Source: Anaeromyxobacter sp.
GTDB taxonomy: Bacteria > Myxococcota > Myxococcia > Myxococcales > Anaeromyxobacteraceae
Length of the DNA: 64,000 bases
Direction of reading: 5' to 3'
Assembly: GCA_049840735.1 (NCBI GenBank)
Contig: JASGJN010000020.1
Coordinates: forward strand, 480,001-544,000
In this document: positions 1-64,000 of the stretch, piece after piece
Layout of the letters: the number at the start of each line of letters is the position of its first letter
How positions within the stretch are numbered: position 1 is the stretch's first letter
The notes under the pieces: generated by a model
Database searches by the model: none
Told to the model about the DNA's origin: nothing
The model's input: the letters and a program-made list of their open reading frames with translations, nothing else
Position numbers and translations under genes: made by a program

Positions 1-2
1 CC

Positions 3-2603
3 CGCTGGACCGCCGCCGCGGCCTCGCTGCCGCCGGCGCTGCTGGCGCTCCACCTGGCCAGCAGCGGCCGCTACGCCGAGCACTGGCCGCTGGTGCTGGG
101 GTTCCTGGCGGTGGTGGCGGTGGGGCTGGCGGCGGTGGCCGCCTGGCAGGGGCCGGAGTGGCTCCACCTGGCTGGCGGGGCCACCGTGCTGCTCACCCTG
201 GCCGGCTTCCTGGCCGGGAACCACGCGCAGGCCCGCGAGGCGTGGCCAGCGCTGGGCTGGGCCACCCTGGGGCTGGCCGCCCTCTACCTGGCCGCCCCGG
301 CGGTGCTGGAGCGGCTGGGCCGGGCCTTGCGGGCCGAGGGGCGCCTGGCGGTGCTGACCGCGCCGGCCACGCTCTTCGTCTTCGCCGCCATGGCGCTCAC
401 CCCGCAGGGCGCGGCCCCCGCCGGCCTGCTCCTCCCGGCGCTGCTCGTCGCCGCCGCCAGCTCCGCCGTGGCGGTCTGGCGCGCCGAGGGGCGGCTGCAC
501 CTGCTCGGCGCGGTGCTGCTGCTGCTGGCGCTGGTCTGCTGGTCGGCCCAGCACCTCGACGCGACCACGCTCCTCCCGGCCCTGCTGGCCTACGCCGCCG
601 CGGGCGGCCTGCTGCTCGCCGCCCCGCTGCTGGCCGAGCGCCGCGGCCGCCCGCTGGCCGGCGGCGCACCCGGCCCGTTCCTGCTGGCCGCGCTGGGGCT
701 CCTGCTGTTCGTGGCCGGCGGCCCGGCCGCGCACGCCGCCGTGGCCAGCCTGGCCGGCCTGACGGCGCTGGCGGCGCTGCTCCAGGCCGCGCTCTTCTTC
801 GAGGCCTGGCGCGGCCGCTCGGCGCTCTTCGCGCTGGGCGGGGTGGCCATGGGGTTCGTGACCCTGGCGCTCTGGGCGCTGACCGGGCTGGCCGGGGCGG
901 TGCTGCCGGCGCTGGTGGCCGGCGCGGCGCTGGCCGCGGTGGCGCTGGCCGGCTCGCTGCTGGCGGGGCGCCGCGCAGCGGCCCCCCAGCTCGACGTGGT
1001 GCCGCACCTGGCGCTGGCCGCCCACCTGCTGGTGGCGGTGGTGGCGGCCCGGCCCGCGCTGGCCGCGCCGGCCTGGCCCTGGCTGGCGGTGCTGGCGGTG
1101 CTCGACCTGGCCTACCTGGCCGCGGCGCTGCTCCGGCGGCGCAGCGCAATCCTGCTCGGGCCGGCCGCGCTCACGGTGGTGGTCCTGCTCGCCCACCTGA
1201 TCGGGATGGGCGTGGAGCCGCCCTCGCCCACCGTGGCGGGGTGGGCCGCGCTGGGGTTCGCGGCGCTGTTCCTGGGGGCCTTCCTGGCGGCGCGGCGCAC
1301 CGGCGCCGAGCCGGCCGCCAAGGCCGGGGCAGGCGCGGCCGCGGCGGCCACGGCACTGCACGGCGGGCAGCTGGTGCTGCTCCTGGCCGCGGCGCCGCAC
1401 ACCCTCCCGCTCTCCTTCCTGGTCCCGGCCCACCTGGCGCTGGGGGTCGGGCTGCTGGCGCTGGCCTGGCTCGCGCCGCTGGAGGCGCTGGCGGTCAGCG
1501 GCGCCCTGGCCGGTGCGCTGGCCGCGCCGCTGCTGCGCCTGGGCAGCGGCACCGGCGCGGAGGCGCTCTGGCTGGCCACGCCGGCCTGGCTGCTGGCGCT
1601 GGCCTATCCGCTGCTGCGGGCGCGCCGGGCCCCGGCCGAGCGGCTCCCCTTCCTGGGCGCGGTGCTGGCCAGCTTCGCCTACCTGCTGGTGGCCCGCACG
1701 GCCTGGGTGGACCTGGGGCTCTCCGGCTACCTGGGGGCGCTCCCGGTGGCGCAGGCGCTGCTGCTGGTACCGCACCTGGTGCTGCTGCGCCGCCTGGCCG
1801 GGAGCCGGAGCGCGCCGCAGGACCTGGGCCGCTTCGCGCTGGTGGCCGCCGCGGTGCTGGGGCTGGCCACCGTGGCCGTGCCGCTGCAGCTGGAGCGGCA
1901 GTGGATCACGCTGGGCTGGGCACTGGAAGGCGCGGCGCTGGCCTGGCTCTGGCGGCGGGTGCCGCACCGCGGGCTGCTGGTCTGGTCGGCGGCGCTGCTG
2001 GCGGCGGTCTTCCTGCGGCTGGGGCTGAACCCCTCCATCCTCGAGTACGCGCCGCGCAGCGCCACGCCCATCCTCAACTGGTACCTCTACACCTACGCGA
2101 TCTCGGCGGCCGCCTTCTTCCTGGCGGCGCGCTGGCTCTCCGGCGGCGAGGACCGGCTCCTGCCCGGCACCCCGCGCCTCTCGCCGCTGGCCGGGGCGGG
2201 CGGCGGCGTGCTGCTCTTCCTCTTGGTGAACATCGAGGTGGCCGATTTCTGGTCCACCGGGCCGCGCATCGCCTTCGAGTTCTCGGCCGGCCTGGCCCAG
2301 GACCTGAGCTACACGCTGGCCTGGGCCGCCTTCTCGGTCGCCACCCTGGCGGCCGGCGTCGCGCTCCGCTCCCGCGCCACCCGGCTCGCCGCCATCCTGC
2401 TCATGGTCGCGGCGGCGCTGAAGGGCGTGTTCCACGACCTGCACCGGCTGGAGGGGCTCTACAAGATCGGCGCCTTCACCGGCCTGGCCATCGCCCTGGC
2501 CCTGGTGGCGCTGCTCCTGCAGCGCTTCGTGCTGCGGGCCCCACCCGCCGCGCCCGGGGCCGCCCCTGCCCCCGCCGCCCCGCCGCCCCCGGAGAACCGC
2601 TGA
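3..2603 (+). CDS. DUF2339-family polytopic membrane protein (5'-partial, begins before the window)
   Basis: Frame is open from position 3. Over 20 hydrophobic segments, with the C-terminal motifs VPLQLERQWITLGWALEG and QDLSYTLAWAAFS...KGVFHDL typical of DUF2339. Followed by a DUF3999-like gene. Confidence 0.75.
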   Translation, partial: RWTAAAASLPPALLALHLASSGRYAEHWPLVLGFLAVVAVGLAAVAAWQGPEWLHLAGGATVLLTLAGFLAGNHAQAREAWPALGWATLGLAALYLAAPAVLERLGRALRAEGRLAVLTAPATLFVFAAMALTPQGAAPAGLLLPALLVAAASSAVAVWRAEGRLHLLGAVLLLLALVCWSAQHLDATTLLPALLAYAAAGGLLLAAPLLAERRGRPLAGGAPGPFLLAALGLLLFVAGGPAAHAAVASLAGLTALAALLQAALFFEAWRGRSALFALGGVAMGFVTLALWALTGLAGAVLPALVAGAALAAVALAGSLLAGRRAAAPQLDVVPHLALAAHLLVAVVAARPALAAPAWPWLAVLAVLDLAYLAAALLRRRSAILLGPAALTVVVLLAHLIGMGVEPPSPTVAGWAALGFAALFLGAFLAARRTGAEPAAKAGAGAAAAATALHGGQLVLLLAAAPHTLPLSFLVPAHLALGVGLLALAWLAPLEALAVSGALAGALAAPLLRLGSGTGAEALWLATPAWLLALAYPLLRARRAPAERLPFLGAVLASFAYLLVARTAWVDLGLSGYLGALPVAQALLLVPHLVLLRRLAGSRSAPQDLGRFALVAAAVLGLATVAVPLQLERQWITLGWALEGAALAWLWRRVPHRGLLVWSAALLAAVFLRLGLNPSILEYAPRSATPILNWYLYTYAISAAAFFLAARWLSGGEDRLLPGTPRLSPLAGAGGGVLLFLLVNIEVADFWSTGPRIAFEFSAGLAQDLSYTLAWAAFSVATLAAGVALRSRATRLAAILLMVAAALKGVFHDLHRLEGLYKIGAFTGLAIALALVALLLQRFVLRAPPAAPGAAPAPAAPPPPENR

Positions 2604-4624
2604 TGCCCGCCCGCCCGCTCCTCGCCACCCTGGCGCTGCTCGCCGCGCTCCCGGCCGCCGCCGACACGTTCGAGGTGACGCCGGCCGGCGCGGGGGCCCA
2701 GCGGCTGCAGGTGCCGCCGGCCTTCCTCTCCGCCTCGGCGGCCGGCGACCTGGCCGACCTGCGCCTGCGCGACGCCGCCGGGCGCGAGGTGCCCTATCTC
2801 CTGGTGGCGCCGCCGGCGGCGACGCCGCGCTGGGCCGGGGTGGCGCGCATCCGGCCCATCCCACCGGCGAAGAAGCAGAGCGGCGCCGAGCTGGACCTGG
2901 GCGCCGTCCGGACCGTGACCGGGCTGCGGGTGGCCCTGGACGGCCCGGGCTTCCTGAAGCCCGTCCGCCTGGAGGGGAGCGGCGACGGCCAGCGCTGGAC
3001 CACGCTGCTGGCCGAGGAGGTGCTGTACCGCCTGCCGCTGGACGCCGGCGCCTGCGGCGAGGGCTGCGCGGGGCGCACCCTGGAGCGGCGCGTGCTGGAG
3101 TTCCCGGCGGCCCAGGTGCGCTGGCTGCGGCTGGTGCTGGACGACCGGCGCAGCCCGCCGCTGCCCGCGCCGCGCCAGGCCGAGGTCCGGCTGGACGGCG
3201 GCGCGCCCCTGGCGGCCGCCCCGACGGTGCCGCTGCAGCTCGAGGCCCGGCCCGGCGAACCCGGTCACTCCCGCTTCGCCCTGCGGCTGCCCGGCCCGCA
3301 CCTGCCCGTGCAGGCCGTGGCCCTGGACGTGCGGTCGCCGCGGCTGGCGCGGCGGGCCCGGGTGCTGGAGGCGAGGCTGGTGATGGGCCGGCTCACGCCG
3401 GTGGAGCTGGGGAGCGGCACGCTGCTGCGCGTGGAGCGCGACGGCGTGACCGTGGCCGACCTGCGCCTGCCGGTGGATCGGCCCGAGGAGTCCGAGCTGG
3501 AGCTGGTGGTCGAGGACGGCGACAACGGGCCGCTGGAGCTGGCGGCCGCGCGCGCCGAGCTCGCGCCCCTGCCCTGGATCTACTTCGAGAGCCCGGACGG
3601 CGCGCGCCTGACCGCCACGCTGGGTGACCCTGCGCTGCGCCCGCCGCGCTACGACCTGGAGGCGGTCCGGCCCGAGCTCCCGCGGCTCCACCCGGCCACC
3701 GCGATCGCCGGGGAGCGGCGCGCGGAGGCGCTGGCGGTGGAGCGCGCCTCGGTGGCGGCGCCGGATCCGACCTCCCTCGGCGGCGCGCCGCTCGACCGCG
3801 CCGCCTTCCGCTGGTCGCGCCCCATCCCCGCGGCGCCGGCCGGCCTGGCCGCGGTGCGGCTCGACGCGGCCGTCCTGGCGCGCAGCGGCGACCTGGGGGA
3901 CCTGCGCATCCTGGGGCCCGAGGGGCGGCAGGTGCCCTACCTGCTCGAGCGGCGCGACGAGCCGCTGGTGATCGCGCTGCCGCCGCCGTCCAGCCCGGGC
4001 GCGGATCCGGCGCGGCGCGGCCGCTCCCTTCGCACCGTGGAGCTGCCCGAGGCCGGGCTCGGCGGGGGGCGGCTGGTGCTGGAGACCCGCGCGCGCGTCT
4101 TCTCCCGCCAGGTCGAGGTGTACGAGACGGTGGAGCACGCCGGCCACCGCTCGGAGCGGCTGCTGGCCTCCAGCGGCTGGGCCAGCGCCGATCCGGCGCG
4201 CCCCGCCCCGGCGCTCACGCTGGAGCTGCCGGCGGTGGAGGGGCGGACGCTGCGCCTGGTGCTGGACGACGGCGACAACGCCCCGCTGCAGCTCGACGCC
4301 GCGCGGCTCCTCCTGCCGGCCTACCGGCTGCGCTTCTTCCACCCCGGGCCGGCGCTGCAGCTATTGGGCGGCGCCCCCGGCGTCTCCGCGCCGCGGTACG
4401 ACCTGGCGCTGCTGGCGCCGCGCCTGCGCGGCGCGGCCGCCCGCGAGCTGGCCCTGGGCGGCGGCGCCGCCGAGGACGCCGGCGCCGGGGACGCCGCCCG
4501 CGGCCGGCTGATCTTCTGGATCGTGCTCGCCGCCGCCGTGGCCGCGCTGCTGGCGGTGGTGATCCGGCTGGTGGGGCGAGGCGCGCCGCCGGCCCCTGGC
4601 TCCGGCTCCGAGCACTCCGGCTGA
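2603..4624 (+). CDS. DUF3999-family exported protein with internal duplication and C-terminal membrane anchor
   Basis: ATG overlaps the upstream stop (TGATG). Signal peptide MPARPLLATLALLAALPAAA, two copies of DL.DLR....GR.VPYLL / DGDN.PL.L / PRYDL, and a C-terminal TM helix LIFWIVLAAAVAALLAVVI. Confidence 0.7.
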   Translation: MPARPLLATLALLAALPAAADTFEVTPAGAGAQRLQVPPAFLSASAAGDLADLRLRDAAGREVPYLLVAPPAATPRWAGVARIRPIPPAKKQSGAELDLGAVRTVTGLRVALDGPGFLKPVRLEGSGDGQRWTTLLAEEVLYRLPLDAGACGEGCAGRTLERRVLEFPAAQVRWLRLVLDDRRSPPLPAPRQAEVRLDGGAPLAAAPTVPLQLEARPGEPGHSRFALRLPGPHLPVQAVALDVRSPRLARRARVLEARLVMGRLTPVELGSGTLLRVERDGVTVADLRLPVDRPEESELELVVEDGDNGPLELAAARAELAPLPWIYFESPDGARLTATLGDPALRPPRYDLEAVRPELPRLHPATAIAGERRAEALAVERASVAAPDPTSLGGAPLDRAAFRWSRPIPAAPAGLAAVRLDAAVLARSGDLGDLRILGPEGRQVPYLLERRDEPLVIALPPPSSPGADPARRGRSLRTVELPEAGLGGGRLVLETRARVFSRQVEVYETVEHAGHRSERLLASSGWASADPARPAPALTLELPAVEGRTLRLVLDDGDNAPLQLDAARLLLPAYRLRFFHPGPALQLLGGAPGVSAPRYDLALLAPRLRGAAARELALGGGAAEDAGAGDAARGRLIFWIVLAAAVAALLAVVIRLVGRGAPPAPGSGSEHSG

Positions 4625-4812
4625 CCTGACGGCGCACGTCCGGTGCCCACCTTCCCGCGGTGGGGTCAGCTCGCCCAGGTCCGGGAGGTCTGCGCGGTGC
4701 CTGTGGTCCTGACCCGGGTCAGCCCGAGACCCGTGCAATCCGACCTGTCGGACGCAGGGCGTCACCAGGCAAGTCGCCCACTTGCGGGCAGGGACACCCT
4801 CCGGACCGCCGC

Positions 4813-4827
4813 TTGCAAACGCTTGCG
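4813..4827. promoter_or_regulatory. Putative LacI-family operator TTGCAAACGCTTGCG
   Basis: 14/15 identical to the palindrome at 9512-9526. Lies 15 nt before the hemerythrin ATG. Confidence 0.45.
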
Positions 4828-4842
4828 GGAGAAGGACTCGCC

Positions 4843-5259
4843 ATGCCCATCCACTGGAACGCCCAGCTCGCGGTCGGGGTCGAGGACATCGACCAGCAGC
4901 ACCGGGAGCTGTTCGGTCGGATCAACGCCCTCCTGGCCGCCCTCTCCGAGCACCAGGGCAAGGATGAGCTGGACGGGCTGGTCACGTACCTCCAGGCGTA
5001 CGTGGACGAGCACTTCCGGGCCGAGGAGCGGCTCATGAAGACCAGCGGCTTCCCGGAGCGCGTCGCGCACTGCGGCGAGCACGCGGTCTTCGAGAAGGAG
5101 TGCGTGGCCCTGGCCGCCGCGCTGCGCGAGGAGGGGCCGGCCTCGCACCTGGCGGTCCGGGCCAGCCGCATCCTGGTGGACTGGCTGCGCCAGCACGTGC
5201 TGACGCGCGACCGCGCGCTGGGCGCCTACCTGACCGGCTCGCGGCGCACGGTCGCCTGA
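4843..5259 (+). CDS. Bacteriohemerythrin (single domain)
   Basis: W...L.VGVEDIDQQHRELF, EHFRAEE, H...H and WLRQHVLTRD iron-ligand pattern. AAGGA RBS upstream. Confidence 0.9.
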   Translation: MPIHWNAQLAVGVEDIDQQHRELFGRINALLAALSEHQGKDELDGLVTYLQAYVDEHFRAEERLMKTSGFPERVAHCGEHAVFEKECVALAAALREEGPASHLAVRASRILVDWLRQHVLTRDRALGAYLTGSRRTVA

Positions 5260-5320
5260 GCCAGGGTCCTCGCGCGCGCACCGACGGGCCGCGGCCCGGC
5301 TGCGTGCACACCCTGCAGGC

Positions 5321-5713
5321 ATGGCGCACGACCCGGGCCTGGAGACCGCCCCCTACACGCTGCGCTTCACCGCCTCCAGCCGCGCCGCCCGGCTGGCCGC
5401 CACCGCCCTGGGGGCCTGGCTGATCGCCTCGGTCTTCCTGTGGCCGCACGCCACCGACGAGCGCTTCAACGACGTGGTGGTCGGGCTGGTGGTGCTGATG
5501 TTCGCGCCGGCGGCGCTGTGGGCGCCCGCGCTCCGGTGGGTGAACACCTTCGCCGCCGCCTGGCTGCTCCTCTCGGCGGTCGCCTTCAAGCACTTCGGCA
5601 CGCTCAACCAGCTGCACGACCTGGCGGTCGGCCTGGCCCTGCTCGTGCTCTCCTTCATCCACGGCCGCCGCCTGGCGGGCTCGCAGGAGGATCTGGCAGA
5701 GGCGAGGAGCTAG
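5321..5713 (+). CDS. SPW-repeat-like small membrane protein
   Basis: LGAWLIAS.FLW...NDVVVGLVV and AAWLLLS....NQLHDLAVG repeated TM hairpins. Confidence 0.6.
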   Translation: MAHDPGLETAPYTLRFTASSRAARLAATALGAWLIASVFLWPHATDERFNDVVVGLVVLMFAPAALWAPALRWVNTFAAAWLLLSAVAFKHFGTLNQLHDLAVGLALLVLSFIHGRRLAGSQEDLAEARS

Positions 5714-6738
5714 CCTCCCGCCGCCGCGCCCCCTCCCCTGGCCGCGCCCTGCGCCAGCGGCTCGGCCCGGACGCTCGCGACCGAGGCCCGGGCGCGGTAG
5801 GTGTCGAGCACCACCGCCACCACGATGATCGCGCCGGTCACCATCTGGCGCGCGAAGTCGCCCATGCCCAGCAGCAGCAGGCCGTTGTTGAGCACGCCGA
5901 TGATGCAGGCGCCGAGGAAGGTGCCCACCATCGAGCCCTGCCCGCCGCTCATGCGCGTGCCGCCGATCACCACCGCCGCGATGGCCGAGAGCTCGAAGCC
6001 GACGCCGAGGATGGGGCTCGCGATGTTGAGCCGCATCATGTACATGACCGCGGCCACGCCGACCATGGCGCCGGTGAGCGTGAAGGCCGCCACCTTGTAG
6101 AAGGCCGGCGTGTGACCGGAGAGCCGGACCGCCTCCTCGTTGTTGCCGATGGCGTAGATCATCCGGCCGAAGACGGTCCGCTGCAGGATGAACCGCCCCG
6201 CCAGCACCGCCCCCAGCGCCATCAGGAAGATGAGCGGGATGCCTGCCACCGTGGCGCTCCCGACGGCGTTGAACGCGTCCGGGAAGGAGAAGATGGTGCG
6301 CGAGTTCGAGACCTCCAGCGCGGCCCCGCGCGCGATGTTGTACATGCCCAGGGTCACGATGAAGGAGTGGACCTTCCACCGCTCGGCCACGAAGCCGTTG
6401 AAGAGGCCGCAGGCCATCCCCACCGCCACGCTGGCCATCACCGCCAGCAGGATGGCCGCCCAGCCGGGCAGGCCCTCGCGCGTGATGACCATCCCGCCCA
6501 CCACGGTGGCCAGCGCCAGCACCGAGCCGACCGAGAGGTCGATCCCGCCCAGCAGGATGGCGAAGGTCATCCCCACCGCGATGACGGTGTTGATGGAGAT
6601 CTGGGTCAGGATGTTGGTCAGGTTGTCGAGCGACGCGAAGCGGGGGGCCAGCAGCGAGAAGAGCAGCACCAGCAGGGCCAGGGCCAGGCCGATGCCGGCC
6701 TCGCGCATGAGCAGCTGGACGATCTGGCGGGTGCGCAT
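5710..6738 (-). CDS. rbsC: Sugar (ribose-type) ABC transporter permease
   Basis: GGIDLSVGS, YAIGNNEEAVRLSG and ELSAIAAVVIGGT motifs. Start placed at MRTRQ. Confidence 0.85.
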   Translation of the reverse strand: MRTRQIVQLLMREAGIGLALALLVLLFSLLAPRFASLDNLTNILTQISINTVIAVGMTFAILLGGIDLSVGSVLALATVVGGMVITREGLPGWAAILLAVMASVAVGMACGLFNGFVAERWKVHSFIVTLGMYNIARGAALEVSNSRTIFSFPDAFNAVGSATVAGIPLIFLMALGAVLAGRFILQRTVFGRMIYAIGNNEEAVRLSGHTPAFYKVAAFTLTGAMVGVAAVMYMMRLNIASPILGVGFELSAIAAVVIGGTRMSGGQGSMVGTFLGACIIGVLNNGLLLLGMGDFARQMVTGAIIVVAVVLDTYRARASVASVRAEPLAQGAARGGGAAAGG

Positions 6739-6746
6739 GGCGGGCC

Positions 6747-8303
6747 TCACGTCGCGTGCGCGGCGCCGGCCGGAGCCGGTGTGGCGCCGCGGTGCTGCAG
6801 GTGCTCCTGGTAGGCGAGCGACAGGATCCGCTCCTGGCTGAACTGGGCGCGCGCCACCTCGCCGGTCAGCTTCCCGTCGGAGAAGACCAGGATGCGATGG
6901 CAGATCCCGAGCAGCTCGGGCAGGTCGGAGGAGACGATCACCATCCCCTTCCCCGCCGCCGCGAGCCGCCAGAGGAGCAGGTAGATCTCGTAGCGGGCGC
7001 CCACGTCGATGCCGCGGGTGGGCTCGTCGAAGATCAGCACCTCCGCCTCGCGGAAGAGCCACTTGGCGATGACCAGCTTCTGCTGGTTGCCGCCCGACAG
7101 GTTGCGGGCCAGCTGATCCACGCTGGGGGTCCGGACGTCCAGCTCCTTCACCAGCCGCTCCGCCGCCGCGCGCTCCTGCCCGCGCTGCAAGAGCCCGCTC
7201 CGCGCGATCTTCCCGGGCGCGGTGAGCGTCACGTTGACCGCGCAGTTCATGTCCAGGACCAGCCCCTGCGCCTTGCGGTCCTCGGTAAGCAGGCAGATCC
7301 CGTGTCGGACGGCGTCGCGGGGCGACCGGATCGACACCTCGCGCCCCTCGCGCAGGATGCGACCGGCGGCGCGGCGGTCGGCGCCGAAGAGCGACCGCAT
7401 GACCTCGGTGCGGCCGGCGCCCACCAGCCCGGCCACCCCCACCAGCTCGCCGGCGTGCACCGCGAAGGACACCGCGTGCCGGCTGGAGGGCGGGCGCAGC
7501 GCCTCCACCCGCAGGAGCTCCCGCCCCACCGGCACCTCCGGGCGGAACGGGTACTCCTCGCCCAGCTCCTTGCCCACCATCCGCTGCACGATCAGGGGGA
7601 TGGTGGCGTCCGCGGCCCGGAGCGTCTCCACCTTGCGGCCGTTGCGCAGCACCGTGATCCGGTCGCCGATCTCGAAGACCTCCTGCAGCCGGTGCGAGAT
7701 GTAGATGGTCGTCACGCCCCGGGCCTTGAGCCGGGCGATGATGGCGAAGAGCCGCCCGATCTCGCGCGGCGTGAGCGTGGCGGTGGGCTCATCCAGGATC
7801 AGCACCCGGCTCTGGGTGGAGATGGCCTTGGCGATCTCGATGAGCTGCATCTGCGCCACGCCCAGCGTCTCCACGCGGGCGCGCGGCGACACGTCCAGCC
7901 CCACCTCGGCCAGCAGCGCCTCGGTGTCGCGGTAGAGCCGCGGGAAGTCCACCAGGCCAAGCCGGCGCGGGAGCCGCTCGAAGAAGACGTTCTCCCCCAC
8001 CGAGAGGAAGGGCAGCAGGTTGAGCTCCTGGTGGACCACCCGCACGCCGGCCCGCATGGCCGCGGTGGGCGTGCGCGGCGCGTAGGCCTCGCCGTCCAGC
8101 AGGATCCGGCCCGCGTCCGGCGCGTGCACGCCGCAGAGCAGCTTGACCAGCGTGGACTTGCCGGCGCCGTTCTGGCCCACCAGCACGTGGACCTCGCCGC
8201 GCGCGATGTCGAGGTCCACGTCGGCGAGCGCCACCACGCCCGGGAAGCGCTTGGTGATGCCGGCGAGCTGGACCTGGGGTGCGCCTGGGGCGGCGGAGGT
8301 CAC
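6747..8303 (-). CDS. rbsA: Sugar ABC transporter ATP-binding protein (two NBDs)
   Basis: GQNGAGKST, LILDEPT, LSGGNQQK and DEPTRGIDVGA motifs. GTG start after GGAGG. Confidence 0.88.
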   Translation of the reverse strand: MTSAAPGAPQVQLAGITKRFPGVVALADVDLDIARGEVHVLVGQNGAGKSTLVKLLCGVHAPDAGRILLDGEAYAPRTPTAAMRAGVRVVHQELNLLPFLSVGENVFFERLPRRLGLVDFPRLYRDTEALLAEVGLDVSPRARVETLGVAQMQLIEIAKAISTQSRVLILDEPTATLTPREIGRLFAIIARLKARGVTTIYISHRLQEVFEIGDRITVLRNGRKVETLRAADATIPLIVQRMVGKELGEEYPFRPEVPVGRELLRVEALRPPSSRHAVSFAVHAGELVGVAGLVGAGRTEVMRSLFGADRRAAGRILREGREVSIRSPRDAVRHGICLLTEDRKAQGLVLDMNCAVNVTLTAPGKIARSGLLQRGQERAAAERLVKELDVRTPSVDQLARNLSGGNQQKLVIAKWLFREAEVLIFDEPTRGIDVGARYEIYLLLWRLAAAGKGMVIVSSDLPELLGICHRILVFSDGKLTGEVARAQFSQERILSLAYQEHLQHRGATPAPAGAAHAT

Positions 8304-8358
8304 GGGTCCTCCGCACCGCGCGCCGGGCCGGCAGGCCACGGCGCGCGGCGCGCTGGCG

Positions 8359-9306
8359 CTACATGACTTCCTTGGCGGTGACCAGCTTCACCGGCGTCTT
8401 GATCCAGCCCTTGAGGTGCTCACCCTTCTTCATCCGGAACCCGGTCTTGATGCAGTTCTTGGCCATGTCGGGGCCGAACTGGTCGATGGTGGCCAGCACC
8501 TTGCCCTGCTTGATCAGCGCCTGCACCGCCGGGATGTTGTCGAAGCCGACCACCTGGACCTTGCCGCTCTTCCCGGCGGCGTCGAGCGCCTTGACCACCC
8601 CCAGCACCATCGAGTCGTTGGCGGCCATCACGCCCTGCACGTCCGGGTGGGCGGTGAGCAGGTTGGTCATGAGGGTGTTGGCCTCCTCGGTCTCCCAGTG
8701 CGCGGTCTTGGACTCGAGCACCACCAGCCCGCCCTCCTTGGCGGCGCGGTCGAAGCCGGCCTTGCGCATCTTGGCGTTGTCGGCGCCGGGGTTGCCCTCG
8801 ATGATGAAGATCTTGGCGCCCTTGCCCAGCTTCTGCGCCAGCGCCTTGCCCGCCAGGTAGGCGCCCTCGGCGTTGTCCGGGCCGACGAAGACCAGGTCCT
8901 TGAGCCCCGCCTGCGCCAGCGCCTTGTCGTCCAGCTTCACGTCGAAGTTGACCACCGTGATGCCGGCCGCGATGGCCCGCTTGGCGGGCGCGACCAGGCC
9001 CACCGAGTCGGCGGGCGCCAGGCAGATCAGATTGACCTTCTGCGTGACGAAGTTCTCGACCGCGTTGATCTGCGTGTCGATGTCGGTCTCCGAGTTCATG
9101 CCGACCGGCACCAGCGTGAAGGTCCCATCCTCCTTCTCGTACTTGACCGCGCCCTCCTCCATGCTCTTGAAGAACTCGTTCGCGAGCGACTTCATCACCA
9201 GGCCGACCACCGGCTTCTTGTCGGCCGCGCGGGTCACGGCCACGCTGCCAAGCACCAGCACCGCCGCCGCGATCGACGCCACGAGCACCCGACCCAGGAC
9301 TCTCAT
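8359..9306 (-). CDS. Sugar ABC transporter periplasmic binding protein (RbsB/AlsB-like)
   Basis: Signal peptide, VGLVMKSLANEFF, VGPDN, ANDSM and VVGFD motifs. Exact sugar not determinable. Confidence 0.85.
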   Translation of the reverse strand: MRVLGRVLVASIAAAVLVLGSVAVTRAADKKPVVGLVMKSLANEFFKSMEEGAVKYEKEDGTFTLVPVGMNSETDIDTQINAVENFVTQKVNLICLAPADSVGLVAPAKRAIAAGITVVNFDVKLDDKALAQAGLKDLVFVGPDNAEGAYLAGKALAQKLGKGAKIFIIEGNPGADNAKMRKAGFDRAAKEGGLVVLESKTAHWETEEANTLMTNLLTAHPDVQGVMAANDSMVLGVVKALDAAGKSGKVQVVGFDNIPAVQALIKQGKVLATIDQFGPDMAKNCIKTGFRMKKGEHLKGWIKTPVKLVTAKEVM

Positions 9307-9511
9307 CGGCTCTCCTTCGCGGGGGCCGCGCAGGCCCCCGCCTCACGGATGGGGAGACCCCATCCCATCGCCCCAGCGCCGGCGCCCCGTGCGCCGAGCC
9401 GGGTCCACAGCTGCCGGTCGGACGGCCTGCCACCTCCGGTGCGCCCTGCGACTCAGGCGCGCGCCGGCGGCGGGCCGCCGCCCCTCCGTCACGTGCTCGA
9501 CGCATGCTCCG

Positions 9512-9526
9512 TTGCAAACGTTTGCG
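9512..9526. promoter_or_regulatory. LacI-family operator (GCAAACGTTTGC perfect palindrome)
   Basis: Perfect 12-bp palindrome at 9514-9525 with central CG, resembling RbsR/PurR-type sites, about 200 nt upstream of the sugar-binding-protein gene. Confidence 0.65.
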
Positions 9527-9706
9527 CGCCGATCGCAGGCACCATAGCTCGCGCCCGCCGGCCGGTGCGGTCCACGACGGGTTCGCCCCACGTGAGGACC
9601 CCAGGAGCGGGACCCCTGGCGCGATGCGTGCGGCGCGGCCAGGCGCGTGACGCCCCCGCGTTCGTGCTCAGCTGGAAAGGCCCGGCGCTGGGGCCGGCGG
9701 CCCCGC

Positions 9707-10063
9707 TCACCGCTGCCCGGGCAGCCCCTCGCCGAAGGACCGGCTCCGCGCCTCTCCGGCGCGTGCGCCCGCCACCTCGGCCTCGGTGTCGGCGCGGTGC
9801 GCCTCCTCCTCGGCCTGGTCGGCCTGCCGCTCCACTCCGCGCGCCTGCTGCTCCGCCATCGCGCCGTGGTGCCGGCGCGCGGCCGCGAAGTACTCGTCGG
9901 GGCTCACCTCCGCCTCGCGCCGGTTGGCCTCGGCCACGGCCCGCAGCGCCGCCGCCCGCGCCCGCCCGGCCTGCGCCTGCGCCCGGGCGGCCTCCGCCTC
10001 CCGGCGAAGCGCCGCCGCCGTACCCTCGGCTGCCCGCTGCGTCTCTTCCCAGGACCTGGACAT
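9707..10063 (-). CDS. Hypothetical Ala/Glu/Arg-rich coiled-coil protein
   Basis: MSRSWEETQRAAE... has helical composition and fills the intergenic gap. Confidence 0.5.
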   Translation of the reverse strand: MSRSWEETQRAAEGTAAALRREAEAARAQAQAGRARAAALRAVAEANRREAEVSPDEYFAAARRHHGAMAEQQARGVERQADQAEEEAHRADTEAEVAGARAGEARSRSFGEGLPGQR

Positions 10064-10187
10064 GGCACCAAGCTGGCCATGGGCCGGCGCAGGCGCCGCG
10101 CCCCGGGGGAGCGCCCGCCTGCTCCCCGTTGGAGCTCGGCCCCTGCGCGGGGCCGCAGGGCCCATCCGGTTCACCGCCGGTCGCAGC

Positions 10188-11288
10188 TCAGCGCGCCCAC
10201 TGGCGCAGCCCGACCCAGCCCACCAGTCCGGCGTGGTCGCTCGGCCAGAGCCCGCCCACGCAATCGTCCGAGGCGTTCCCCAGCACCTCGGCCCACAGCG
10301 GGCGGACCGCGCCGCGCACCAGCACGTAGTCGATCCGCTGCGAGAGCGGCGGCGCGGGCGGCGAGTCGACCCGCAGATCCTCCGCCCAGCAGCAGGTCAG
10401 GCCGGCCTGGGCCGGGCGGACCGTCGCCCAGACGTCGGTGAAGCCCGCCGCTGCCAGCACCGCCTCGGCCTCGGTGCCGGGGTCGGAGTTGGAATCGCCC
10501 ACCAGCACCACCGGCCGCTCCTCGCCGGCCAGCGCGCCCGCCAGCTCGACGGCCTGCGCCGTGCGCACGCCGGGGTGGTAGGCCTCGGTGTGGGTGGAGA
10601 CGAAGCGCAGCGCGTCGCCGTGTACCTTCGCGTCCACCGCCACCCAGCCGCGCTTGATGGGCAGCGTCTGCCCCATCACCGGCACCGGCAGCAGCGTCTG
10701 GAAGACCTGGCCCGCCGCGCGCGTGGTCTTCACGTCAGCGCGGGCCAGGATGACGCCGCAATCGGTGAGCCGCACGTCCTGGCCGGTGGCCACCGGCGCC
10801 TCGAAGTCCATCAGCTCCACCTGCGCGGCCACGCGGTAGGTCAGGCCGCGGCGCGCCAGCGCGGCGAGCAGATCGGCCACGTAGTCGTAGGCCACGGTGG
10901 TGGCCGGCGCGGTGCCGCCGATCAGCAGGTCGCCGGGATCCTGCACGCGCCACAGGTAGGCCTCCTGCAGCCCCACCAGCGCCGGGCCGGTGGTGGCGAT
11001 CTCGTCGGCGACGGCCTCGGCCCGGGCGTGGAAGTCGTTGGCCTGCACCATCATCCAGGCGTTGGTGGCGGCCAGGACGAAGGCCTGGGCCGAGCCGGCG
11101 TTCATCACCGGGGTGAGGTCGGCGCCCAGGTACAGGTTGCGGGACATCACGCCCAGGACATGGCCGGGCGGTCCGCCATGGGACCGGTCGGCGACCAGCT
11201 CGGTGCCGCTGGGATCGCTGCCGGCCGAGCCGCCGCAGGCCAGCAGGAGAGAGAACAGGAACGCCGCCGCGGGCCGCTGGACGCGCAT
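10188..11288 (-). CDS. Endonuclease/exonuclease/phosphatase (EEP) family lipoprotein
   Basis: Lipobox LLAC, then VMSRNLYLG, VGLQEA, VSTHTE, LVGDSN, RIDYV and PSDH motifs. Confidence 0.85.
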   Translation of the reverse strand: MRVQRPAAAFLFSLLLACGGSAGSDPSGTELVADRSHGGPPGHVLGVMSRNLYLGADLTPVMNAGSAQAFVLAATNAWMMVQANDFHARAEAVADEIATTGPALVGLQEAYLWRVQDPGDLLIGGTAPATTVAYDYVADLLAALARRGLTYRVAAQVELMDFEAPVATGQDVRLTDCGVILARADVKTTRAAGQVFQTLLPVPVMGQTLPIKRGWVAVDAKVHGDALRFVSTHTEAYHPGVRTAQAVELAGALAGEERPVVLVGDSNSDPGTEAEAVLAAAGFTDVWATVRPAQAGLTCCWAEDLRVDSPPAPPLSQRIDYVLVRGAVRPLWAEVLGNASDDCVGGLWPSDHAGLVGWVGLRQWAR

Positions 11289-11434
11289 GGGTGCCTCCCC
11301 TTCGACGAGGGTGTCGAGTCGGGCAGACGCTACGCCGGCCGCCGCGCAGGGGCGCAGGTCGCGCGGGTAGGGACCCGTGCCAGGCCCGGGGGGAGCGGTG
11401 GCCGGAGGGCCGGGCGACGCGGCGCGCCACCCGC

Positions 11435-13145
11435 CTACGCCCGGGCGCTCCCCTTCATGTCCCACTTCCCCTCGGCGCGCAGCCGCTCGACGAGCGCCTT
11501 CGCCTGCTCGCGCAGCGCCACGTAGTCGGTCTTGGCCACGCGGTTGAGCGGCAGCGTGCCGGGCGCCAGCACCTCCACGTGGCTGGGGCGCGCGTAGGAG
11601 GCCATGCCGGCGCTGGCGGCCAGCACCTCCTCCGCGGACAGCTCGGCGCCCTCGGCCCGCTCCACGAACAGGACGATGGCCTCCGACCAGATGGCGTGCT
11701 CCACGCCCAGGCAGGCCGCGGCGTGGGCGCGACCGGCCAGCGCCGCCACCACGTGGTTCTCCACGTCGCCGGGGAAGACCTGGAACCCCTTGGGCTTGAT
11801 GGTGAGCTTGCTGCGCCCCGCCAGCTTGAGCCCGTTCGCGTCGCAGCTGCCCAGGTCGCCGGTGTAGAGCACGCCGTCCTTCGTCAGCGCCTGCGCCGTG
11901 GCGGCCGGGTCGCCCAGGTAGCCGAGGAAGAGCTGCGGGCCGGAGAAGCAGAATCTCGCCAATCTCCCCGGCCGGCCGCTCCGGGCCGGCGCTGCCGTCC
12001 TCGTTCATGGGGGCGCGCACGGTCATCGGGCAGGTGGGCGCCGCGTAGCCGATCAATCCGGCCAGGTCCTCGGCGCTGGCGCCCGGCGCGGTGTAGGTGC
12101 AGAAGCCGGAGGCCTCGGTCAGGCCCAGGCCGGTGCCGATCTCCGGGGCCATCTGGCGCAGCCGGTCCAGGAAGGCGCGCGGGACGCCCTGGCCGCCGTA
12201 GATGGCGCTGCGCAGGCTCGAGAGGTCGTAGCTGGCGTAGCGCCGGTGGCTCCACTCCAGGTTGAAGAGGGCCGGGATCTGCCCGACGATGGTGACGCGG
12301 TGCTGCGCGACGGCCTCCAGGCTCTTCTCCGCGTCGAAGAGGTGGAGCAGCACCGCGGTGATGCCCTCCGCCAGGCAGGTGCCGAGCAGCTCGGTGGTGC
12401 AGCCCACGTGCGACGGGGGCAGGTTCACCAGCAGGCGATCCTCCTGCCGCAGCTGGAAGCCGACCGCCAGGGCCACGTTCTGGACCAGGATCCCCTCGTG
12501 GCAGAGCAGCGCCGCCTTGGGCGAGCCGGTGGAGCCGGTGGTGAAGATCACCAGGCACCCGTCGCGCTTGCCCACCTGGCGGCGGGCGCGGCGCACCGAG
12601 CCGGTCAGGCGGGAGAGGACGAAGCGGAGCTTCACGTCCCTCGTGAAGTCCTTCACCCAGGTCGCGCCGGGCAGGACGTTCTCCGGCTCCTTCTGGAACT
12701 GCACCCAGTCCTTCACGCCCGGGAACTGCCCCACCACCTCGCGCAGCACCGGCAGGAGCGCCGGCGCCCCGGCGTAGAAGTAGCCGCGCGGCTGGAGCTT
12801 CTCGAAGCAGGCGCGGATCTCGCCGGCCCGCAGCCGCAGGTCGAGCGGCGCCAGGATCACGCCGATGCGGTAGCAGCCCAGGAGCAGGAACACGTGCTCC
12901 TTGAGCAGCGGCAGGCTGGTGGCGATCACGTCGCCCTTGCGGTAGCCGCTGGCGAGCAGCTTGGCCGCGAAGGCCTCCGCCGCGGTGTCGAGCTGCTTCC
13001 AGGTCACGCGCTCGCCGGTGTTGTGCTCGATCAGCGCCAGGCCGCCCGGGTTGGCGCGGGCGTGCGCGGCCACGTGGTCGGCGATGTTGTCCTTCAGGGC
13101 GGCGCAGCGGGCGAGGACGTCGCGGTCCTGGGCCTCGGTCTTCAT
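11435..13145 (-). CDS. Acyl-CoA synthetase (AMP-binding class I adenylate-forming enzyme), +1 frameshift near 11952
   Basis: IFTTGSTGSPK, GLGLTEA and LYTGDLG motifs. Removing one base restores GEIGEICFSGPQLF. Confidence 0.85.
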
Positions 13146-13264
13146 GCAGGGCTCCTGGCGTGGGGGCTCGGGCGGCGTCCCGTCTTGTAGCGCAGGACCG
13201 GCGGGGGCGGGAACGGCGGTCTTTCCCTCCGGCGGGATCGGGGCGCGGTATCATCCCTGGCCCG

Positions 13265-14051
13265 ATGCTCGCCCCGCCCCCGTTCCTGGTCGAGAAGAAC
13301 ACCGCCCTCATGCTCGAGGCGGCGCTGCCGGCGCTGGTGGCCCGGCAGCTCGACGCCCGGCAGGCTGACGCGGTGTGCGGCCGGTACCGGCGCATCGGCC
13401 TCTGCCGGCTGCTCTCCTCCGGCCTCCCGGACGACCTGTTCACCTGGCTGGCCATGGGCGGGCAGGCCTTCCTGCACTGGCTGCAGGGGGTCCCGGCGGA
13501 GCGGAAGCACGGCAGCAGAATCGCTCCCCTGGTTCGACGCGGTCGCCGCCGGGGCCGACGCCCTGGCGGCCGGGATCGCGCGCGCCGCCGCCCCGGCCTG
13601 GACGCCGGGCGAGGAGTACGAGGACGACTTCCTCTACCCGCGCGTCCTCATGAGCCACTTCGGCGAGCGCGCCCCGGCCGCGCAGGTGGGCGCGCTGCTC
13701 GACCGGCTGGACGCGCTGACCGCCGGCGCCGATCCCCGCGCCGGCCTGTGCCGGGGGCTGGTCGAGCGGGACCAGGCGCGCTTCGAGGAGGCCCTGGACC
13801 AGGTGGTGGCGCGGCGGAGCGAGGACCTGGACCAGCGGCGCCAGCGCGGGATGCTCCCCGCCGAGGAGGGCGCCACCGAGGCGCGGATCTGGGTGGAGCT
13901 GCTGGCGCTGGTGCGGCTGGCGCAGGTGAGCGGGCTGGTCGTGGAGCCCGACCATCCCCTGGCCCCATCGCTGGCTCGCCGCCTGGACCGCGCCAGGCCT
14001 CCCGGACCGGACGCCTGGCGCACCTTCCCCTCCTACCGGCAGCTCGGATGA
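13265..14051 (+). CDS. Imm49-like immunity protein, +1 frameshift near 13520
   Basis: Joined frames give ...PWFDAVAAG...GEEYEDDFLY...FEEAL...IWVELLALVRLA...DHPLAP, as in myxobacterial Imm49-family proteins. Confidence 0.6.
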
Positions 14052-15175
14052 CCATGCGCCTCGCGCTCACCGGAGTGGGGCTCGTCACCGCGCTGGGCCG
14101 CGGCGCCACCGGCAGCTGCGCCGCGCTGCGCGCCGGCGTGGCGCTTCCGGTCGAGCTGGGCGCCGAGGTGGAGGACGGCGAGGGCGGGATGATCCCGGCG
14201 GCCGGCTACCCGACCGGCCTGGCCGATGGCTTCTTCCAGACCGGCGCCTGGGTGCGGCTGGCCACCGCCGCGCTCGAGGACCTCGGCCACCAGTCCGGCT
14301 TCGCGCTGGAGGACGCCGCCGGCTGGCAGCGGTCCGGCCTCACGCTGCTCCTGCCGGCCATCCTCGAGCCGCGCTTCCGCTGGACGCCGGCGGACGCGAC
14401 CGACCTGATCCACCAGGTGACCGATCCGGTCGCCTCGCTGCTCCGCCTCCCGGCGGCGCCCGCGCAGCGCTCGGCGCTGGGCGGCGGGTGCACCGGGCTG
14501 GCCAGCGCCCTGGAAGGCGCACTGCGCCAGCCGGCGCAGACGCCGCGCGAGCGCTGGGTGCTGGCCGCAGCGGACAGCTACGTGGATGGCCTGTCGCTGT
14601 CCTGGCTGGCCCTCGAGGGCAGGCTCAAGGAGCCCGGCCAGCCGGTGGGGCTCGCGCCCGGCGAGGCCGGCGCGGCCCTGCTGCTCGAGACCGAGCACGC
14701 CGCCCGCCAGCGCCGCGCCCAGCCGCTCGGGTTCATCGAGTCGGTGGCGCTGACCCGCGCGCCGGCCGGCACGCCGCCGCCGGCGAGCCCGGGCGAGGAA
14801 GGGCCGACATGGGCCCCGCCGCCCGCGCCTGCGCTGGGCCGGGCCCTGGCCCAGGCGCTGCGCGGCGTGCTGCCCGCAGGCCCGGCCCCGTGGCACGGCG
14901 ATCTCTACCTCGACCTGAACGGCGAGACCTGGAAGGCCGCCGGCTGGGGCCACGCACAGGTGGACCTGGTGCGGGTCATCGCCTTCGATCGCTGCCGCGT
15001 GATCTTCCCGGCCGAGTCGCTGGGCGAGACCGGGGCGGCGAGCCCGCTCATCGGCGTGGCGCTGGCGCTCTGGAACCTGCGGCGCGACGGGGCGCCCGGG
15101 GCCATCGTCTGCTCGATCGGGGACGACGGGCAGGTGGCGGCGGTCCGGCTGGGGCCGGCGGCGCCGGCGCGCTGA
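14048..15175 (+). CDS. Ketoacyl-synthase/thiolase-like T6SS-effector accessory protein (PRK06147-like)
   Basis: GVGLVTALG...SCAALRAG, AADSY, PGEAGAALLL, DLNGE and PAESLGETGAAS motifs. ATGA overlap with the upstream gene, inside a PAAR island. Confidence 0.75.
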   Translation: MTMRLALTGVGLVTALGRGATGSCAALRAGVALPVELGAEVEDGEGGMIPAAGYPTGLADGFFQTGAWVRLATAALEDLGHQSGFALEDAAGWQRSGLTLLLPAILEPRFRWTPADATDLIHQVTDPVASLLRLPAAPAQRSALGGGCTGLASALEGALRQPAQTPRERWVLAAADSYVDGLSLSWLALEGRLKEPGQPVGLAPGEAGAALLLETEHAARQRRAQPLGFIESVALTRAPAGTPPPASPGEEGPTWAPPPAPALGRALAQALRGVLPAGPAPWHGDLYLDLNGETWKAAGWGHAQVDLVRVIAFDRCRVIFPAESLGETGAASPLIGVALALWNLRRDGAPGAIVCSIGDDGQVAAVRLGPAAPAR

Positions 15176-15178
15176 GAC

Positions 15179-15766
15179 CTAGCCGGCCTGGTCGAGCTTC
15201 TTGAGGAACAGGTTGCTCGGGTTCGCGGGGCGGAGCAGTTCGACGAGGCGGTGGCTCACCACGTAGGTCTCCACCGACTCCTTGACGCGGAAGAGGTCCG
15301 GCGCCTGCTCGAGCTTCTTCGGGTCGAGGACCATCCGGTCGATCCCCACGATCTGGCCCAGCACCTGCTGGGAGTACTGGATCCGGCTTCGCTGCAGGTC
15401 GAGGCAGTCGAACGAGCCGAGCGGGTTCACGATGAAGTGCTCGGCGCTGGCGACGTTCCCGCGGTGATCGAGGAGCGTGAAGGGGTAGCACTCCATCGCC
15501 ACCCCCGTCCCCTCCAGCACGTCCTTCACGCTGCGGTGCACGATGAGCATGTTGCACGTGTTGTCCACGACCATCGGCGCCTTGAGCCGGGTCGGGTAAC
15601 GCTTGCTCATCTGCCACTTCGCGTCGGCCGGGTACTCGGCTGCCGCCGAGATCCCGCGGCACATCTTGAAGGCGAACGCGCCCGTTCCGACCGGATTGCG
15701 GTCCAGGATGCAGTTTGCAGCGTCGGCCATCGGCAGCGTATTGACGGAGAAGTAGTCCATATCCAT
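15179..15766 (-). CDS. Imm11 (DUF1629)-family immunity protein
   Basis: LIVHRSVKDVL, FIVNPLGSFDCLDLQRS, MVLDPKKL..APDLFR and YVVSHRL motifs. Directly downstream of the AHH nuclease. Confidence 0.8.
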   Translation of the reverse strand: MDMDYFSVNTLPMADAANCILDRNPVGTGAFAFKMCRGISAAAEYPADAKWQMSKRYPTRLKAPMVVDNTCNMLIVHRSVKDVLEGTGVAMECYPFTLLDHRGNVASAEHFIVNPLGSFDCLDLQRSRIQYSQQVLGQIVGIDRMVLDPKKLEQAPDLFRVKESVETYVVSHRLVELLRPANPSNLFLKKLDQAG

Positions 15767-16700
15767 TCAGGCGAGCTGGAAGTCCAGCGATCCGATGTCG
15801 TTCAACGAAGCTCCCGGGGACGTGCCTCCGAACGCGACGACGCCCTGGAAGCACTGCTCTGACAGCCGCTCGAGCTTCTCCTTGGTGATCTGGATCGTCT
15901 CCATGGCCTTGCAGGGATCCGGCGGGGTGCCCCGGGCCTGCGAGGCGTGCTGCTCGAAGTCGCGAATCACCGGGTCCAGGCCTCTGACCACCTCTGCCGT
16001 GTAGTGCTCGTGGTCCGCGTAGTCGGAGGGCACGTGCACGTCCGCGGGACCATTCAGCGTCAGGTGTCGCGGCAAGCGAAGAACCTGCGCGACCTCCTGA
16101 TCCATGGGCAGGAACAGCATGTTCTTGTAGTGATTGATGTTGTACTGGCCGCGGTGCAGCCCGACGCTCACCAGGTCCCGGATCTCAGGGTCCTCGACGT
16201 CCATGATCGCGTCCGCGAACGTCGCCTTGGGGATCAGGTGGTGCGCGTTGTTCCAGTCAGGGCCAGAACGCGGTGCGGAAGTTCTGGCCCACCGGGATCT
16301 GCCGCTTGAGCCTGGGCGGCGTGGCGGCAGGCGATGGGCGCGCCACCGTCGGCCCGTCCAGATCCCAGTCTCCCGCTCCAGGCAGCGCCAGCGTCGCGGC
16401 GTAGTCGCGGTCCAGCGGCGTGAGCCCGCCGCTCTTGGCCTCACGCTGCATGGTGGCCAGGCGATCGCCGGCAATCCCACGCGCCGCCAGCCCGGCCCGG
16501 TCGTCGGCCACCGGGTAGTTCTTGTAGACCTTCGTGTGCGCCTCGCGCTTCTCCTGCCGCGCCTGCCACCGGCAGGAGCAGCTGTTCTGCTTGTGCTTCG
16601 GCTCGTTGTGGAAGAGACACGCCCCACCCTCGGTGGAGCCGGACACGGAGACATGGTTCGGATTGTTCGTCTCCGCGACGTGCTGGCTCGCCTCGGACAT
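15767..16700 (-). CDS. AHH-family (HNH/EndoVII fold) nuclease toxin, +1 frameshift near 16260
   Basis: NFRTAFWP-x-WNNAHHLIP, YNINHYKNMLFLP, LPRH and DHEHY motifs. N-terminal GACL...SCSCRWQA. Confidence 0.8.
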
Positions 16701-16709
16701 GTCGCCCCC

Positions 16710-17171
16710 CTACACCCGCTTCTTGCAGCACAGGCACTTCGACGGGCCCGCCTGCTTCGGCAGCGCGATCACCGGCGGCTGCAGCACCGGGAACGGCGGC
16801 GTGTTCTTGTCGTTGTGGGTCATGAGGTCGAAGGACCGCGCCACCCCCTTCCCCTCCACCTTCACGTCGAAGGCGTAGTTCACGAACTCCGCCTTGCCCT
16901 TGATCTTGTTCGAGGCCACGCCACCGCCGGCCGAGCCGGCCTCGTCGCCGGTGCTCATGGCGAAGTTGGAGCTGGCGATGCAGATCGGCTTCCCCTCCAC
17001 CTTGACCTGCTTCGAGCCCTGGCCCGTGTCGGAGGAGCGGGCCACGTTGGGATAGGGGATTGGCACCGGGCCGCCCGGGCTGGGCGTCTTGCAGACGTCC
17101 GGGAACGCGATGGTCACGCCGTTGGTGTCGGCGTTGACGATTGACAGCTTGTTCACGCCCACCTTGCCCAT
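16710..17171 (-). CDS. DUF4150 PAAR-like spike-tip protein with Cys-rich C-terminal tail
   Basis: FPDVCKTP..PVPIPYPN, STGDEAG and DVKVEGKGVAR..D.M.HN motifs. GGAGG RBS. Confidence 0.9.
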   Translation of the reverse strand: MGKVGVNKLSIVNADTNGVTIAFPDVCKTPSPGGPVPIPYPNVARSSDTGQGSKQVKVEGKPICIASSNFAMSTGDEAGSAGGGVASNKIKGKAEFVNYAFDVKVEGKGVARSFDLMTHNDKNTPPFPVLQPPVIALPKQAGPSKCLCCKKRV

Positions 17172-17212
17172 GCGTCCTCCTCCCCTGCCCCGCGCGCGGC
17201 GATCCCCGCCGC

Positions 17213-18535
17213 TCACTGCATCCACGCCTCGAAGGGCCGCGCCGACCAGCTCCCGGCCGAGGGCGCGCTGCGCGCCGCCGCGAGCTGCTGCAGCTGCACG
17301 GCCGTGAGCGCGCCGGTTTCCAGCTGGACCTCCCCGCGGCTCCGGATGGCCAGCTCCAGCGCCAGCCCCGCGCGCCGGCGGGCCGACCCCCGCTCCAGCT
17401 CGGTCACCAGCCGGCCCACCTGGAAGGGCGACCCGCGCAGCAGCCGGGCGGCCGGGTCGAGCCGCTTGCGCGCCTCGCTCCACCAGGTCGCCACGGCCCC
17501 GGGCTCGGCCAGCGGGAGCTCGGCGTCGTCCGACGGGAGCAGGTCGTTCGCCAGGTCTTCCTCGAGCGGCGGCAGCTCCTCGCCCTCCTCCGAAGGGGCC
17601 TCGCGCAGCAGCGGACCGGCCAGCTCCAGGCCGGTGATGGCCGCGAAGGCCTCGGCGGCCACGCCGCCCAGCTCGTCGTCGCCCAGCCAGCGCAGGCACC
17701 CGTCCGCGGCCACCACGCTGCCGCTGTAGCCGAGCGCCACCAGCGCCTCGCGCCGGAGCCCGGCCTCGCCCAGCAGGGCGATGAGCCGCTCCAGGTCCGC
17801 GGCGGTGCCGCCGGTGGCCAGCGCCAGGCGCGCCAGCCGTCCGTCCGCGCCGGCCTCGGCGACCCGCTCGCGCGCGGCCCGCAGCGCCGCCTTGCGGCCG
17901 GACACCAGGCCCGTCAGCAGCGCGGCGCTCCGCACCGCGGGATTGCCGTCCGCGAGCGCCGGCTCCAGGACCGCGCGATCCACCGTGGCCGGCTCCACCC
18001 GCCCGGCGCGCAGCGCCGCGGTCCGGACCAGGGGGCGCGGGTCCCGCGCCAGCCGCGCCGCGCGACCCGCCGGCAGGGCGCGGCGGAAGGCCAGCACCTC
18101 CAGCGCCGACACCACCTTCCCCTCGTCCGGATCGTCCAGCAGCGCCAGCGCCGCCTGGCCTGCGCCGGGGCGCTCCGAGAGCTGGAGCGCCCGCGCCAGC
18201 GACGGGCGCCGCTCCCCGTCCGCTGCGGCGAAGGCGCCGCCAGCGGCCTGCGGGGCCGCCTCGCCGCCCAGCAGCGCCAGCGCGGCAGCGGTCCGCAGCT
18301 CCGGCTCGTCCGCCTCCAGCGCCGGCAGGAGCAGCCTCCGCGCCGCGCCCTCCCCGGCCACCTCCAGCGCCTCGAGGTGCGCCAGCAGCCGGTCCTCCTC
18401 GGGGCCCGCGGCCACCTCGGCCAGCGTGTACCCGTGGGCACGCAGCGCCGACTCGCGCTGGCCCAGCAGGAACCCGGCCTCCTCCAGGTGCAGCGCCAGC
18501 ACGTCCCAGCGCAGCACGCGATCGGGCGCGCGCAT
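17213..18535 (-). CDS. TIGR02270-family HEAT-repeat protein
   Basis: WDVLALHLEEAGFL...EDRLLAHLEAL, AAEAFAAITGL and LPPLEEDL motifs. PAAR-island context. Confidence 0.8.
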   Translation of the reverse strand: MRAPDRVLRWDVLALHLEEAGFLLGQRESALRAHGYTLAEVAAGPEEDRLLAHLEALEVAGEGAARRLLLPALEADEPELRTAAALALLGGEAAPQAAGGAFAAADGERRPSLARALQLSERPGAGQAALALLDDPDEGKVVSALEVLAFRRALPAGRAARLARDPRPLVRTAALRAGRVEPATVDRAVLEPALADGNPAVRSAALLTGLVSGRKAALRAARERVAEAGADGRLARLALATGGTAADLERLIALLGEAGLRREALVALGYSGSVVAADGCLRWLGDDELGGVAAEAFAAITGLELAGPLLREAPSEEGEELPPLEEDLANDLLPSDDAELPLAEPGAVATWWSEARKRLDPAARLLRGSPFQVGRLVTELERGSARRRAGLALELAIRSRGEVQLETGALTAVQLQQLAAARSAPSAGSWSARPFEAWMQ

Positions 18536-19073
18536 CAGTTGATTTCGATTCTTCCGCCCTTGATCCGCTGCAGGCCGCTGGCGCTGGTCTCGACCTGCAC
18601 GCCCCGCAGCACGATGCGGCCGTTGCGGCGGAGCGTGATGGAGGCCTTGCCGCAGCGGAGCACCACCTCGTCCTGCCCCTCGAGCACCACCCGGCGGCCG
18701 TCCACCACCGCCTCCGCCGGCGGGCGGGGAGTGGACGGCGCTGGCGTGGCCTCGGGCGCCGGCGACAGGACCGCGTCCAGCAGCGGCGTCTCCACCTCCG
18801 GCCGGAGCAGCGCCAGCAGGATGGCGGGAGGGGATTGCCGGCGTCGAAGGCCAGGACCGCGCCCTGGCGCAGCCGGGCCGCCTCGCGAAGCGCGTCCGGC
18901 TCCAGCCCGGCCGCGACCTGGGCCGGCAGCTGCGCGCCGGACGCGCCGGGGTAGCCGACCAGCACGGCGCCGCGCTCCTCGCGCGCCACCCAGCCGATCC
19001 GGACGCCGTCGATGCGCGCCTCGCGCGGACGCAGCGGGATCACATCGCGGTCATCGGGCGCGCGCTCGCTCAT
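18535..19073 (-). CDS. DUF6484-family protein, frameshift near 18830
   Basis: N-terminal ...AVLAFDAGNP joined to VDGRRVVLEGQDEVVLRCGKASITLRRNGRIVLRG...RIKGGRIEIN. Confidence 0.75.
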
Positions 19074-19219
19074 CGGCGTCCCCTTCTCGAAAGCAGCCGG
19101 GCAGGTGTGTGCTGGAGCCTACCACGCACCTCCGCACCTCTCGGCCTCTGCGTGAACCCGCGCGGCGCCGGAAGACCCGCCCCACTTCGCGGCTTTTTCA
19201 TTTTCGTCCGCCTGCCCCC

Positions 19220-19268
19220 TTGACACCTCTCGCGGGTCGCGATTTAGTTTGTTCGTCGAACGAACAAA
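19220..19268 (+). promoter_or_regulatory. Sigma70-type -35 (TTGACA) plus ROK-type operator TTTGTTCG-TCGAA-CGAACAAA
   Basis: TTGACA at 19220-19225 and perfect 8-bp inverted arms at 19248-19268. The element recurs at 32107 and 44167. Confidence 0.8.
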
Positions 19269-19371
19269 GTAGACGTTCCGAGGCCGCGGTGAGAGAACAC
19301 AAGCATTCGCGCCCAGTTGACCCCTGCCGGCGGCGCCGGTCGGGCCACCGTCCGGGCGGGGAGCACCACAC

Positions 19372-20349
19372 GTGACTGCGGCGGAACGTCATCCTCTCCT
19401 CCACGTCTCCGGCCTCCGGAAGAGCTTCCGCCAGGGCGGGGTGATCCGCGGGCGGACCTCGCTCCTGGCCGTGGACGACGTCGAGTTCCGGGTCGAGCGC
19501 GGCGAGGCGGTGGCGCTGGTCGGCGAGTCCGGCAGCGGGAAGAGCACCATCGCCCGCCTGCTGGTCCGCCTCGAGCAGGCCGACGCTGGCGCCATCCGGC
19601 TCGACGGCCGCGACGTGCTGCGCGAGGAGCCGAGGGCGGCCTCGCTGGCCTACCGGTCGCGGGTCCAGATGATCTTCCAGGACCCCTTCGGCTCGCTCAA
19701 CCCTTCGCACAGCGTGGCCTACCACCTGGAGCGGCCGCTCCTCCGCCACGGGCGCGCCACGCGCGCCGACGTGCGCGAGAAGACCCTGGCGCTGCTGCGC
19801 GACGTGGGGCTGGAACCTCCGGAGGAGTTCCTGGAGCGCCATCCCTACGAGCTCTCCGGCGGCCAGCGCCAGCGGGTGGCCATCGCGCGCGCCCTGGCGG
19901 TGGGGCCCGACCTGCTGGTGGCCGACGAGCCGACCTCGATGCTGGACGTCTCGCTCCGCAGCGGCGTGCTAGGGCTCCTGCAGCGGCTGCGCCGCGAGCG
20001 CGGCCTGGGGCTGGTGCTGATCACGCACGACCTGGCCGCGGCCCGCCACGTGGCCGACCGGCTGCTGGTGCTCTACCGCGGCCAGCTGGTCGAGGACGGC
20101 CCTGCCGCCGCGCTGATCGAGGCCCCGGCCCACCCGTACACCCGCGCGCTGCTGGCCGCGGTGGCCCACGGCCGCGCCGGCGAGCGCCCCCGGCTGCGTC
20201 ACGACCCGACCCCGGCCGCGGGCGGCTGCCCCTTCGCCCCGCGCTGCCCCGAGGTCACCGACCGCTGCCGCGCCGAGCCGGCGCCGCTGGTCACGCTCGG
20301 CGCCGGCCGCCGCGCCCGCTGCCACCTCGTCCCCGCCACCCGCGCCTAG
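19372..20349 (+). CDS. Oligopeptide/oligosaccharide ABC transporter ATPase (OppF/DppF-like)
   Basis: GESGSGKST, QMIFQDPF, LSGGQRQR, ADEPTSMLD, HPYT and GCPFAPRCP motifs. Confidence 0.9.
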   Translation: MTAAERHPLLHVSGLRKSFRQGGVIRGRTSLLAVDDVEFRVERGEAVALVGESGSGKSTIARLLVRLEQADAGAIRLDGRDVLREEPRAASLAYRSRVQMIFQDPFGSLNPSHSVAYHLERPLLRHGRATRADVREKTLALLRDVGLEPPEEFLERHPYELSGGQRQRVAIARALAVGPDLLVADEPTSMLDVSLRSGVLGLLQRLRRERGLGLVLITHDLAAARHVADRLLVLYRGQLVEDGPAAALIEAPAHPYTRALLAAVAHGRAGERPRLRHDPTPAAGGCPFAPRCPEVTDRCRAEPAPLVTLGAGRRARCHLVPATRA

Positions 20350-20367
20350 CGCCGCATCGGAATCCGC

Positions 20368-23300
20368 ATGACCTCCCCCTCCCCGCTCCACCTGGGCCAG
20401 ACCCCGCTCGCGCCGCCGCCCGGACCGGTGACGGGGCGGCTGACCGACGCCTTCGGGGAGCGCTGCTACGTGATCGAGAACGCCCAGGCGCTGCCACCGT
20501 TCCTGGTGAGCGTGGTGAGCGACGCCGATCACTGGCTCTTCGCGGCCAGCCACGGGCCGCTCTCGGCCGGCCGGCGCAGCCCCGCCACCGCCCTCTTCCC
20601 CTACGTCACCGAGGACCGGATCCACGACAGCGCCGGCCTGACCGGCCCGGTGGCCGCGCTCCGGGTCACGCGCGACGGCCGGACCCAGCTCTGGCGGCCG
20701 CTGCGCGCCGACGACGGCCTCGCCTACCGCGTGGTCCGCCGGCTCTACAAGAACGTGCTGGGCAACCGGCTGGTCTACGAGGAGGAGAACCTCGACCTGG
20801 GGCTGGTCTACCGCACCGGCTGGCAGACCAGCGCGCGCTTCGGGTTCGTGCGCGAGTGCGAGCTCCTGAACCGCGGCGGCCCCGCCGAGGTGGCGCTCCT
20901 GGACGGCCTGGTCAACCTCCTCCCGGCCGACGTGGACGACGCGCTCCAGGGCAGCCTCTCGGTGCTGGTGGACGCGTACAAGCGCAACGAGCAGGTGGCC
21001 GGGACCCCGCTGGCGCTCTATACGCTGGCGGCGCAGGTGGTGGACCGGGCCGAGCCCCGCGAGTCGCTGCACGCCACCACGGTCTGGAGCCACGGACTGC
21101 CGGCGGCGCGGATCCACCTGGAGGCCGAGGCGCTGCCCCGCTTCGAGCGCGGCCTGGCGCCGGCGCCGCAGGACGAGGTGCGCGGCCGGCGCGGGGCCTA
21201 CCTGGCGGAGGCGCAGCTGGCGCTCCCGGCCGGCGCCGGGGCCCGCTGGCTGATGGTGGCGGACGTGGCGCGGCCGCAGCACGCGGTGGCGGCGCTGGCC
21301 GATCAGCTGCGCGATGCGGCCGGCGCGGCCGAAGCGGTGCGGGCCGACGTCCGGCGCGGGAGCGAGCGGCTGCTGCGCATCGTGGCCTCCACCGACGGGC
21401 TGCAGCGCACCGCCGACGAGCTGGCCACCGCGCACCACACCGCCAACGTGCTCTTCAACGACCTGCGCGGCGGCGTCCCGGCCGCCGGCGGCGAGCTGCC
21501 CGGGCGCGATTTGGAGGCCCACGTCGCGCGGATGAGCGGCGCCGTCGCGCGCCGCCACGCCTTCTTCCTCGCCACCCTGCCCGACCTGGCCCCGCGGGCC
21601 GAGGTGCTGGAGCAGGTGGAGGCGCTGGGCGATCCGGACCTGCTGCGGCTCGTCCTCGAGTACCTGCCGCTCACCTTCAGCCGCCGCCACGGCGACCCCA
21701 GCCGCCCCTGGAACCGCTTCGACATCCACGTCCGCGACGCCGCCGGGCGCGAACGGCTGCACTACCAGGGGAACTGGCGCGACATCTTCCAGAACTGGGA
21801 GGCGCTGGCCCTCTCCTGGCCGGCGCTGGCCGAGGGGTTCGTGGCCCGCTTCGTGAACGCCTCCACCGCCGACGGCCACAACCCGTACCGGATCTCCAAG
21901 GACGGGATCGACTGGGAGACGCCGGATCCCGACCACCCCTGGGCCACCATCGGCTACTGGGGCGACCACCAGCTCATCTACCTGCTGCGGCTCCTGCAGG
22001 TGTCCCTGCGCCACCACCCCGAGCGGCTGCGCGCGCTGCTGGGGCGGAGCCTCTTCACCTACGCCGACGTGCCCTACGAGCTCGTCCCCTGGGACGAGAT
22101 TCTGCGCGACCCGCGCGCCACCATCCGCTTCGACGCGCCCAAGCACGCCCGGCTCGCGGCGCGCGCCCGCACCGAGGGCGCCGACGCGCGGCTGCTCCAC
22201 GGGCCGGACGGGCTCCACCGCGTGACGCTGGTGGAGAAGCTGCTGGTGCCGGCGCTGGCCAAGCTCGCCAACCTGGTCCCGGGCGGCGGGATCTGGATGA
22301 ACACCCAGCGCCCGGAGTGGAACGACGCCAACAACGCGCTGGTCGGGCATGGGCTCTCGGTGGTGACGCTCTGCCACCTCGAGGCCTACCTCACCTTCCT
22401 GCCCCAGCTGCTCGCCCCGCTGCGCGGGACCGCCGTGCCGCTCTCCCCGGAGGTGGCCGGCTGGGCCGAGGCCACGCGCGCCGCGCTGGAGGGGCACCTG
22501 GCGCTCCTCTCCGGCGCGCCGGACGACGCCGCCCGCGGCGCGCTGATGGCGGCGCTGGGACGCCCGGCCGGCGCCTACCGCCAGCGGCTCTACCGCCACG
22601 GCCTCTCCGCGCCGGCCCCGGCGCCGGTGGACGAGCTGCTGGCGCTGGTGGCGGTGGCGCTGCGCTTCGTGCGCGACGGCCTCGCGCGCAACCGGCGCGC
22701 CGACGGCCTCTTCCACGCCTACAACCTGCTGGTCCCGCGGGGCGCCTGCGCCTTCGGGATCGAGCCCCTCCCCGAGATGCTCGAGGGGCAGGTGGCCGCG
22801 CTGGGCACCGGGATGGTCGGCCCGGAGGCGGCGCTGGAGGTGCTGGCTGCGCTCCGCCGCAGCGCCCTCTACCGCGAGGATCAGCAGAGCTACACCCTCT
22901 ACCCGGACCGGCAGCTGCCGCGCTTCCTGGAGAAGAACGTGATCCCGGACGCGGAGCTGACCCGCGTCCCCGAGCTGGGGCGGCTGCTCGACTCCGGGGC
23001 CGGCCCCGGCGGCCCCATCCTCCGGCGCGACGCGCAGGGCAAGGTCCGCTTCGAGGCCGGGTTCCACAACGCCGACGCCTGCCGCGCCGCGCTGGAGGCG
23101 CTGCGCGAGGCGGGCCGGGCCGGGCTGGACGCCGCCGGGGTGGAGGCGGTCCTGGCCGCCTACGAGCGGGTCTTCAACCACCGCGCCTTCACCGGCCGCA
23201 GCGGCTCCATGTTCGCCTACGAGGGGCTGGGCTCCATCTACTGGCACATGGTGGCCAAGCTGCTGGTGGCGGTGCAGGAGCAGCTCTTCGCCGCCGCCGA

Positions 23301-23838
23301 CGCGGGCGCGGCGCCGGCGCTGCTGCGCCGCCTGGGCGACGCCTACGAGGCGCTGCGCGCCGGCGTGGGCGGGGCCGGGAAGCCGCCCCAGGTCTACGGC
23401 GCCTTCCCGCTCGACCCCTACTCGCACACGCCGGCCGGCGCCGGCGCGCGCCAGCCGGGCATGACCGGCCAGGTGAAGGAGGAGGTCATCACGCGCCTGG
23501 GCGAGCTGGGCGTCCGGGTGCAGGGCGGCCGGGTCCGCTTCCAGCCGCTGCTCCTGCGCCGGGCCGAGTTCCTGGAGGCCCCGGCCACGCTCGAGACCTT
23601 CGACCTGCGGGGCCAGCGGCTCCGGCTCCCGGTCCCGGCCGGCGCGCTGGCCTTCACCTACTGCCAGGTCCCGGTGATTTACCGCCTCGCCGCCACCCCC
23701 CGCGTCGAGCTCACCGCCGCGGACGGCGCGGCGCGCTCCTTCCCCGGCGACACCCTCGACGCCGCCACGTCGGCCGAGCTCTTCGGCCGCACCGGCAGCG
23801 TCCGCCTCCTCACCGTCGACACCCAGCCCGGCCGCTGA
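20368..23838 (+). CDS. GH149-type beta-1,3-glucan phosphorylase
   Basis: 1156 aa, no signal peptide. FSRRHGDPSRPWNRF, YQGNWRDIFQNWEAL, GIWMNTQRPEWNDANNAL, FTGRSG..FAYEGLGSIYWHM and DPYSHTP..QPGMTGQVKE motifs recalled from GH149. Beta-glucan context. Confidence 0.75.
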   Translation: MTSPSPLHLGQTPLAPPPGPVTGRLTDAFGERCYVIENAQALPPFLVSVVSDADHWLFAASHGPLSAGRRSPATALFPYVTEDRIHDSAGLTGPVAALRVTRDGRTQLWRPLRADDGLAYRVVRRLYKNVLGNRLVYEEENLDLGLVYRTGWQTSARFGFVRECELLNRGGPAEVALLDGLVNLLPADVDDALQGSLSVLVDAYKRNEQVAGTPLALYTLAAQVVDRAEPRESLHATTVWSHGLPAARIHLEAEALPRFERGLAPAPQDEVRGRRGAYLAEAQLALPAGAGARWLMVADVARPQHAVAALADQLRDAAGAAEAVRADVRRGSERLLRIVASTDGLQRTADELATAHHTANVLFNDLRGGVPAAGGELPGRDLEAHVARMSGAVARRHAFFLATLPDLAPRAEVLEQVEALGDPDLLRLVLEYLPLTFSRRHGDPSRPWNRFDIHVRDAAGRERLHYQGNWRDIFQNWEALALSWPALAEGFVARFVNASTADGHNPYRISKDGIDWETPDPDHPWATIGYWGDHQLIYLLRLLQVSLRHHPERLRALLGRSLFTYADVPYELVPWDEILRDPRATIRFDAPKHARLAARARTEGADARLLHGPDGLHRVTLVEKLLVPALAKLANLVPGGGIWMNTQRPEWNDANNALVGHGLSVVTLCHLEAYLTFLPQLLAPLRGTAVPLSPEVAGWAEATRAALEGHLALLSGAPDDAARGALMAALGRPAGAYRQRLYRHGLSAPAPAPVDELLALVAVALRFVRDGLARNRRADGLFHAYNLLVPRGACAFGIEPLPEMLEGQVAALGTGMVGPEAALEVLAALRRSALYREDQQSYTLYPDRQLPRFLEKNVIPDAELTRVPELGRLLDSGAGPGGPILRRDAQGKVRFEAGFHNADACRAALEALREAGRAGLDAAGVEAVLAAYERVFNHRAFTGRSGSMFAYEGLGSIYWHMVAKLLVAVQEQLFAAADAGAAPALLRRLGDAYEALRAGVGGAGKPPQVYGAFPLDPYSHTPAGAGARQPGMTGQVKEEVITRLGELGVRVQGGRVRFQPLLLRRAEFLEAPATLETFDLRGQRLRLPVPAGALAFTYCQVPVIYRLAATPRVELTAADGAARSFPGDTLDAATSAELFGRTGSVRLLTVDTQPGR

Positions 23839-23840
23839 CC

Positions 23841-25235
23841 ATGACCCGCCTGACCTTCCCCCCTGGTTTCGTCTTCGGCGCCGCCACCTCGGCGTTCCAG
23901 ATCGAGGGCGCACCGGCCGCAGACGGCCGCGGCGAGTCGATCTGGGACCGCTTCTGCGCCACCCCCGGCGCCATCGCCGACGGCACCGACGGCCGCGTGG
24001 CCTGCGACCACTACCACCGCTGGCCCGAGGACCTGGCCCTGATGCGCGAGCTGGGGCTGCAGTCCTACCGGTTCTCCATCAGCTGGCCGCGGGTCTTCCC
24101 GGACGGCGCCGGACCGGTCAACGCGCGCGGCCTCGACTTCTACGACCGGCTGGTGGACGCGCTGCTGGCGAACGGCATCGAGCCCTTCGTGACCCTCTAC
24201 CACTGGGACCTGCCGCAGGCCCTCGAGGAGCGGGGCGGCTGGGCCTGGCGCGGCGTGGTGGACCGCTTCGTGGACCTGGCCGACGCGGTGGCGGGCCGGC
24301 TGGGGGACCGCGTCACCCGCTGGGCCACCCACAACGAGCCCTGGTGCGTCTCGCACCTGGGCTACGAGATCGGGGCGCAGGCGCCCGGCCGGAAGGACCC
24401 GGCGGCGGCGCTGGCCGTGGCCCACCACGTGCTGCTCTCGCACGGCCGCGCGGTGCCGGTGATCCGGGCCCGGGCCCCGGGGGCGCAGGTGGGCATCGTG
24501 CTCAACCTGGTGCCGGCCTACCCGGCCTCTCCCAGCGCCGCCGACGCGGAGGCCACCCGCGCCTTCGACGGCTTCTTCAACCGCTGGTACCTCGATCCGC
24601 TCTTCCGCGCGCGTTACCCCGAGGACGCCGTCGCGGACCGGGTCCGGCAGGGTCACCTGCCGGGCCCGGTGCTTCCCTTCGTGGCCGAGGGCGACCTCGA
24701 GGCCATCTCCGCGCCCATCGACTTCCTGGGGGTGAACTACTACAACCGCGGCGTCATCCGCAGCAGCGCCGTCCCGGAGGCGGAGAACCTGCCCCGCACC
24801 CTGCCCCTCCCGCGCCCGGAGGAGCTGACCGACATGGGCTGGGAGGACGTGCCGCACGCGCTGGAGGACCTGCTGGCGCGGCTCTACCGCGAGTATCGCC
24901 CCCGCGCCCTGGTCATCGCCGAGAACGGCTGCGCCTACGCCGACGGGCCCGACGCGGCCGGGCGCGTGGCCGACGCCCGGCGGGTGGAGTTCCTGCGCGG
25001 CCACCTGGCCGCCTGCGCCCGCGCCGCGGCGGCCGGCGTGCCGCTGCGCGCCTTCTACTACTGGTCCCTGCTCGACAACTTCGAGTGGGCCCACGGCTAC
25101 ACCAAGCGGTTCGGCCTCATCCACGTCGACTACGCCACCCAGCAGCGGACCCCCAAGGACAGCGCGCGCTTCTACCGCGAGGTGATCGCGGCGCGCGCGG
25201 TGAACGAAGCCAGCAGCGAGGAGAAGCGCCCATGA
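23841..25235 (+). CDS. bglA: GH1 beta-glucosidase (cytoplasmic)
   Basis: FVFGAATSAFQIEG, THNEPW (acid/base), IAENG (nucleophile) and WSLLDNFEWAHGYTKRFG. Confidence 0.93.
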   Translation: MTRLTFPPGFVFGAATSAFQIEGAPAADGRGESIWDRFCATPGAIADGTDGRVACDHYHRWPEDLALMRELGLQSYRFSISWPRVFPDGAGPVNARGLDFYDRLVDALLANGIEPFVTLYHWDLPQALEERGGWAWRGVVDRFVDLADAVAGRLGDRVTRWATHNEPWCVSHLGYEIGAQAPGRKDPAAALAVAHHVLLSHGRAVPVIRARAPGAQVGIVLNLVPAYPASPSAADAEATRAFDGFFNRWYLDPLFRARYPEDAVADRVRQGHLPGPVLPFVAEGDLEAISAPIDFLGVNYYNRGVIRSSAVPEAENLPRTLPLPRPEELTDMGWEDVPHALEDLLARLYREYRPRALVIAENGCAYADGPDAAGRVADARRVEFLRGHLAACARAAAAGVPLRAFYYWSLLDNFEWAHGYTKRFGLIHVDYATQQRTPKDSARFYREVIAARAVNEASSEEKRP

Positions 25236-28200
25236 CCCGCACCCCGATCCGCGCCGCCCGACCGTGGCGGCCCCTCACCTCCCTCGCCGCCGGCCTGGCC
25301 GCCGCCGCGCTGCTGCTGGGCGCCGCCTCCGCCGCCGCCCAGGGCGCGCCCGCCCCCGGCGCGCCGGCCCGGCTCCCCGCGGTCCAGGTGGTCTCCGACG
25401 CCGGCGGCCAGCGGCTGACGGTGGACGGCAAGGACTTCCTGGTGGTGGGCATGAACTGGGACTACGTGCCCATCGGCCAGAACTACAGCTACAGCCTCTG
25501 GACGCAGCCGGACGAGGTGATCACCGCCGCGCTGGACCGCGAGATGCCGCTGCTGCGGGCCATGGGCGTGAACGCCATCCGCCAGTACGTGGGCATCCCG
25601 CCGCGCTGGGTCCGCTACATCCACGAGCGCTACGGCATCTTCACGGTGCTCAACCACACCGTGGCCCGCTACGGCTACACCATCGACGGCGCCTGGGTGC
25701 CGGAGAACAAGATCGACTACTCCGACCCGAAGCTCCGCCAGGCGGTGAAGGCCGAGGTGCTGGGCTACGTGGACCAGTTCAAGGACACCCCCGGCGTCCT
25801 GATCTGGCTGCTGGGCAACGAGAACAACTACGGCCTTCACTGGAAGTCGAGCGAGATCGAGGCGCTCCCGCTGGAGAAGCGGGACGAGGCCCGCGCCCGC
25901 TACCTCTACTCGCTGATGGGCGAGATCACCCTGGAGATCAAGGCCCGGGACGGCCGCCGCCCGGTGGCCATCGCCAACGGCGACGTGCAGTACATCGACC
26001 TCATCGCCCAGGAGTGCAAGGGGCTCGACATCTTCGGCGCCAACGTCTACCGCGGCGTCTCCGCGCTGGACCTGTTCCAGGTGGTGAAGGACCGCCTCGG
26101 CCTGCCGGTGCTCTTCACCGAGTTCGGCGCCGACGCCTACGACGCCAGGGCCGGGCGCGAGGACGACCTCCCGCAGGCGCGCTACCTGCTCGCGCAGTGG
26201 GAGGAGATCTACGAGCAGTCCGCCGGCAAGGGGCGGGTCGGGAACGCCATCGGCGGCCTCACCTTCCAGTTCAGCGACGGCTGGTGGAAGTACCGCCAGG
26301 AGGTGAACCTCGACCTCCACGACACCAACGCGTCCTGGCCGAACGGCGGCTACCTGTACGACTACGTGAAGGGCAAGAACAACATGAACGAGGAGTGGTG
26401 GGGGCTCTGCGCCAAGGGGCCGCCCGACGCGCAGGGGCTCTACGACCTCTACCCGCGCACCGCCTACTACGTCCTCCAGCAGGCCTACCGGCTCCCGCCC
26501 TACGGCGCGGGCACCAGCCTCGACGCCATCCGCGGCCACTTCGGCGCCATCGACCCCATCACCTACGCGCGCAACTACCGGAACGACAAGGCCGCCGCGG
26601 CGGCCGCCAGCACCGACAAGGTCCGGCTCAAGAACGTGGTGATGAAGTTCGAGACCTACTCCACCGGAGCGCAGGGCGACGTGGTCGCGGCCGACGGCCC
26701 GCCCCGCGGGTTCGACCACATGGAGTCCTTCTTCGCCACCGCCGAGGTGAAGCCCACCGAGCGCGTGGTGGCCGACCTCTCGCTGAACGTGCTGGGCCAC
26801 GTGGCCTCGAACCCCATCGACGAGATCTTCTACGAGCGGCGCGGCAAGCCGGTGACGCTCACCACCCCTGACGGCTCCACCACCATGGACGGCGTGGAGC
26901 GGGTCAAGATTTACGGCGCGAGCGTGGCCTGGGACGACGACTGGTTCCGCCTGGACGGCTTCTACCGCACCGGCCACTACCACTGGCAGGCCGAGGGCGA
27001 CTTCTTCGGCGTCTACCGCGAGGCCAACTACGGCCCCAACCTGGACACCTACAACGCCGACGCGCCGCTGGGCGTCGAGCTCGCCGGCAAGCAGGCGCTG
27101 GAGGGGTTCAAGATCGCCTTCGGCCCGCAGCTGTGGTGGGGCGCCAACCCGGCCATCGTGGGCAAGTACCGGGTGCAGCTGGGCCGCTTCGACGTGTCGC
27201 TGGTCCACCACGAGGACCTGGCCAAGCAGACCTCCTTCACCGCCTCCTCCTCCGTCCCGCTGCCGCCCACCCGCTCCACCAGCGTCTCGGTGGCCACCGA
27301 CCTCGGGCCCATCGCCGTCCGCGCCGGCGCCATCATGGGCGGCTTCAACAAGGTGGGCGACACGTTCCGCACCGACAAGGGCAACCTGGACGAGATCCGC
27401 AACAGCGACACGCTGGGCGGCAAGCTGAAGCTGCAGGTGGAGCGCGGCCGGTACCACTGGTACGCGCAGGGCGCGTACATGGGGCTGGTGGCCGACGGCG
27501 GCCCCACCTCCGAGCTGACCTACACCGGCTGGGCGCTGCGCGACAGCGGCTCCGGCAACCAGGTCAACGCCATGACCGGCGTGAACGTGATCCTGGGCGA
27601 CTGGCAGGTCGCCCCCAACGTCCTGTGGCAGAAGCCGCTGGAGGGACCGACCGGCAACCGCTGGATGCAGGAGAACAACCCGGAGCGCGCCGACGGCAAG
27701 CCGGACCCGTTCGCCGTGCGCGGCAACCGCGAGCTGGTCGGGGGCGAGGTGATCCTGGCCTACGACCCGACCCCCGCCACCTGGCTCTGGGCCTGGGACA
27801 GCGACGCCCGCGAGGACGCCAGGCTGGCCGGGTCGATCTCCTTCATCGGCCGGCACCAGCCGACCTCGATGGACAACGGCACCGGGTACCTCGAGGACGG
27901 CGTCACGCTCATCCCCATCGGCGCGCCGCCGGCGCACGACCTGTGGGAGATCCGGGCGCGCCTCATCTCCGCCGTGAGCCATGACCTGCGCATCGGCGGG
28001 CACGCGTGGGTGGGCACGGCCGAGCCGAACGGCTCCGCCACCCGGCTGGTGCACCGGCAGGGCGCGGACCTGATGGTCGGGTACAAGACCTTCCGGCTCT
28101 CGGCCTACGCCAAGCGCCAGGACTACGGCCCGTACGACTACCACCGCGACTTCAACATGACCTTCCCGCTGCAGCTCATGGGCGACGTGTCGTGGGGCGT

Positions 28201-28357
28201 CGCCATGCCGAACTGGTACGGCCACCTCGACACGCGCTGGGGCGTCCGCGGGACCATCCGCACGCTGGACTGGTACTCCAACCGCGCCGACACCTCGCTC
28301 GCCAGCCCCGACGGCAACGAGTACGAGATCCGCACCTACGTGAACATCGGCCTGTAA
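25232..28357 (+). CDS. Exported clan GH-A glycosidase (GH2-TIM/GH158-like) fused to a long C-terminal beta-rich, putative outer-membrane barrel domain
   Basis: Signal peptide ending ASAAA-Q. GMNWDY, MGVNAIRQY, LLGNENNYG, LFTEFGAD and NEEWWG motifs. About 550 C-terminal residues of amphipathic strands end in YEIRTYVNIGL. Confidence 0.7.
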   Translation: MTRTPIRAARPWRPLTSLAAGLAAAALLLGAASAAAQGAPAPGAPARLPAVQVVSDAGGQRLTVDGKDFLVVGMNWDYVPIGQNYSYSLWTQPDEVITAALDREMPLLRAMGVNAIRQYVGIPPRWVRYIHERYGIFTVLNHTVARYGYTIDGAWVPENKIDYSDPKLRQAVKAEVLGYVDQFKDTPGVLIWLLGNENNYGLHWKSSEIEALPLEKRDEARARYLYSLMGEITLEIKARDGRRPVAIANGDVQYIDLIAQECKGLDIFGANVYRGVSALDLFQVVKDRLGLPVLFTEFGADAYDARAGREDDLPQARYLLAQWEEIYEQSAGKGRVGNAIGGLTFQFSDGWWKYRQEVNLDLHDTNASWPNGGYLYDYVKGKNNMNEEWWGLCAKGPPDAQGLYDLYPRTAYYVLQQAYRLPPYGAGTSLDAIRGHFGAIDPITYARNYRNDKAAAAAASTDKVRLKNVVMKFETYSTGAQGDVVAADGPPRGFDHMESFFATAEVKPTERVVADLSLNVLGHVASNPIDEIFYERRGKPVTLTTPDGSTTMDGVERVKIYGASVAWDDDWFRLDGFYRTGHYHWQAEGDFFGVYREANYGPNLDTYNADAPLGVELAGKQALEGFKIAFGPQLWWGANPAIVGKYRVQLGRFDVSLVHHEDLAKQTSFTASSSVPLPPTRSTSVSVATDLGPIAVRAGAIMGGFNKVGDTFRTDKGNLDEIRNSDTLGGKLKLQVERGRYHWYAQGAYMGLVADGGPTSELTYTGWALRDSGSGNQVNAMTGVNVILGDWQVAPNVLWQKPLEGPTGNRWMQENNPERADGKPDPFAVRGNRELVGGEVILAYDPTPATWLWAWDSDAREDARLAGSISFIGRHQPTSMDNGTGYLEDGVTLIPIGAPPAHDLWEIRARLISAVSHDLRIGGHAWVGTAEPNGSATRLVHRQGADLMVGYKTFRLSAYAKRQDYGPYDYHRDFNMTFPLQLMGDVSWGVAMPNWYGHLDTRWGVRGTIRTLDWYSNRADTSLASPDGNEYEIRTYVNIGL

Positions 28358-28561
28358 CGCCGGCGGCGAGGCTCCCCTCCTCGCGCCCCTGGGGCCGCAG
28401 CGCGTCTTCCCCGGACGCGCTGCGGCCCGCTTTGCGTGGGCGGAGCGTTCGCGCGCGCTGTTCCCGGCCGCCACGCAGGATCGGCCCCGCAGGCTCGCCC
28501 CCGCGGTTCTCGCCCTCCAAGTCTCGCTCCCGCGCGCCCGCAGCCTCGCCTCGCGCTCCGC

Positions 28562-28730
28562 TCCCCCCGCACCCGTCCCCCCGCACCCGTCCCCCCGCAC
28601 CCGTCCCCCCGCACCCGTCCCCCCGCACCCGTCCCCCCGCACCCGTCCCCCCGCACCAATCCCCCCCGCACCCGTCCCCAACGCACCCGTCCCCCCGCAC
28701 CCGTCCCCCCGCACCAATCCCCCCCGCACT
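28562..28730. repeat. Tandem repeat, 14-bp unit TCCCCCCGCACCCG, about 12 copies (some variant)
   Basis: Directly visible periodicity, with variants CCAAT and CCCCAACG. Strongly C-rich on the + strand. Confidence 0.95.
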
Positions 28731-29104
28731 CCGCTCGCCCATCAGCTCCCCCGTCCCGCAGCGCCGCAGGGCGGCCGCGGAGCGAGGACAATCCCGCAGG
28801 CCCGCATAGCAGCCCGACCAGGTACGCGCGCGGCACGCTTCGAGCGCTGCGAGCCGGGCACCCGTCCAAAGGCCGCTGGCCGACCGCCGCATGCGAACAC
28901 GGCGCGGGAGTGGACCACTCGCCGGTCGGCCAGCGGCCTGCGTTGTGCCCGGCGAGCGCAGAGACGGAGTGCGGCCCGCGCGCGGAGCGTCAAGAGCGGC
29001 CGGGCCGAGGACGTCCGAGCGAAGCGGCCGACCGGAGGCGCGGAGGGGCGGCGCCAAGCAACCGCGCCTCCCCACCACCAGCTGGTCCCGAAACCCCCCG
29101 GTCG

Positions 29105-29150
29105 TCCTTCGACTCCGCGCCCGCCAGGCGGGCGCTACGCTCAGGATGAC
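29105..29150. repeat. REP-like palindromic element TCCTTCGACTCC-[GCGCCCGCC-A-GGCGGGCGC]-TACGCTCAGGATGAC
   Basis: Internal perfect 9-bp inverted repeat at 29117-29135. The flanks resemble the widespread CTTCGAC...GCTCAGGATGAC extragenic repeat type. Confidence 0.55.
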
Positions 29151-29172
29151 CGGTGGTCCGAGCACACGGCGG

Positions 29173-29343
29173 TCATCCCGTTCATCCCGTTCATCCCGTT
29201 CATCCCGTTCATCCCGTTCATCCCGTTCATCCCGGTCATCCCGGTCATCCCGGTCATCCCGGTCATCCCGGTCATCCCGGTCATCCCGGTCATCCCGGTC
29301 ATCCCGGTCATCCCGGTCATCCCGGTCATCCCGGTCATCCCGC
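29173..29343. repeat. Tandem repeat, 9-bp unit TCATCCCG(T/G), 19 copies, then degenerate copies to about 29410
   Basis: 6 x TCATCCCGT, 12 x TCATCCCGG, 1 x TCATCCCGC, then TCGTCCCG-type variants. Confidence 0.97.
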
Positions 29344-29607
29344 TCGTCCCGCTCGTCCCGGGTCGTCCCGGTTGTCCCGGACGCCCCGGTCGCCCCGGTC
29401 ATCCGGGTCGGCCTGGGGGGCCCGGTCCCCCCCGGTCGGCCTGCTTGAGTGGGGAGCCCGTGACCTGGTCGGCCGAGACCGCCAGTGGCCACTCCCGGCC
29501 CCCAGGGTTCGTGGCGGCTTCGCCGGCCCGAGCAGAAGAAAGGCCCGCCGGCGCGATTGCGCGGGCGGGCCTCGCGGAGCCGGCTGGCCCCGTTTCTCGA
29601 CGGTCTG

Positions 29608-32047
29608 CTAGTCCGCGGTCCAGTACACGTCGTCGAAGCTGATGGTGGCCGGGCCGTCGCCGGCGATCATGAGCAGGAGCGACACGGCGCCGAGGTCGGA
29701 GTTGGGGAAGTCCGACGCCGGGATGGAGAGCTCGTGGTACTGGCCGTCGCGCACGAACCCGTAGGGATCGGCGCCGGCCTTGAACTTGATCCACGACTCG
29801 CGCACCGCCATGCCGCCCGGGCTCTTGAGGCCGAGCTTGAAGTCGGTGCCGGTCGAGGCGGGGACCTTGAGCGAGATGTGCAGGTGGCCGTGCGCGAAGG
29901 CGCCGAGATCGTACAGCCTCGCGGGCGCGAAGCCGAGGCCGTACCACTGCGGGGCCGCCGCCGTGAGGGTGAAGCCGTTCGCGCCCTCCGAGGGCGGGCC
30001 CGCGGTGAGCGCGCCGTTGGCCGGGTTCCAGATGAAGATCGACCCGTCGCCGGTGGAGTCGAAGGAGCCCGCGTCGCAGGAGCGCTCGGTGGAGACGCCG
30101 AACCTCGTGCCCACCGGCCGGGTCAGGTTCTCGGGCGCGTTCTCGCTCCAGGAGATCTCGTCGAACTCGAACACCGCGCCGGGGGTGACGGCGTTCGCCC
30201 CCGCCACCATGAAGTACTGGCGGATGTCGGTGAAGTCCGCGCTCCCGAACCGGGTCATGGGGATGGACAGCTGGTGCCACTGGCCGTCGCGGGGGAAGGC
30301 GTAGTCCTGCTTGAGCTCGACCCAGCTGTCCCCGTCGTTGCCGCCGTTGATCCCGACCTTGAGATCGTCGGCCGCGGTGGTCTTGATCGAGAAGCTGAGG
30401 TAGCCGGCGGCGTAGTTGAGCAGGTTGCGGCGCCGGGTGGTCGCGTAGCCGAAGCCGAGCCAGGAGCCGTCCGTGGTCTTCACCGCCACGCTGGTCGCCC
30501 CCGCCTGAGGGGTGCCCGTCACCTGGGTCAGGTTGTTCCACAGGTAGAGGGCCATGTCGGCCGCCGGGTCGAGCTGGCTGCCGCAGGTGGCGCCGTCGGC
30601 CAGGACGCAGAGCCGCCCGTGCGGCTGGGCGGCGACCTTGTCCTCCACGCTGGAGGCGGCGGTCGCGTAGACGCGCACGTAGTCGACCACCAGCTGCTGG
30701 GGCATCGGGCCGTTGGCCTCGTCCGCGGAGTGCATCCCGAAGTCTGGCGCGCCCACCGCCAGGTTGAGGATCATGTAGTAGCTGAAGTCCTTCAGCTCCG
30801 CCTTCTGCGGGTCGGTGAGGTCCAGCGTCCAGTAGACGTTGCCGTCGATCTCTGCCTCGCAGCGCCTGCTCGTCCCACTCCAGCTCGTACACGTGGAAGT
30901 CCGCCGACAGCTTCTCCGGGTGCGTGTAGGTGACGCCGTCCTTCACGCGGCCCTGGACCGCGTCGTCCCACCAGTGGGCGGTCGAGAAGACCGCGTCGTC
31001 GCCGGTGCCCATGGCGCCGCAGAACATCTCGGCGATGTCGATCTCACCGCTCTTCGGCCAGCTCTCCATCCGGTCGCCCAGCAGCCAGAAGGCGGGCCAC
31101 ATCCGGTTGCCCTCGGGCATCTTGATGCGGGCCACGAACCGGCCCTGGTGGAAGCTGAACTTGCCGCGGGTCACCAGGCGCGCGGAGGTGAAGGGCTGGC
31201 CGCCCCAGGCCTGCCGGCGGGCGGTGATGACCAGCTTGCCGTCCACGATGGCGGCGTTGTCAGGCGAGGAGGTGTAGTACTCCATCTCGCCGTTGCCCCA
31301 GCCGTAGAGCGGGCCCGGGTTGGTGGGGCCGTTGCCGAGATCGAAGGCCCACTTCCCGGTGTCGATGGCGGGCCCGTCGAACTCGTCCCCCCAGACCACC
31401 CCGGCCGGCGCGCTGCTCACCGCCAGGACGGCGGGCTGGGAGGTCACGCTGCCGGCCGCGTTCCGGACCACCACGGTGTAGCTGCCTGCGTCGCTCGCCT
31501 GGACCGTGGGGAGCTCCAGCGTGGCCGCGTCCGTCCCGACCTCGGCCGCGCCACGCCGCCACTGGTAGTGGAGCGGGGCCGTCCCCGCGGCGACCACCGT
31601 GAAGCGCGCCGTCTGGCCCGCCGCCACCGTCACGCTGGCGGGCTGGGTGGTGATGGTCGGGGCGCTGGGCTGCGGGTCTTCGCCCACGGTCAGGGTGGCG
31701 GGCTGGCTGGACACCACGCCGGCCGCGTTCTGGACGATGACGACGTAGGTCCCCGCATCGCTCGCCTGGGCCGAGGCGATGGTCAGGGTGGCCGCGTCCG
31801 CGCCCACGTCGGTCGAGCCCAGCCGCCACTGGTAGTGAAGCGGGGCCGTCCCGGTCGCCACCACGCCGAAGGACACCGGCTGGCCGGCCGCGACCGTCTG
31901 CGAGGAAGGCTGGCTCGTGATCTGCGGGGCGACCGCCCCCGCCGGCTGCTCCGTGCCCCCCTTCCCACAGGCCAGGGCCAGGCCGACCGCGGCGAGGAGC
32001 GCAGCGGTCTGCAGCGTCAGCGGGAGGTGCGGTCTTCCAGATGGCAT
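29608..32047 (-). CDS. Multimodular GH16 laminarinase-type lipoprotein (2 Ig domains + GH16 + 2 putative carbohydrate-binding modules), +1 frameshift near 30852
   Basis: Lipobox LALAC, two APxITxQP...DAGxY Ig repeats, WGDEFDG, WPAFWLLG, EIDIAE and ILNLAVG. Duplicated C-terminal modules (FPRDGQWHQLSIP / FVRDGQYHELSIP). Confidence 0.88.
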
Positions 32048-32106
32048 CGGTCGCTCCGGGCGAGTCGAAGAGGGATGGGCCCGGCCGTGGAGCGGCCGAG
32101 CATTAG

Positions 32107-32154
32107 TTTGTTCGCCGTACGAACAAATGCCTCTCATTGGGGGTCACCTGTCAA
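32107..32154 (-). promoter_or_regulatory. -35 TTGACA plus ROK-type operator TTTGTTCG-CCGTA-CGAACAAA
   Basis: Palindrome at 32107-32127 and TGTCAA at 32149-32154, 60 nt upstream of the GH16 start. Confidence 0.8.
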
Positions 32155-32252
32155 GGCGGAACTGAACCTGAGCAAAGAAAGCCACTTGGCGCACACCCCG
32201 GCGCACCTGAGCCGACCCGGGCGGCGCCCATGGCCGGCGAGCCGCTGGGCCG

Positions 32253-34130
32253 TCACCGCACTCCGCTCCAGGGCGTCATCAGGACGGAGTCGAAGTCGTT
32301 GCCGTTGTAGACCATGCGCGGCGCCAGCCCGCCGATCGGCGTGAGCAGGAGCTTCAGCCGCTGCCCCTCGAGCCTCACCTCCGGCACGCCCACCAGCGTG
32401 AACCAGGACAGGTGGTTGCCGCCGCCGGTCGCGTTCGTGTCGAGCTCGGCCGAGCCCAGGCGGACGGGGGCCCCGCCGTCCGCGGCGGTCACGAACACCT
32501 CCGCCCTCACCACCGCCGCGCTGCCCGGGGACGTCGTGAAGACGCCGACAGACCAGGCGCCTTCGTCGTAGGTGCCGGTGAGCGGCGCGGAGTAGAACGC
32601 CGCCGGCGCGGAGAGCTCCTTGATCGGCTGGAAGCCGGAGATCGTGCCCCTGGCCGGGTCGAGCGTCTCCGCGGCGGGGGTGACGCCGCCGGCGGCGGCG
32701 CTGGACAGGTGCCAGGCCGTGGGCAGATCGGCGGCCTGGTCGCCGGAGGTGCTCTCGTTCGTGTAGACCCGCACGTAGTCGACCACGTACGTCTGCGGGA
32801 ACTCGGTGGTCTCGTCCGCCCAGCCGCCCCACGCCCCGCCCACCGCCAGGTTCAGGAGGACGAACATCGGCCTCGAGAACTCCTCCATGTCCGCGGTGAC
32901 GGCCCTCGAGCCGTAGGCGAGCCCATCCACCTTCCACGTGAAGCCGTGGGGCGTCCAGATCACCTCGTAGACGTGGAAGTCGTCCGAGAGCCGCTCCTGC
33001 AGCCGGTAGCCGAACGACGGCCCCGGGTTGCGGCCGCTGGCGTCCCGGTAGTGGAGCGTGCCGTGCGTGGTGAAGTCGCCGCTCCCGTCGGCCAGCCCGC
33101 CGATCATCTCCATCGCGTCGATCTCCCCGCAGTCGGGCCAGGGCACGTCGCCGCCGTAGAGTCCCCAGGAGGCGCTGTTCGCGCCCAGCATCCAGAACGC
33201 GGGCCACAGGCCCTGGCCATACGGGAGCTTCGCGCGCACGGCGAACTTGCCGTAGGTGAAGGCGCGCTTCTGCGAGGTCTGGAGGCGCGCCGAGGTGTAG
33301 GGGGCGTCGCCGTACGCCTCCTCCCTGGCGGTGATGGTGAGGAGCCCGCCGCCCACCGTCGCGTTCTCCGCCCGGTAGTACTGCGACTCGCCGTTCCCCC
33401 ACCCGCCCGACCCGAGGTCGAAGGTCCAGCTGGAGGGGTCCACGGCGTCGCCGTCGAACTCGTCCGACCAGACCAGCGCCCAGCCGGCGCCCGGATCGTA
33501 TCCGCCGGCCGCGGCCGTCACCTCCACCGCCACGCTGTCGGTCAGGACGCCCACCGAGGCGGTCACGGTCGCAGCGCCCGGGGCCACGCCGGTGAGGAGC
33601 CCCGCGGCGCTCACGCCCACCACCGCCGGCGCGCTGCTCTGCCAGGTCACGCCCGTCGTCAGGGGCGCCACGCTCGCGTCGCTGTACGTCCCGGTGACCG
33701 CCAGCAGCCGGGACTGCCCGGCGGGGATCTCGATCGAGCCCACCTCCACGGCGATGGCGGTCAGGGTCACCTCGGTGACCGTGACCTCCACCGCCACCTC
33801 GTGGCCCGCCGCCGAGGCCGTCACCGTCGCCCGCCCCGGCGAGACGCCGCTGATCACGCCGGCGGCGGTCACGCTGGCCCGCGCCGCGTCGGAGCTGCCG
33901 AAGGTGAGGCCGGTGGTGACGGGCCGGCTGGCCCCGTCGGAGAAGGTCCCGGTGACGAGCAGCGCCTGGCTCGCGCCGACCTGGAGGGACACGCGCGAGG
34001 GCGAAGCCTGGAGCCCGGCCAGGCTCGGCGTCCCCCCGCCGCCATCCCCGGCGCAGGCCGTGACCAGCCCGGCGAGGAGCACGAGCAGCGCTGCGGCGAT
34101 CCGATGAAGACGGCACGTCGTCCGGTCCAT
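32253..34130 (-). CDS. GH16 laminarinase-type lipoprotein with two Big_2-like Ig domains and a C-terminal beta domain
   Basis: Lipobox VTAC, two VTGTxSD...SS...V repeats, WSDEFDG, WPAFWMLG, EIDAME and LLNLAVGG. Confidence 0.9.
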   Translation of the reverse strand: MDRTTCRLHRIAAALLVLLAGLVTACAGDGGGGTPSLAGLQASPSRVSLQVGASQALLVTGTFSDGASRPVTTGLTFGSSDAARASVTAAGVISGVSPGRATVTASAAGHEVAVEVTVTEVTLTAIAVEVGSIEIPAGQSRLLAVTGTYSDASVAPLTTGVTWQSSAPAVVGVSAAGLLTGVAPGAATVTASVGVLTDSVAVEVTAAAGGYDPGAGWALVWSDEFDGDAVDPSSWTFDLGSGGWGNGESQYYRAENATVGGGLLTITAREEAYGDAPYTSARLQTSQKRAFTYGKFAVRAKLPYGQGLWPAFWMLGANSASWGLYGGDVPWPDCGEIDAMEMIGGLADGSGDFTTHGTLHYRDASGRNPGPSFGYRLQERLSDDFHVYEVIWTPHGFTWKVDGLAYGSRAVTADMEEFSRPMFVLLNLAVGGAWGGWADETTEFPQTYVVDYVRVYTNESTSGDQAADLPTAWHLSSAAAGGVTPAAETLDPARGTISGFQPIKELSAPAAFYSAPLTGTYDEGAWSVGVFTTSPGSAAVVRAEVFVTAADGGAPVRLGSAELDTNATGGGNHLSWFTLVGVPEVRLEGQRLKLLLTPIGGLAPRMVYNGNDFDSVLMTPWSGVR

Positions 34131-34231
34131 GTTCGACCTCGGCTGCGGCGGGTGCCGCGCGGTTGCAGGACTCCAGGTCCCGGCGCCCAGGGCGCCGGGG
34201 GATGGCGGCTCGAGGGCGGCCGGCGTGGCGG

Positions 34232-35185
34232 CTAGGGGGCCTTGTGGCAGGCCACCTGGCGCTCCTGGCCGAGCGCCCGCACCTGCGGCGAGCACTCAGC
34301 GCAGGCCTCGCCCCGCTGATCGCAGCGCGGGTGGAAGCGGCAGCCCGCGGGCGGGGCGCGCAGGTTGGGTGGGACGCCGGGGATGCTCCCCAGGGCCCCG
34401 TCGTCGAGCCGCGGGAAGGCGCGCAGCAGCCCCTGCGTGTACGGGTGGAGCGGGCGCTCCCGCAGGGCCGCGGCCGGCCCCACCTCGACCAGCTGCGCCG
34501 CGTAGAAGACCGCCACGCGGTCGGAGATCTCCAGCATCCGCGCCAGGTCGTGCGAGATGAACAGGACCGAGAACCCCAGCCGCCGCCGCAGCTCCAGCAG
34601 CTGGTCGAGGATCTCCCGCTCCACGATCACGTCCAGCGCGGTGGTGGGCTCGTCCAGGATCACCAGCGCCGGGTCCAGCGCCAGCGCCAGCGCGATCCCG
34701 ACCCGCTGGCGCATGCCGCCGGAGAGCTGGTGCGGGAAGGCGTCCAGCCGGTCGCCGGAGATGTGGACCAGCGCCAGCAGCTCGCGCGCCCGCTCGCCGG
34801 CCTCGCGGCGCCCCATGGGCCGGTGGGCCTGCAGCGCGTCCACCAGCTGCTCGCGCACCGACAGCACCGGGTTGAGCGCGTCCATGGCGCTCTGGAAGAC
34901 CATGGAGATCCGCGTCCAGCGCACCCGCCGCAGCCCCTCCTCGTCCAGGCCCAGCAGGTCCTGCCCCTCCAGCAGCACCTCGCCGCCCGAGATCACCGCC
35001 GGCGGCGGCAGGATGCGGAGCAGCGCCTGCGCGAAGGTGGACTTGCCGCTGCCGGACTCGCCGCAGACCCCCACCACCTCGCCGCGCCCCACCTCCAGCG
35101 AGACGCGGTCCACGGCCCGGACCGGCCCCTCCGGCGACAGGTAGTCGACGCAGAGGTCGCGGACGGAGAGCACGGGCTCAGCCAC
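34232..35185 (-). CDS. Oligopeptide/oligosaccharide ABC transporter ATPase (OppD/DppD-like)
   Basis: GESGSGKST, SMVFQSAMDALNPV, LSGGMRQR, DEPTTALD and GCRFHPRC motifs. Confidence 0.9.
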   Translation of the reverse strand: MAEPVLSVRDLCVDYLSPEGPVRAVDRVSLEVGRGEVVGVCGESGSGKSTFAQALLRILPPPAVISGGEVLLEGQDLLGLDEEGLRRVRWTRISMVFQSAMDALNPVLSVREQLVDALQAHRPMGRREAGERARELLALVHISGDRLDAFPHQLSGGMRQRVGIALALALDPALVILDEPTTALDVIVEREILDQLLELRRRLGFSVLFISHDLARMLEISDRVAVFYAAQLVEVGPAAALRERPLHPYTQGLLRAFPRLDDGALGSIPGVPPNLRAPPAGCRFHPRCDQRGEACAECSPQVRALGQERQVACHKAP

Positions 35186-36140
35186 GGGACACCACCGGGG
35201 TGGAGCGCGGCGTGGCCAGCCCGGCGCGCCCCAGCGCGTCGCGCCAGGCGCGCTCCAGCTGGAGCCGCGGGTTGGTGATCTCGTCGAAGCCGGCGTTGAG
35301 CATGGTGAGCGCGAAGCCGACCAGCGCGATGCAGAGGCCGGTGGGCACGTAGGTCCACCAGGCGCCGGTGAGCAGCGCCGCGTCGTTGGCGGCCCAGTAG
35401 AGGTTGGTGCCCCAGGTGACGCTGGAGACGTCCCCCAGCCCCAGGAACTCCAGCCCCACCTGCGCGCCGATGGCGTAGACGGTCGAGCCGATCACCTGCG
35501 CCACCAGCAGGGACGTCATGTTGGGCAAGAGCTCGCGCAGCACGATCCGGATCCCCGGCTCGCCCGCCACCACCGCCGCCGCCACGAAGTCGCGCTTCTT
35601 GAGCGCCAGCGTCTGGGCCCGCAGCACGCGCGCGTTCCAGGCCCAGCCGGTCACGGTCAGCACCAGCGCCACCGTGGCGGGGCCGGCCGGCAGGTAGGCC
35701 GCGATCACGATGGCCAGCGGCAGGCCGGGGATGACCAGGAAGACGTTCACCAGCAGCGAGAGCGCGGTGTCGACCCTCCCGCCCACGTAGCCGGCGGTGA
35801 CGCCGATCACCGCCCCCACCAGCACCACCAGCCCGCCCACCAGGAACCCGAGCGCCAGCGAGGCCCGCGTCCCGGCCACCGCCTGGGCCAGCACGTCCTG
35901 GCCCTGCCCGGTGGTGCCCAGCCAGTGCGCCAGCGAGGGCGGCGAGTGTGGCACGCCCACCAGCGCCGCCGGCGAGGGCGCCAGCAGCGGCCCCAGCAGC
36001 CCCAGCAGGAGGAACACCGCCATGATGACCGCGCCGGCGGAGGCCTTGCGGTCGCGGCGCACGGCGTCCAGCCAGGCGCGCAGGCCCGTCAGGCGGGCGG
36101 CCTTGCGCGGTGCGCCGCGGGCGAGGAGCGGGAGCCTCAC
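35178..36140 (-). CDS. ABC transporter permease (OppC/DppC-like)
   Basis: HWLGTTGQGQDV, RAQTLALKKRDFVAAA, ELLPN and LEFLGLGD motifs. GTG start overlaps the upstream stop. Confidence 0.9.
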   Translation of the reverse strand: MRLPLLARGAPRKAARLTGLRAWLDAVRRDRKASAGAVIMAVFLLLGLLGPLLAPSPAALVGVPHSPPSLAHWLGTTGQGQDVLAQAVAGTRASLALGFLVGGLVVLVGAVIGVTAGYVGGRVDTALSLLVNVFLVIPGLPLAIVIAAYLPAGPATVALVLTVTGWAWNARVLRAQTLALKKRDFVAAAVVAGEPGIRIVLRELLPNMTSLLVAQVIGSTVYAIGAQVGLEFLGLGDVSSVTWGTNLYWAANDAALLTGAWWTYVPTGLCIALVGFALTMLNAGFDEITNPRLQLERAWRDALGRAGLATPRSTPVVSRG

Positions 36141-37120
36141 GGCGACACCTCCCGCGTGCGCGGGTCGAGCCAGAGGTACACGATGTCCACCAGCCAGTTC
36201 GCGCCCAGCACCGCCAGGGTGATGACCAGGAAGATGCCCTGCATGAGCGGGTAGTCCTGGTTGCGCACCGCCTGCACCAGGAGATAACCCTGCCCCGGGT
36301 AGCTGAAGACGATCTCGGTGAGCAGCGAGCCGCCCAGCACGAACCCCACCGCCATGCCGAAGCCGGTCACGCTGGGCAGGAGCGCGTTCCGCGCCGCGTA
36401 GCGCAGCATCACCCGGCGCGGCGCGAGCCCCTTGGCCCGGGCCAGCGTCACGTACTCCGACCCCAGCACGGCGATCATGGTGTTGCGCATGCCCAGCAGC
36501 CAGCCGCCCAGGGTCGCCAGCACCACCGTGGCCACCGGCAGCGCGGCGTGGCGGACCACGTCGGAGACGAAGAGCCAGGACCAGGCCGGGCTCAGGTCGT
36601 CGCCGTAGGCGTGGCCCAGGGGGAAGAGCTGCCAGTGGAAGCCCAGCAGGAAGAGCGCCACCATGGCCAGGAAGAAGTACGGGAACGCCCCCAGGAAGGC
36701 GAAGGCCGGCGGCAGCACGGCGTCGAGCCAGCCCCGCCGCCACCAGGCGGTGACCACGCCCAGCAGCGTGCCCAGCACGAAGCTCGTCACCAGCGCCGAG
36801 CCGGCCAGGAAGATGGTCCAGCCCAGGCCGGTGCCGATCACGCTCGAGACCGGCGCCGGGAAGTAGGCCACCGAGACGCCCATGTCGCCGCGCAGCACGT
36901 GGCCCAGGTAGGTGAGGTACTGCCGCCAGAGCGGCTCGTCGGTGAGCCCGAAGGCGGCGCGGAGCGCCCCCATGGCCTCCGGCTGCAGCTTGCCCTGGAA
37001 GCGGGCGAAGAGCGCGGTGGCCGGATCGCCGGGCATGAGCCGCGGCAGGAAGAAGTTGAGCGTCAGCGCGGCCCAGGCGGCCAGCGCGTAGAAGCCGAGC
37101 CGGCGGAGGAGGTAGTTCAT
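36137..37120 (-). CDS. ABC transporter permease (OppB/DppB-like)
   Basis: MNYLLRRL...RLMPGDP, EYVTLARAKGL, EIVFSYPG and DYPLMQG motifs. Confidence 0.92.
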   Translation of the reverse strand: MNYLLRRLGFYALAAWAALTLNFFLPRLMPGDPATALFARFQGKLQPEAMGALRAAFGLTDEPLWRQYLTYLGHVLRGDMGVSVAYFPAPVSSVIGTGLGWTIFLAGSALVTSFVLGTLLGVVTAWWRRGWLDAVLPPAFAFLGAFPYFFLAMVALFLLGFHWQLFPLGHAYGDDLSPAWSWLFVSDVVRHAALPVATVVLATLGGWLLGMRNTMIAVLGSEYVTLARAKGLAPRRVMLRYAARNALLPSVTGFGMAVGFVLGGSLLTEIVFSYPGQGYLLVQAVRNQDYPLMQGIFLVITLAVLGANWLVDIVYLWLDPRTREVSP

Positions 37121-38785
37121 CGGTCACCCCCCGCCGGCCGCAGGTTCACCAGCACCAGCAGGCACTCGGGGATCTTGTTGGGCGAGGCGGCCGCGTAGGG
37201 ATCCTCGGCGCTGGGGAAGCCCTCCACCCGCTGCAGGTTGTAGGCGGCCCAGGACGGGTTGGGATAGAGCGGGATGGCGGGCGCCTGGTCGACGAAGATG
37301 GCCTCGAGCCGCTCCACCAGCGCGCGCTGCGCGGCCGGGTCGGCCTCGGTCTCGAAGGCGGCCAGCGCGCGGTCGGCCTCGGGGCTGCCGAAGCGGTGCC
37401 AGTTGCCGGCGGCGGCCACGCCCACCGGCCGCACCGTCGCGGAGCCCATCAGCCAGCGGTAGAAGCCGTACGGCGTCGGCCCCTCGTTGGACCACCCCAG
37501 CGACAGGTCGTACCGCCCCTCCTGCAGCCGCTGGAACCAGGCGCTGAAGTCGTAGGTCCGGACGCTCGCGTCCACCCCCACCTCGCGCAGCCCGCGCGCC
37601 ATCACCTGGGCGGCGCGCACCCAGTCCGACCAGCCGGAGACGGTGAGGATCTCGTAGGTGAGCGGCGTGCCGTCCGGCCGCCGGCGGATGCCGTCAGGCC
37701 CGCGCCCCAGCCCGGCCTCGTCCAGCAGCCGGTTGGCCTCGGCCACGTCGTGGTGGACCCAGGTGCCGCGCTCCACCAGCCCCGGGTCGCGCCAGCCGGC
37801 GTAGGCGTCGGAGAGCGCCGTGGCGTCGGCCGGGCGGCTGTAGCCGTAGAGCCCCACGTCGATCATCAGCTTGCGGTCGAGCGCCATGGAGAGCGCCTTG
37901 CGGACGCGGGCGTCGTCGAGCGGCGGGCGGGTGGTGTTGGGGTAGAGGAAGATGGTGCCGCCGATGAGCGGGAACCAGTAGCGGTGGTGGGCCGGATCCC
38001 GGGCCACGAAGGTCCGGTCGATGGCCGGCACGAAGTTGGCCGCCCAGTCCACCTCGCCGTAGACCAGCGCCAGGTTGGCGCGCTCGTTGGACGGGAGGGC
38101 CGGAAAGCGGAGCGCCTCGATGGCCGGCTTCCCCGGCTGCCAGTAGTGGGGGTTGCGCCCCAGCTCCCAGATTCTGGTTCTGGAAGACCCGCACCTGGGT
38201 GAACGGACCGGTGCCCACCGGGTCGGGGTTGGTGAACGTGACCGGGTCGGCCACCTTGCTCCAGACGTGCTCGGGCACGATGGGCCGGCCCACCAGCTCG
38301 TCGAAGCCGGGCAGGAACACCCGCTGGAAGGCGAAGTCCACGGTGCGGTCGTCCACCAGCCGCACGTCCTGGAGGAAGGCCCAGACGCCGCCGGAGTCCA
38401 GCGCCGGGAACCGCCGCATCAGCTGGTAGGTGAAGACCACGTCACGGGCGGTGAACGGAGCCCCGTCGGACCAGCGCACCCCCTCGCGGGTGGTGATGCG
38501 CACGACCCGGTTCCCCTCCCGCCACTCCCAGCGCTCCGCCAGCCAGGGCACCCGCTCGCCCTTGACGCTGTTGAAGACCACCAGCGGCTCGTGGATGCCG
38601 GCGGCGGTGGGCCAGGGGGCGCCGGCGCCGGGCGCGAGCGGGTTGAAGTTCCGGACCCAGGCCGAGGTCTGGTCCATCGAGATGGTGATCACGCCGCGTG
38701 GGGGCGGCGGCTTCTCGCGGACGCAGCCGGCGCCGAGGGCCAGGGCCAGCGCCGCGGCCGCCAGGCGGCGCGCGGCCGCGGTCAC
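37117..38785 (-). CDS. Family-5 ABC substrate-binding lipoprotein (oligosaccharide-binding type), +1 frameshift near 38171
   Basis: Lipobox GAGC, RNFNPL, WSDGAPFTARDVVFT, PVGTGPF and SGWSDW motifs. Removing one A restores QIWELGRNPHYW. Confidence 0.88.
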
Positions 38786-39618
38786 GGCTGCACCTCGCGG
38801 TAGACGCGGACGTAGTCGACCACCATCGAGGTCGGGAACGCCGTCGCGCCGGCGGGCGCGCCCACGAAGTAGCCGCCCACCGCCACGTTCAGGATCACGA
38901 AGAACGGGTGGTCGTAGGCCCAGGCCGCGCCGCCAGGCTGGTCGCCCTTCTCGACCGTCTGGTACTCGCGCCCGTCCACCAGCCAGCGGATGCGCTGGGC
39001 GTCCCACTCCACGGCGTAGACGTGGAAGTCGGCGTCGAGCCGGGGCGAGCCCACCAGCGACCAGGAGCCGGTGATCGCCTCGCCGCCGGAGTAGCCCGGC
39101 CCGTGCAGCGAGCCGTGCACCACCTGCGGGAACTGGCCCTTGTACTCCAGGATGTCGATCTCGCCGCAGGCGGGCCAGCCGACCTGCGGCTGGTTCGCCC
39201 CCAGCAGCCAGAAGGCCGGCCAGAGCCCCTGCCCCGACGGCAGCTGCACCCGCGCCTCGAACCGGCCGTACTGCTGCGAGAAGCGGCCCTGGGTCTTGAG
39301 GCGCGCGGAGGTGTACGCGTTCCCCTGGTAGCTCTCGCGGCGCGCGGTGATGAGCAGGTGCCCCTCGCCGTCCAGCGCGGCGTTCTCGGCGCGATCGGTG
39401 TCGTACTCCAGCTGGGCGTTGCCCCAGCCGCCGCCGCCCACGTCGAAGGTCCAGCGGGACGGGTCCGGGAGCTCGCCGGCGGCGCCGTCGAACTCGTCCG
39501 ACCAGGCCAGCTCGTAGGTCTTCGGCACCGGCTCCTCCACGGGGCCGCCCCCGCACCGCCCCCAGCCGGCCAGCAGCGGGAGGAGGACCAGGGCCAGGGT
39601 GCGGACGCGGGGCGACAT
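38782..39618 (-). CDS. GH16 laminarinase-type endo-beta-1,3-glucanase (single domain, exported)
   Basis: WSDEFDG, GWGNAQLEY, YTSARL, WPAFWLLG, EIDILE and ILNVAVGG motifs. Confidence 0.92.
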   Translation of the reverse strand: MSPRVRTLALVLLPLLAGWGRCGGGPVEEPVPKTYELAWSDEFDGAAGELPDPSRWTFDVGGGGWGNAQLEYDTDRAENAALDGEGHLLITARRESYQGNAYTSARLKTQGRFSQQYGRFEARVQLPSGQGLWPAFWLLGANQPQVGWPACGEIDILEYKGQFPQVVHGSLHGPGYSGGEAITGSWSLVGSPRLDADFHVYAVEWDAQRIRWLVDGREYQTVEKGDQPGGAAWAYDHPFFVILNVAVGGYFVGAPAGATAFPTSMVVDYVRVYREVQP

Positions 39619-40874
39619 CAGGACTCCAGGCGGCGGGGCGCCGCGAAGGGGAAGCGGGTCAGGTCGGCCAGCGCGGCCTCGAGGGCCAGCGTGGCGGCGC
39701 CCAGGGCGATGGCCCGGGCGCCGAGGGGGCTCGTGACGATGCGCGCGGCGGCCACGCTCGACACCAGCGTGCGTCCACGCACGGTGGCGCGCAGCGGCTC
39801 GAGCAGCGCCTCGCCCACGCGCGCCAGGCTCCCGCCCACGATCACCGCGGCGGGGTTGAGGAGGTTCAGGAGGCCGGCCACGGCGATGCCCAGGTGCCCG
39901 GCCGCGTCGCGCACCACGCGGAGCGCCAGCGGGTCGGCGGCCAGCGCCGCCTCCTCGATGCGGTCCAGGGAGAGCTCGCCGCGCGCGAGCAGGCTGCCCG
40001 GCGCCTCGGGCAGCAGCGCCGCCGCGCGCGCCACCAGCGCCTGCGCGCCGACCAGCGTGACCAGGCAGCCGCGCAGGCCACAGACGCACGGCGGGCCGTT
40101 GGGGTCGATGGCGAGGTGTCCGATCTCGCCGGCCACCCCGGTGGCGCCGCGGTAGATCTGCCCGCCGATGATCAGGCCCGAGCCGATGCCGGTGCCCAGC
40201 TTCACGTAGGCGACGTCCTGCACGCCCTGCCCTGCGCCCCACCAGCGCTCGGCCAGCGCGCCCAGGTTGGCGTCGTTGTCCACCAGCACCGGCACGCCGA
40301 ACCGCTCCTCCAGCGCCACGAAGCCGCCGCTGCCCTTCCAGGCCGGCAGCACCACGTCGGAGAGGCGGTCGGGATCGCGCGGATCGACCGGGGCCGGGAC
40401 CGCCACGCCAATCCCCACCAGCCGGTGCGGCCCCTGCCCCCAGCGCGCCAGGCACTCCTGGATGAGCGCCACGGCCAGGCTGCGGGTGCCCTCGGGGTCG
40501 GTGCGGACCGGATGCGCCCGGTCGGCCCAGGCCAGCACCTGGCCGCGCAGGTTGGTGAGGGCCACGCCGACGTGCGAGGCCCCGACGTCCACGCCCACCA
40601 GGCCGAACGCGTCGTCCTGGAACTGCAGCACGATGGGGCGCCGCCCGCGCACCGACTGCCCGGCCCCCACCTCCTGGACCAGGCCCGTGACGAGCAGCTC
40701 GTTCACGGTCTCGGACACGGTCGAGCGGGAGAGCTCCGTGCGCCGGGCGATCTCCGCCCGCGAGATGTTCCGCTCCGCCCAGATGAGCCGGAGGAGCGCC
40801 GCGGCGTGCGGCAGCCTGGGCGTCACCGCCGCCACCTCCACCGCCTCCGCCCCGCCCCTGCGCTGCCCCTGCAT
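39618..40874 (-). CDS. ROK-family transcriptional repressor (wHTH + ROK)
   Basis: ISRAEIARRTELSRSTVS HTH, GRRP linker, VDNDANLGALAE, GEIGH and CVCGLRGC motifs. GGAGG RBS. Confidence 0.93.
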   Translation of the reverse strand: MQGQRRGGAEAVEVAAVTPRLPHAAALLRLIWAERNISRAEIARRTELSRSTVSETVNELLVTGLVQEVGAGQSVRGRRPIVLQFQDDAFGLVGVDVGASHVGVALTNLRGQVLAWADRAHPVRTDPEGTRSLAVALIQECLARWGQGPHRLVGIGVAVPAPVDPRDPDRLSDVVLPAWKGSGGFVALEERFGVPVLVDNDANLGALAERWWGAGQGVQDVAYVKLGTGIGSGLIIGGQIYRGATGVAGEIGHLAIDPNGPPCVCGLRGCLVTLVGAQALVARAAALLPEAPGSLLARGELSLDRIEEAALAADPLALRVVRDAAGHLGIAVAGLLNLLNPAAVIVGGSLARVGEALLEPLRATVRGRTLVSSVAAARIVTSPLGARAIALGAATLALEAALADLTRFPFAAPRRLES

Positions 40875-40954
40875 GTGCGCCTCCGGTCTGCCCAGGCCTG
40901 CGTGGACCGGGCGGCGCCGCAGCGGCCGCCGCCCGGTCCCGAGCTGCTACGTGA

Positions 40955-43900
40955 CTACTTGTAGAAGTAGATGTTGTCCACCCACACCGAGGAGCCGGGG
41001 CTCCCCTGCAGCACCAGCTGCTCGAGGTGGGCGCGGGCCGTCGGGCCGCCCTGGAAGGCGGAGAACGGCACGTCGATGGAGACCCACTGGCCGGTGACGA
41101 GCGCGGGGCTGGTGACGGCGGTGAGGTTGAGCTGCCCCTCGCTGTCGTCCCCGCCGCCGAACTCGGCGTTCGCGCCGAAGTCCACCACCTTGAGGAGGAA
41201 CGAGGTGGCGTCGCCGGTCCAGATGTCCATGTGGACGTGGGTCATGGCGGTCGCGTCCACCGGGTGGCTCACGAACTCCACGCCGGCGTAGCCGAAGCCC
41301 GAGTACTTCTTGGCCGCGTCACCGGCGATGGTCACGTCGGTCACGGACGCCTGGCTCCAGGCCGCCAGCCAGCTGTCGACCGGCACGTTGTCGTAGGCCC
41401 CGGAGTAGAGGGAGATGACGTCCGTCGCGGTGCGCGCCGGCGGCGCCGGCGCGGCCGCCGTGGGCAGGCTCAGCCCCACCACGGTCACGGAGGTGAGGCC
41501 GTTCGCGGCCACGCCCTTGAACCTGGCCGTGATGTTGGTGGTGCCGGGCGCGACCGGGGTGATGACGCCGTCCGCGTCCACCGTCGCGGCGGCGGGGTTG
41601 GAGGACTCGTAGGTGAACCAGCCCGGGCCGACCGAGAGCACCTGGTGCCCGCCGGCGACGGCGTAGTCCAGCGACTGGCCCGCCACCGTGCCGGTGCTGC
41701 CGACGGTGATGGTCTTCGACTCCGTGGCGATGGCGGCCGCAGGCGCCCCGTAGGCGGACAGGTCGGCCACCTCGTACTGCACGTCGTCGAGCCAGATGAC
41801 CATGCCGCGGCCGAGATCCTGCGCCGCGTCGGCCACGAAGAAGACGCCCGGCTCGGCCGTGAGCTTCGAGGGGTCCGGCAGCGGGATGGTGAACTTCTGC
41901 CACTCGGTGGTCAGCGCGGCCTGGTGCCAGCTCACGGCGTAGGGGCTGGCGCCGTTGCGGTCGCCCAGGCCCACGCTGTCCAGCAGGTTCGGGTCGGTGG
42001 CCTTCGCCCAGAAGGTCAGGGCGTTGAAGCCGGACAGGTCGCGCGGCGCCGAGGCCAGGAACGCGCCGCCGATGTAGGCGCCGGGGCCCGGGACCGGGAC
42101 GAACATGCTGGCCGTGCCGGCGTGGTTGACGTTCGCGTCGGACGACGGGGCGCCGGCCGAGCCGCCGAAGGGCGAGTAGGCGAGATCGGTGGCCAGGGCG
42201 TCGTCGAAGACGGTCCCGCCGCCGACGGGAGGCTCCTCACCGGTGGTGTACAGGTAGACGTTGTCCACGTAGACGGTGGAGGAGGAGGACGAGAGGACGA
42301 GCTGGGCCAGGTGCGCCCGCGCCGCCAGGCCGCTGAACGCGGTGAGCGGGACGTCGACGGAGACCCACTGGCCGGTGGCGATGCCGTCGGTGACCACCGA
42401 GCCCTCGGTGTCGTCGCCGCCGCCGTAGGCGCCGTCGGCCCCGAAGTCCACCAGCTTCACGTCGACGTGGGTCGCGTCCGGCGTCCAGGCGTCCAGGTGG
42501 AAGCGGGTCATGGCCGTCGCGTCCACGGCCGGGAACTCGACCCCGGCGAACTGGAGGCCGGTGTACTTCTTGGCCGCGTCGCCGGCGATCTGGAGGTCCT
42601 CCACCGCGGCGCTGTCCCAGTCGGCCGACCAGGTGGTGACCGGCAGCTCGGCGTAGGCCCCGGAGAGGAGCGCCTTCACGTCGGCGGCGTCGCGGGCCGG
42701 CGGCGTGGGCGCCGGGGTGGAGGGCGTGGGCAGCGGCTCGGCGTCGCCCACGTAGAGGTACAGGTTGTCCAGGTAGACGGTGCTGTTCGAGCCGGAGAGG
42801 ATCACCTGCGCCAGGTGGGCGCGGTGGGTCAGGCCGGCGAAGCGGCTGAGCGGCACGTCGATGGAGACCCAGGTGTCCTGCGCCAGCGCCGGGCTGCTGC
42901 TCCCGTCGAAGATCAGCTCGTGCTCGGCGTCATCCCCGCCGCCGTAGGCGCCGTCGGCGCCGAAGTCCACCAGCTTCACCTTGATGAGCGTGGAGTCGTG
43001 CGTCCAGACGTCCGCGTGGAAGCGGGTGGTGGCGCTGGCGTCCACCGGCGGCAGCTCGATGCCGGCGTAGAGCAGGTTGGAGTACTTCTTGACCGGATCC
43101 GAGAAGAGCGCCAGGTCGGCCACGTCGGCCGAGTCCCACTCCGCCGACCAGGTGGTGACCGGCACGGCGGCGTAGGCGTCGGAGAAGAGCGACACCACCT
43201 CGGCCGCCGGGCGGGCCGGGGGCACCGGCGCCGCGCTGGCCGGCATGTTGGCCTCGCTGACGTTGACGGTCAGGGCGCCCTGGGCGTCCACCGTGCCCAG
43301 CCGGGCGGTGATGACGGCCGTGCCCACCGCCTGCGCGGTGGCCAGGCCGTCGGCGTCCACGGTGGCCACGTCCGCGGCGGAGGAGGAGAAGGTGAGATAC
43401 CGGGCCGACATGGACTCGGTCACCGGCACGTTGTTCACCGGGAAGGTGACCGTGATCTCGCTCACCTGGGCGGTCGTCCCCACCTCGCGGGCGACGGTCT
43501 CCTCCTTGATGGACGGCACCGGCGCGCCGAGCACCGAGGCGTCCAGCGCCTCGAACTTCATGTCGTCGAGCCAGAGGGTGTAGCCGCCGGTCTCCGCCTC
43601 TGCGAAGTAGAAGAGCCCGGCCTCGGACGCGAGCACCGAGGGATCGGGGAGCGGCAGCACGACCTTCTGCCAGTCGGTGCCAACCGCCAGCTCGCCGAGG
43701 TGGACGTCGTGCGCGACGTTGCCGGTGTTGTCGTTGCCGAAGCCCACCACGTCCACCGTGGCCGGCGCCGAGGCCTTGGCCCAGAAGGTCAGGGCGTTGA
43801 AGGTGCGCAGGTCGCGCGGCGAGGTGGACTTGAGCACGCCGCCGGTCCAGCCGGTGGTGGGCACCCCGATCCGCAGCGAGGCGCTGCCGGCATGGGCCAC

Positions 43901-44092
43901 CGTGGTGTCCTTGCCGAGGTCCGCGACCGCCCCGTCCCCGAACATCTCGAACGTGACGCCGCTGGCGAACTCGTCGTCGAAGACCTTGTCCAGCACCTCG
44001 GGCTTGGGGGCGGACTCGCCCTTGCAGCCGATCAGCATGAAGGCTGCGAGCGCCGGGACGGCGAGGCTCGACAGCCAGTTCCGAGAAGTCAT
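40955..44092 (-). CDS. Large repeat-containing surface lipoprotein, putative beta-glucan-binding (2 type-A modules + 2 Ig + 3 type-B modules)
   Basis: Lipobox LIGC. Two VFDD...RDL..FNALTFWAKA...WQK...PLPDPS modules and three AP.PPAR...V.SL.S.AY...VDFGA.G..GGGDD...W.S.DVP...DN.Y.Y modules. No catalytic motif seen. Confidence 0.75.
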   Translation of the reverse strand: MTSRNWLSSLAVPALAAFMLIGCKGESAPKPEVLDKVFDDEFASGVTFEMFGDGAVADLGKDTTVAHAGSASLRIGVPTTGWTGGVLKSTSPRDLRTFNALTFWAKASAPATVDVVGFGNDNTGNVAHDVHLGELAVGTDWQKVVLPLPDPSVLASEAGLFYFAEAETGGYTLWLDDMKFEALDASVLGAPVPSIKEETVAREVGTTAQVSEITVTFPVNNVPVTESMSARYLTFSSSAADVATVDADGLATAQAVGTAVITARLGTVDAQGALTVNVSEANMPASAAPVPPARPAAEVVSLFSDAYAAVPVTTWSAEWDSADVADLALFSDPVKKYSNLLYAGIELPPVDASATTRFHADVWTHDSTLIKVKLVDFGADGAYGGGDDAEHELIFDGSSSPALAQDTWVSIDVPLSRFAGLTHRAHLAQVILSGSNSTVYLDNLYLYVGDAEPLPTPSTPAPTPPARDAADVKALLSGAYAELPVTTWSADWDSAAVEDLQIAGDAAKKYTGLQFAGVEFPAVDATAMTRFHLDAWTPDATHVDVKLVDFGADGAYGGGDDTEGSVVTDGIATGQWVSVDVPLTAFSGLAARAHLAQLVLSSSSSTVYVDNVYLYTTGEEPPVGGGTVFDDALATDLAYSPFGGSAGAPSSDANVNHAGTASMFVPVPGPGAYIGGAFLASAPRDLSGFNALTFWAKATDPNLLDSVGLGDRNGASPYAVSWHQAALTTEWQKFTIPLPDPSKLTAEPGVFFVADAAQDLGRGMVIWLDDVQYEVADLSAYGAPAAAIATESKTITVGSTGTVAGQSLDYAVAGGHQVLSVGPGWFTYESSNPAAATVDADGVITPVAPGTTNITARFKGVAANGLTSVTVVGLSLPTAAAPAPPARTATDVISLYSGAYDNVPVDSWLAAWSQASVTDVTIAGDAAKKYSGFGYAGVEFVSHPVDATAMTHVHMDIWTGDATSFLLKVVDFGANAEFGGGDDSEGQLNLTAVTSPALVTGQWVSIDVPFSAFQGGPTARAHLEQLVLQGSPGSSVWVDNIYFYK

Positions 44093-44166
44093 CGGGTTTC
44101 TCCCATGAGCTGCACGCGCGCGCTGTGGCTGCCGGCCTGACGCTCCCCCGGACAGCGCCGAATTTG

Positions 44167-44212
44167 TTTGTTCGGCGTACGAACTATTTCGCGACCGGAC
44201 TGCGCATGTCAA
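44167..44212 (-). promoter_or_regulatory. -35 TTGACA plus ROK-type operator TTTGTTCG-GCGTA-CGAACTAT
   Basis: Near-palindrome at 44167-44187 and TGTCAA at 44207-44212, 75 nt upstream of the lipoprotein start. Confidence 0.75.
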
Positions 44213-44400
44213 GGAGCGCGGTTCAGGATTTGTGAATCAGCGGATTTATGGCTGTATAAACAGCATGTTACGCTGCGGATCGCCGGATCTGGTCAGCGCT
44301 CGCACGGCCCCGCACTGCGGCAGCGCCGCGCAGCGGCATCCTAACCCGAGAGAGCCAGATGAAGCACCCGACCAAGCCGCGCGGCCGCGCCGGCCCGAGC

Positions 44401-45513
44401 TCAATCGATGCGGGCCAGCTGCTCCAGCGCGAACGCGTAGGCCCCGAGCGCCATGGCCTCGCTGGTCCCCAGCCGCGAGAGCCCCACGCCCGTCCGCCGG
44501 AGCGGATCATAGGGCACGGTCCGGCCGCCCGGGCCGACCGGGATGCGGCGCACCTCACCCTGGAAGAAGGCCGCCCGCTCGCGCGAATCCTCGAGATCGT
44601 AGGGCCTCGCCAGCAGCCTCGGCTCCTCCCGTCCGTCCAGCCAGCGCAGCCGGCCGCGCATCGCCTCCAGCAGCGCCGGCAGCAGGTGCGGCGCCGCCGC
44701 CGAGAGCCCCCCACCCAGCACCACCAGCCCGTCCATCACCGCCACCGCCGTGGCGATGGCGTCGCCGGCCACCGCGCCCATCGCGCGCCAGGCCTCGCGC
44801 GCAGCGTCCCGGTCACCGTCGGCGGACCCGTCGGCGATGGCGGCGATCACCTTCGGCTCCGGCGCGTGCTCCGGCGCCAGCCCCGCGCGCTCGGCGTAGA
44901 CCCGCCGCACGGCGCGGATCGACGCGCCCTCCTCGACGAACACCCCGCGCTGCTCCGGGTGGCGCAGCGTCCAGACCTGCGCGGCGGCCGAGTTGTCGCC
45001 CCGCAGCAGGCGCCCGTCCACCACCAGCCCGCCGCCGAGGCCGGTGCCCAGGGTGAAGCCGATCAGCGTGCCGAAGCGGCGCGGCGCCCCGGCCGCGGCC
45101 AGCTGGCCGTTCACCCAGGGCAAAAGCCCGCCCAGCGCCTCGCCGTACGCGAAGAGCGCGCCGTCGTTGTTGATGAAGACCGGGAGCCCGAAGCGCTCCT
45201 CCAGGAGCGGCCCCAGCGCCACGCCGCCGCGGAAGGCCGGCAGGTTGGGCAGGTCGCCGATGATGCCGTGGGCGTAGTCGGCCGGCCCGGGGAAGGCGAA
45301 GGAGAGCGCCACCGCCGACCGGCCGGTGGACTGGTGCACCGCCTCGAACCCGTCCAGCAGCTGCCCCAGGCAACGGTCCAGGTCGTCGCCCAGCGTGGGC
45401 ATGCGCAACGGCTCCAGCACGGCCCGGCCGCCCTGCACGGCGTTGAAGCGGAAGCTGGTCCCGCCCGCGTCCACGGTCAGGACCACCCGCCGGTCGTCCC
45501 GCAGCGTCAGCAT
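44401..45513 (-). CDS. ROK-family sugar kinase (no HTH)
   Basis: TVDAGGTS ATP motif, FAFPGPADY, INNDGALFAYGE and TLGTGLGGG. Confidence 0.85.
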   Translation of the reverse strand: MLTLRDDRRVVLTVDAGGTSFRFNAVQGGRAVLEPLRMPTLGDDLDRCLGQLLDGFEAVHQSTGRSAVALSFAFPGPADYAHGIIGDLPNLPAFRGGVALGPLLEERFGLPVFINNDGALFAYGEALGGLLPWVNGQLAAAGAPRRFGTLIGFTLGTGLGGGLVVDGRLLRGDNSAAAQVWTLRHPEQRGVFVEEGASIRAVRRVYAERAGLAPEHAPEPKVIAAIADGSADGDRDAAREAWRAMGAVAGDAIATAVAVMDGLVVLGGGLSAAAPHLLPALLEAMRGRLRWLDGREEPRLLARPYDLEDSRERAAFFQGEVRRIPVGPGGRTVPYDPLRRTGVGLSRLGTSEAMALGAYAFALEQLARID

Positions 45514-45595
45514 GCCCAGACGCTTTCATGGGGCTCGGCCGCCGGCAAGGGGGGCCGCGCGTGCCCCGGCCGGCGGGGCGGCCTATGCTCCGCGG

Positions 45596-46177
45596 GTGAG
45601 CGCCCGCGCCCTGCTGCTGGCCCTCCTCGGGCTCGCGCCGCTGGCCGCCGGGGCCGGTCCGGAGGGCGTCTACCGCATGTCCTTCCAGGCCCGCCTCGAG
45701 GCGCCGCCGCTGCTCCACCGGGACGAGCCGCTCCCCGCCGACGCGATCCTCTCCAGCTCCACTGGCGCCGGCGCGGCGCGCCTGCGGCTGCGCGCCCAGG
45801 GGCTCGTCTGCACGCTGGAGGTACGGCTCGCGCCCGGGGGCGCGCTCTCGCTGCCCGCCGGCCAGCGCTGCCCGCTGGAGCTGGACGCGCCGGCCGCGCG
45901 CGGGCACGTCCTGGCGCTCCTGGAGTCGGGCCGGGGCCAGGTGGGCGGCGGGCGGCTCAGCCTGGAGCTGCGGTTCAAGCTGGACGGGACCGTGCGCCTG
46001 CTGGAGCGGCTGCCAGGGCTGGACGTGGCCCTGCCCGGCCAGTCCGACGTCCCGGTGAAGGGGGTGGCCGAGGGGCGCGGCGAAGGGAAGCGCGACGAAT
46101 CGCGCGCCGCCGAGGAGGCCCTTCGACAGGCCCAGGGTGGCCCGGACCAGCGGGACTTGACGGGGCATCCGCGATGA
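45596..46177 (+). CDS. Hypothetical exported protein
   Basis: GTG start, signal peptide ALLLALLGLAPLAAGA, beta-rich body with two Cys. Confidence 0.5.
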   Translation: MSARALLLALLGLAPLAAGAGPEGVYRMSFQARLEAPPLLHRDEPLPADAILSSSTGAGAARLRLRAQGLVCTLEVRLAPGGALSLPAGQRCPLELDAPAARGHVLALLESGRGQVGGGRLSLELRFKLDGTVRLLERLPGLDVALPGQSDVPVKGVAEGRGEGKRDESRAAEEALRQAQGGPDQRDLTGHPR

Positions 46178-46199
46178 CGGATGTTCCTCCACCACTCCC

Positions 46200-46787
46200 A
46201 TGAGCGACGCCACCCCCCTGCTCCCGCTGTTCGTGAAGCTGGCCGGCAAGCCGGTGGTGGTGGTCGGCGCCGGCCCCATGGGCACGCAGCGCGTGGGCCA
46301 GCTGGCCGAGCTCGGCGCCCGCGTGACCGTGGTCGCCCCGGAGGTCTCGCCCGAGGCCGCGGCCCGCGCCGCGGAGGTGCGCCGGAGGGCGTTCCGGCCG
46401 GAGGATCTCGACGGCGCCTGGCTGGCCGTGGCGGCGGCGCCGCCGCAGGTGAACGCCGCGGTGGCCGAGGCCGCCGAGGCGCGGCGCATCCTGGTGAACG
46501 CGGTGGACGATCCGTCGCGCGCCACCGCCTACCTGGGCGGCGTGATCCGGCGCGGCGAGGCGGTGGTCGCCATCTCGACCGGCGGCCGCGCCCCGGCGCT
46601 GGCGGGCCTGCTCCGCGAGGCGCTGGACGCGCTGCTGCCGCAGGACGCGGCCCGCTGGGTGGAGGTGGCCGAGGCCCAGCGCGCTCCCTGGAAGCAGGCC
46701 GGCGTGCCCATGGCCGAGCGACGCCCGCTGCTGCTCGAGCGGCTGCTCGCCCTGTACGACGGGCGGCGCGCCGATCCCGCCCCCTGA
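46200..46787 (+). CDS. Precorrin-2 dehydrogenase/sirohydrochlorin ferrochelatase (CysG N-terminal/SirC-like)
   Basis: LPLFVKLAGKPVVVVGAG, LVNAVDDP and VAISTGGRAPALA motifs. Confidence 0.9.
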   Translation: MSDATPLLPLFVKLAGKPVVVVGAGPMGTQRVGQLAELGARVTVVAPEVSPEAAARAAEVRRRAFRPEDLDGAWLAVAAAPPQVNAAVAEAAEARRILVNAVDDPSRATAYLGGVIRRGEAVVAISTGGRAPALAGLLREALDALLPQDAARWVEVAEAQRAPWKQAGVPMAERRPLLLERLLALYDGRRADPAP

Positions 46788-46809
46788 CGGGCGGAGGCGC
46801 CTCCTCCGC

Positions 46810-46839
46810 TTGACCAGACGCCCGTCCGTTATATAGGAT
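46810..46839 (+). promoter_or_regulatory. Candidate sigma70 promoter (TTGACC ... TATAGGAT)
   Basis: TTGACC at 46810-46815 and an AT-rich -10-like tract at 46830-46839 in GC-rich DNA upstream of cobA. Confidence 0.4.
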
Positions 46840-46891
46840 GATCCTGTCGCCGCGCAGGACGTGCGCTGCGGCGCACGAAAGCGAGGGCACG

Positions 46892-47671
46892 GTGAGCGGG
46901 TTCGTTTCGCTGGTGGGCGCGGGGCCGGGAGATCCGGAGCTGCTGACGCTGAAGGCGGCGCGGCGGCTGGCCGAGGCGGACCTGGTCCTCTACGACGCGC
47001 TGGTGAGCGGCGAGGTGCTGGCCCACGCGCGCGGCGCCCACTGCTTCTTCGTCGGCAAGCGCAGCGGCGCACCGGGCGTGAAGCAGGCCACCATCCACCG
47101 CATGCTCGTCGGGGCCGCGCGGCTGGGGAAGCGGGTGGTCCGGCTCAAGTGCGGCGATCCGTTCGTGCTCGGGCGCGGCGGCGAGGAGGCGCTGGCGCTG
47201 GCCGCGGCAGGCATCCCGCACGAGGTGATCCCCGGCGTCAGCTCGGCGCTGGCGGCGCCGGCGCTGGCCGGCATCCCGCTCACCCACCGCGGCCTGGCCT
47301 CCGGCTTCGCCGTCCTCTCCGGCCACGCCGAGGAGGCCTGGCAGCCCATCCTCTCGGCCATCGCGCCCGGCTCGCTCAGCCTGGTGGTGCTGATGGGGCT
47401 CTCGGCCCGGGCGCAGATCGCCCGCGCCCTCCTCGACCGCGGCTGGTCCCGCAGCACCCCGGCCGCCGTCCTGCTGGCAGCGTCCACGCCGCGCGCCGCC
47501 GCCTGGCACGGGCCGCTCTCCGACCTGGGCACCGCCCCGGTCGAGGAGGCCAGCCCGGGCGCGCCGGCCACGCTGGTGATCGGGCCGGTGGTGGCGCTGG
47601 CCGGCGAGACCGGCCTCGCGCCCGCGGCGCATGCCCCGCCCGCGCTGGCGGCGCAGGGAGGTGTCCAGTGA
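46892..47671 (+). CDS. cobA: Uroporphyrinogen-III C-methyltransferase
   Basis: VSLVGAGPGDPELLTLKA, VRLKCGDPFVLGRGGEE and VIPGVSS motifs. Confidence 0.93.
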   Translation: MSGFVSLVGAGPGDPELLTLKAARRLAEADLVLYDALVSGEVLAHARGAHCFFVGKRSGAPGVKQATIHRMLVGAARLGKRVVRLKCGDPFVLGRGGEEALALAAAGIPHEVIPGVSSALAAPALAGIPLTHRGLASGFAVLSGHAEEAWQPILSAIAPGSLSLVVLMGLSARAQIARALLDRGWSRSTPAAVLLAASTPRAAAWHGPLSDLGTAPVEEASPGAPATLVIGPVVALAGETGLAPAAHAPPALAAQGGVQ

Positions 47672-49467
47672 GCGGCGCGGGCGAGGCGCGGACGAGGGCC
47701 GGGTTCGCCGACCCGGCCGACGCGGATCGCTTCCTGGAGAAGCTGGGACAGTACGAGCGCGGCGAGATCGGCCCGGACGACTGGCGCGCCTTCCGCCTGC
47801 TGCGCGGCACCTACCCGCAGCGGCAGGAGGGCGTGAACATGCTCCGGGTGAAGCTGCCCCAGGGCGTGGTGGGCGCGGCCCAGCTGCGCGCCCTGGCCGA
47901 CGTCGCGGCCGGGCATTCGCGCGGGTTCCTGCACGTCACCACCCGCCAGAACGTGCAGCTCCACTTCGTCCCCACCGCCTCGCTGGGGCCGGCCATGGCG
48001 CGGCTGGCCCAGGACGGCCTCACCACCGTCGAGGCCTGCGGCAACTCGGTGCGCAACGTGGTGGGCTGCCCGGACGCCGGCGTCTCGGCGGACGAGGTCT
48101 TCGATCCCACGCCCTACGCCGAGGCGCTGACCCGCCACTTCCTGCGCCTGCCGCTGGCCTCCACGCTGCCGCGCAAGTTCAAGATCGCCTTCGAGGGCTG
48201 CGCCCAGGACCACGTCCTGACCGCCATCCACGACCTGGGCTTCCGCGCCCGGGTGGTGGACGGGCGGCGCGGCTTCGCGGTGGGCGCGGCGGGCGGCACG
48301 GCCACGCTCTGCACCTCGGCCTACCCGCTGGCGGCGTTCCTGCCGGCGGGCGAGCTGCTCTCGTTCACCGAGGCGGTGCTGCAGGTCTTCCACCGGCTGG
48401 GCGACCGGCAGAACCGCAAGAAGAACCGGATGAAGTTCCTGGTGAAGCAGCTGGGCTTCGACCGGTTCAAGGCCGAGGTCGAGGCCGAGCTGGCGGCGGT
48501 GCGCGCCCGCGGGGGCGTGCCGCTGCCGTTCGACCCCGAGGCGCCGCCCGCCGAAGGCCCGCCGGCGACGCGCGGGCCGGTCCCCTCCCCTGCCGCGCTG
48601 GCGGCGCTGGTGGCCGAGGCGCCGGTCCGCGGCCCCGGCGTGGTCCCGGCCGTCGCGACCACGCTCTCGCCCGCTCCGGCCGCGCTGGAGACCTGGCGGC
48701 GCACCAACGTGCGCCCGCAGCGCCAGGCCGGGTTCGTGCTCGCCACGGTGGCGCTGCCCATCGGCGACCTCACCAGCGGCCAGCTCCGGGCCCTGGCCCT
48801 GGTGGCCGAGGCCTACGGCGACGCCACCGTCCGGTTCACGCCGCGCCAGGACCTGGTGCTGCGCTGGGTCCCGGCGGAGGTGGTGCCGGCGCTCCACGGC
48901 GCGCTGGCCGCCGCCGGGCTGGCGCGCGACGGCGCCGGCACCGCCGGCAACGTGGTGAGCTGCCCGGGCGCCGAGTCCTGCCGCCTGGCCGTCACCCGCT
49001 CGCGCGGCATCGCCGAGGCGGTGGAGGCCCGGGTCCGCGGCGACGCCGCGCTGGCGGCCCTGCCAGCGGACGTCAACGTGAGCGGCTGCCCCAACGGCTG
49101 CGGCCAGCACCACGTCTCGGCCATCGGCCTGCAGGGCAGCGCCCGCAAGGTGGACGGCCGCCCGGCCCCCCAGTACTTCGTGCTGGTGGGGGGCGGAGAC
49201 GCCGGTGACGGGAAGGCCGCGTTCGGCCGCATCGCCGCCAAGGTCCCGGCCCGCCGCGCCCCCGAGGCGGTGGCCCGCCTGCTGGGGCTCTACCAGCGCG
49301 AGCGCGCCGCCGGCGAGGACGCCTCCCGCTTCTTCCGGCGCCTGCCCGCAGACCAGGTCAAGGCGCTGCTGCGCGATCTGGAGCCGCTCGATCCCGCGGC
49401 GGTCGATCCGCAGGACTTCGTGGACCTCGGCGACGACCAGCCCTTCGTGGTGACGAGCGAGGGCTGA
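47668..49467 (+). CDS. Siroheme nitrite/sulfite reductase (ferredoxin-dependent type)
   Basis: [19 protein letters not shown] and LPRKFK motifs. 4Fe-4S/siroheme ligands CPGAESC and SGCPNGC. Confidence 0.9.
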
Positions 49468-49611
49468 GGCGTCGGGGGCTGGGGCGTCCCCGCGCACGGG
49501 GACCACCCCAGCCCCACCCGAGGCGCCGTCATCGCTTCACCCCGGCGCCCGCCGGGGCCATCATCTCGGCCACCAGCGCGCCGCCCTGCGCGGCGCAGGA
49601 GGCCCAAGCCC

Positions 49612-52052
49612 GTGGAACAGCCGGCGATCACCGCTCCCAAGGACGTCTCCAGCCTGCGCGCCAGCGGCAAGGCGCGCGCCAGCATCTCCGGCGCGCCGCT
49701 CTCGCCCGAGGAGCTGCTGCAGGTGGACCTCTTCTGGCGGGCCTGCAACTACCTCGCGGTGGGCATGATCTACCTGCAGCAGAACCCGCTGCTGCGCCGG
49801 CCGCTCGCGCCCGAGCAGATCAAGAACCGGATGCTCGGCCACTGGGGCGCCAGCCCGGCCCTCTCCTTCGTCTACACGCACCTGAACCGCGTCATCCGGC
49901 AGCGCGACCTGGACGCCATCTTCCTGGCCGGCCCGGGCCACGGCGCGCCCGGCGTGCTGGGCCCGGTCTACCTGGAGGGCACCTACTCCGAGGTCTATCC
50001 GGAGAAGGGGCTCGACGAGGAGGGGCTGGAGCGCTTCTTCAAGGAGTTCTCCTTCCCCGGCGGCGTCGGCAGCCACTGCACGCCCGAGACGCCCGGCTCC
50101 ATCCACGAGGGCGGCGAGCTGGGGTACGTGCTCTCCCACGCCTGCGGCGCCGCCTTCGACAACCCGGACCTGATCGTCGCCGCCGTGGTGGGCGACGGCG
50201 AGGCGGAGACCGGCCCGCTCGCCACCTCCTGGCACGTCAACAAGTTCCTCAACCCGGAGCGCGACGGCGCCGTGCTGCCGGTGCTGAACCTCAACGGCTA
50301 CAAGATCAACAACCCCACCCTGCTGGCCCGCATCTCCCACGAGGAGCTGGACGCGCTGCTGCGCGGCTACGGGTGGACGCCCTGCTTCGTGGAGGGCTCG
50401 GACCCGGAGTCGATGCACCAGGCCATGGCGGCCACGCTCGACCACTGCGTGGACGCCATCCGCGAGGCGCAGGCCATGGCGCGCCAGGGCGGCACCACCT
50501 TCCGCCCGCGCTGGCCCATGATCGTGCTGCGCTCGCCCAAGGGCTGGACCGCGCCGGCCGAGGTGGACGGCCACCAGCTCGAGGGCTCGTGGCGGGCGCA
50601 CCAGGTCCCATCGCCGACGTGAAGTCCAACCCGGCCCACCTGCAGCTGCTCGAGCGCTGGATGCGCAGCTACCGCCCGGAGGAGCTGTTCGACGCCAGCG
50701 GCGCCCCGGTCCCGCTCATCCGCGCCCACGCGCCCAGGGGGGCGCGCCGCATGGGCGCGAACCCGCACGCCAACGGCGGGCTGCTGAAGCGCCCGCTGCG
50801 GCTCCCCTCGTTCAAGGACTTCGCCGTCGAGGTGAAGGCGCCCGGCCAGTCCTACGCAGAGAACACGCGGCCGCTGGGCGCGTTCCTGGCCGAGGTGATG
50901 CGGCGCAACCGGGACAACTTCCGGGTCTTCGGCCCGGACGAGAACACCAGCAACAAGCTGACCGCGCTCTACCAGGCCACCAGGAAGCTGTGGCTGGAGG
51001 CGGCCTTCCCGGAGGACGCCGACGGCGCCGAGCTGGCCCGCGACGGCCGCGTGGTGGAGATGCTCTCCGAGCACACGCTGGAGGGGATGGTCGAGGGCTA
51101 CCTGCTCACCGGTCGCCACGCCTTCTTCTCGTCCTACGAGGCCTTCGTCCACGTGATCGACTCGATGTTCAACCAGCACGCCAAGTGGCTGGACATCTGC
51201 AACCGCATCTCCTGGCGCGAGGAGATCGCCTCCCACAACCTGCTGGTCACCTCCACCGTCTGGCGGCAGGACCACAACGGCTTCACCCACCAGGACCCGG
51301 GCTTCCTGGACGTGGTGGTGAACAAGAGCGCCCGCGTCACCCGCATCTACCTGCCGCCGGACGCGAACTGCCTGCTCTCGGTGGCCGATCACTGCCTGCG
51401 CTCCGAGAACTACGTGAACGTGATCGTCTCGGACAAGCAGAACCACCTCCAGTACCTCGACATGCAGGCCGCCGAGATCCACTGCACCAAGGGGATCGGC
51501 ATCTGGGACTGGGCCTCCTCCGACCAGGGGGCCGAGCCGGACGTGGTGGTGGCCACCGCCGGCGACATCCCCACGCTCGAGGCCCTGGCCGGCGTGGCCA
51601 TGCTGCGCGAGGCCTTCCCCGACCTGCGCATCCGCTTCGTGAACGTGGTGGACCTCTTCACGCTCCAGCCCGAGACCGAGCACCCACACGGCCTCTCCGA
51701 CCGGGACTTCGACTCGCTCTTCACCCTCGACCGGCCGGTGATCTTCAACTTCCACGGCTACCCGTGGCTCATCCACCGCCTGGCCTACCGCCGCGCCAAC
51801 CACGGCAACTTCCACGTCCGCGGCTACAAGGAGAAGGGCAACATCAACACGCCGCTCGAGCTGGCCATCTCCAACCAGATCGACCGCTTCTCCATCGCCA
51901 TCGACGTCATCGACCGCGTGGCGCGGCTGCGGGTGGCCGGCGCGCACGTCAAGGAGGCGCTGCGCAACCGGCAGATCGGCTGCCGCCTCTTCGCCCACGA
52001 GCACGGCATCGACCCGCCGGACATCGTGGGCTGGAGGTGGCCGGGGAAGTGA
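49612..52052 (+). CDS. xfp: Xylulose-5-P/fructose-6-P phosphoketolase, -1 frameshift near 50610
   Basis: [28 protein letters not shown] (TPP), [25 protein letters not shown] and RGYKEKG motifs. Confidence 0.93.
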
Positions 52053-52055
52053 GGA

Positions 52056-52376
52056 TCAGGGCAGGTCGCCCTGCCCACCCTGCGTGGCGGGATCCGGCTG
52101 CAGCACCTGGGCCGGGCTCTCCATGTCCGCCAGCGGGATGACCTCGTAGCGGGCGTAGTTGTAGACCGGCGCCGCCGCCAGCAGCCGCTCCAGCTCCTCG
52201 TTGGAGTCCACGTCGTAGATCCAGGCGCCGCCGTGCTTGCCGACCACGTGGTAGCGCTTGTCCAGCTTGCGCCGCGCGATGACGTCCTTGGCGTAGTCGG
52301 GCATCCGCAGCACCGCCTGCACCAGCGCGGCGCTGAGCGGCCGCACGTCCAGCTCCCACAGCACCAGGAACTTCAC
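52056..52376 (-). CDS. Muconolactone-isomerase-like / DUF3303-like small protein
   Basis: MKFLV...GKHGGAWIYDVDSNEELERLL...P.Y.Y..YEVIPL, a dimeric alpha/beta-barrel-type pattern. Confidence 0.6.
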   Translation of the reverse strand: MKFLVLWELDVRPLSAALVQAVLRMPDYAKDVIARRKLDKRYHVVGKHGGAWIYDVDSNEELERLLAAAPVYNYARYEVIPLADMESPAQVLQPDPATQGGQGDLP

Positions 52377-54181
52377 GGCTCGAACCCTCCTGCCGGCGGC
52401 GGCGCGGCCCCACCGAGCGCCCGCTCACCGCGGGCCCGCCGGATCGCCGGCCCGCGCGCCAGCCGCTCCAGCTCCGCCGCCAGCAGCCGCCGGTAGCGGT
52501 CCAGCATCCCGTCCCGCCGCCTCCGCTCCGGCCCGTCCGGCTCGGCTGCGGCGGCGTAGCTCCAGCGCCCCACCTCCAGCGCCGCCAGGCAGGTCCGGTA
52601 GAACGGCAGGGCCGACGGGTCCGCCCCCGGGCCGGCCTGCCGCGCCGCCTCCGCCAGGCGCAGCGCCTCCCCCTCCGTCAGCCCCAGCTCCAGCTGGGCG
52701 CCCGCCACGTCCCAGAGCGCGTCCTGGCAGCCGGCGCGGTCGTGGCCGGCGTGGTGATCCACCCCGTCCGCCTTGGCCAGCCGCCCATCGCCGCGGACCA
52801 GCCACTCCCAGGCCTGGAGCTTCCCGTCCACCTCGACCGGTCTCGCCTCGCGCTCCAGCGCCGGGAGGTACGCCTCCAGCCGGCGCGCCGTCTCGCCCGC
52901 CTCCGGGCCCAGCGCCTCCGCCGCGTTCGCGCAGGCCAGCGCCGCCAGCCGGGCCGGGCTCGCCCCCTCCCAGCCCTCGCGCGGGCGGGCCGCCGAGAGC
53001 GTCACCAGCCGCCGCGCCGCCTCGCGGAGCGCCGGTCGCGGCGCGCCGGCCAGCGGCAGCGGGCGCGCGTCCTCCAGCCAGCGCTCGAAGAGCAGCCCGT
53101 GGCGGAGCGCCAGCGGCGGCGCGGCCAGCCCCACCGCGGCCAGCGCCCTGGCGCGCGCCAGCTTCAGCTCGCCCGTGCGCCCGAGCCCCGCGAAGCGGGC
53201 CAGCACCGGCCCCAGCTCCGCGCGCAGGAGCCACTTGCGCCGCTCCATCCAGCCCTGGCTCGGCGGCCACGCCGCCCCGGCCGCGCCGAACAGGCGCGCG
53301 CGCCAGGCGCCGCCCGCGAGGTCCTCCTCGAGGTGCGCGCGCCCCAGCACGTCCTCCGCCAGCCGCGCCAGCCCGAGCGGCCCCGGCGGCATCAGCAGCC
53401 GCTCCAGCGGCACGAAGTGACGGGGCAGCGCCTGGTAGAGCGCGAGGATCTCCGGCGAGGCCTGCGACCCCGGCGGCCAGGGGTGGCTGGTGAAGAGGTG
53501 CACCCGGCCCGGCGCCGCGCCGGCCTCCAGCAGCGCGGTCGCCACCGCGGCGAGGGAGGAGCCCGAGAGCCCCGGCCCCTCGTCCACCACCGCCACGCGC
53601 GCGCCCGCCGCGGCCGCCCTCCGGAGCGGCGCCGGCAGCGAGAGGCTGCGCTGGTAGGGGTGGCCAGCCGGGCGGACCGAGCAGGGCACCGCGCGGGAGC
53701 CCGCGCCCGCCGCCACCATGGCCGCCAGCGCCGTGCCGATGGAGCGCAGCCCCACCACCAGCGGCGGATCGGCCGCCAGCTCCTGCCCGGCCAGCGCGTA
53801 GGTCTCCGGGTAGAGCGCGTACAGCCCGAACCCCTCTGCGCGCCGGGTGCGGATCCGGTCGGGGAGCGGGTGGCCGAGCAACGTCGCGAGCAGCCGCGGG
53901 CCTGGCGCGGGGACCCGCCCGCCGGCGCGCCAGGACCGCCAGAGCGCGCGGCCCAGGCGGGAAGCCACCCGCATCGAGCCCCGGGCCGCCCCGTCCTCCG
54001 CCCCGCCCTCGGCGTCGCCCAGCCCCTGCGCCAGCTCTCCGGCGCGGGCCAGGCAGGCGCCCAGCGCGGCGTGGCGCTGCGGGCCGGCCGGCGCCCGGGA
54101 CGCCGAGAGCAGCGCGGCGGCCAGCTCCTCCGCCACGTCCCGGGGCGCCTCCAGCCGCTCGCGATCGCCGAAGAACTCCAC
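52373..54181 (-). CDS. Uncharacterised protein with PRTase-like middle domain and kinase-like C-terminal domain
   Basis: VVGLRSIGT and VAVVDEGPGLSGSSL (PRPP-loop-like), then DGKLQAWEW, KADGVDH and QDALWDVAG. Confidence 0.6.
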   Translation of the reverse strand: MEFFGDRERLEAPRDVAEELAAALLSASRAPAGPQRHAALGACLARAGELAQGLGDAEGGAEDGAARGSMRVASRLGRALWRSWRAGGRVPAPGPRLLATLLGHPLPDRIRTRRAEGFGLYALYPETYALAGQELAADPPLVVGLRSIGTALAAMVAAGAGSRAVPCSVRPAGHPYQRSLSLPAPLRRAAAAGARVAVVDEGPGLSGSSLAAVATALLEAGAAPGRVHLFTSHPWPPGSQASPEILALYQALPRHFVPLERLLMPPGPLGLARLAEDVLGRAHLEEDLAGGAWRARLFGAAGAAWPPSQGWMERRKWLLRAELGPVLARFAGLGRTGELKLARARALAAVGLAAPPLALRHGLLFERWLEDARPLPLAGAPRPALREAARRLVTLSAARPREGWEGASPARLAALACANAAEALGPEAGETARRLEAYLPALEREARPVEVDGKLQAWEWLVRGDGRLAKADGVDHHAGHDRAGCQDALWDVAGAQLELGLTEGEALRLAEAARQAGPGADPSALPFYRTCLAALEVGRWSYAAAAEPDGPERRRRDGMLDRYRRLLAAELERLARGPAIRRARGERALGGAAPPPAGGFEP

Positions 54182-54338
54182 CCGGTGATGTTGCTACCGG
54201 TCCGGGGCCCACGGCAGCCCGCGCCCGGGGCGCGGTCGGCCTCGGCGAGCGTACATCCTGGGTGCTCGAGGCCTGGACGGGCGGCGGCGGCGAGCCGACC
54301 TCACCGACGCCGGCCGGTCGCCGTGCCGTGGCCCCAGC

Positions 54339-54665
54339 TCAGAGCTCCGCCCACTCCCGCCCGCCCAGCGCGGGCGGGAGCTGCGGCGGCTCGAGCGCGG
54401 GTGGCTCGGCCAGGGCCCGCGCCGCCTGCGCCGAGGCCAGGCCCCGCAGCTCCACCGGCCGGCCGGTCCGGCGCAGCGCGCCGGCCAGCAGCGACAGCTC
54501 GTGGTCCCGCACCCGCTGGCCCCGCAGATCGACCCGCACGCGCGCGCCGGGGGGAGCGGCCTCCACGGCCTCGACGATCTCCTCCACCGCCTGCGCATCC
54601 AGCGTCCCGTCCGCCCGGGCGATCTCCCAGCAGCATGGGCACCTCTCGATTGGTCCTGCTCCCAT
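54339..54665 (-). CDS. Small hypothetical protein (possibly STAS-like); start uncertain
   Basis: GTLDAQAV...VRVDLRG...LSLLAGAL...VELRGL resembles a STAS_2 pattern. Confidence 0.35.
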   Translation of the reverse strand: MGAGPIERCPCCWEIARADGTLDAQAVEEIVEAVEAAPPGARVRVDLRGQRVRDHELSLLAGALRRTGRPVELRGLASAQAARALAEPPALEPPQLPPALGGREWAEL

Positions 54666-54819
54666 AGCCCTGCAACCCGCGGGCGACCATCCGAAACTCC
54701 CGCCGCCTCCCCCGCTCCCTTCCTAGGCAGCGGCCAGGCGAGCAGGCCTGGGACGGCTGCGACGACGCCGCGTGTCAGCGCGCACCCCTCCCGGCCAGGG
54801 CCGGTGCTAGAACACGGCC

Positions 54820-56775
54820 GTGACCCTCCTCCACGCTGCCGGGCTGCGGCTGACCTTCGGCAGCCGCGCCGTCTTCGACGACCTCACCCTCACCATCGAG
54901 GAGGGCGAGCGGGTCGGCCTCATCGGCGTGAACGGCTCGGGCAAGTCCTCGCTCATGCGCATCCTGGCGCGGGCCGCCGAGCCGGACCGGGGCGAGGTGC
55001 AGCTCCGCCGCGGCGCCACCGTCACCTACCTGCCCCAGGAGCCGCAGTTCGCAGAGGGGGCCACCGTCGCCTCCGAGCTGGAGGTGGCCCGCGCGCCGCT
55101 GAAGGCCGCGCTCGACGCCCACGCGGCGCTGGCGGCGCGGCTCGGGTCCGAGCGCGACCCCGCCTCGCACGACCGGCTGCTGGCCGAGCTGGCCGTCTTC
55201 TCCGACCGGGTGGAGCACCTGGGCGGCTGGGACACATCGCACGAGGCGCGGCGGCTGCTCGATCGCCTGGGAGTGAAGGACTGGGACCGGCCGGTGGCCG
55301 AGCTGTCCGGCGGCGCCCGCAAGCGCGTGGCCATCGCCCGCGCCCTGCTCACCCGCCCCGACCTGCTGCTGCTGGACGAGCCCACCAACCACCTCGACGC
55401 CGACACGGTGGACTGGCTGGAGGAGGAGCTGGACCAGCACCGCGGCGCGCTCCTGCTGGTCACCCACGACCGCTACTTCCTGGACGACCTGGTGGACCGG
55501 ATCGTGGAGATCACGCCGGGCGCGGGCGTGACCAGCTACCCGGGCAACTACGAGGCCTACCTCGAGCAGAAGCTGGAGGCGGAGGCCCTGGCGGCGGACG
55601 CCCAGCACAAGCGCGACCGATGGATTGCCCAGGAGGTGGCCTGGCTGCGGCGGGGCGTGGAGGCCCGGCGCACCAAGAGCAAGGCCCGCATCGACCGGGC
55701 CCGCAAGCTCATGGCCGAGCGCGGCTTCGCGCGGCCCAAGGTGGCCGGCCTGCAGATCGCGCCGCCGCCGCGCCTCTCGCAGATCGTCATCGAGGCCAAG
55801 GGGATTGCCAAGCGGTTCGGCGAGCGGACGGTCCTGCGCGCCGTCGACTTCAACCTGCAGCGCGGCGAGCGGGTGGGCATCGTCGGCCCCAACGGCGTGG
55901 GCAAGACCACCTTCCTGCGCGTGCTGCTGGGCGAGCTGCCGCCCGACCAGGGCGAGGTGGTGGCCGGCAAGCGGACGCGGGTCGCCTACTACGACCAGCA
56001 GCGGACCCGGCTGGACCCGGAGCAGACCGTCTACGAGGTCGCCGGCGGCTCTCCGCCGGGCCGGACCGGCGAGGACTTCATCGAGCTGTCCGGCCGCCGG
56101 GTGGCGCTGCGCGACTACCTCGACGACCTGCTCTTCCCGCCCACCACCCAGCGCATGCAGGTGAAGGCGCTCTCCGGCGGCGAGCGCAACCGGCTCCTGC
56201 TGGCCAAGCTCTTCCTCGAGGGGGCCAACGTGCTGGTGCTGGACGAGCCCACCAACGACCTCGACCTGGTCACGCTCAACGTGCTGGAGCGGCTGCTGCT
56301 CGACTTCGACGGCTCGGTGCTGCTGGTCACCCACGACCGCTACTTCCTCGACAAGGTGGCCACCGCCATCCTGGCCTTCGAGGGGGACGGCCACGCGGTC
56401 CGCTACCCCGGCAACTACGAGCTCTACCGGACGCTCAAGGAGCAGGGCGAGGCCGCCGCCCGCGCCGAGGCCGCCGCGACGGCCCCCGAGCGCCGGACCG
56501 CGCCGCCGCCCACCGCGGCCGCGCCGGCGGAGCGGCCGCGCAAGCCGGGCAAGCTCTCCTTCAAGGAGCAGCGGGAGCTGGAGGGCATCGAGCCCGCCAT
56601 CCTGGCCGCCGAGGAGCGCAAGGGGGCGCTGGAGGCGGCGCTGGCCGACCCCGCCACCTACCAGAAGGACGGCGCCGCCGTGGCCGGGCTGCGGGCCGAG
56701 CTGGAGCAGGTCACCGGCGAGGTGGAGCGGCTCTACGCGCGCTGGCAGGCGCTGGAGGCCGTGCGGGGCGGCTGA
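54820..56775 (+). CDS. uup: ABC-F family ATPase (Uup-like)
   Basis: Two NBDs (GVNGSGKSS, GPNGVGKTT), DEPTNHLD/DEPTNDLD, linker WLRRGVEARRTKSKAR and C-terminal KLSFKEQREL coiled coil. Confidence 0.9.
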   Translation: MTLLHAAGLRLTFGSRAVFDDLTLTIEEGERVGLIGVNGSGKSSLMRILARAAEPDRGEVQLRRGATVTYLPQEPQFAEGATVASELEVARAPLKAALDAHAALAARLGSERDPASHDRLLAELAVFSDRVEHLGGWDTSHEARRLLDRLGVKDWDRPVAELSGGARKRVAIARALLTRPDLLLLDEPTNHLDADTVDWLEEELDQHRGALLLVTHDRYFLDDLVDRIVEITPGAGVTSYPGNYEAYLEQKLEAEALAADAQHKRDRWIAQEVAWLRRGVEARRTKSKARIDRARKLMAERGFARPKVAGLQIAPPPRLSQIVIEAKGIAKRFGERTVLRAVDFNLQRGERVGIVGPNGVGKTTFLRVLLGELPPDQGEVVAGKRTRVAYYDQQRTRLDPEQTVYEVAGGSPPGRTGEDFIELSGRRVALRDYLDDLLFPPTTQRMQVKALSGGERNRLLLAKLFLEGANVLVLDEPTNDLDLVTLNVLERLLLDFDGSVLLVTHDRYFLDKVATAILAFEGDGHAVRYPGNYELYRTLKEQGEAAARAEAAATAPERRTAPPPTAAAPAERPRKPGKLSFKEQRELEGIEPAILAAEERKGALEAALADPATYQKDGAAVAGLRAELEQVTGEVERLYARWQALEAVRGG

Positions 56776-56892
56776 GCAGCCTGTGGAGCACCACCAAGGA
56801 GCGACCCCGGGCCCGCCCCGACCGACGGGGCTCCCCGCAACTCCCCGTCATGACGCCGCGCATCATCCTAGGATCTCCGCGGAGGTGCACCC

Positions 56893-57123
56893 ATGACGAC
56901 CCGGATGCAAAAGGCCGAACCCGTGAAGCGTGACCTCGCCGCCCTGGGCAACACGATCCAGGACGCCGGGCGGTCGATCGCGAAGCTGGCCAGGGACACC
57001 GTCACCGGCGCCGCCGAGGGAGCCATCGGCATGGCCGACGACGCGCTGGCGGCCGCCCGCGGGAAGCTGAAGGGCGCGCGCGCCCGCCTGCACAAGCCGT
57101 CGCACAAGCCACGCGTCTCCTGA
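56893..57123 (+). CDS. Small hypothetical helical protein
   Basis: GGAGG RBS before ATG. 76 aa, amphipathic helical composition. Confidence 0.55.
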   Translation: MTTRMQKAEPVKRDLAALGNTIQDAGRSIAKLARDTVTGAAEGAIGMADDALAAARGKLKGARARLHKPSHKPRVS

Positions 57124-57195
57124 GCTCGCGCCGGCGGCGGAGGGACCGTGAGGTGGCGCGTGACGGCGACCCGCCGCCGTGGTTTGCTGCCCCCG

Positions 57196-57707
57196 ATGCT
57201 CCGCCCTTCCGCCCGGCGCCTGCCGGCCGCGCTCTCCGCCGCGCTGCTCCTCGCCCTGTCCCTGGCCCCGGCCGGCTGCCGCCAGGGCGCCCCCGGCCGC
57301 ACCGGGACCTACGACAGCCGCAGATCCCCGACCGCGAGAAGCGGCTGGAGATCATGCGGCGCTACTACAAGCCGGTCACGCCGGTGGAGGACACCGTCTT
57401 CCACATCGACTACTGGGACAACAGCGCCGGCGTGGTCACCGGTCCGTCCGACGGCGAGCTGCGCATCGTGCTGCGGGTGCCGCGGGAGCGGGTGGACGAG
57501 TGGACCCGGTCCTTCGAGGCCAACCTCCCGCGCCGCGCGGCGCCGGGACCGCTCGGCGACCCGGAGCTCTCCTGGGCCCGGCCGCTGATGGACGCGGCAG
57601 GCTGGAAGCCGCCGGCGACCGACGCCGTGGTCTACGCCCAGGGGGACTCCATCCGCGCCGTCTTCGAGCAAGGCGGGATCGTGATCGTCCGCGAGATCAC
57701 GCACTGA
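57196..57707 (+). CDS. Hypothetical lipoprotein, -1 frameshift near 57320
   Basis: Signal with PAGC lipobox in one frame. The globular body (QIPDREKRLEIMRRYY...DTVFHIDYWDNS...GPSD) is in another frame. Confidence 0.55.
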
Positions 57708-57709
57708 CC

Positions 57710-59533
57710 TCAGGGCCGCGCGCGCGCCAGCAGGCCGCACACCGCCTGGATCAGCGCCGCCGACTCGAACGGCTTCTCGAGGAAGGCCGTCTCCGCCTCC
57801 GCCGCCGGGACCCCCTCGCGGCCGTAGCCGGAGATGACCAGCGCCGGCAGCCCGGGGCGCAGCGCCCTCAGCCGCTCCAGCAGCTCGCGCCCGCCCATGG
57901 CCGGCATGGCCAGGTCGGTGACCAGGAGCTCGAACCGGCCCGCCTTCCGCTCCCACTCCAGCAGCGCGTCCTGCCCGTGCCGCGCCGCGGTCACCTGCAT
58001 CCCGGCCCGGACCAGGATGCGGACCAGCGACCCGCGCACCGCCGCCTCGTCCTCCACCACCAGGACCGGGATGCCTGCCAGGCTGCGCGCCGGGACGGCG
58101 GCCTCCCCGCCCGGCTCGGCCTGCTCCGCCGCCACGAGCGGCAGCTCGACGGTCACCGCGGTGCCCTGGCCAGGCGCCGAGGAGAGCTCCACCGCGCCGC
58201 CGGCCTGGGCCGCGAACCCGTGCACCATGGCCAGCCCCAGCCCCGTCCCCTCGCCCGGCGCCTTGGTGGTGAAGAAGGGCTCGAAGGCCCGGGCGCGGGT
58301 GGCGTCGTCCATGCCCAGGCCCGTGTCGGTGACCGTCAGGGTGGCGAACGGCTCCCGCTCGCGCAGGGTGCGCCCCACCTCCAGCGTCAGGGTCCCGCCC
58401 GCCGGCATCGCGTCGCGGGCGTTGACCGCCAGGTTGATGATGGCCTGCTGCAGCTGGCCCGGATCGACCCGCACCCGCACCGGCCCATGCGCCGGGAGGA
58501 CGAACAGGCCGATGCCGGGCGGCAGGAGCCGGCGCAGCATCCGCTCCACCTCGGCCGCGGCCTGGTTCAGGTCCACCACCCGCGCCTCGAAGACGCTCCG
58601 GCGACCGAAGGCCAGCAGCTGGCGCGTGAGGCCCGCCCCCTTCCGCGCGGCGACCAGGATCTCCTCGACGTCGCCTCGCGCGACGTGCCCCTGCGGCAGG
58701 CCATCCAGCGCCAGCTCCGCGCAGGAGAGGATCACCGCCAGCAGGTTGTTGAAGTCGTGGGCCACGCCGCCCGCCACCCGCCCCACCGCCTCCAGCCGCT
58801 GCGCCGCCCGCAGCGCCTCCTCGGCCTCGCGCTGCGCGCTGACGTCCTCCAGGATCACCACGTCGAAGCGGGGAGCGCCGGCCTCGTCGAGGACCGCCGC
58901 CAGCGTGGCGCTGGCGTGCGCCACCCGGCCGTCCCTGCGGATGCAGCGGAGGTCGACGCGCCGCGGCGCCGCGGCGCTGCCCGCGGCCGCGATCAGCGGC
59001 CGGTCCTCCGGGTGGGCCACCGCCTCCAGGCCGGCCTGGCGCAGCTCCTCCAGGGAGCGCCCGGTGAAGGCCTGCAGCGCCGGGTTCGCGTCCTGGATCC
59101 GGCCGTCCGGCCCGCGCAGCGCGATGCCCAGCGGCCCGTGGTCGAACACGGCCCGGAAGCGCGAAGCGCTCTCCCGCAGCGCCTCCTCGGCCCGCCTCCG
59201 CTCGGTGACCTCGGAGAAGAAGATCCCCGGCCCATCCGGCGACGGGAAGACGCGGTTCTCGAACCAGCAATCCCAGGGTGGGTAGTAGTCCTCGAAGAAG
59301 ACCGGCTGCTGGGTGGCCAGCGCCCGCTCGTAGTGGCGGTGGAACGGCTGGCCGACGCCCTCCGGGAACTCCGTCCAGATGTGCTTGCCCACCAGCGCGG
59401 CGGGGTCGCGCCGGAACAGCTCGCCGGCGCGCGCGTTGACGTACACGTACCGCCAGTCGCGATCGAGCGCGACGAACGCGTCGGTCATGCGCTCCAGCGT
59501 GTCGCGGAGCAGCTCGTACGACGGGGGGCTCAC
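57710..59533 (-). CDS. Hybrid sensor histidine kinase (2 PAS + HisKA + HATPase + receiver)
   Basis: DAFVALDRDWRYVYVN, AHDFNNLL, NLAVNARDAM, FEPFFTTK, GTGLGL and VTDLAMP motifs. Confidence 0.93.
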   Translation of the reverse strand: MSPPSYELLRDTLERMTDAFVALDRDWRYVYVNARAGELFRRDPAALVGKHIWTEFPEGVGQPFHRHYERALATQQPVFFEDYYPPWDCWFENRVFPSPDGPGIFFSEVTERRRAEEALRESASRFRAVFDHGPLGIALRGPDGRIQDANPALQAFTGRSLEELRQAGLEAVAHPEDRPLIAAAGSAAAPRRVDLRCIRRDGRVAHASATLAAVLDEAGAPRFDVVILEDVSAQREAEEALRAAQRLEAVGRVAGGVAHDFNNLLAVILSCAELALDGLPQGHVARGDVEEILVAARKGAGLTRQLLAFGRRSVFEARVVDLNQAAAEVERMLRRLLPPGIGLFVLPAHGPVRVRVDPGQLQQAIINLAVNARDAMPAGGTLTLEVGRTLREREPFATLTVTDTGLGMDDATRARAFEPFFTTKAPGEGTGLGLAMVHGFAAQAGGAVELSSAPGQGTAVTVELPLVAAEQAEPGGEAAVPARSLAGIPVLVVEDEAAVRGSLVRILVRAGMQVTAARHGQDALLEWERKAGRFELLVTDLAMPAMGGRELLERLRALRPGLPALVISGYGREGVPAAEAETAFLEKPFESAALIQAVCGLLARARP

Positions 59534-59602
59534 ACCCCGCCCATCCTAGCTCCCCTCGCCGCGGAGCGCGCGCGCGGGCCCTGGGCCACCGGCGACCCAG
59601 GC

Positions 59603-60142
59603 CTACTGCTGCCCCGCCGCCATCATGTCGCCCCACCCGCCCTCGACCATGGCCTTGGCCTTCCAGGCCCCGCCCTTGCGGATCACCACCAGGCCGCTGG
59701 TGCCGGTGACCTTGCCCTTGCCCATCTTCATGGTCCAGGGCGTGCCCACCAGCGCCAGCGAGTCCGAGATCAGCACGATGGTGGGCTTGGCGTAGGAGGT
59801 CATGCCGGCGGGCATGGGCTGCGCGTAGAACGGCTTCATGGTCTCGATCCACTGCTCGCGGGTCCAGGCCTCGCCGCCGGCCTCGCCCTTGGCGTCGTCG
59901 GTGACCATCAGCACCGGGAAGTCGACCAGCGCGGCGGCGGCCTCCAGGTCGCCCTTCTCCGACGCGGCCTGCATCTGCTTGAAGAACGCCGCCAGCTCCT
60001 TGCGATCCTTGTCGGCGTGCTTCACCACCGGCGGCTTCCAGCCGCCCATGGGATCGCTGCCGGTGGAGGGCTGCTCGGCCAGGGCGGGCAGCGCGAGGAG
60101 GACGGTGGCCGCCAGGAGCGCGGCGCGGGGCGCGTGGGACAT
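59603..60142 (-). CDS. Exported NTF2-like (SnoaL/DUF4440-type) protein
   Basis: Signal peptide, KGDLEAAAALVDFP and C-terminal VIRKGGAWK motifs. Confidence 0.6.
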   Translation of the reverse strand: MSHAPRAALLAATVLLALPALAEQPSTGSDPMGGWKPPVVKHADKDRKELAAFFKQMQAASEKGDLEAAAALVDFPVLMVTDDAKGEAGGEAWTREQWIETMKPFYAQPMPAGMTSYAKPTIVLISDSLALVGTPWTMKMGKGKVTGTSGLVVIRKGGAWKAKAMVEGGWGDMMAAGQQ

Positions 60143-60301
60143 GATGGACTCCGGGTGAACAGGTGTGAGCGTTAACCTCATCGCGGCACCAGGGCGCCGC
60201 CGCGCACCGCGCGGGGCATGCCCCGACCAGGCCGCCGGGCCCGAGCGGGGCTGGCCGGACCTGCTGCGGCCGGATACCTCCAGCCACCACTGGAGGCGGA
60301 C

Positions 60302-60943
60302 ATGAAGGTCGGCGTGATCGGCTCGGGCGTGGTGGGGCAGGTGCTGGCGGATGGGTTCCTGAAGCACGGCCACGAGGTGCTGCGTGGCTCGCGGGAGCCG
60401 GCCAAGCTGGCGGACTGGAAGGCGGGCGCCGGCCCCAAGGCCCGGACCGGAACCTTCGCCGAGGCCGCCGGCTTCGGCGAGCTGGTGGTCCTGGCGGTGA
60501 AGGGCGGGGGGGCGGCCGCCGCGGTGGACGCCTGCGGCGGCGCGCTGGACGGCAAGCCGGTGATCGACGCCACCAACCCCATCGCCGAGGCGCCGCCGGT
60601 GAACGGCGTGCTCCAGTTCACCACCGGCCCCAACCAGTCGCTGATGGAGGCGCTCCAGGCCCGGGCGCCCAGGGCGCGCTTCGTGAAGGCCTTCTCCTGC
60701 GTCGGCAACGCGCTGATGGTGAACCCGCAGCTGCAGGGCGGGAAGCCCACCATGTTCATCTGCGGCAACGACGACGCCGCCAAGGCGCAGGTGCGGACCG
60801 TGCTGGATCAGTTCGGCTGGGAGACCGAGGACCTGGGCAAGGCCGAGGCCGCCCGCGCCATCGAGCCGCTCTGCATGCTCTGGTGCATCCCGGGGTTCCT
60901 GAAGAACGACTGGGTGCACGCGTTCAAGGTGCTCCGGAGGTGA
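60302..60943 (+). CDS. NADP oxidoreductase, F420-dependent family (dinucleotide-binding enzyme)
   Basis: MKVGVIGSGVVG, VIDATNP, FVKAF, MFICGND..AK and ARAIEPL motifs. GGAGG RBS. Confidence 0.85.
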   Translation: MKVGVIGSGVVGQVLADGFLKHGHEVLRGSREPAKLADWKAGAGPKARTGTFAEAAGFGELVVLAVKGGGAAAAVDACGGALDGKPVIDATNPIAEAPPVNGVLQFTTGPNQSLMEALQARAPRARFVKAFSCVGNALMVNPQLQGGKPTMFICGNDDAAKAQVRTVLDQFGWETEDLGKAEAARAIEPLCMLWCIPGFLKNDWVHAFKVLRR

Positions 60944-61000
60944 GCTCCCGGTTCCGCCCGGGGCGCTGGACTCTGGCCGCCGCGGGCGTACGCTCCGGGC

Positions 61001-62657
61001 GTGCCCTCCCGCCGCGCCGCCCTCCTGCTCCTCGTCCTCGCCGCCTGCAACGGCGGGTCGGAGCCCCTCCCCGACGCGCCGGACGTGGTCTACGAGGAGC
61101 AGCTGCCGGTGGCCGAGCCGCCTACCGACCGCGGCGCGGAGTGGTGGCGAGACGCCGTCTTCTACGAGGTCTTCGTCCGCTCCTACCAGGACTCGGACGG
61201 CGACGGCCACGGCGACCTGCCCGGCCTCACCTCGCGGCTCGACCACCTCCAGGCACTGGGCGTGAACGCACTCTGGCTCATGCCCATCACCGAGAGCCCG
61301 TACCGCGAGAGCGGCTACGAGGTGAAGGACCACCGGGCCGTGGAGGACTCCTACGGCACCCTGGCCGACTTCCAGCACCTGCTCGACGAGGCCCACGCGC
61401 GCGGGATCCGCGTCATCATCGACTACGTCGGCAACCACACGCACACCAGCCACCCGTTCTTCCAGGACGCCCTGGCGCGCCAGCACGGCGGCTACCACGA
61501 CTGGTACGTGTGGTCGGGTGACTCGCCCGGCTGGACCCGCTACTGGGACGGTGCGCCGGTCTGGCGCTACGGCCGGTTCGGCTGGTACTACGCCATCTTC
61601 TACGAGCACCTGCCCGACCTGAACTTCAAGAACCCCTCGGTGGTGGCCTACACCCGCGACAACCTGCGCTTCTGGCTCAACGCCGGGGTGGACGGCTTCA
61701 GGTTCGACGCGGCCCACCTCTACGTCGAGAACGGCCCCGGCGAAGGCGAGCACGACCAGCCAGAGACGTTCGCGCTGGCCGCCGGCTTCCGCGAGCTCTT
61801 CGGCCAGTACACCGACGTCTTCAGCGTGGCCGAGGTCCCGTTCACCGGGGCGCGGTACCTGGGCGACGGCACCGACGGCTACCGCGCGGTCTTCGCCTTC
61901 GAGCTCTCCACCGCGGTCATGGAGGCGGTGCGGACGGGCCGGGCCGGGGACGTGCCCTACTTGCTGGACTGGGTGGCCACCGCGCCGGAGGGGAGCACCT
62001 TCGCCACCCTCCTCACCAACCACAATCCCTTCGCCGGCTACCGCCCCTTCACGCAGCTCGGGGGCGACCTGGGCCGGTGCAAGCTGGCCGCCGCGCTGCT
62101 GCTCACCGCGCCGGGCGTGCCGTTCATCTACTACGGCGAGGAGGTGGGCCTGGACACGCTGCCGGCCGCCCAGGCGCCCTACGAAGACGCCCGCATCCGC
62201 TCGCCCATGCAGTGGAGCCCCGGCCACGCCGCCGGCTTCACCACCGGCGCACCGTATCTGGCCATCGCCCCCGGGAGCGCCACCCGAAACGTGGAGACCG
62301 AGAACCGGCAATCCGACCTCGCTGCTGGAGCGCTACCGCACGCTGATCGCGCTGCGCCGGACCCACGCCGCGCTCCGCACCGGCGCCATCGAGCACGTCT
62401 GGGCCGACTCGTCCGGCCACCTCGCCTTCGTGCGCCAGGGCGCGGGCGAGGCGCTGCTGGTGGTGGCGGACCTGGCCGGCGCCGGCGGCACCGCCACGCT
62501 CGACCTCTCCGGCACGTCCGTCGAGGGCGGCGCCACGCCCGCGCCCGACCTGCTCGACGCCAGCTACACCGCCCCGCCGGTCACCGCCCAGAACCTCTCC
62601 ACCTACCCGGTGGCGCTGCCGCCGCTGGGCGTGCGGGTCATTCCCATGGGCCCCTGA
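61001..62657 (+). CDS. GH13 alpha-amylase-family lipoprotein, +1 frameshift near 62303 (absent from the ORF track)
   Basis: Read manually from GTG 61001: lipobox LAAC, WWRDAVFYEVFVRSYQDSDGDG, DYVGNH, GVDGFRFDAA, VAE, LTNHN and YYGEE. C-terminus SLLERYRTLIALRR is in the next frame. Confidence 0.85.
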
Positions 62658-62659
62658 GG

Positions 62660-63028
62660 CTACCGCAGCGGCACCACCTCGTCCCCCTCGCCCTCCCAGT
62701 CGGCGAAGCGGGAGACCTTGCGGGCCAGCTCCGGCCAGCTGGCCGCCGAGCAGCGCTCCACCTGCTCGGCCAGGAAGGCCCGCAGCCGCTCGTAATCCCA
62801 GCCGAACACCAGCAGGAGCCCGCGCCCGACCACCACCCCCTCCGGCCCGTGCCGCTCCTGCAGCCAGCCCGGCGTGGCGGCCAGCACCTCGAAGCGCTCG
62901 CGCCCGCGCAGCCCCAGGGGGCCCACCTCCAGCACCAGCGGGACCGCGAACCGCTCCGGGTCTGGCGGCCGCCAGCGCTTCAGGTCGGGGATCTCGTCGC
63001 TGGTCAGGCTCTTGAGGCGCGCGCGCAC
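62660..63028 (-). CDS. Imm8-family immunity-like protein (orphan)
   Basis: MRARLKSL...P.DPERF...EVGP..G.E.F......TPGWL...GR.LL.V..WD...C...W.ELA.K.SR..DWE pattern. Confidence 0.7.
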   Translation of the reverse strand: MRARLKSLTSDEIPDLKRWRPPDPERFAVPLVLEVGPLGLRGRERFEVLAATPGWLQERHGPEGVVVGRGLLLVFGWDYERLRAFLAEQVERCSAASWPELARKVSRFADWEGEGDEVVPLR

Positions 63029-63070
63029 GGCCGGATCATGCCCCGGAGGCGGCCGCGGCGCACGCCCGCG

Positions 63071-64000
63071 CTACGCGGCCCGCACCACCACGCCCATGGC
63101 GGTCTCGCCGAAGACCAGCTCCGGGTGGAGCCGCTCGGCGGTGCGGAGCGGCCACTCGCGGTCGAAGAGCATCACCGTCCGGCCGCGCACGTCCAGGACC
63201 ACCATCCCCTCGACGGCGCCGGAGAGCCAGTCGAGGTCCACCGGCTTGCCGTCGGCGCGGGTCACCCAGCGGGCCAGCTGGTAGGGCGCCGGCTCGAGCA
63301 GCACCTCCACGCCGTACTCCGACTCGAGGCGGTACTTCACCACCTCGAACTGGAGCCGCCCCAGCGCGCCCAGCACCAGCTCGCCGGCGCGGCCGGCCGG
63401 CGGGCGGTAGAGCTGGATGGTGCCCTCCTGCGCCAGCTGCTCCAGCCCCTGCGCGAACTGCTTGCGGCGCAGCGGGTCGCGCAGCAGCAGCCGGGTGAAG
63501 TGCTCGGGGGCGAAGCTGGGGATGCCCTCGAAGGTGAAGTCGGAGCCGCCGGTGAGCGTGTCGCCGATCTCGAGGTTGCCGGGGTCGTGGATGCCGACCA
63601 CGTCGCCGGCGAACCCCTCGTCCACCACGTTCCGCTCGCGCGCCATGAACTGGGTGGGGTTGGCCAGGCGCACGTCCTTGCCGGTGCGGACGTGCCGGGC
63701 CTTCATGCCGCGCACCATCTTGCCCGAGCAGATGCGCAGGAAGGCAATCCGGTCGCGGTGCGCCTTGTCCATGTTCGCCTGGATCTTGAAGATGAAGCCG
63801 CTGAACTCGTCGCGGGCGGGGTCGATGGGACCCTGGTCGGAGGGGCGCGGCCGCGGCGGCGGCTGCAGCTCGATGAAGCTCTCCAGGAAGGCCTCCAGGC
63901 CGAAGTTGTTGATGGCCGACCCGAAGAACATGGGCGACAGCTCACCGGCCTCGAACCGCTCCCGGTGGAAGCCGTCCCCGGCCAGCTCGAGCAGCTCGGC
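63071..64000 (-). CDS. prfC: Peptide chain release factor 3 (C-terminal part; gene starts beyond the window)
   Basis: FFGSAINNFG, FKIQANMD..HRDRIAF.RICSG, GIPSFAPEHF and LQFEVV.YRL..EY motifs. Confidence 0.95.
   Translation of the reverse strand, partial: AELLELAGDGFHRERFEAGELSPMFFGSAINNFGLEAFLESFIELQPPPRPRPSDQGPIDPARDEFSGFIFKIQANMDKAHRDRIAFLRICSGKMVRGMKARHVRTGKDVRLANPTQFMARERNVVDEGFAGDVVGIHDPGNLEIGDTLTGGSDFTFEGIPSFAPEHFTRLLLRDPLRRKQFAQGLEQLAQEGTIQLYRPPAGRAGELVLGALGRLQFEVVKYRLESEYGVEVLLEPAPYQLARWVTRADGKPVDLDWLSGAVEGMVVLDVRGRTVMLFDREWPLRTAERLHPELVFGETAMGVVVRAA

Follow-up and report, generated by a model that had tools for sequence, protein, structure and literature searches.

The locus described here lies within the window, the whole 64,000-nucleotide stretch of Anaeromyxobacter DNA that was analysed. 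It comprises 14 genes in two convergent arms, four on the forward strand (19372-28357) and ten on the reverse strand (45513-29608), which meet in a spacer at about 28360-29600 where a pattern search found no promoter or terminator. The features are as follows.

19220..19268, + strand: left-arm promoter with a TTGACA box (19220-19225) and an operator (19248-19268) that overlaps the -10/+1 region (matrix score 41.0, the genome's best)
19372..20349, + strand: ABC ATPase, OppF type (Pfam ABC_tran and oligo_HPY)
20368..23838, + strand: putative GH149 beta-1,3-glucan phosphorylase, cytoplasmic (PDB 6HQ6, E 8.5e-287, 957.6 bits, residues 20-1150)
23841..25235, + strand: GH1 beta-glucosidase, no signal peptide (Pfam 1.1e-157; NEP and ENG motifs)
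25232..26620, + strand: P0001, N-terminal part; signal peptide, then a TIM barrel of clan GH-A and helix 442-459 (AlphaFold2 model, fold matches)
26621..28357, + strand: P0001, C-terminal part; predicted plug-less outer-membrane beta-barrel of 24 strands, residues 464-1040 (AlphaFold2 models, fold matches)
29608..32047, - strand: third GH16 gene; lipoprotein with two Ig domains and C-terminal CBM-like modules (Pfam, N-terminus), frame change near 30860-30870
32107..32154, - strand: second promoter/operator; operator at 32107-32127, TTGACA at 32154-32149
32253..34130, - strand: GH16 lipoprotein with Big_2 domains (Pfam, N-terminus)
35185-34232, - strand: OppD ATPase (Pfam)
36140-35178, - strand: OppC permease (Pfam)
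37120-36137, - strand: OppB permease (Pfam)
37117..38785, - strand: family-5 solute-binding lipoprotein, SBP (Pfam; PDB)
38782..39618, - strand: core GH16 laminarinase-type lipoprotein (PDB 2HYK, a beta-1,3-glucanase, E 3.6e-81)
39618..40874, - strand: ROK-family repressor, HTH plus ROK (Pfam)
40955..44092, - strand: lipoprotein with two Ig-like domains and three repeats of ~150 residues (Pfam, N-terminus)
44167..44212, - strand: third promoter/operator, driving the right arm; operator at about 44167-44187, TTGACA at 44212-44207
44401..45513, - strand: ROK glucokinase (PDB 3MCP, E 2.2e-119)

The gene content can be read directly from the DNA and bears out the preliminary description, which had listed about 14 genes in this convergent layout. 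Pfam finds GH1, one ROK protein with and one without an HTH domain, SBP_bac_5, two permeases and two ATPases, in agreement with the GH1 enzyme, ROK repressor, ROK kinase and family-5 ABC importer named there. The GH149-type assignment also stands: homology to Pro_7066 is full-length and the motif EWNDANNAL is kept, with WNDANNAL aligned to the catalytic loop in which, we assume, the catalytic Asp lies. The product is a putative beta-1,3-gluco-oligosaccharide phosphorylase. All three GH16 proteins, said to be exported with intact E-x-D-x-x-E motifs, indeed retain them (EIDILE, EIDAME and EIDIAE) and have lipoprotein-type N-termini. The PDB search covered one of the three (38782..39618), and its match, with that of GH149, upholds beta-1,3-glucan, which occurs in algae and in the walls of fungi, as the substrate class. 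This core enzyme is conserved with the cassette in 45 of 80 related loci; the C-terminal part of the GH16 protein at 29608..32047 was matched in one of the 80. The repeat lipoprotein, for which a PDB sequence search gave no match and whose Atlas neighbours are unnamed and most commonly from Bacteroidota, is probably a surface glycan-binding protein, and its layout of lipoprotein, Ig-like domains and repeats is like that given for Cf-SGBP, whose CBM binds laminarin (CBMxx, 10.1101/2023.09.07.556657).

The three promoters share an operator, TTTGTTCG-N5-CGAACAAA, exact at 19248 and 32107 and with two mismatches at 44167, each copy preceded by a TTGACA box ~22 bp upstream. It was found by reading the promoters and was absent from the top families of an automated repeat search; two exact copies were reached in 0 of 100 shuffles. 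A genome-wide scan with the operator matrix (94% complete assembly) returned only these three sites, all at promoters of the locus, as expected from the earlier proposal that one repeated operator ties the genes together. Among the 80 related loci, 66 have an operator site (versus 2 when shuffled) and 42 the ROK repressor, which is also present in 10 of 10 myxobacterial regions. With an HTH-ROK protein and a conserved palindrome over its promoters, the locus qualifies as a predicted ROK regulon, and at the level of sequence we regard a real, probably co-regulated beta-1,3-glucan gene cluster in this Anaeromyxobacter-type genome as confirmed. The ROK kinase, which the preliminary description had counted in the system, probably has to be taken out of it. 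Its gene adjoins the cassette but lies upstream of the third promoter and has no operator of its own; as none of the 80 related loci and none of the 10 myxobacterial regions was found to carry it, we reject it as a core member, and it is probably outside the regulon. The BglR regulon of Thermotoga maritima is similar in that a ROK repressor acts through a palindromic operator over a laminarin/beta-glucoside operon and is released by glucose and cellobiose; however, its operator sequence differs, and the account of that regulon does not mention GH149 or a barrel fusion (PMC3553997).

The best PDB match of the SBP is the chitin-oligosaccharide binding protein of Vibrio (1ZTY, E 4.9e-46). Its gene changes frame near 38170-38180 and is a single open frame in close relatives. 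Since the SBP gene is frameshifted in the assembly, the ABC importer may be dead in this strain. A cassette that functions in relatives and is decaying here would fit the frame changes in both this gene and the third GH16 gene, as well as the rarity of the barrel within the genus, where it was found in 2 of the 22 other genomes. We consider such decay quite improbable, because frame changes outside the locus in the same assembly (4 in 25 orthologues over 28.8 kb) are at least as frequent as those inside it, and because operators and catalytic residues are intact.

The gene at 25232-28357 encodes P0001, in which a GH157/158/2-like TIM barrel is joined to a predicted 24-strand outer-membrane beta-barrel. 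A clan GH-A enzyme had been recognized here, and the TIM barrel fold agrees with that; the fused, predicted outer-membrane barrel of ~580 residues had been overlooked. The TIM barrel spans about residues 51-440 and carries N196-E197 and E297, which are invariant in 120 of 120 aligned sequences, with the acid/base after strand 4 and the nucleophile on strand 7 as in the clan GH-A layout. Its nearest folds are GH158 (6PAL, 9ORO) and GH157 (9FZ9), with Z of 26.8 and 28.2, and a GH2 enzyme (Z 27.1), the identity to the GH158/GH157 structures being only 13-22%. Profile matches are weak (GH2 1YQ2, E 3.8e-6; 6PAL, 1.1e-4; 9ORO, 2.7e-3), and Pfam GH2_C scores 20.7 bits, below the cut-off of 21. The GH158 and GH157 endo-beta-1,3-glucanases thus compared have the same clan fold, but the solved members are soluble or lipoproteins and have no barrel.

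The outer-membrane beta-barrel is a prediction from modelling. AlphaFold2 gave pLDDT 84.0 and pTM 0.82 for full-length P0001 and pLDDT 80.8 and pTM 0.78 for the barrel domain alone; in both models the barrel has 24 strands, which are joined by short turns on one side and by long loops on the opposite side. Hydrophobicity alternates in 22 of the 24 strands across 72 homologues, a count with no shuffled control, and the amphipathic pattern is weak in strands 1 and 4. Every listed Foldseek match is an outer-membrane barrel. VIA ranks the FimD usher pore first (Z 14.4, rmsd 6.1, 352 aligned, 8% identity); maltoporin (Z 10.7) and chitoporin (5MDO, Z 10.0) are also matched, with many other barrels scoring alike, and AlgE and PelB are among the matches. 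All these matches in fold are loose, with rmsd 4-9 and TM no higher than 0.38, and they do not indicate function. The barrel belongs to no Pfam family, a PDB sequence search gave no match, and in the Atlas it falls into unnamed clusters with a weak DUF6029 lead (0.94, 164 features). P0001 ends in YVNIGL, which is not aromatic, whereas many homologues and the forms that lack the enzyme end in F. Five aromatic-rich loops of the barrel are conserved at 0.81-0.98 versus 0.80 for the catalytic domain, the most conserved of them on the long-loop, presumably outer, side. The predicted complex of enzyme and barrel scored 0.10, which we count on neither side.

Several known barrel types were considered and rejected for P0001. 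A TonB-dependent transporter does not fit: PF07715 and PF00593 are absent, there is no plug, and there are 24 strands rather than 22. Classical autotransporters have a 12-strand C-terminal barrel of ~250 residues; the barrel of P0001 has about 580 residues and 24 strands, and no Pfam autotransporter match. A fimbrial usher contains a plug inside its barrel, has periplasmic N and C domains and is encoded with chaperone and pilin genes. Only the barrel of P0001 matches, and the locus lacks such accessory genes.

Pfam searches of 16 translated pieces of the locus detected no SusD domain and neither a plug nor a TonB-receptor barrel. The genome has six plug matches and none to SusD. A co-regulated TonB-dependent receptor elsewhere, named beforehand as one case that would overturn the reading, was not found in this 94% complete assembly, and we reject it because the operator is confined to the locus. 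A TonB-dependent receptor stood beside the barrel in 1 of 90 neighbourhoods and in none of 80 further metagenome loci. These counts come from Pfam scans; used as queries, the genome's own six receptors were too insensitive and gave one marginal match. The neighbourhood scans covered cluster representatives of large ORFs only, many of them on truncated contigs. The earlier suggestion that outer-membrane passage takes another route therefore stands as to the lack of a TonB receptor or SusD in the locus; the route itself is probably encoded inside the locus, because the GH-A gene carries the plug-less predicted barrel.

Among the genomes sampled, 92 of 401 from Myxococcota and 36 of 301 from Bacteroidota encode the barrel. 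All 10 myxobacterial regions combine fusion, GH1, GH16 and ROK genes. In each of the 20 Bacteroidota regions, a homologue of the repeat lipoprotein follows directly on the fusion gene, and then come GH16 and GH149. At the inner membrane, 32 of 80 loci have an ABC importer and 21 an MFS transporter, never both. Cassette and operator are also found in loci titled Eisenbacteria, Krumholzibacteriota, Zixibacteria, Gemmatimonadota and Ignavibacteria. A SusC/D pair is absent within 35 kb in 18 of the 20 Bacteroidota regions; SusC/D adjoins the fusion in the other two, and a lone TonB-dependent receptor in two more. Because of this coexistence, and because susCD is reported for the 'variant 1' laminarin PULs in the literature (PMC10108472), the barrel is not always a replacement for SusC/D, and we reject that generalization.

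Barrels without the enzyme also exist. They have their own signal peptide and a C-terminal aromatic residue. Of 21 loci, representing 12 sequence groups, 15 loci and 10 groups have the same ABC type or GH16 beside the barrel; in one (L148) glucokinase, barrel, SBP, permeases, ATPases, GH1 and GH16 genes all lie on one strand. They are shorter, have only about 25% identity to the P0001 barrel and are likened to it by sequence; GH149 was found in none of the 21 loci.

These observations bear on what the barrel does. It could be an autotransporter-like exporter and anchor in which helix 442-459 runs through the lumen, so that the GH-A domain is exposed on the cell surface, uptake being left to general porins or an unlinked TonB-dependent receptor. 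In autotransporters a helix precedes barrel strand 1. In the model of P0001 only this 18-residue helix lies between the enzyme and strand 1, and an anchor would also suit the protein-secreting usher pores among the best fold matches, the SusC/D pairs in 2 of 20 Bacteroidota regions and the precedent of GluM, a myxobacterial outer-membrane barrel glucanase (PMC10800785). However, the enzyme-free barrels have no passenger and are still kept in ABC or GH16 operons, 24 strands are double those of an autotransporter barrel, and the loops match the active-site domain in conservation. We regard the anchor as unlikely and favour a channel over it because enzyme-free barrels with signal peptides sit in laminarinase/ABC operons. 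The barrel is likely an undescribed candidate entry channel for glucan.

In the model both barrel ends lie on the short-turn side, so the enzyme would be periplasmic unless the helix threads the pore. Were the enzyme instead outside, atop the channel and feeding its products in as a surface cut-and-pass unit, the position of the most conserved loops on the long-loop side and the endo-acting GH158 and GH157 beta-1,3-glucanases among the closest folds would be accommodated. The placement of the barrel ends argues against this, as does the need for the helix to thread the pore, which it would then partly block, and surface GH16 lipoproteins already provide endo-cleavage; we think it rather unlikely. 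That the barrel exports or remodels self-made glucan in the manner of AlgE and PelB, the locus serving capsule or storage-glucan turnover, could draw on those two fold matches and on the reversibility of GH149. It is highly improbable, given that the 14 genes include no glucan synthase or other glycosyltransferase, that the transporter is a binding-protein importer, that the repressor senses sugar and that a surface binding lipoprotein is present.

We therefore favour, as the probable reading, a ROK-repressed beta-1,3-glucan regulon in which a specific barrel channel precedes an ABC importer, as with chitoporin or maltoporin. The repeat lipoprotein would bind glucan at the cell surface and the GH16 lipoproteins would cut it to oligosaccharides, which would pass the 24-strand barrel by diffusion, with no need of TonB. 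The clan GH-A domain of the fusion, most likely periplasmic beneath the pore, would shorten them, and the family-5 ABC importer would bring the shortened oligosaccharides into the cell, where GH149 would yield glucose-1-phosphate and GH1 glucose. Glucose or a short oligomer may release the repressor.

The Vibrio chitin pathway has ABC and phosphorylase steps. As described, it too has a TonB-free specific outer-membrane channel feeding a family-5 binding protein, but that channel, ChiP, is a trimeric porin of 341 residues and carries no enzyme, in contrast to the ~580-residue, 24-strand barrel with a glycosidase in P0001 (PMC5768706). Nor is GH149 with this ABC type and no TonB receptor new. 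The description of type I GH149 clusters in Proteobacteria has GH149 with a COG0747 SBP, two permeases, two ATPases and a regulator, and no TonB-dependent receptor or other outer-membrane transporter (Kuhaudomlarp 2018, PMC5827456). These clusters are given without an extracellular laminarinase and with LacI or AraC regulators (PMC5827456), whereas our locus has three GH16 enzymes, the fusion, a binding lipoprotein and a ROK repressor. Together with the cassette and operator in other phyla, they lead us to reject a Bacteroidota/Thermotoga hybrid peculiar to Myxococcota, which corrects the hybrid pathway put forward earlier. The locus architecture itself had been thought undescribed in Myxococcota, and our literature search likewise gave no description of it there.

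Marine Bacteroidota 'variant 1' laminarin PULs share GH149, GH16 and a surface binding lipoprotein with the locus, and an unclassified 'GH0' or 'GH2' is listed beside GH149 and GH16 (PMC10108472, PMC13188888, PMC6246565). We infer that this gene is the fusion gene of our Bacteroidota regions. The accounts of these PULs interpret them as SusC/D systems with MFS, GH17 and GH30, and mention no barrel for the GH0/GH2 gene, whereas our locus has ABC, GH1 and ROK genes and no SusC/D. GluM, which we take to be a TonB-dependent-receptor-like protein, offers a myxobacterial comparison. As predicted for P0001, it is an outer-membrane beta-barrel, and it is a glucanase active on fungal walls (Corallococcus sp. 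EGB, PMC10800785). By its description, however, GluM is a beta-1,6-glucanase (PMC10800785). P0001 has no plug and has a separate TIM-barrel enzyme.

Glycan uptake in diderms has been interpreted almost entirely through SusC/D and TonB receptors, and laminarin loci without them are deemed incomplete. We tentatively raise the possibility that the barrel represents a new class of polysaccharide importers, widespread and independent of TonB, whose pore fits long or branched beta-1,3-glucan and whose glycosidase, fixed beneath, cuts the chains and so makes diffusion one-way; many Bacteroidota and Gammaproteobacteria may use it as a main gate for laminarin, and predatory myxobacteria as the route for fungal-wall glucan. 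If the barrel does serve as a gate, then a gene that now goes under 'GH2', 'glycosidase' or 'hypothetical' would be the transporter for a very abundant glucan. Fungus-preying myxobacteria would then hold this route in a compact operon, with an unusually large pore from a family without a solved structure.

The left arm has four genes on the forward strand and the right arm ten on the reverse strand, which confirms the two-arm, 14-gene β-1,3-glucan locus of the preliminary description; its GH149, GH16, GH1 and ROK members were verified.

19372-28357, + strand: left arm, encoding an OppF-type ATPase, GH149, GH1 and P0001 (translations and Pfam)
25232-28357, + strand: P0001 (1041 residues), a clan GH-A enzyme fused to a predicted outer-membrane β-barrel
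45513-29608, - strand: right arm, encoding a ROK kinase, a repeat-rich lipoprotein (probably a surface glycan-binding protein), a ROK repressor, GH16, SBP, two permeases, an ATPase and two further GH16 enzymes

The GH149 protein matches the characterised phosphorylase 6HQ6 (957.6 bits). A PDB search with the core GH16, alone among the three, gave β-1,3-glucanases and laminarinases as nearest solved relatives. All three GH16 enzymes keep E-x-D-x-x-E and have lipoprotein-type N-termini. The nearest relatives of the SBP are Vibrio chitin-oligosaccharide binding proteins. Among the 80 named loci (L001-L080) the Anaeromyxobacter sp. locus has the top GH149 and lipoprotein scores (1184 and 520 bits; ≤ 931 and ≤ 390 in the rest). 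We are confident that the locus is a β-1,3-glucan regulon.

Frame changes occur in the SBP gene (near 38170-38180) and in the third GH16 gene (near 30860-30870). Since the SBP gene of close relatives is a single open frame, and four frame changes were found in 25 orthologues (28.8 kb) beyond the locus in the same assembly, both are likely sequencing errors. Acyl-CoA ligase-like and phosphoketolase-like genes at 10188-13250 and 49468-52004 (- strand) also seem frame-split, which fits assembly indel errors. The 1.2-kb spacer between the converging arms contains tandem arrays at 28562-28729 (14 bp × 11.8) and 29170-29409 (9 bp × 26.6), and no terminator pattern was found in it. Adjoining the left promoter, genes of lower GC3 (15179-19039, - strand) resemble myxobacterial secretion-system effector/immunity modules. 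A distinct ribose-type (CUT2-like) sugar ABC cluster, recognized from translations, lies 10 kb upstream (6747-9342, - strand).

The operator, TTTGTTCG-N5-CGAACAAA, is exact at 19248 and 32107 and has two mismatches at 44167; a TTGACA box immediately precedes each copy. With ≤ 3 mismatches the pattern occurs in 66/80 related loci versus 2/80 base-shuffled ones. A matrix of 161 sites from other genomes, chosen using the window's own consensus (training 5th percentile 23.2), scores the window sites at 41.0, 29.3 and 23.6. It found no further site above 15.0 in the assembly G000 (6.67 Mb, 26 contigs, 94% complete, ∼ 74% GC; window G000:C20:480001-544000). The operator is absent from all six genes with plug-domain matches in G000, so the absence of a co-regulated TonB-dependent transporter elsewhere, on which the preliminary description depended, held; no SusD match was found in this 94% complete assembly. 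The ROK kinase (3MCP-like) sits upstream of the third promoter, and no homologue of it was found in the 80 related loci or in 10 myxobacterial regions. The proposal that one operator ties the genes together thus stands for the three copies over promoters but probably not for the kinase. ROK proteins recognize palindromic sites; in T. maritima, BglR governs a laminarin/β-glucoside operon (PMC3553997).

P0001 had been described simply as a clan GH-A enzyme. This is correct for residues 51-440, predicted to form a clan GH-A barrel in which N196-E197 and E297 are invariant (120/120 sequences), but overlooked a fused, predicted 24-strand barrel at residues 464-1040. By fold the enzyme part comes nearest to GH158 (Foldseek E 2.4e-13), to GH157 (Z 28.2), to a GH2 (Z 27.1) and again to GH158 (Z 26.8), while its sequence-profile matches to GH families are weak (E 4e-6 to 3e-3), so it is assigned to no GH family. 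P0001 itself has a large family of full-length homologues, with 5475 members among the 8000 candidates scored; the 119 best of these besides P0001 share 55-62% identity across 94-100% of the length. Longer forms, P0124 (1351 aa) and P0211 (1218 aa), carry extra N-terminal domains, that of P0211 beginning with CBM_4_9.

In the structure model the strands follow a helix (442-459). Folded alone from 72 sequences, the barrel domain reached pLDDT 80.8 and pTM 0.78. All matches listed by Foldseek are membrane barrels. VIA placed the FimD usher pore first (Z 14.4, rmsd 6.1, 352 aligned) and the PapC usher pore second (Z 12.8), as loose matches with 4-11% identity. Usher pores have 24 strands. Hydrophobicity alternates in 22/24 strands (a count with no shuffled control), strands 1 and 4 being weakly amphipathic. 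No plug domain was found in P0001. Five barrel loops, four on the long side and one on the short side, contain many W, Y, D and R residues and are conserved at 0.81-0.98, compared with 0.80 for the enzyme and 0.69 for the strands. The loose fold matches, the two weakly amphipathic strands and the C-terminal IGL count against an outer-membrane barrel, which is nevertheless highly probable. As the chain enters and leaves the barrel on the side with short turns, the enzyme would be periplasmic, unless the helix threads the pore.

The barrel also occurs without the enzyme. A search with a barrel profile (E up to 0.001) gave 582 representatives; of 14 proteins fetched from the best 150, six (564-598 residues) consist of a signal peptide and the barrel and end in F. 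One cluster has members named Pseudomonadales or Oceanospirillaceae proteins. The best 80 of 256 metagenomic relatives comprise 49 fused and 21 enzyme-free forms (after exclusion of one fragment from a frameshifted fused gene), plus 10 whose 5' ends are open. Enzyme-free barrels are shorter than P0001 and 25% identical to it; each of the 21 opens with a hydrophobic leader and RG-x-D, and 15 adjoin a family-5 ABC of the window type or GH16. They form 12 groups at 85% identity, ten with ABC/GH16 neighbours and two on contigs < 5 kb. One locus (L148) encodes glucokinase, barrel, SBP, permeases, ATPases, GH1 and GH16 on one strand; another (L137) has the order SBP, permeases, ATPases, LacI, barrel, GH16. 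No GH149 was found near the 21. Since the barrel is retained in importer operons without its passenger, it is best read, from sequence, as a channel, and an entry channel is the probable role. The RG-x-D mature N-terminus (P0184, P0189, P0194, P0205, P0220, P0234; L137-L159) matches ARGD, the linker-helix consensus of the fusions. We speculate that it may act as a periplasmic gate like the N-terminus of chitoporin, which also offers a functional model for the barrel route (PMC5768706).

The barrel is present in 92/401 genomes of the host phylum, G000 included: 2/22 others of the genus, 9/67 of the family and 61/178 of one sister family, whose genomes span 8-14 Mb; two genera have it in 21/21 and 24/32 genomes. 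Ten 35-kb regions were picked from the 91 other positives for long contigs and spread. Fusion, GH1, GH16 and ROK occur in 10/10 and GH149 in 7/10; the inner-membrane step is an ABC importer in seven and MFS in three. The 80 named loci, many truncated, contain GH1 (60), GH149 (46), GH16 (45), lipoprotein (44) and ROK (42), with ABC in 32, MFS in 21 and both together in none. Three operons of large-genome myxobacteria (L123:10246-12009, L125, L128) merge OppC permease and OppD ATPase in one ∼ 585-residue gene; GH149 was not found within 35 kb in these. Downstream of the fusion gene, operons of two different myxobacterial families (L123:17665-18884, L131:17398-18644) continue directly with genes for two small lipoproteins (184-193 and 223 aa). 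The window lacks these candidate barrel lids or partners. A di-haem oxidoreductase, possibly an oxidative partner, recurs beside β-glucan loci (L062:5284-7719, L128:9022-11247, L199:3248-5728), with CBM56 in two. Many large neighbour proteins in L001-L080 end in an FlgD-Ig tail, which suggests a T9SS-like export route in the Eisenbacteria and Krumholzibacteriota loci. In L020, L022 and L024 (e.g. L022:3564-7025) GH149 was not found, and an upstream protein of ∼ 1150 aa with no Pfam match is possibly another phosphorylase.

One TonB-dependent receptor (L056) was found among 78 cluster representatives of 166 large unlabelled ORFs from the 90 neighbourhoods (the 80 named loci and the ten regions, two sets that may overlap), and none in 34 of 77 representatives from 80 metagenome loci. 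In Bacteroidota the barrel occurs in 36/301 genomes. Twenty regions were picked from the 35 other positives for long contigs; in every one a homologue of the window lipoprotein lies directly 3' of the fusion, with GH16 and GH149 downstream. A SusC/D pair occurs in two and a lone receptor in two more (77/81 representatives scanned, four short ones left out). From these counts, the fusion usually occupies the place expected of the importer, yet can coexist with SusC/D.

We propose that glucan would be bound at the surface and cut by GH16, and that the products would diffuse through the barrel, be trimmed on entry by the fused GH-A enzyme and be taken across the inner membrane by the ABC importer. 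Cytoplasmic phosphorolysis and hydrolysis would follow, with the regulon under ROK control. The scheme as a whole, periplasmic enzyme included, is at best modestly favoured.

Of the hybrid pathway suggested earlier, the β-1,3-glucan regulon and ABC uptake stand, but GH149 with this ABC type, without an outer-membrane transporter, has already been described in Proteobacteria, and CAZyme clusters that lack susCD in Bacteroidota (PMC5827456). Marine laminarin PULs place a highly expressed 'GH0' (PMC10108472), 'GH2' (PMC13188888) or GH158 (10.64898/2026.01.10.698779) beside GH149 and GH16, and a GH17-MFS fusion is an inner-membrane precedent for an enzyme-transporter fusion (PMC6246565). Searches of an open-access library listed no description of the barrel, or of the operon in Myxococcota, the latter in agreement with the preliminary description. 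The logic of the pathway is of a known kind; what makes the locus interesting is its outer-membrane component, which is a family so far undescribed.
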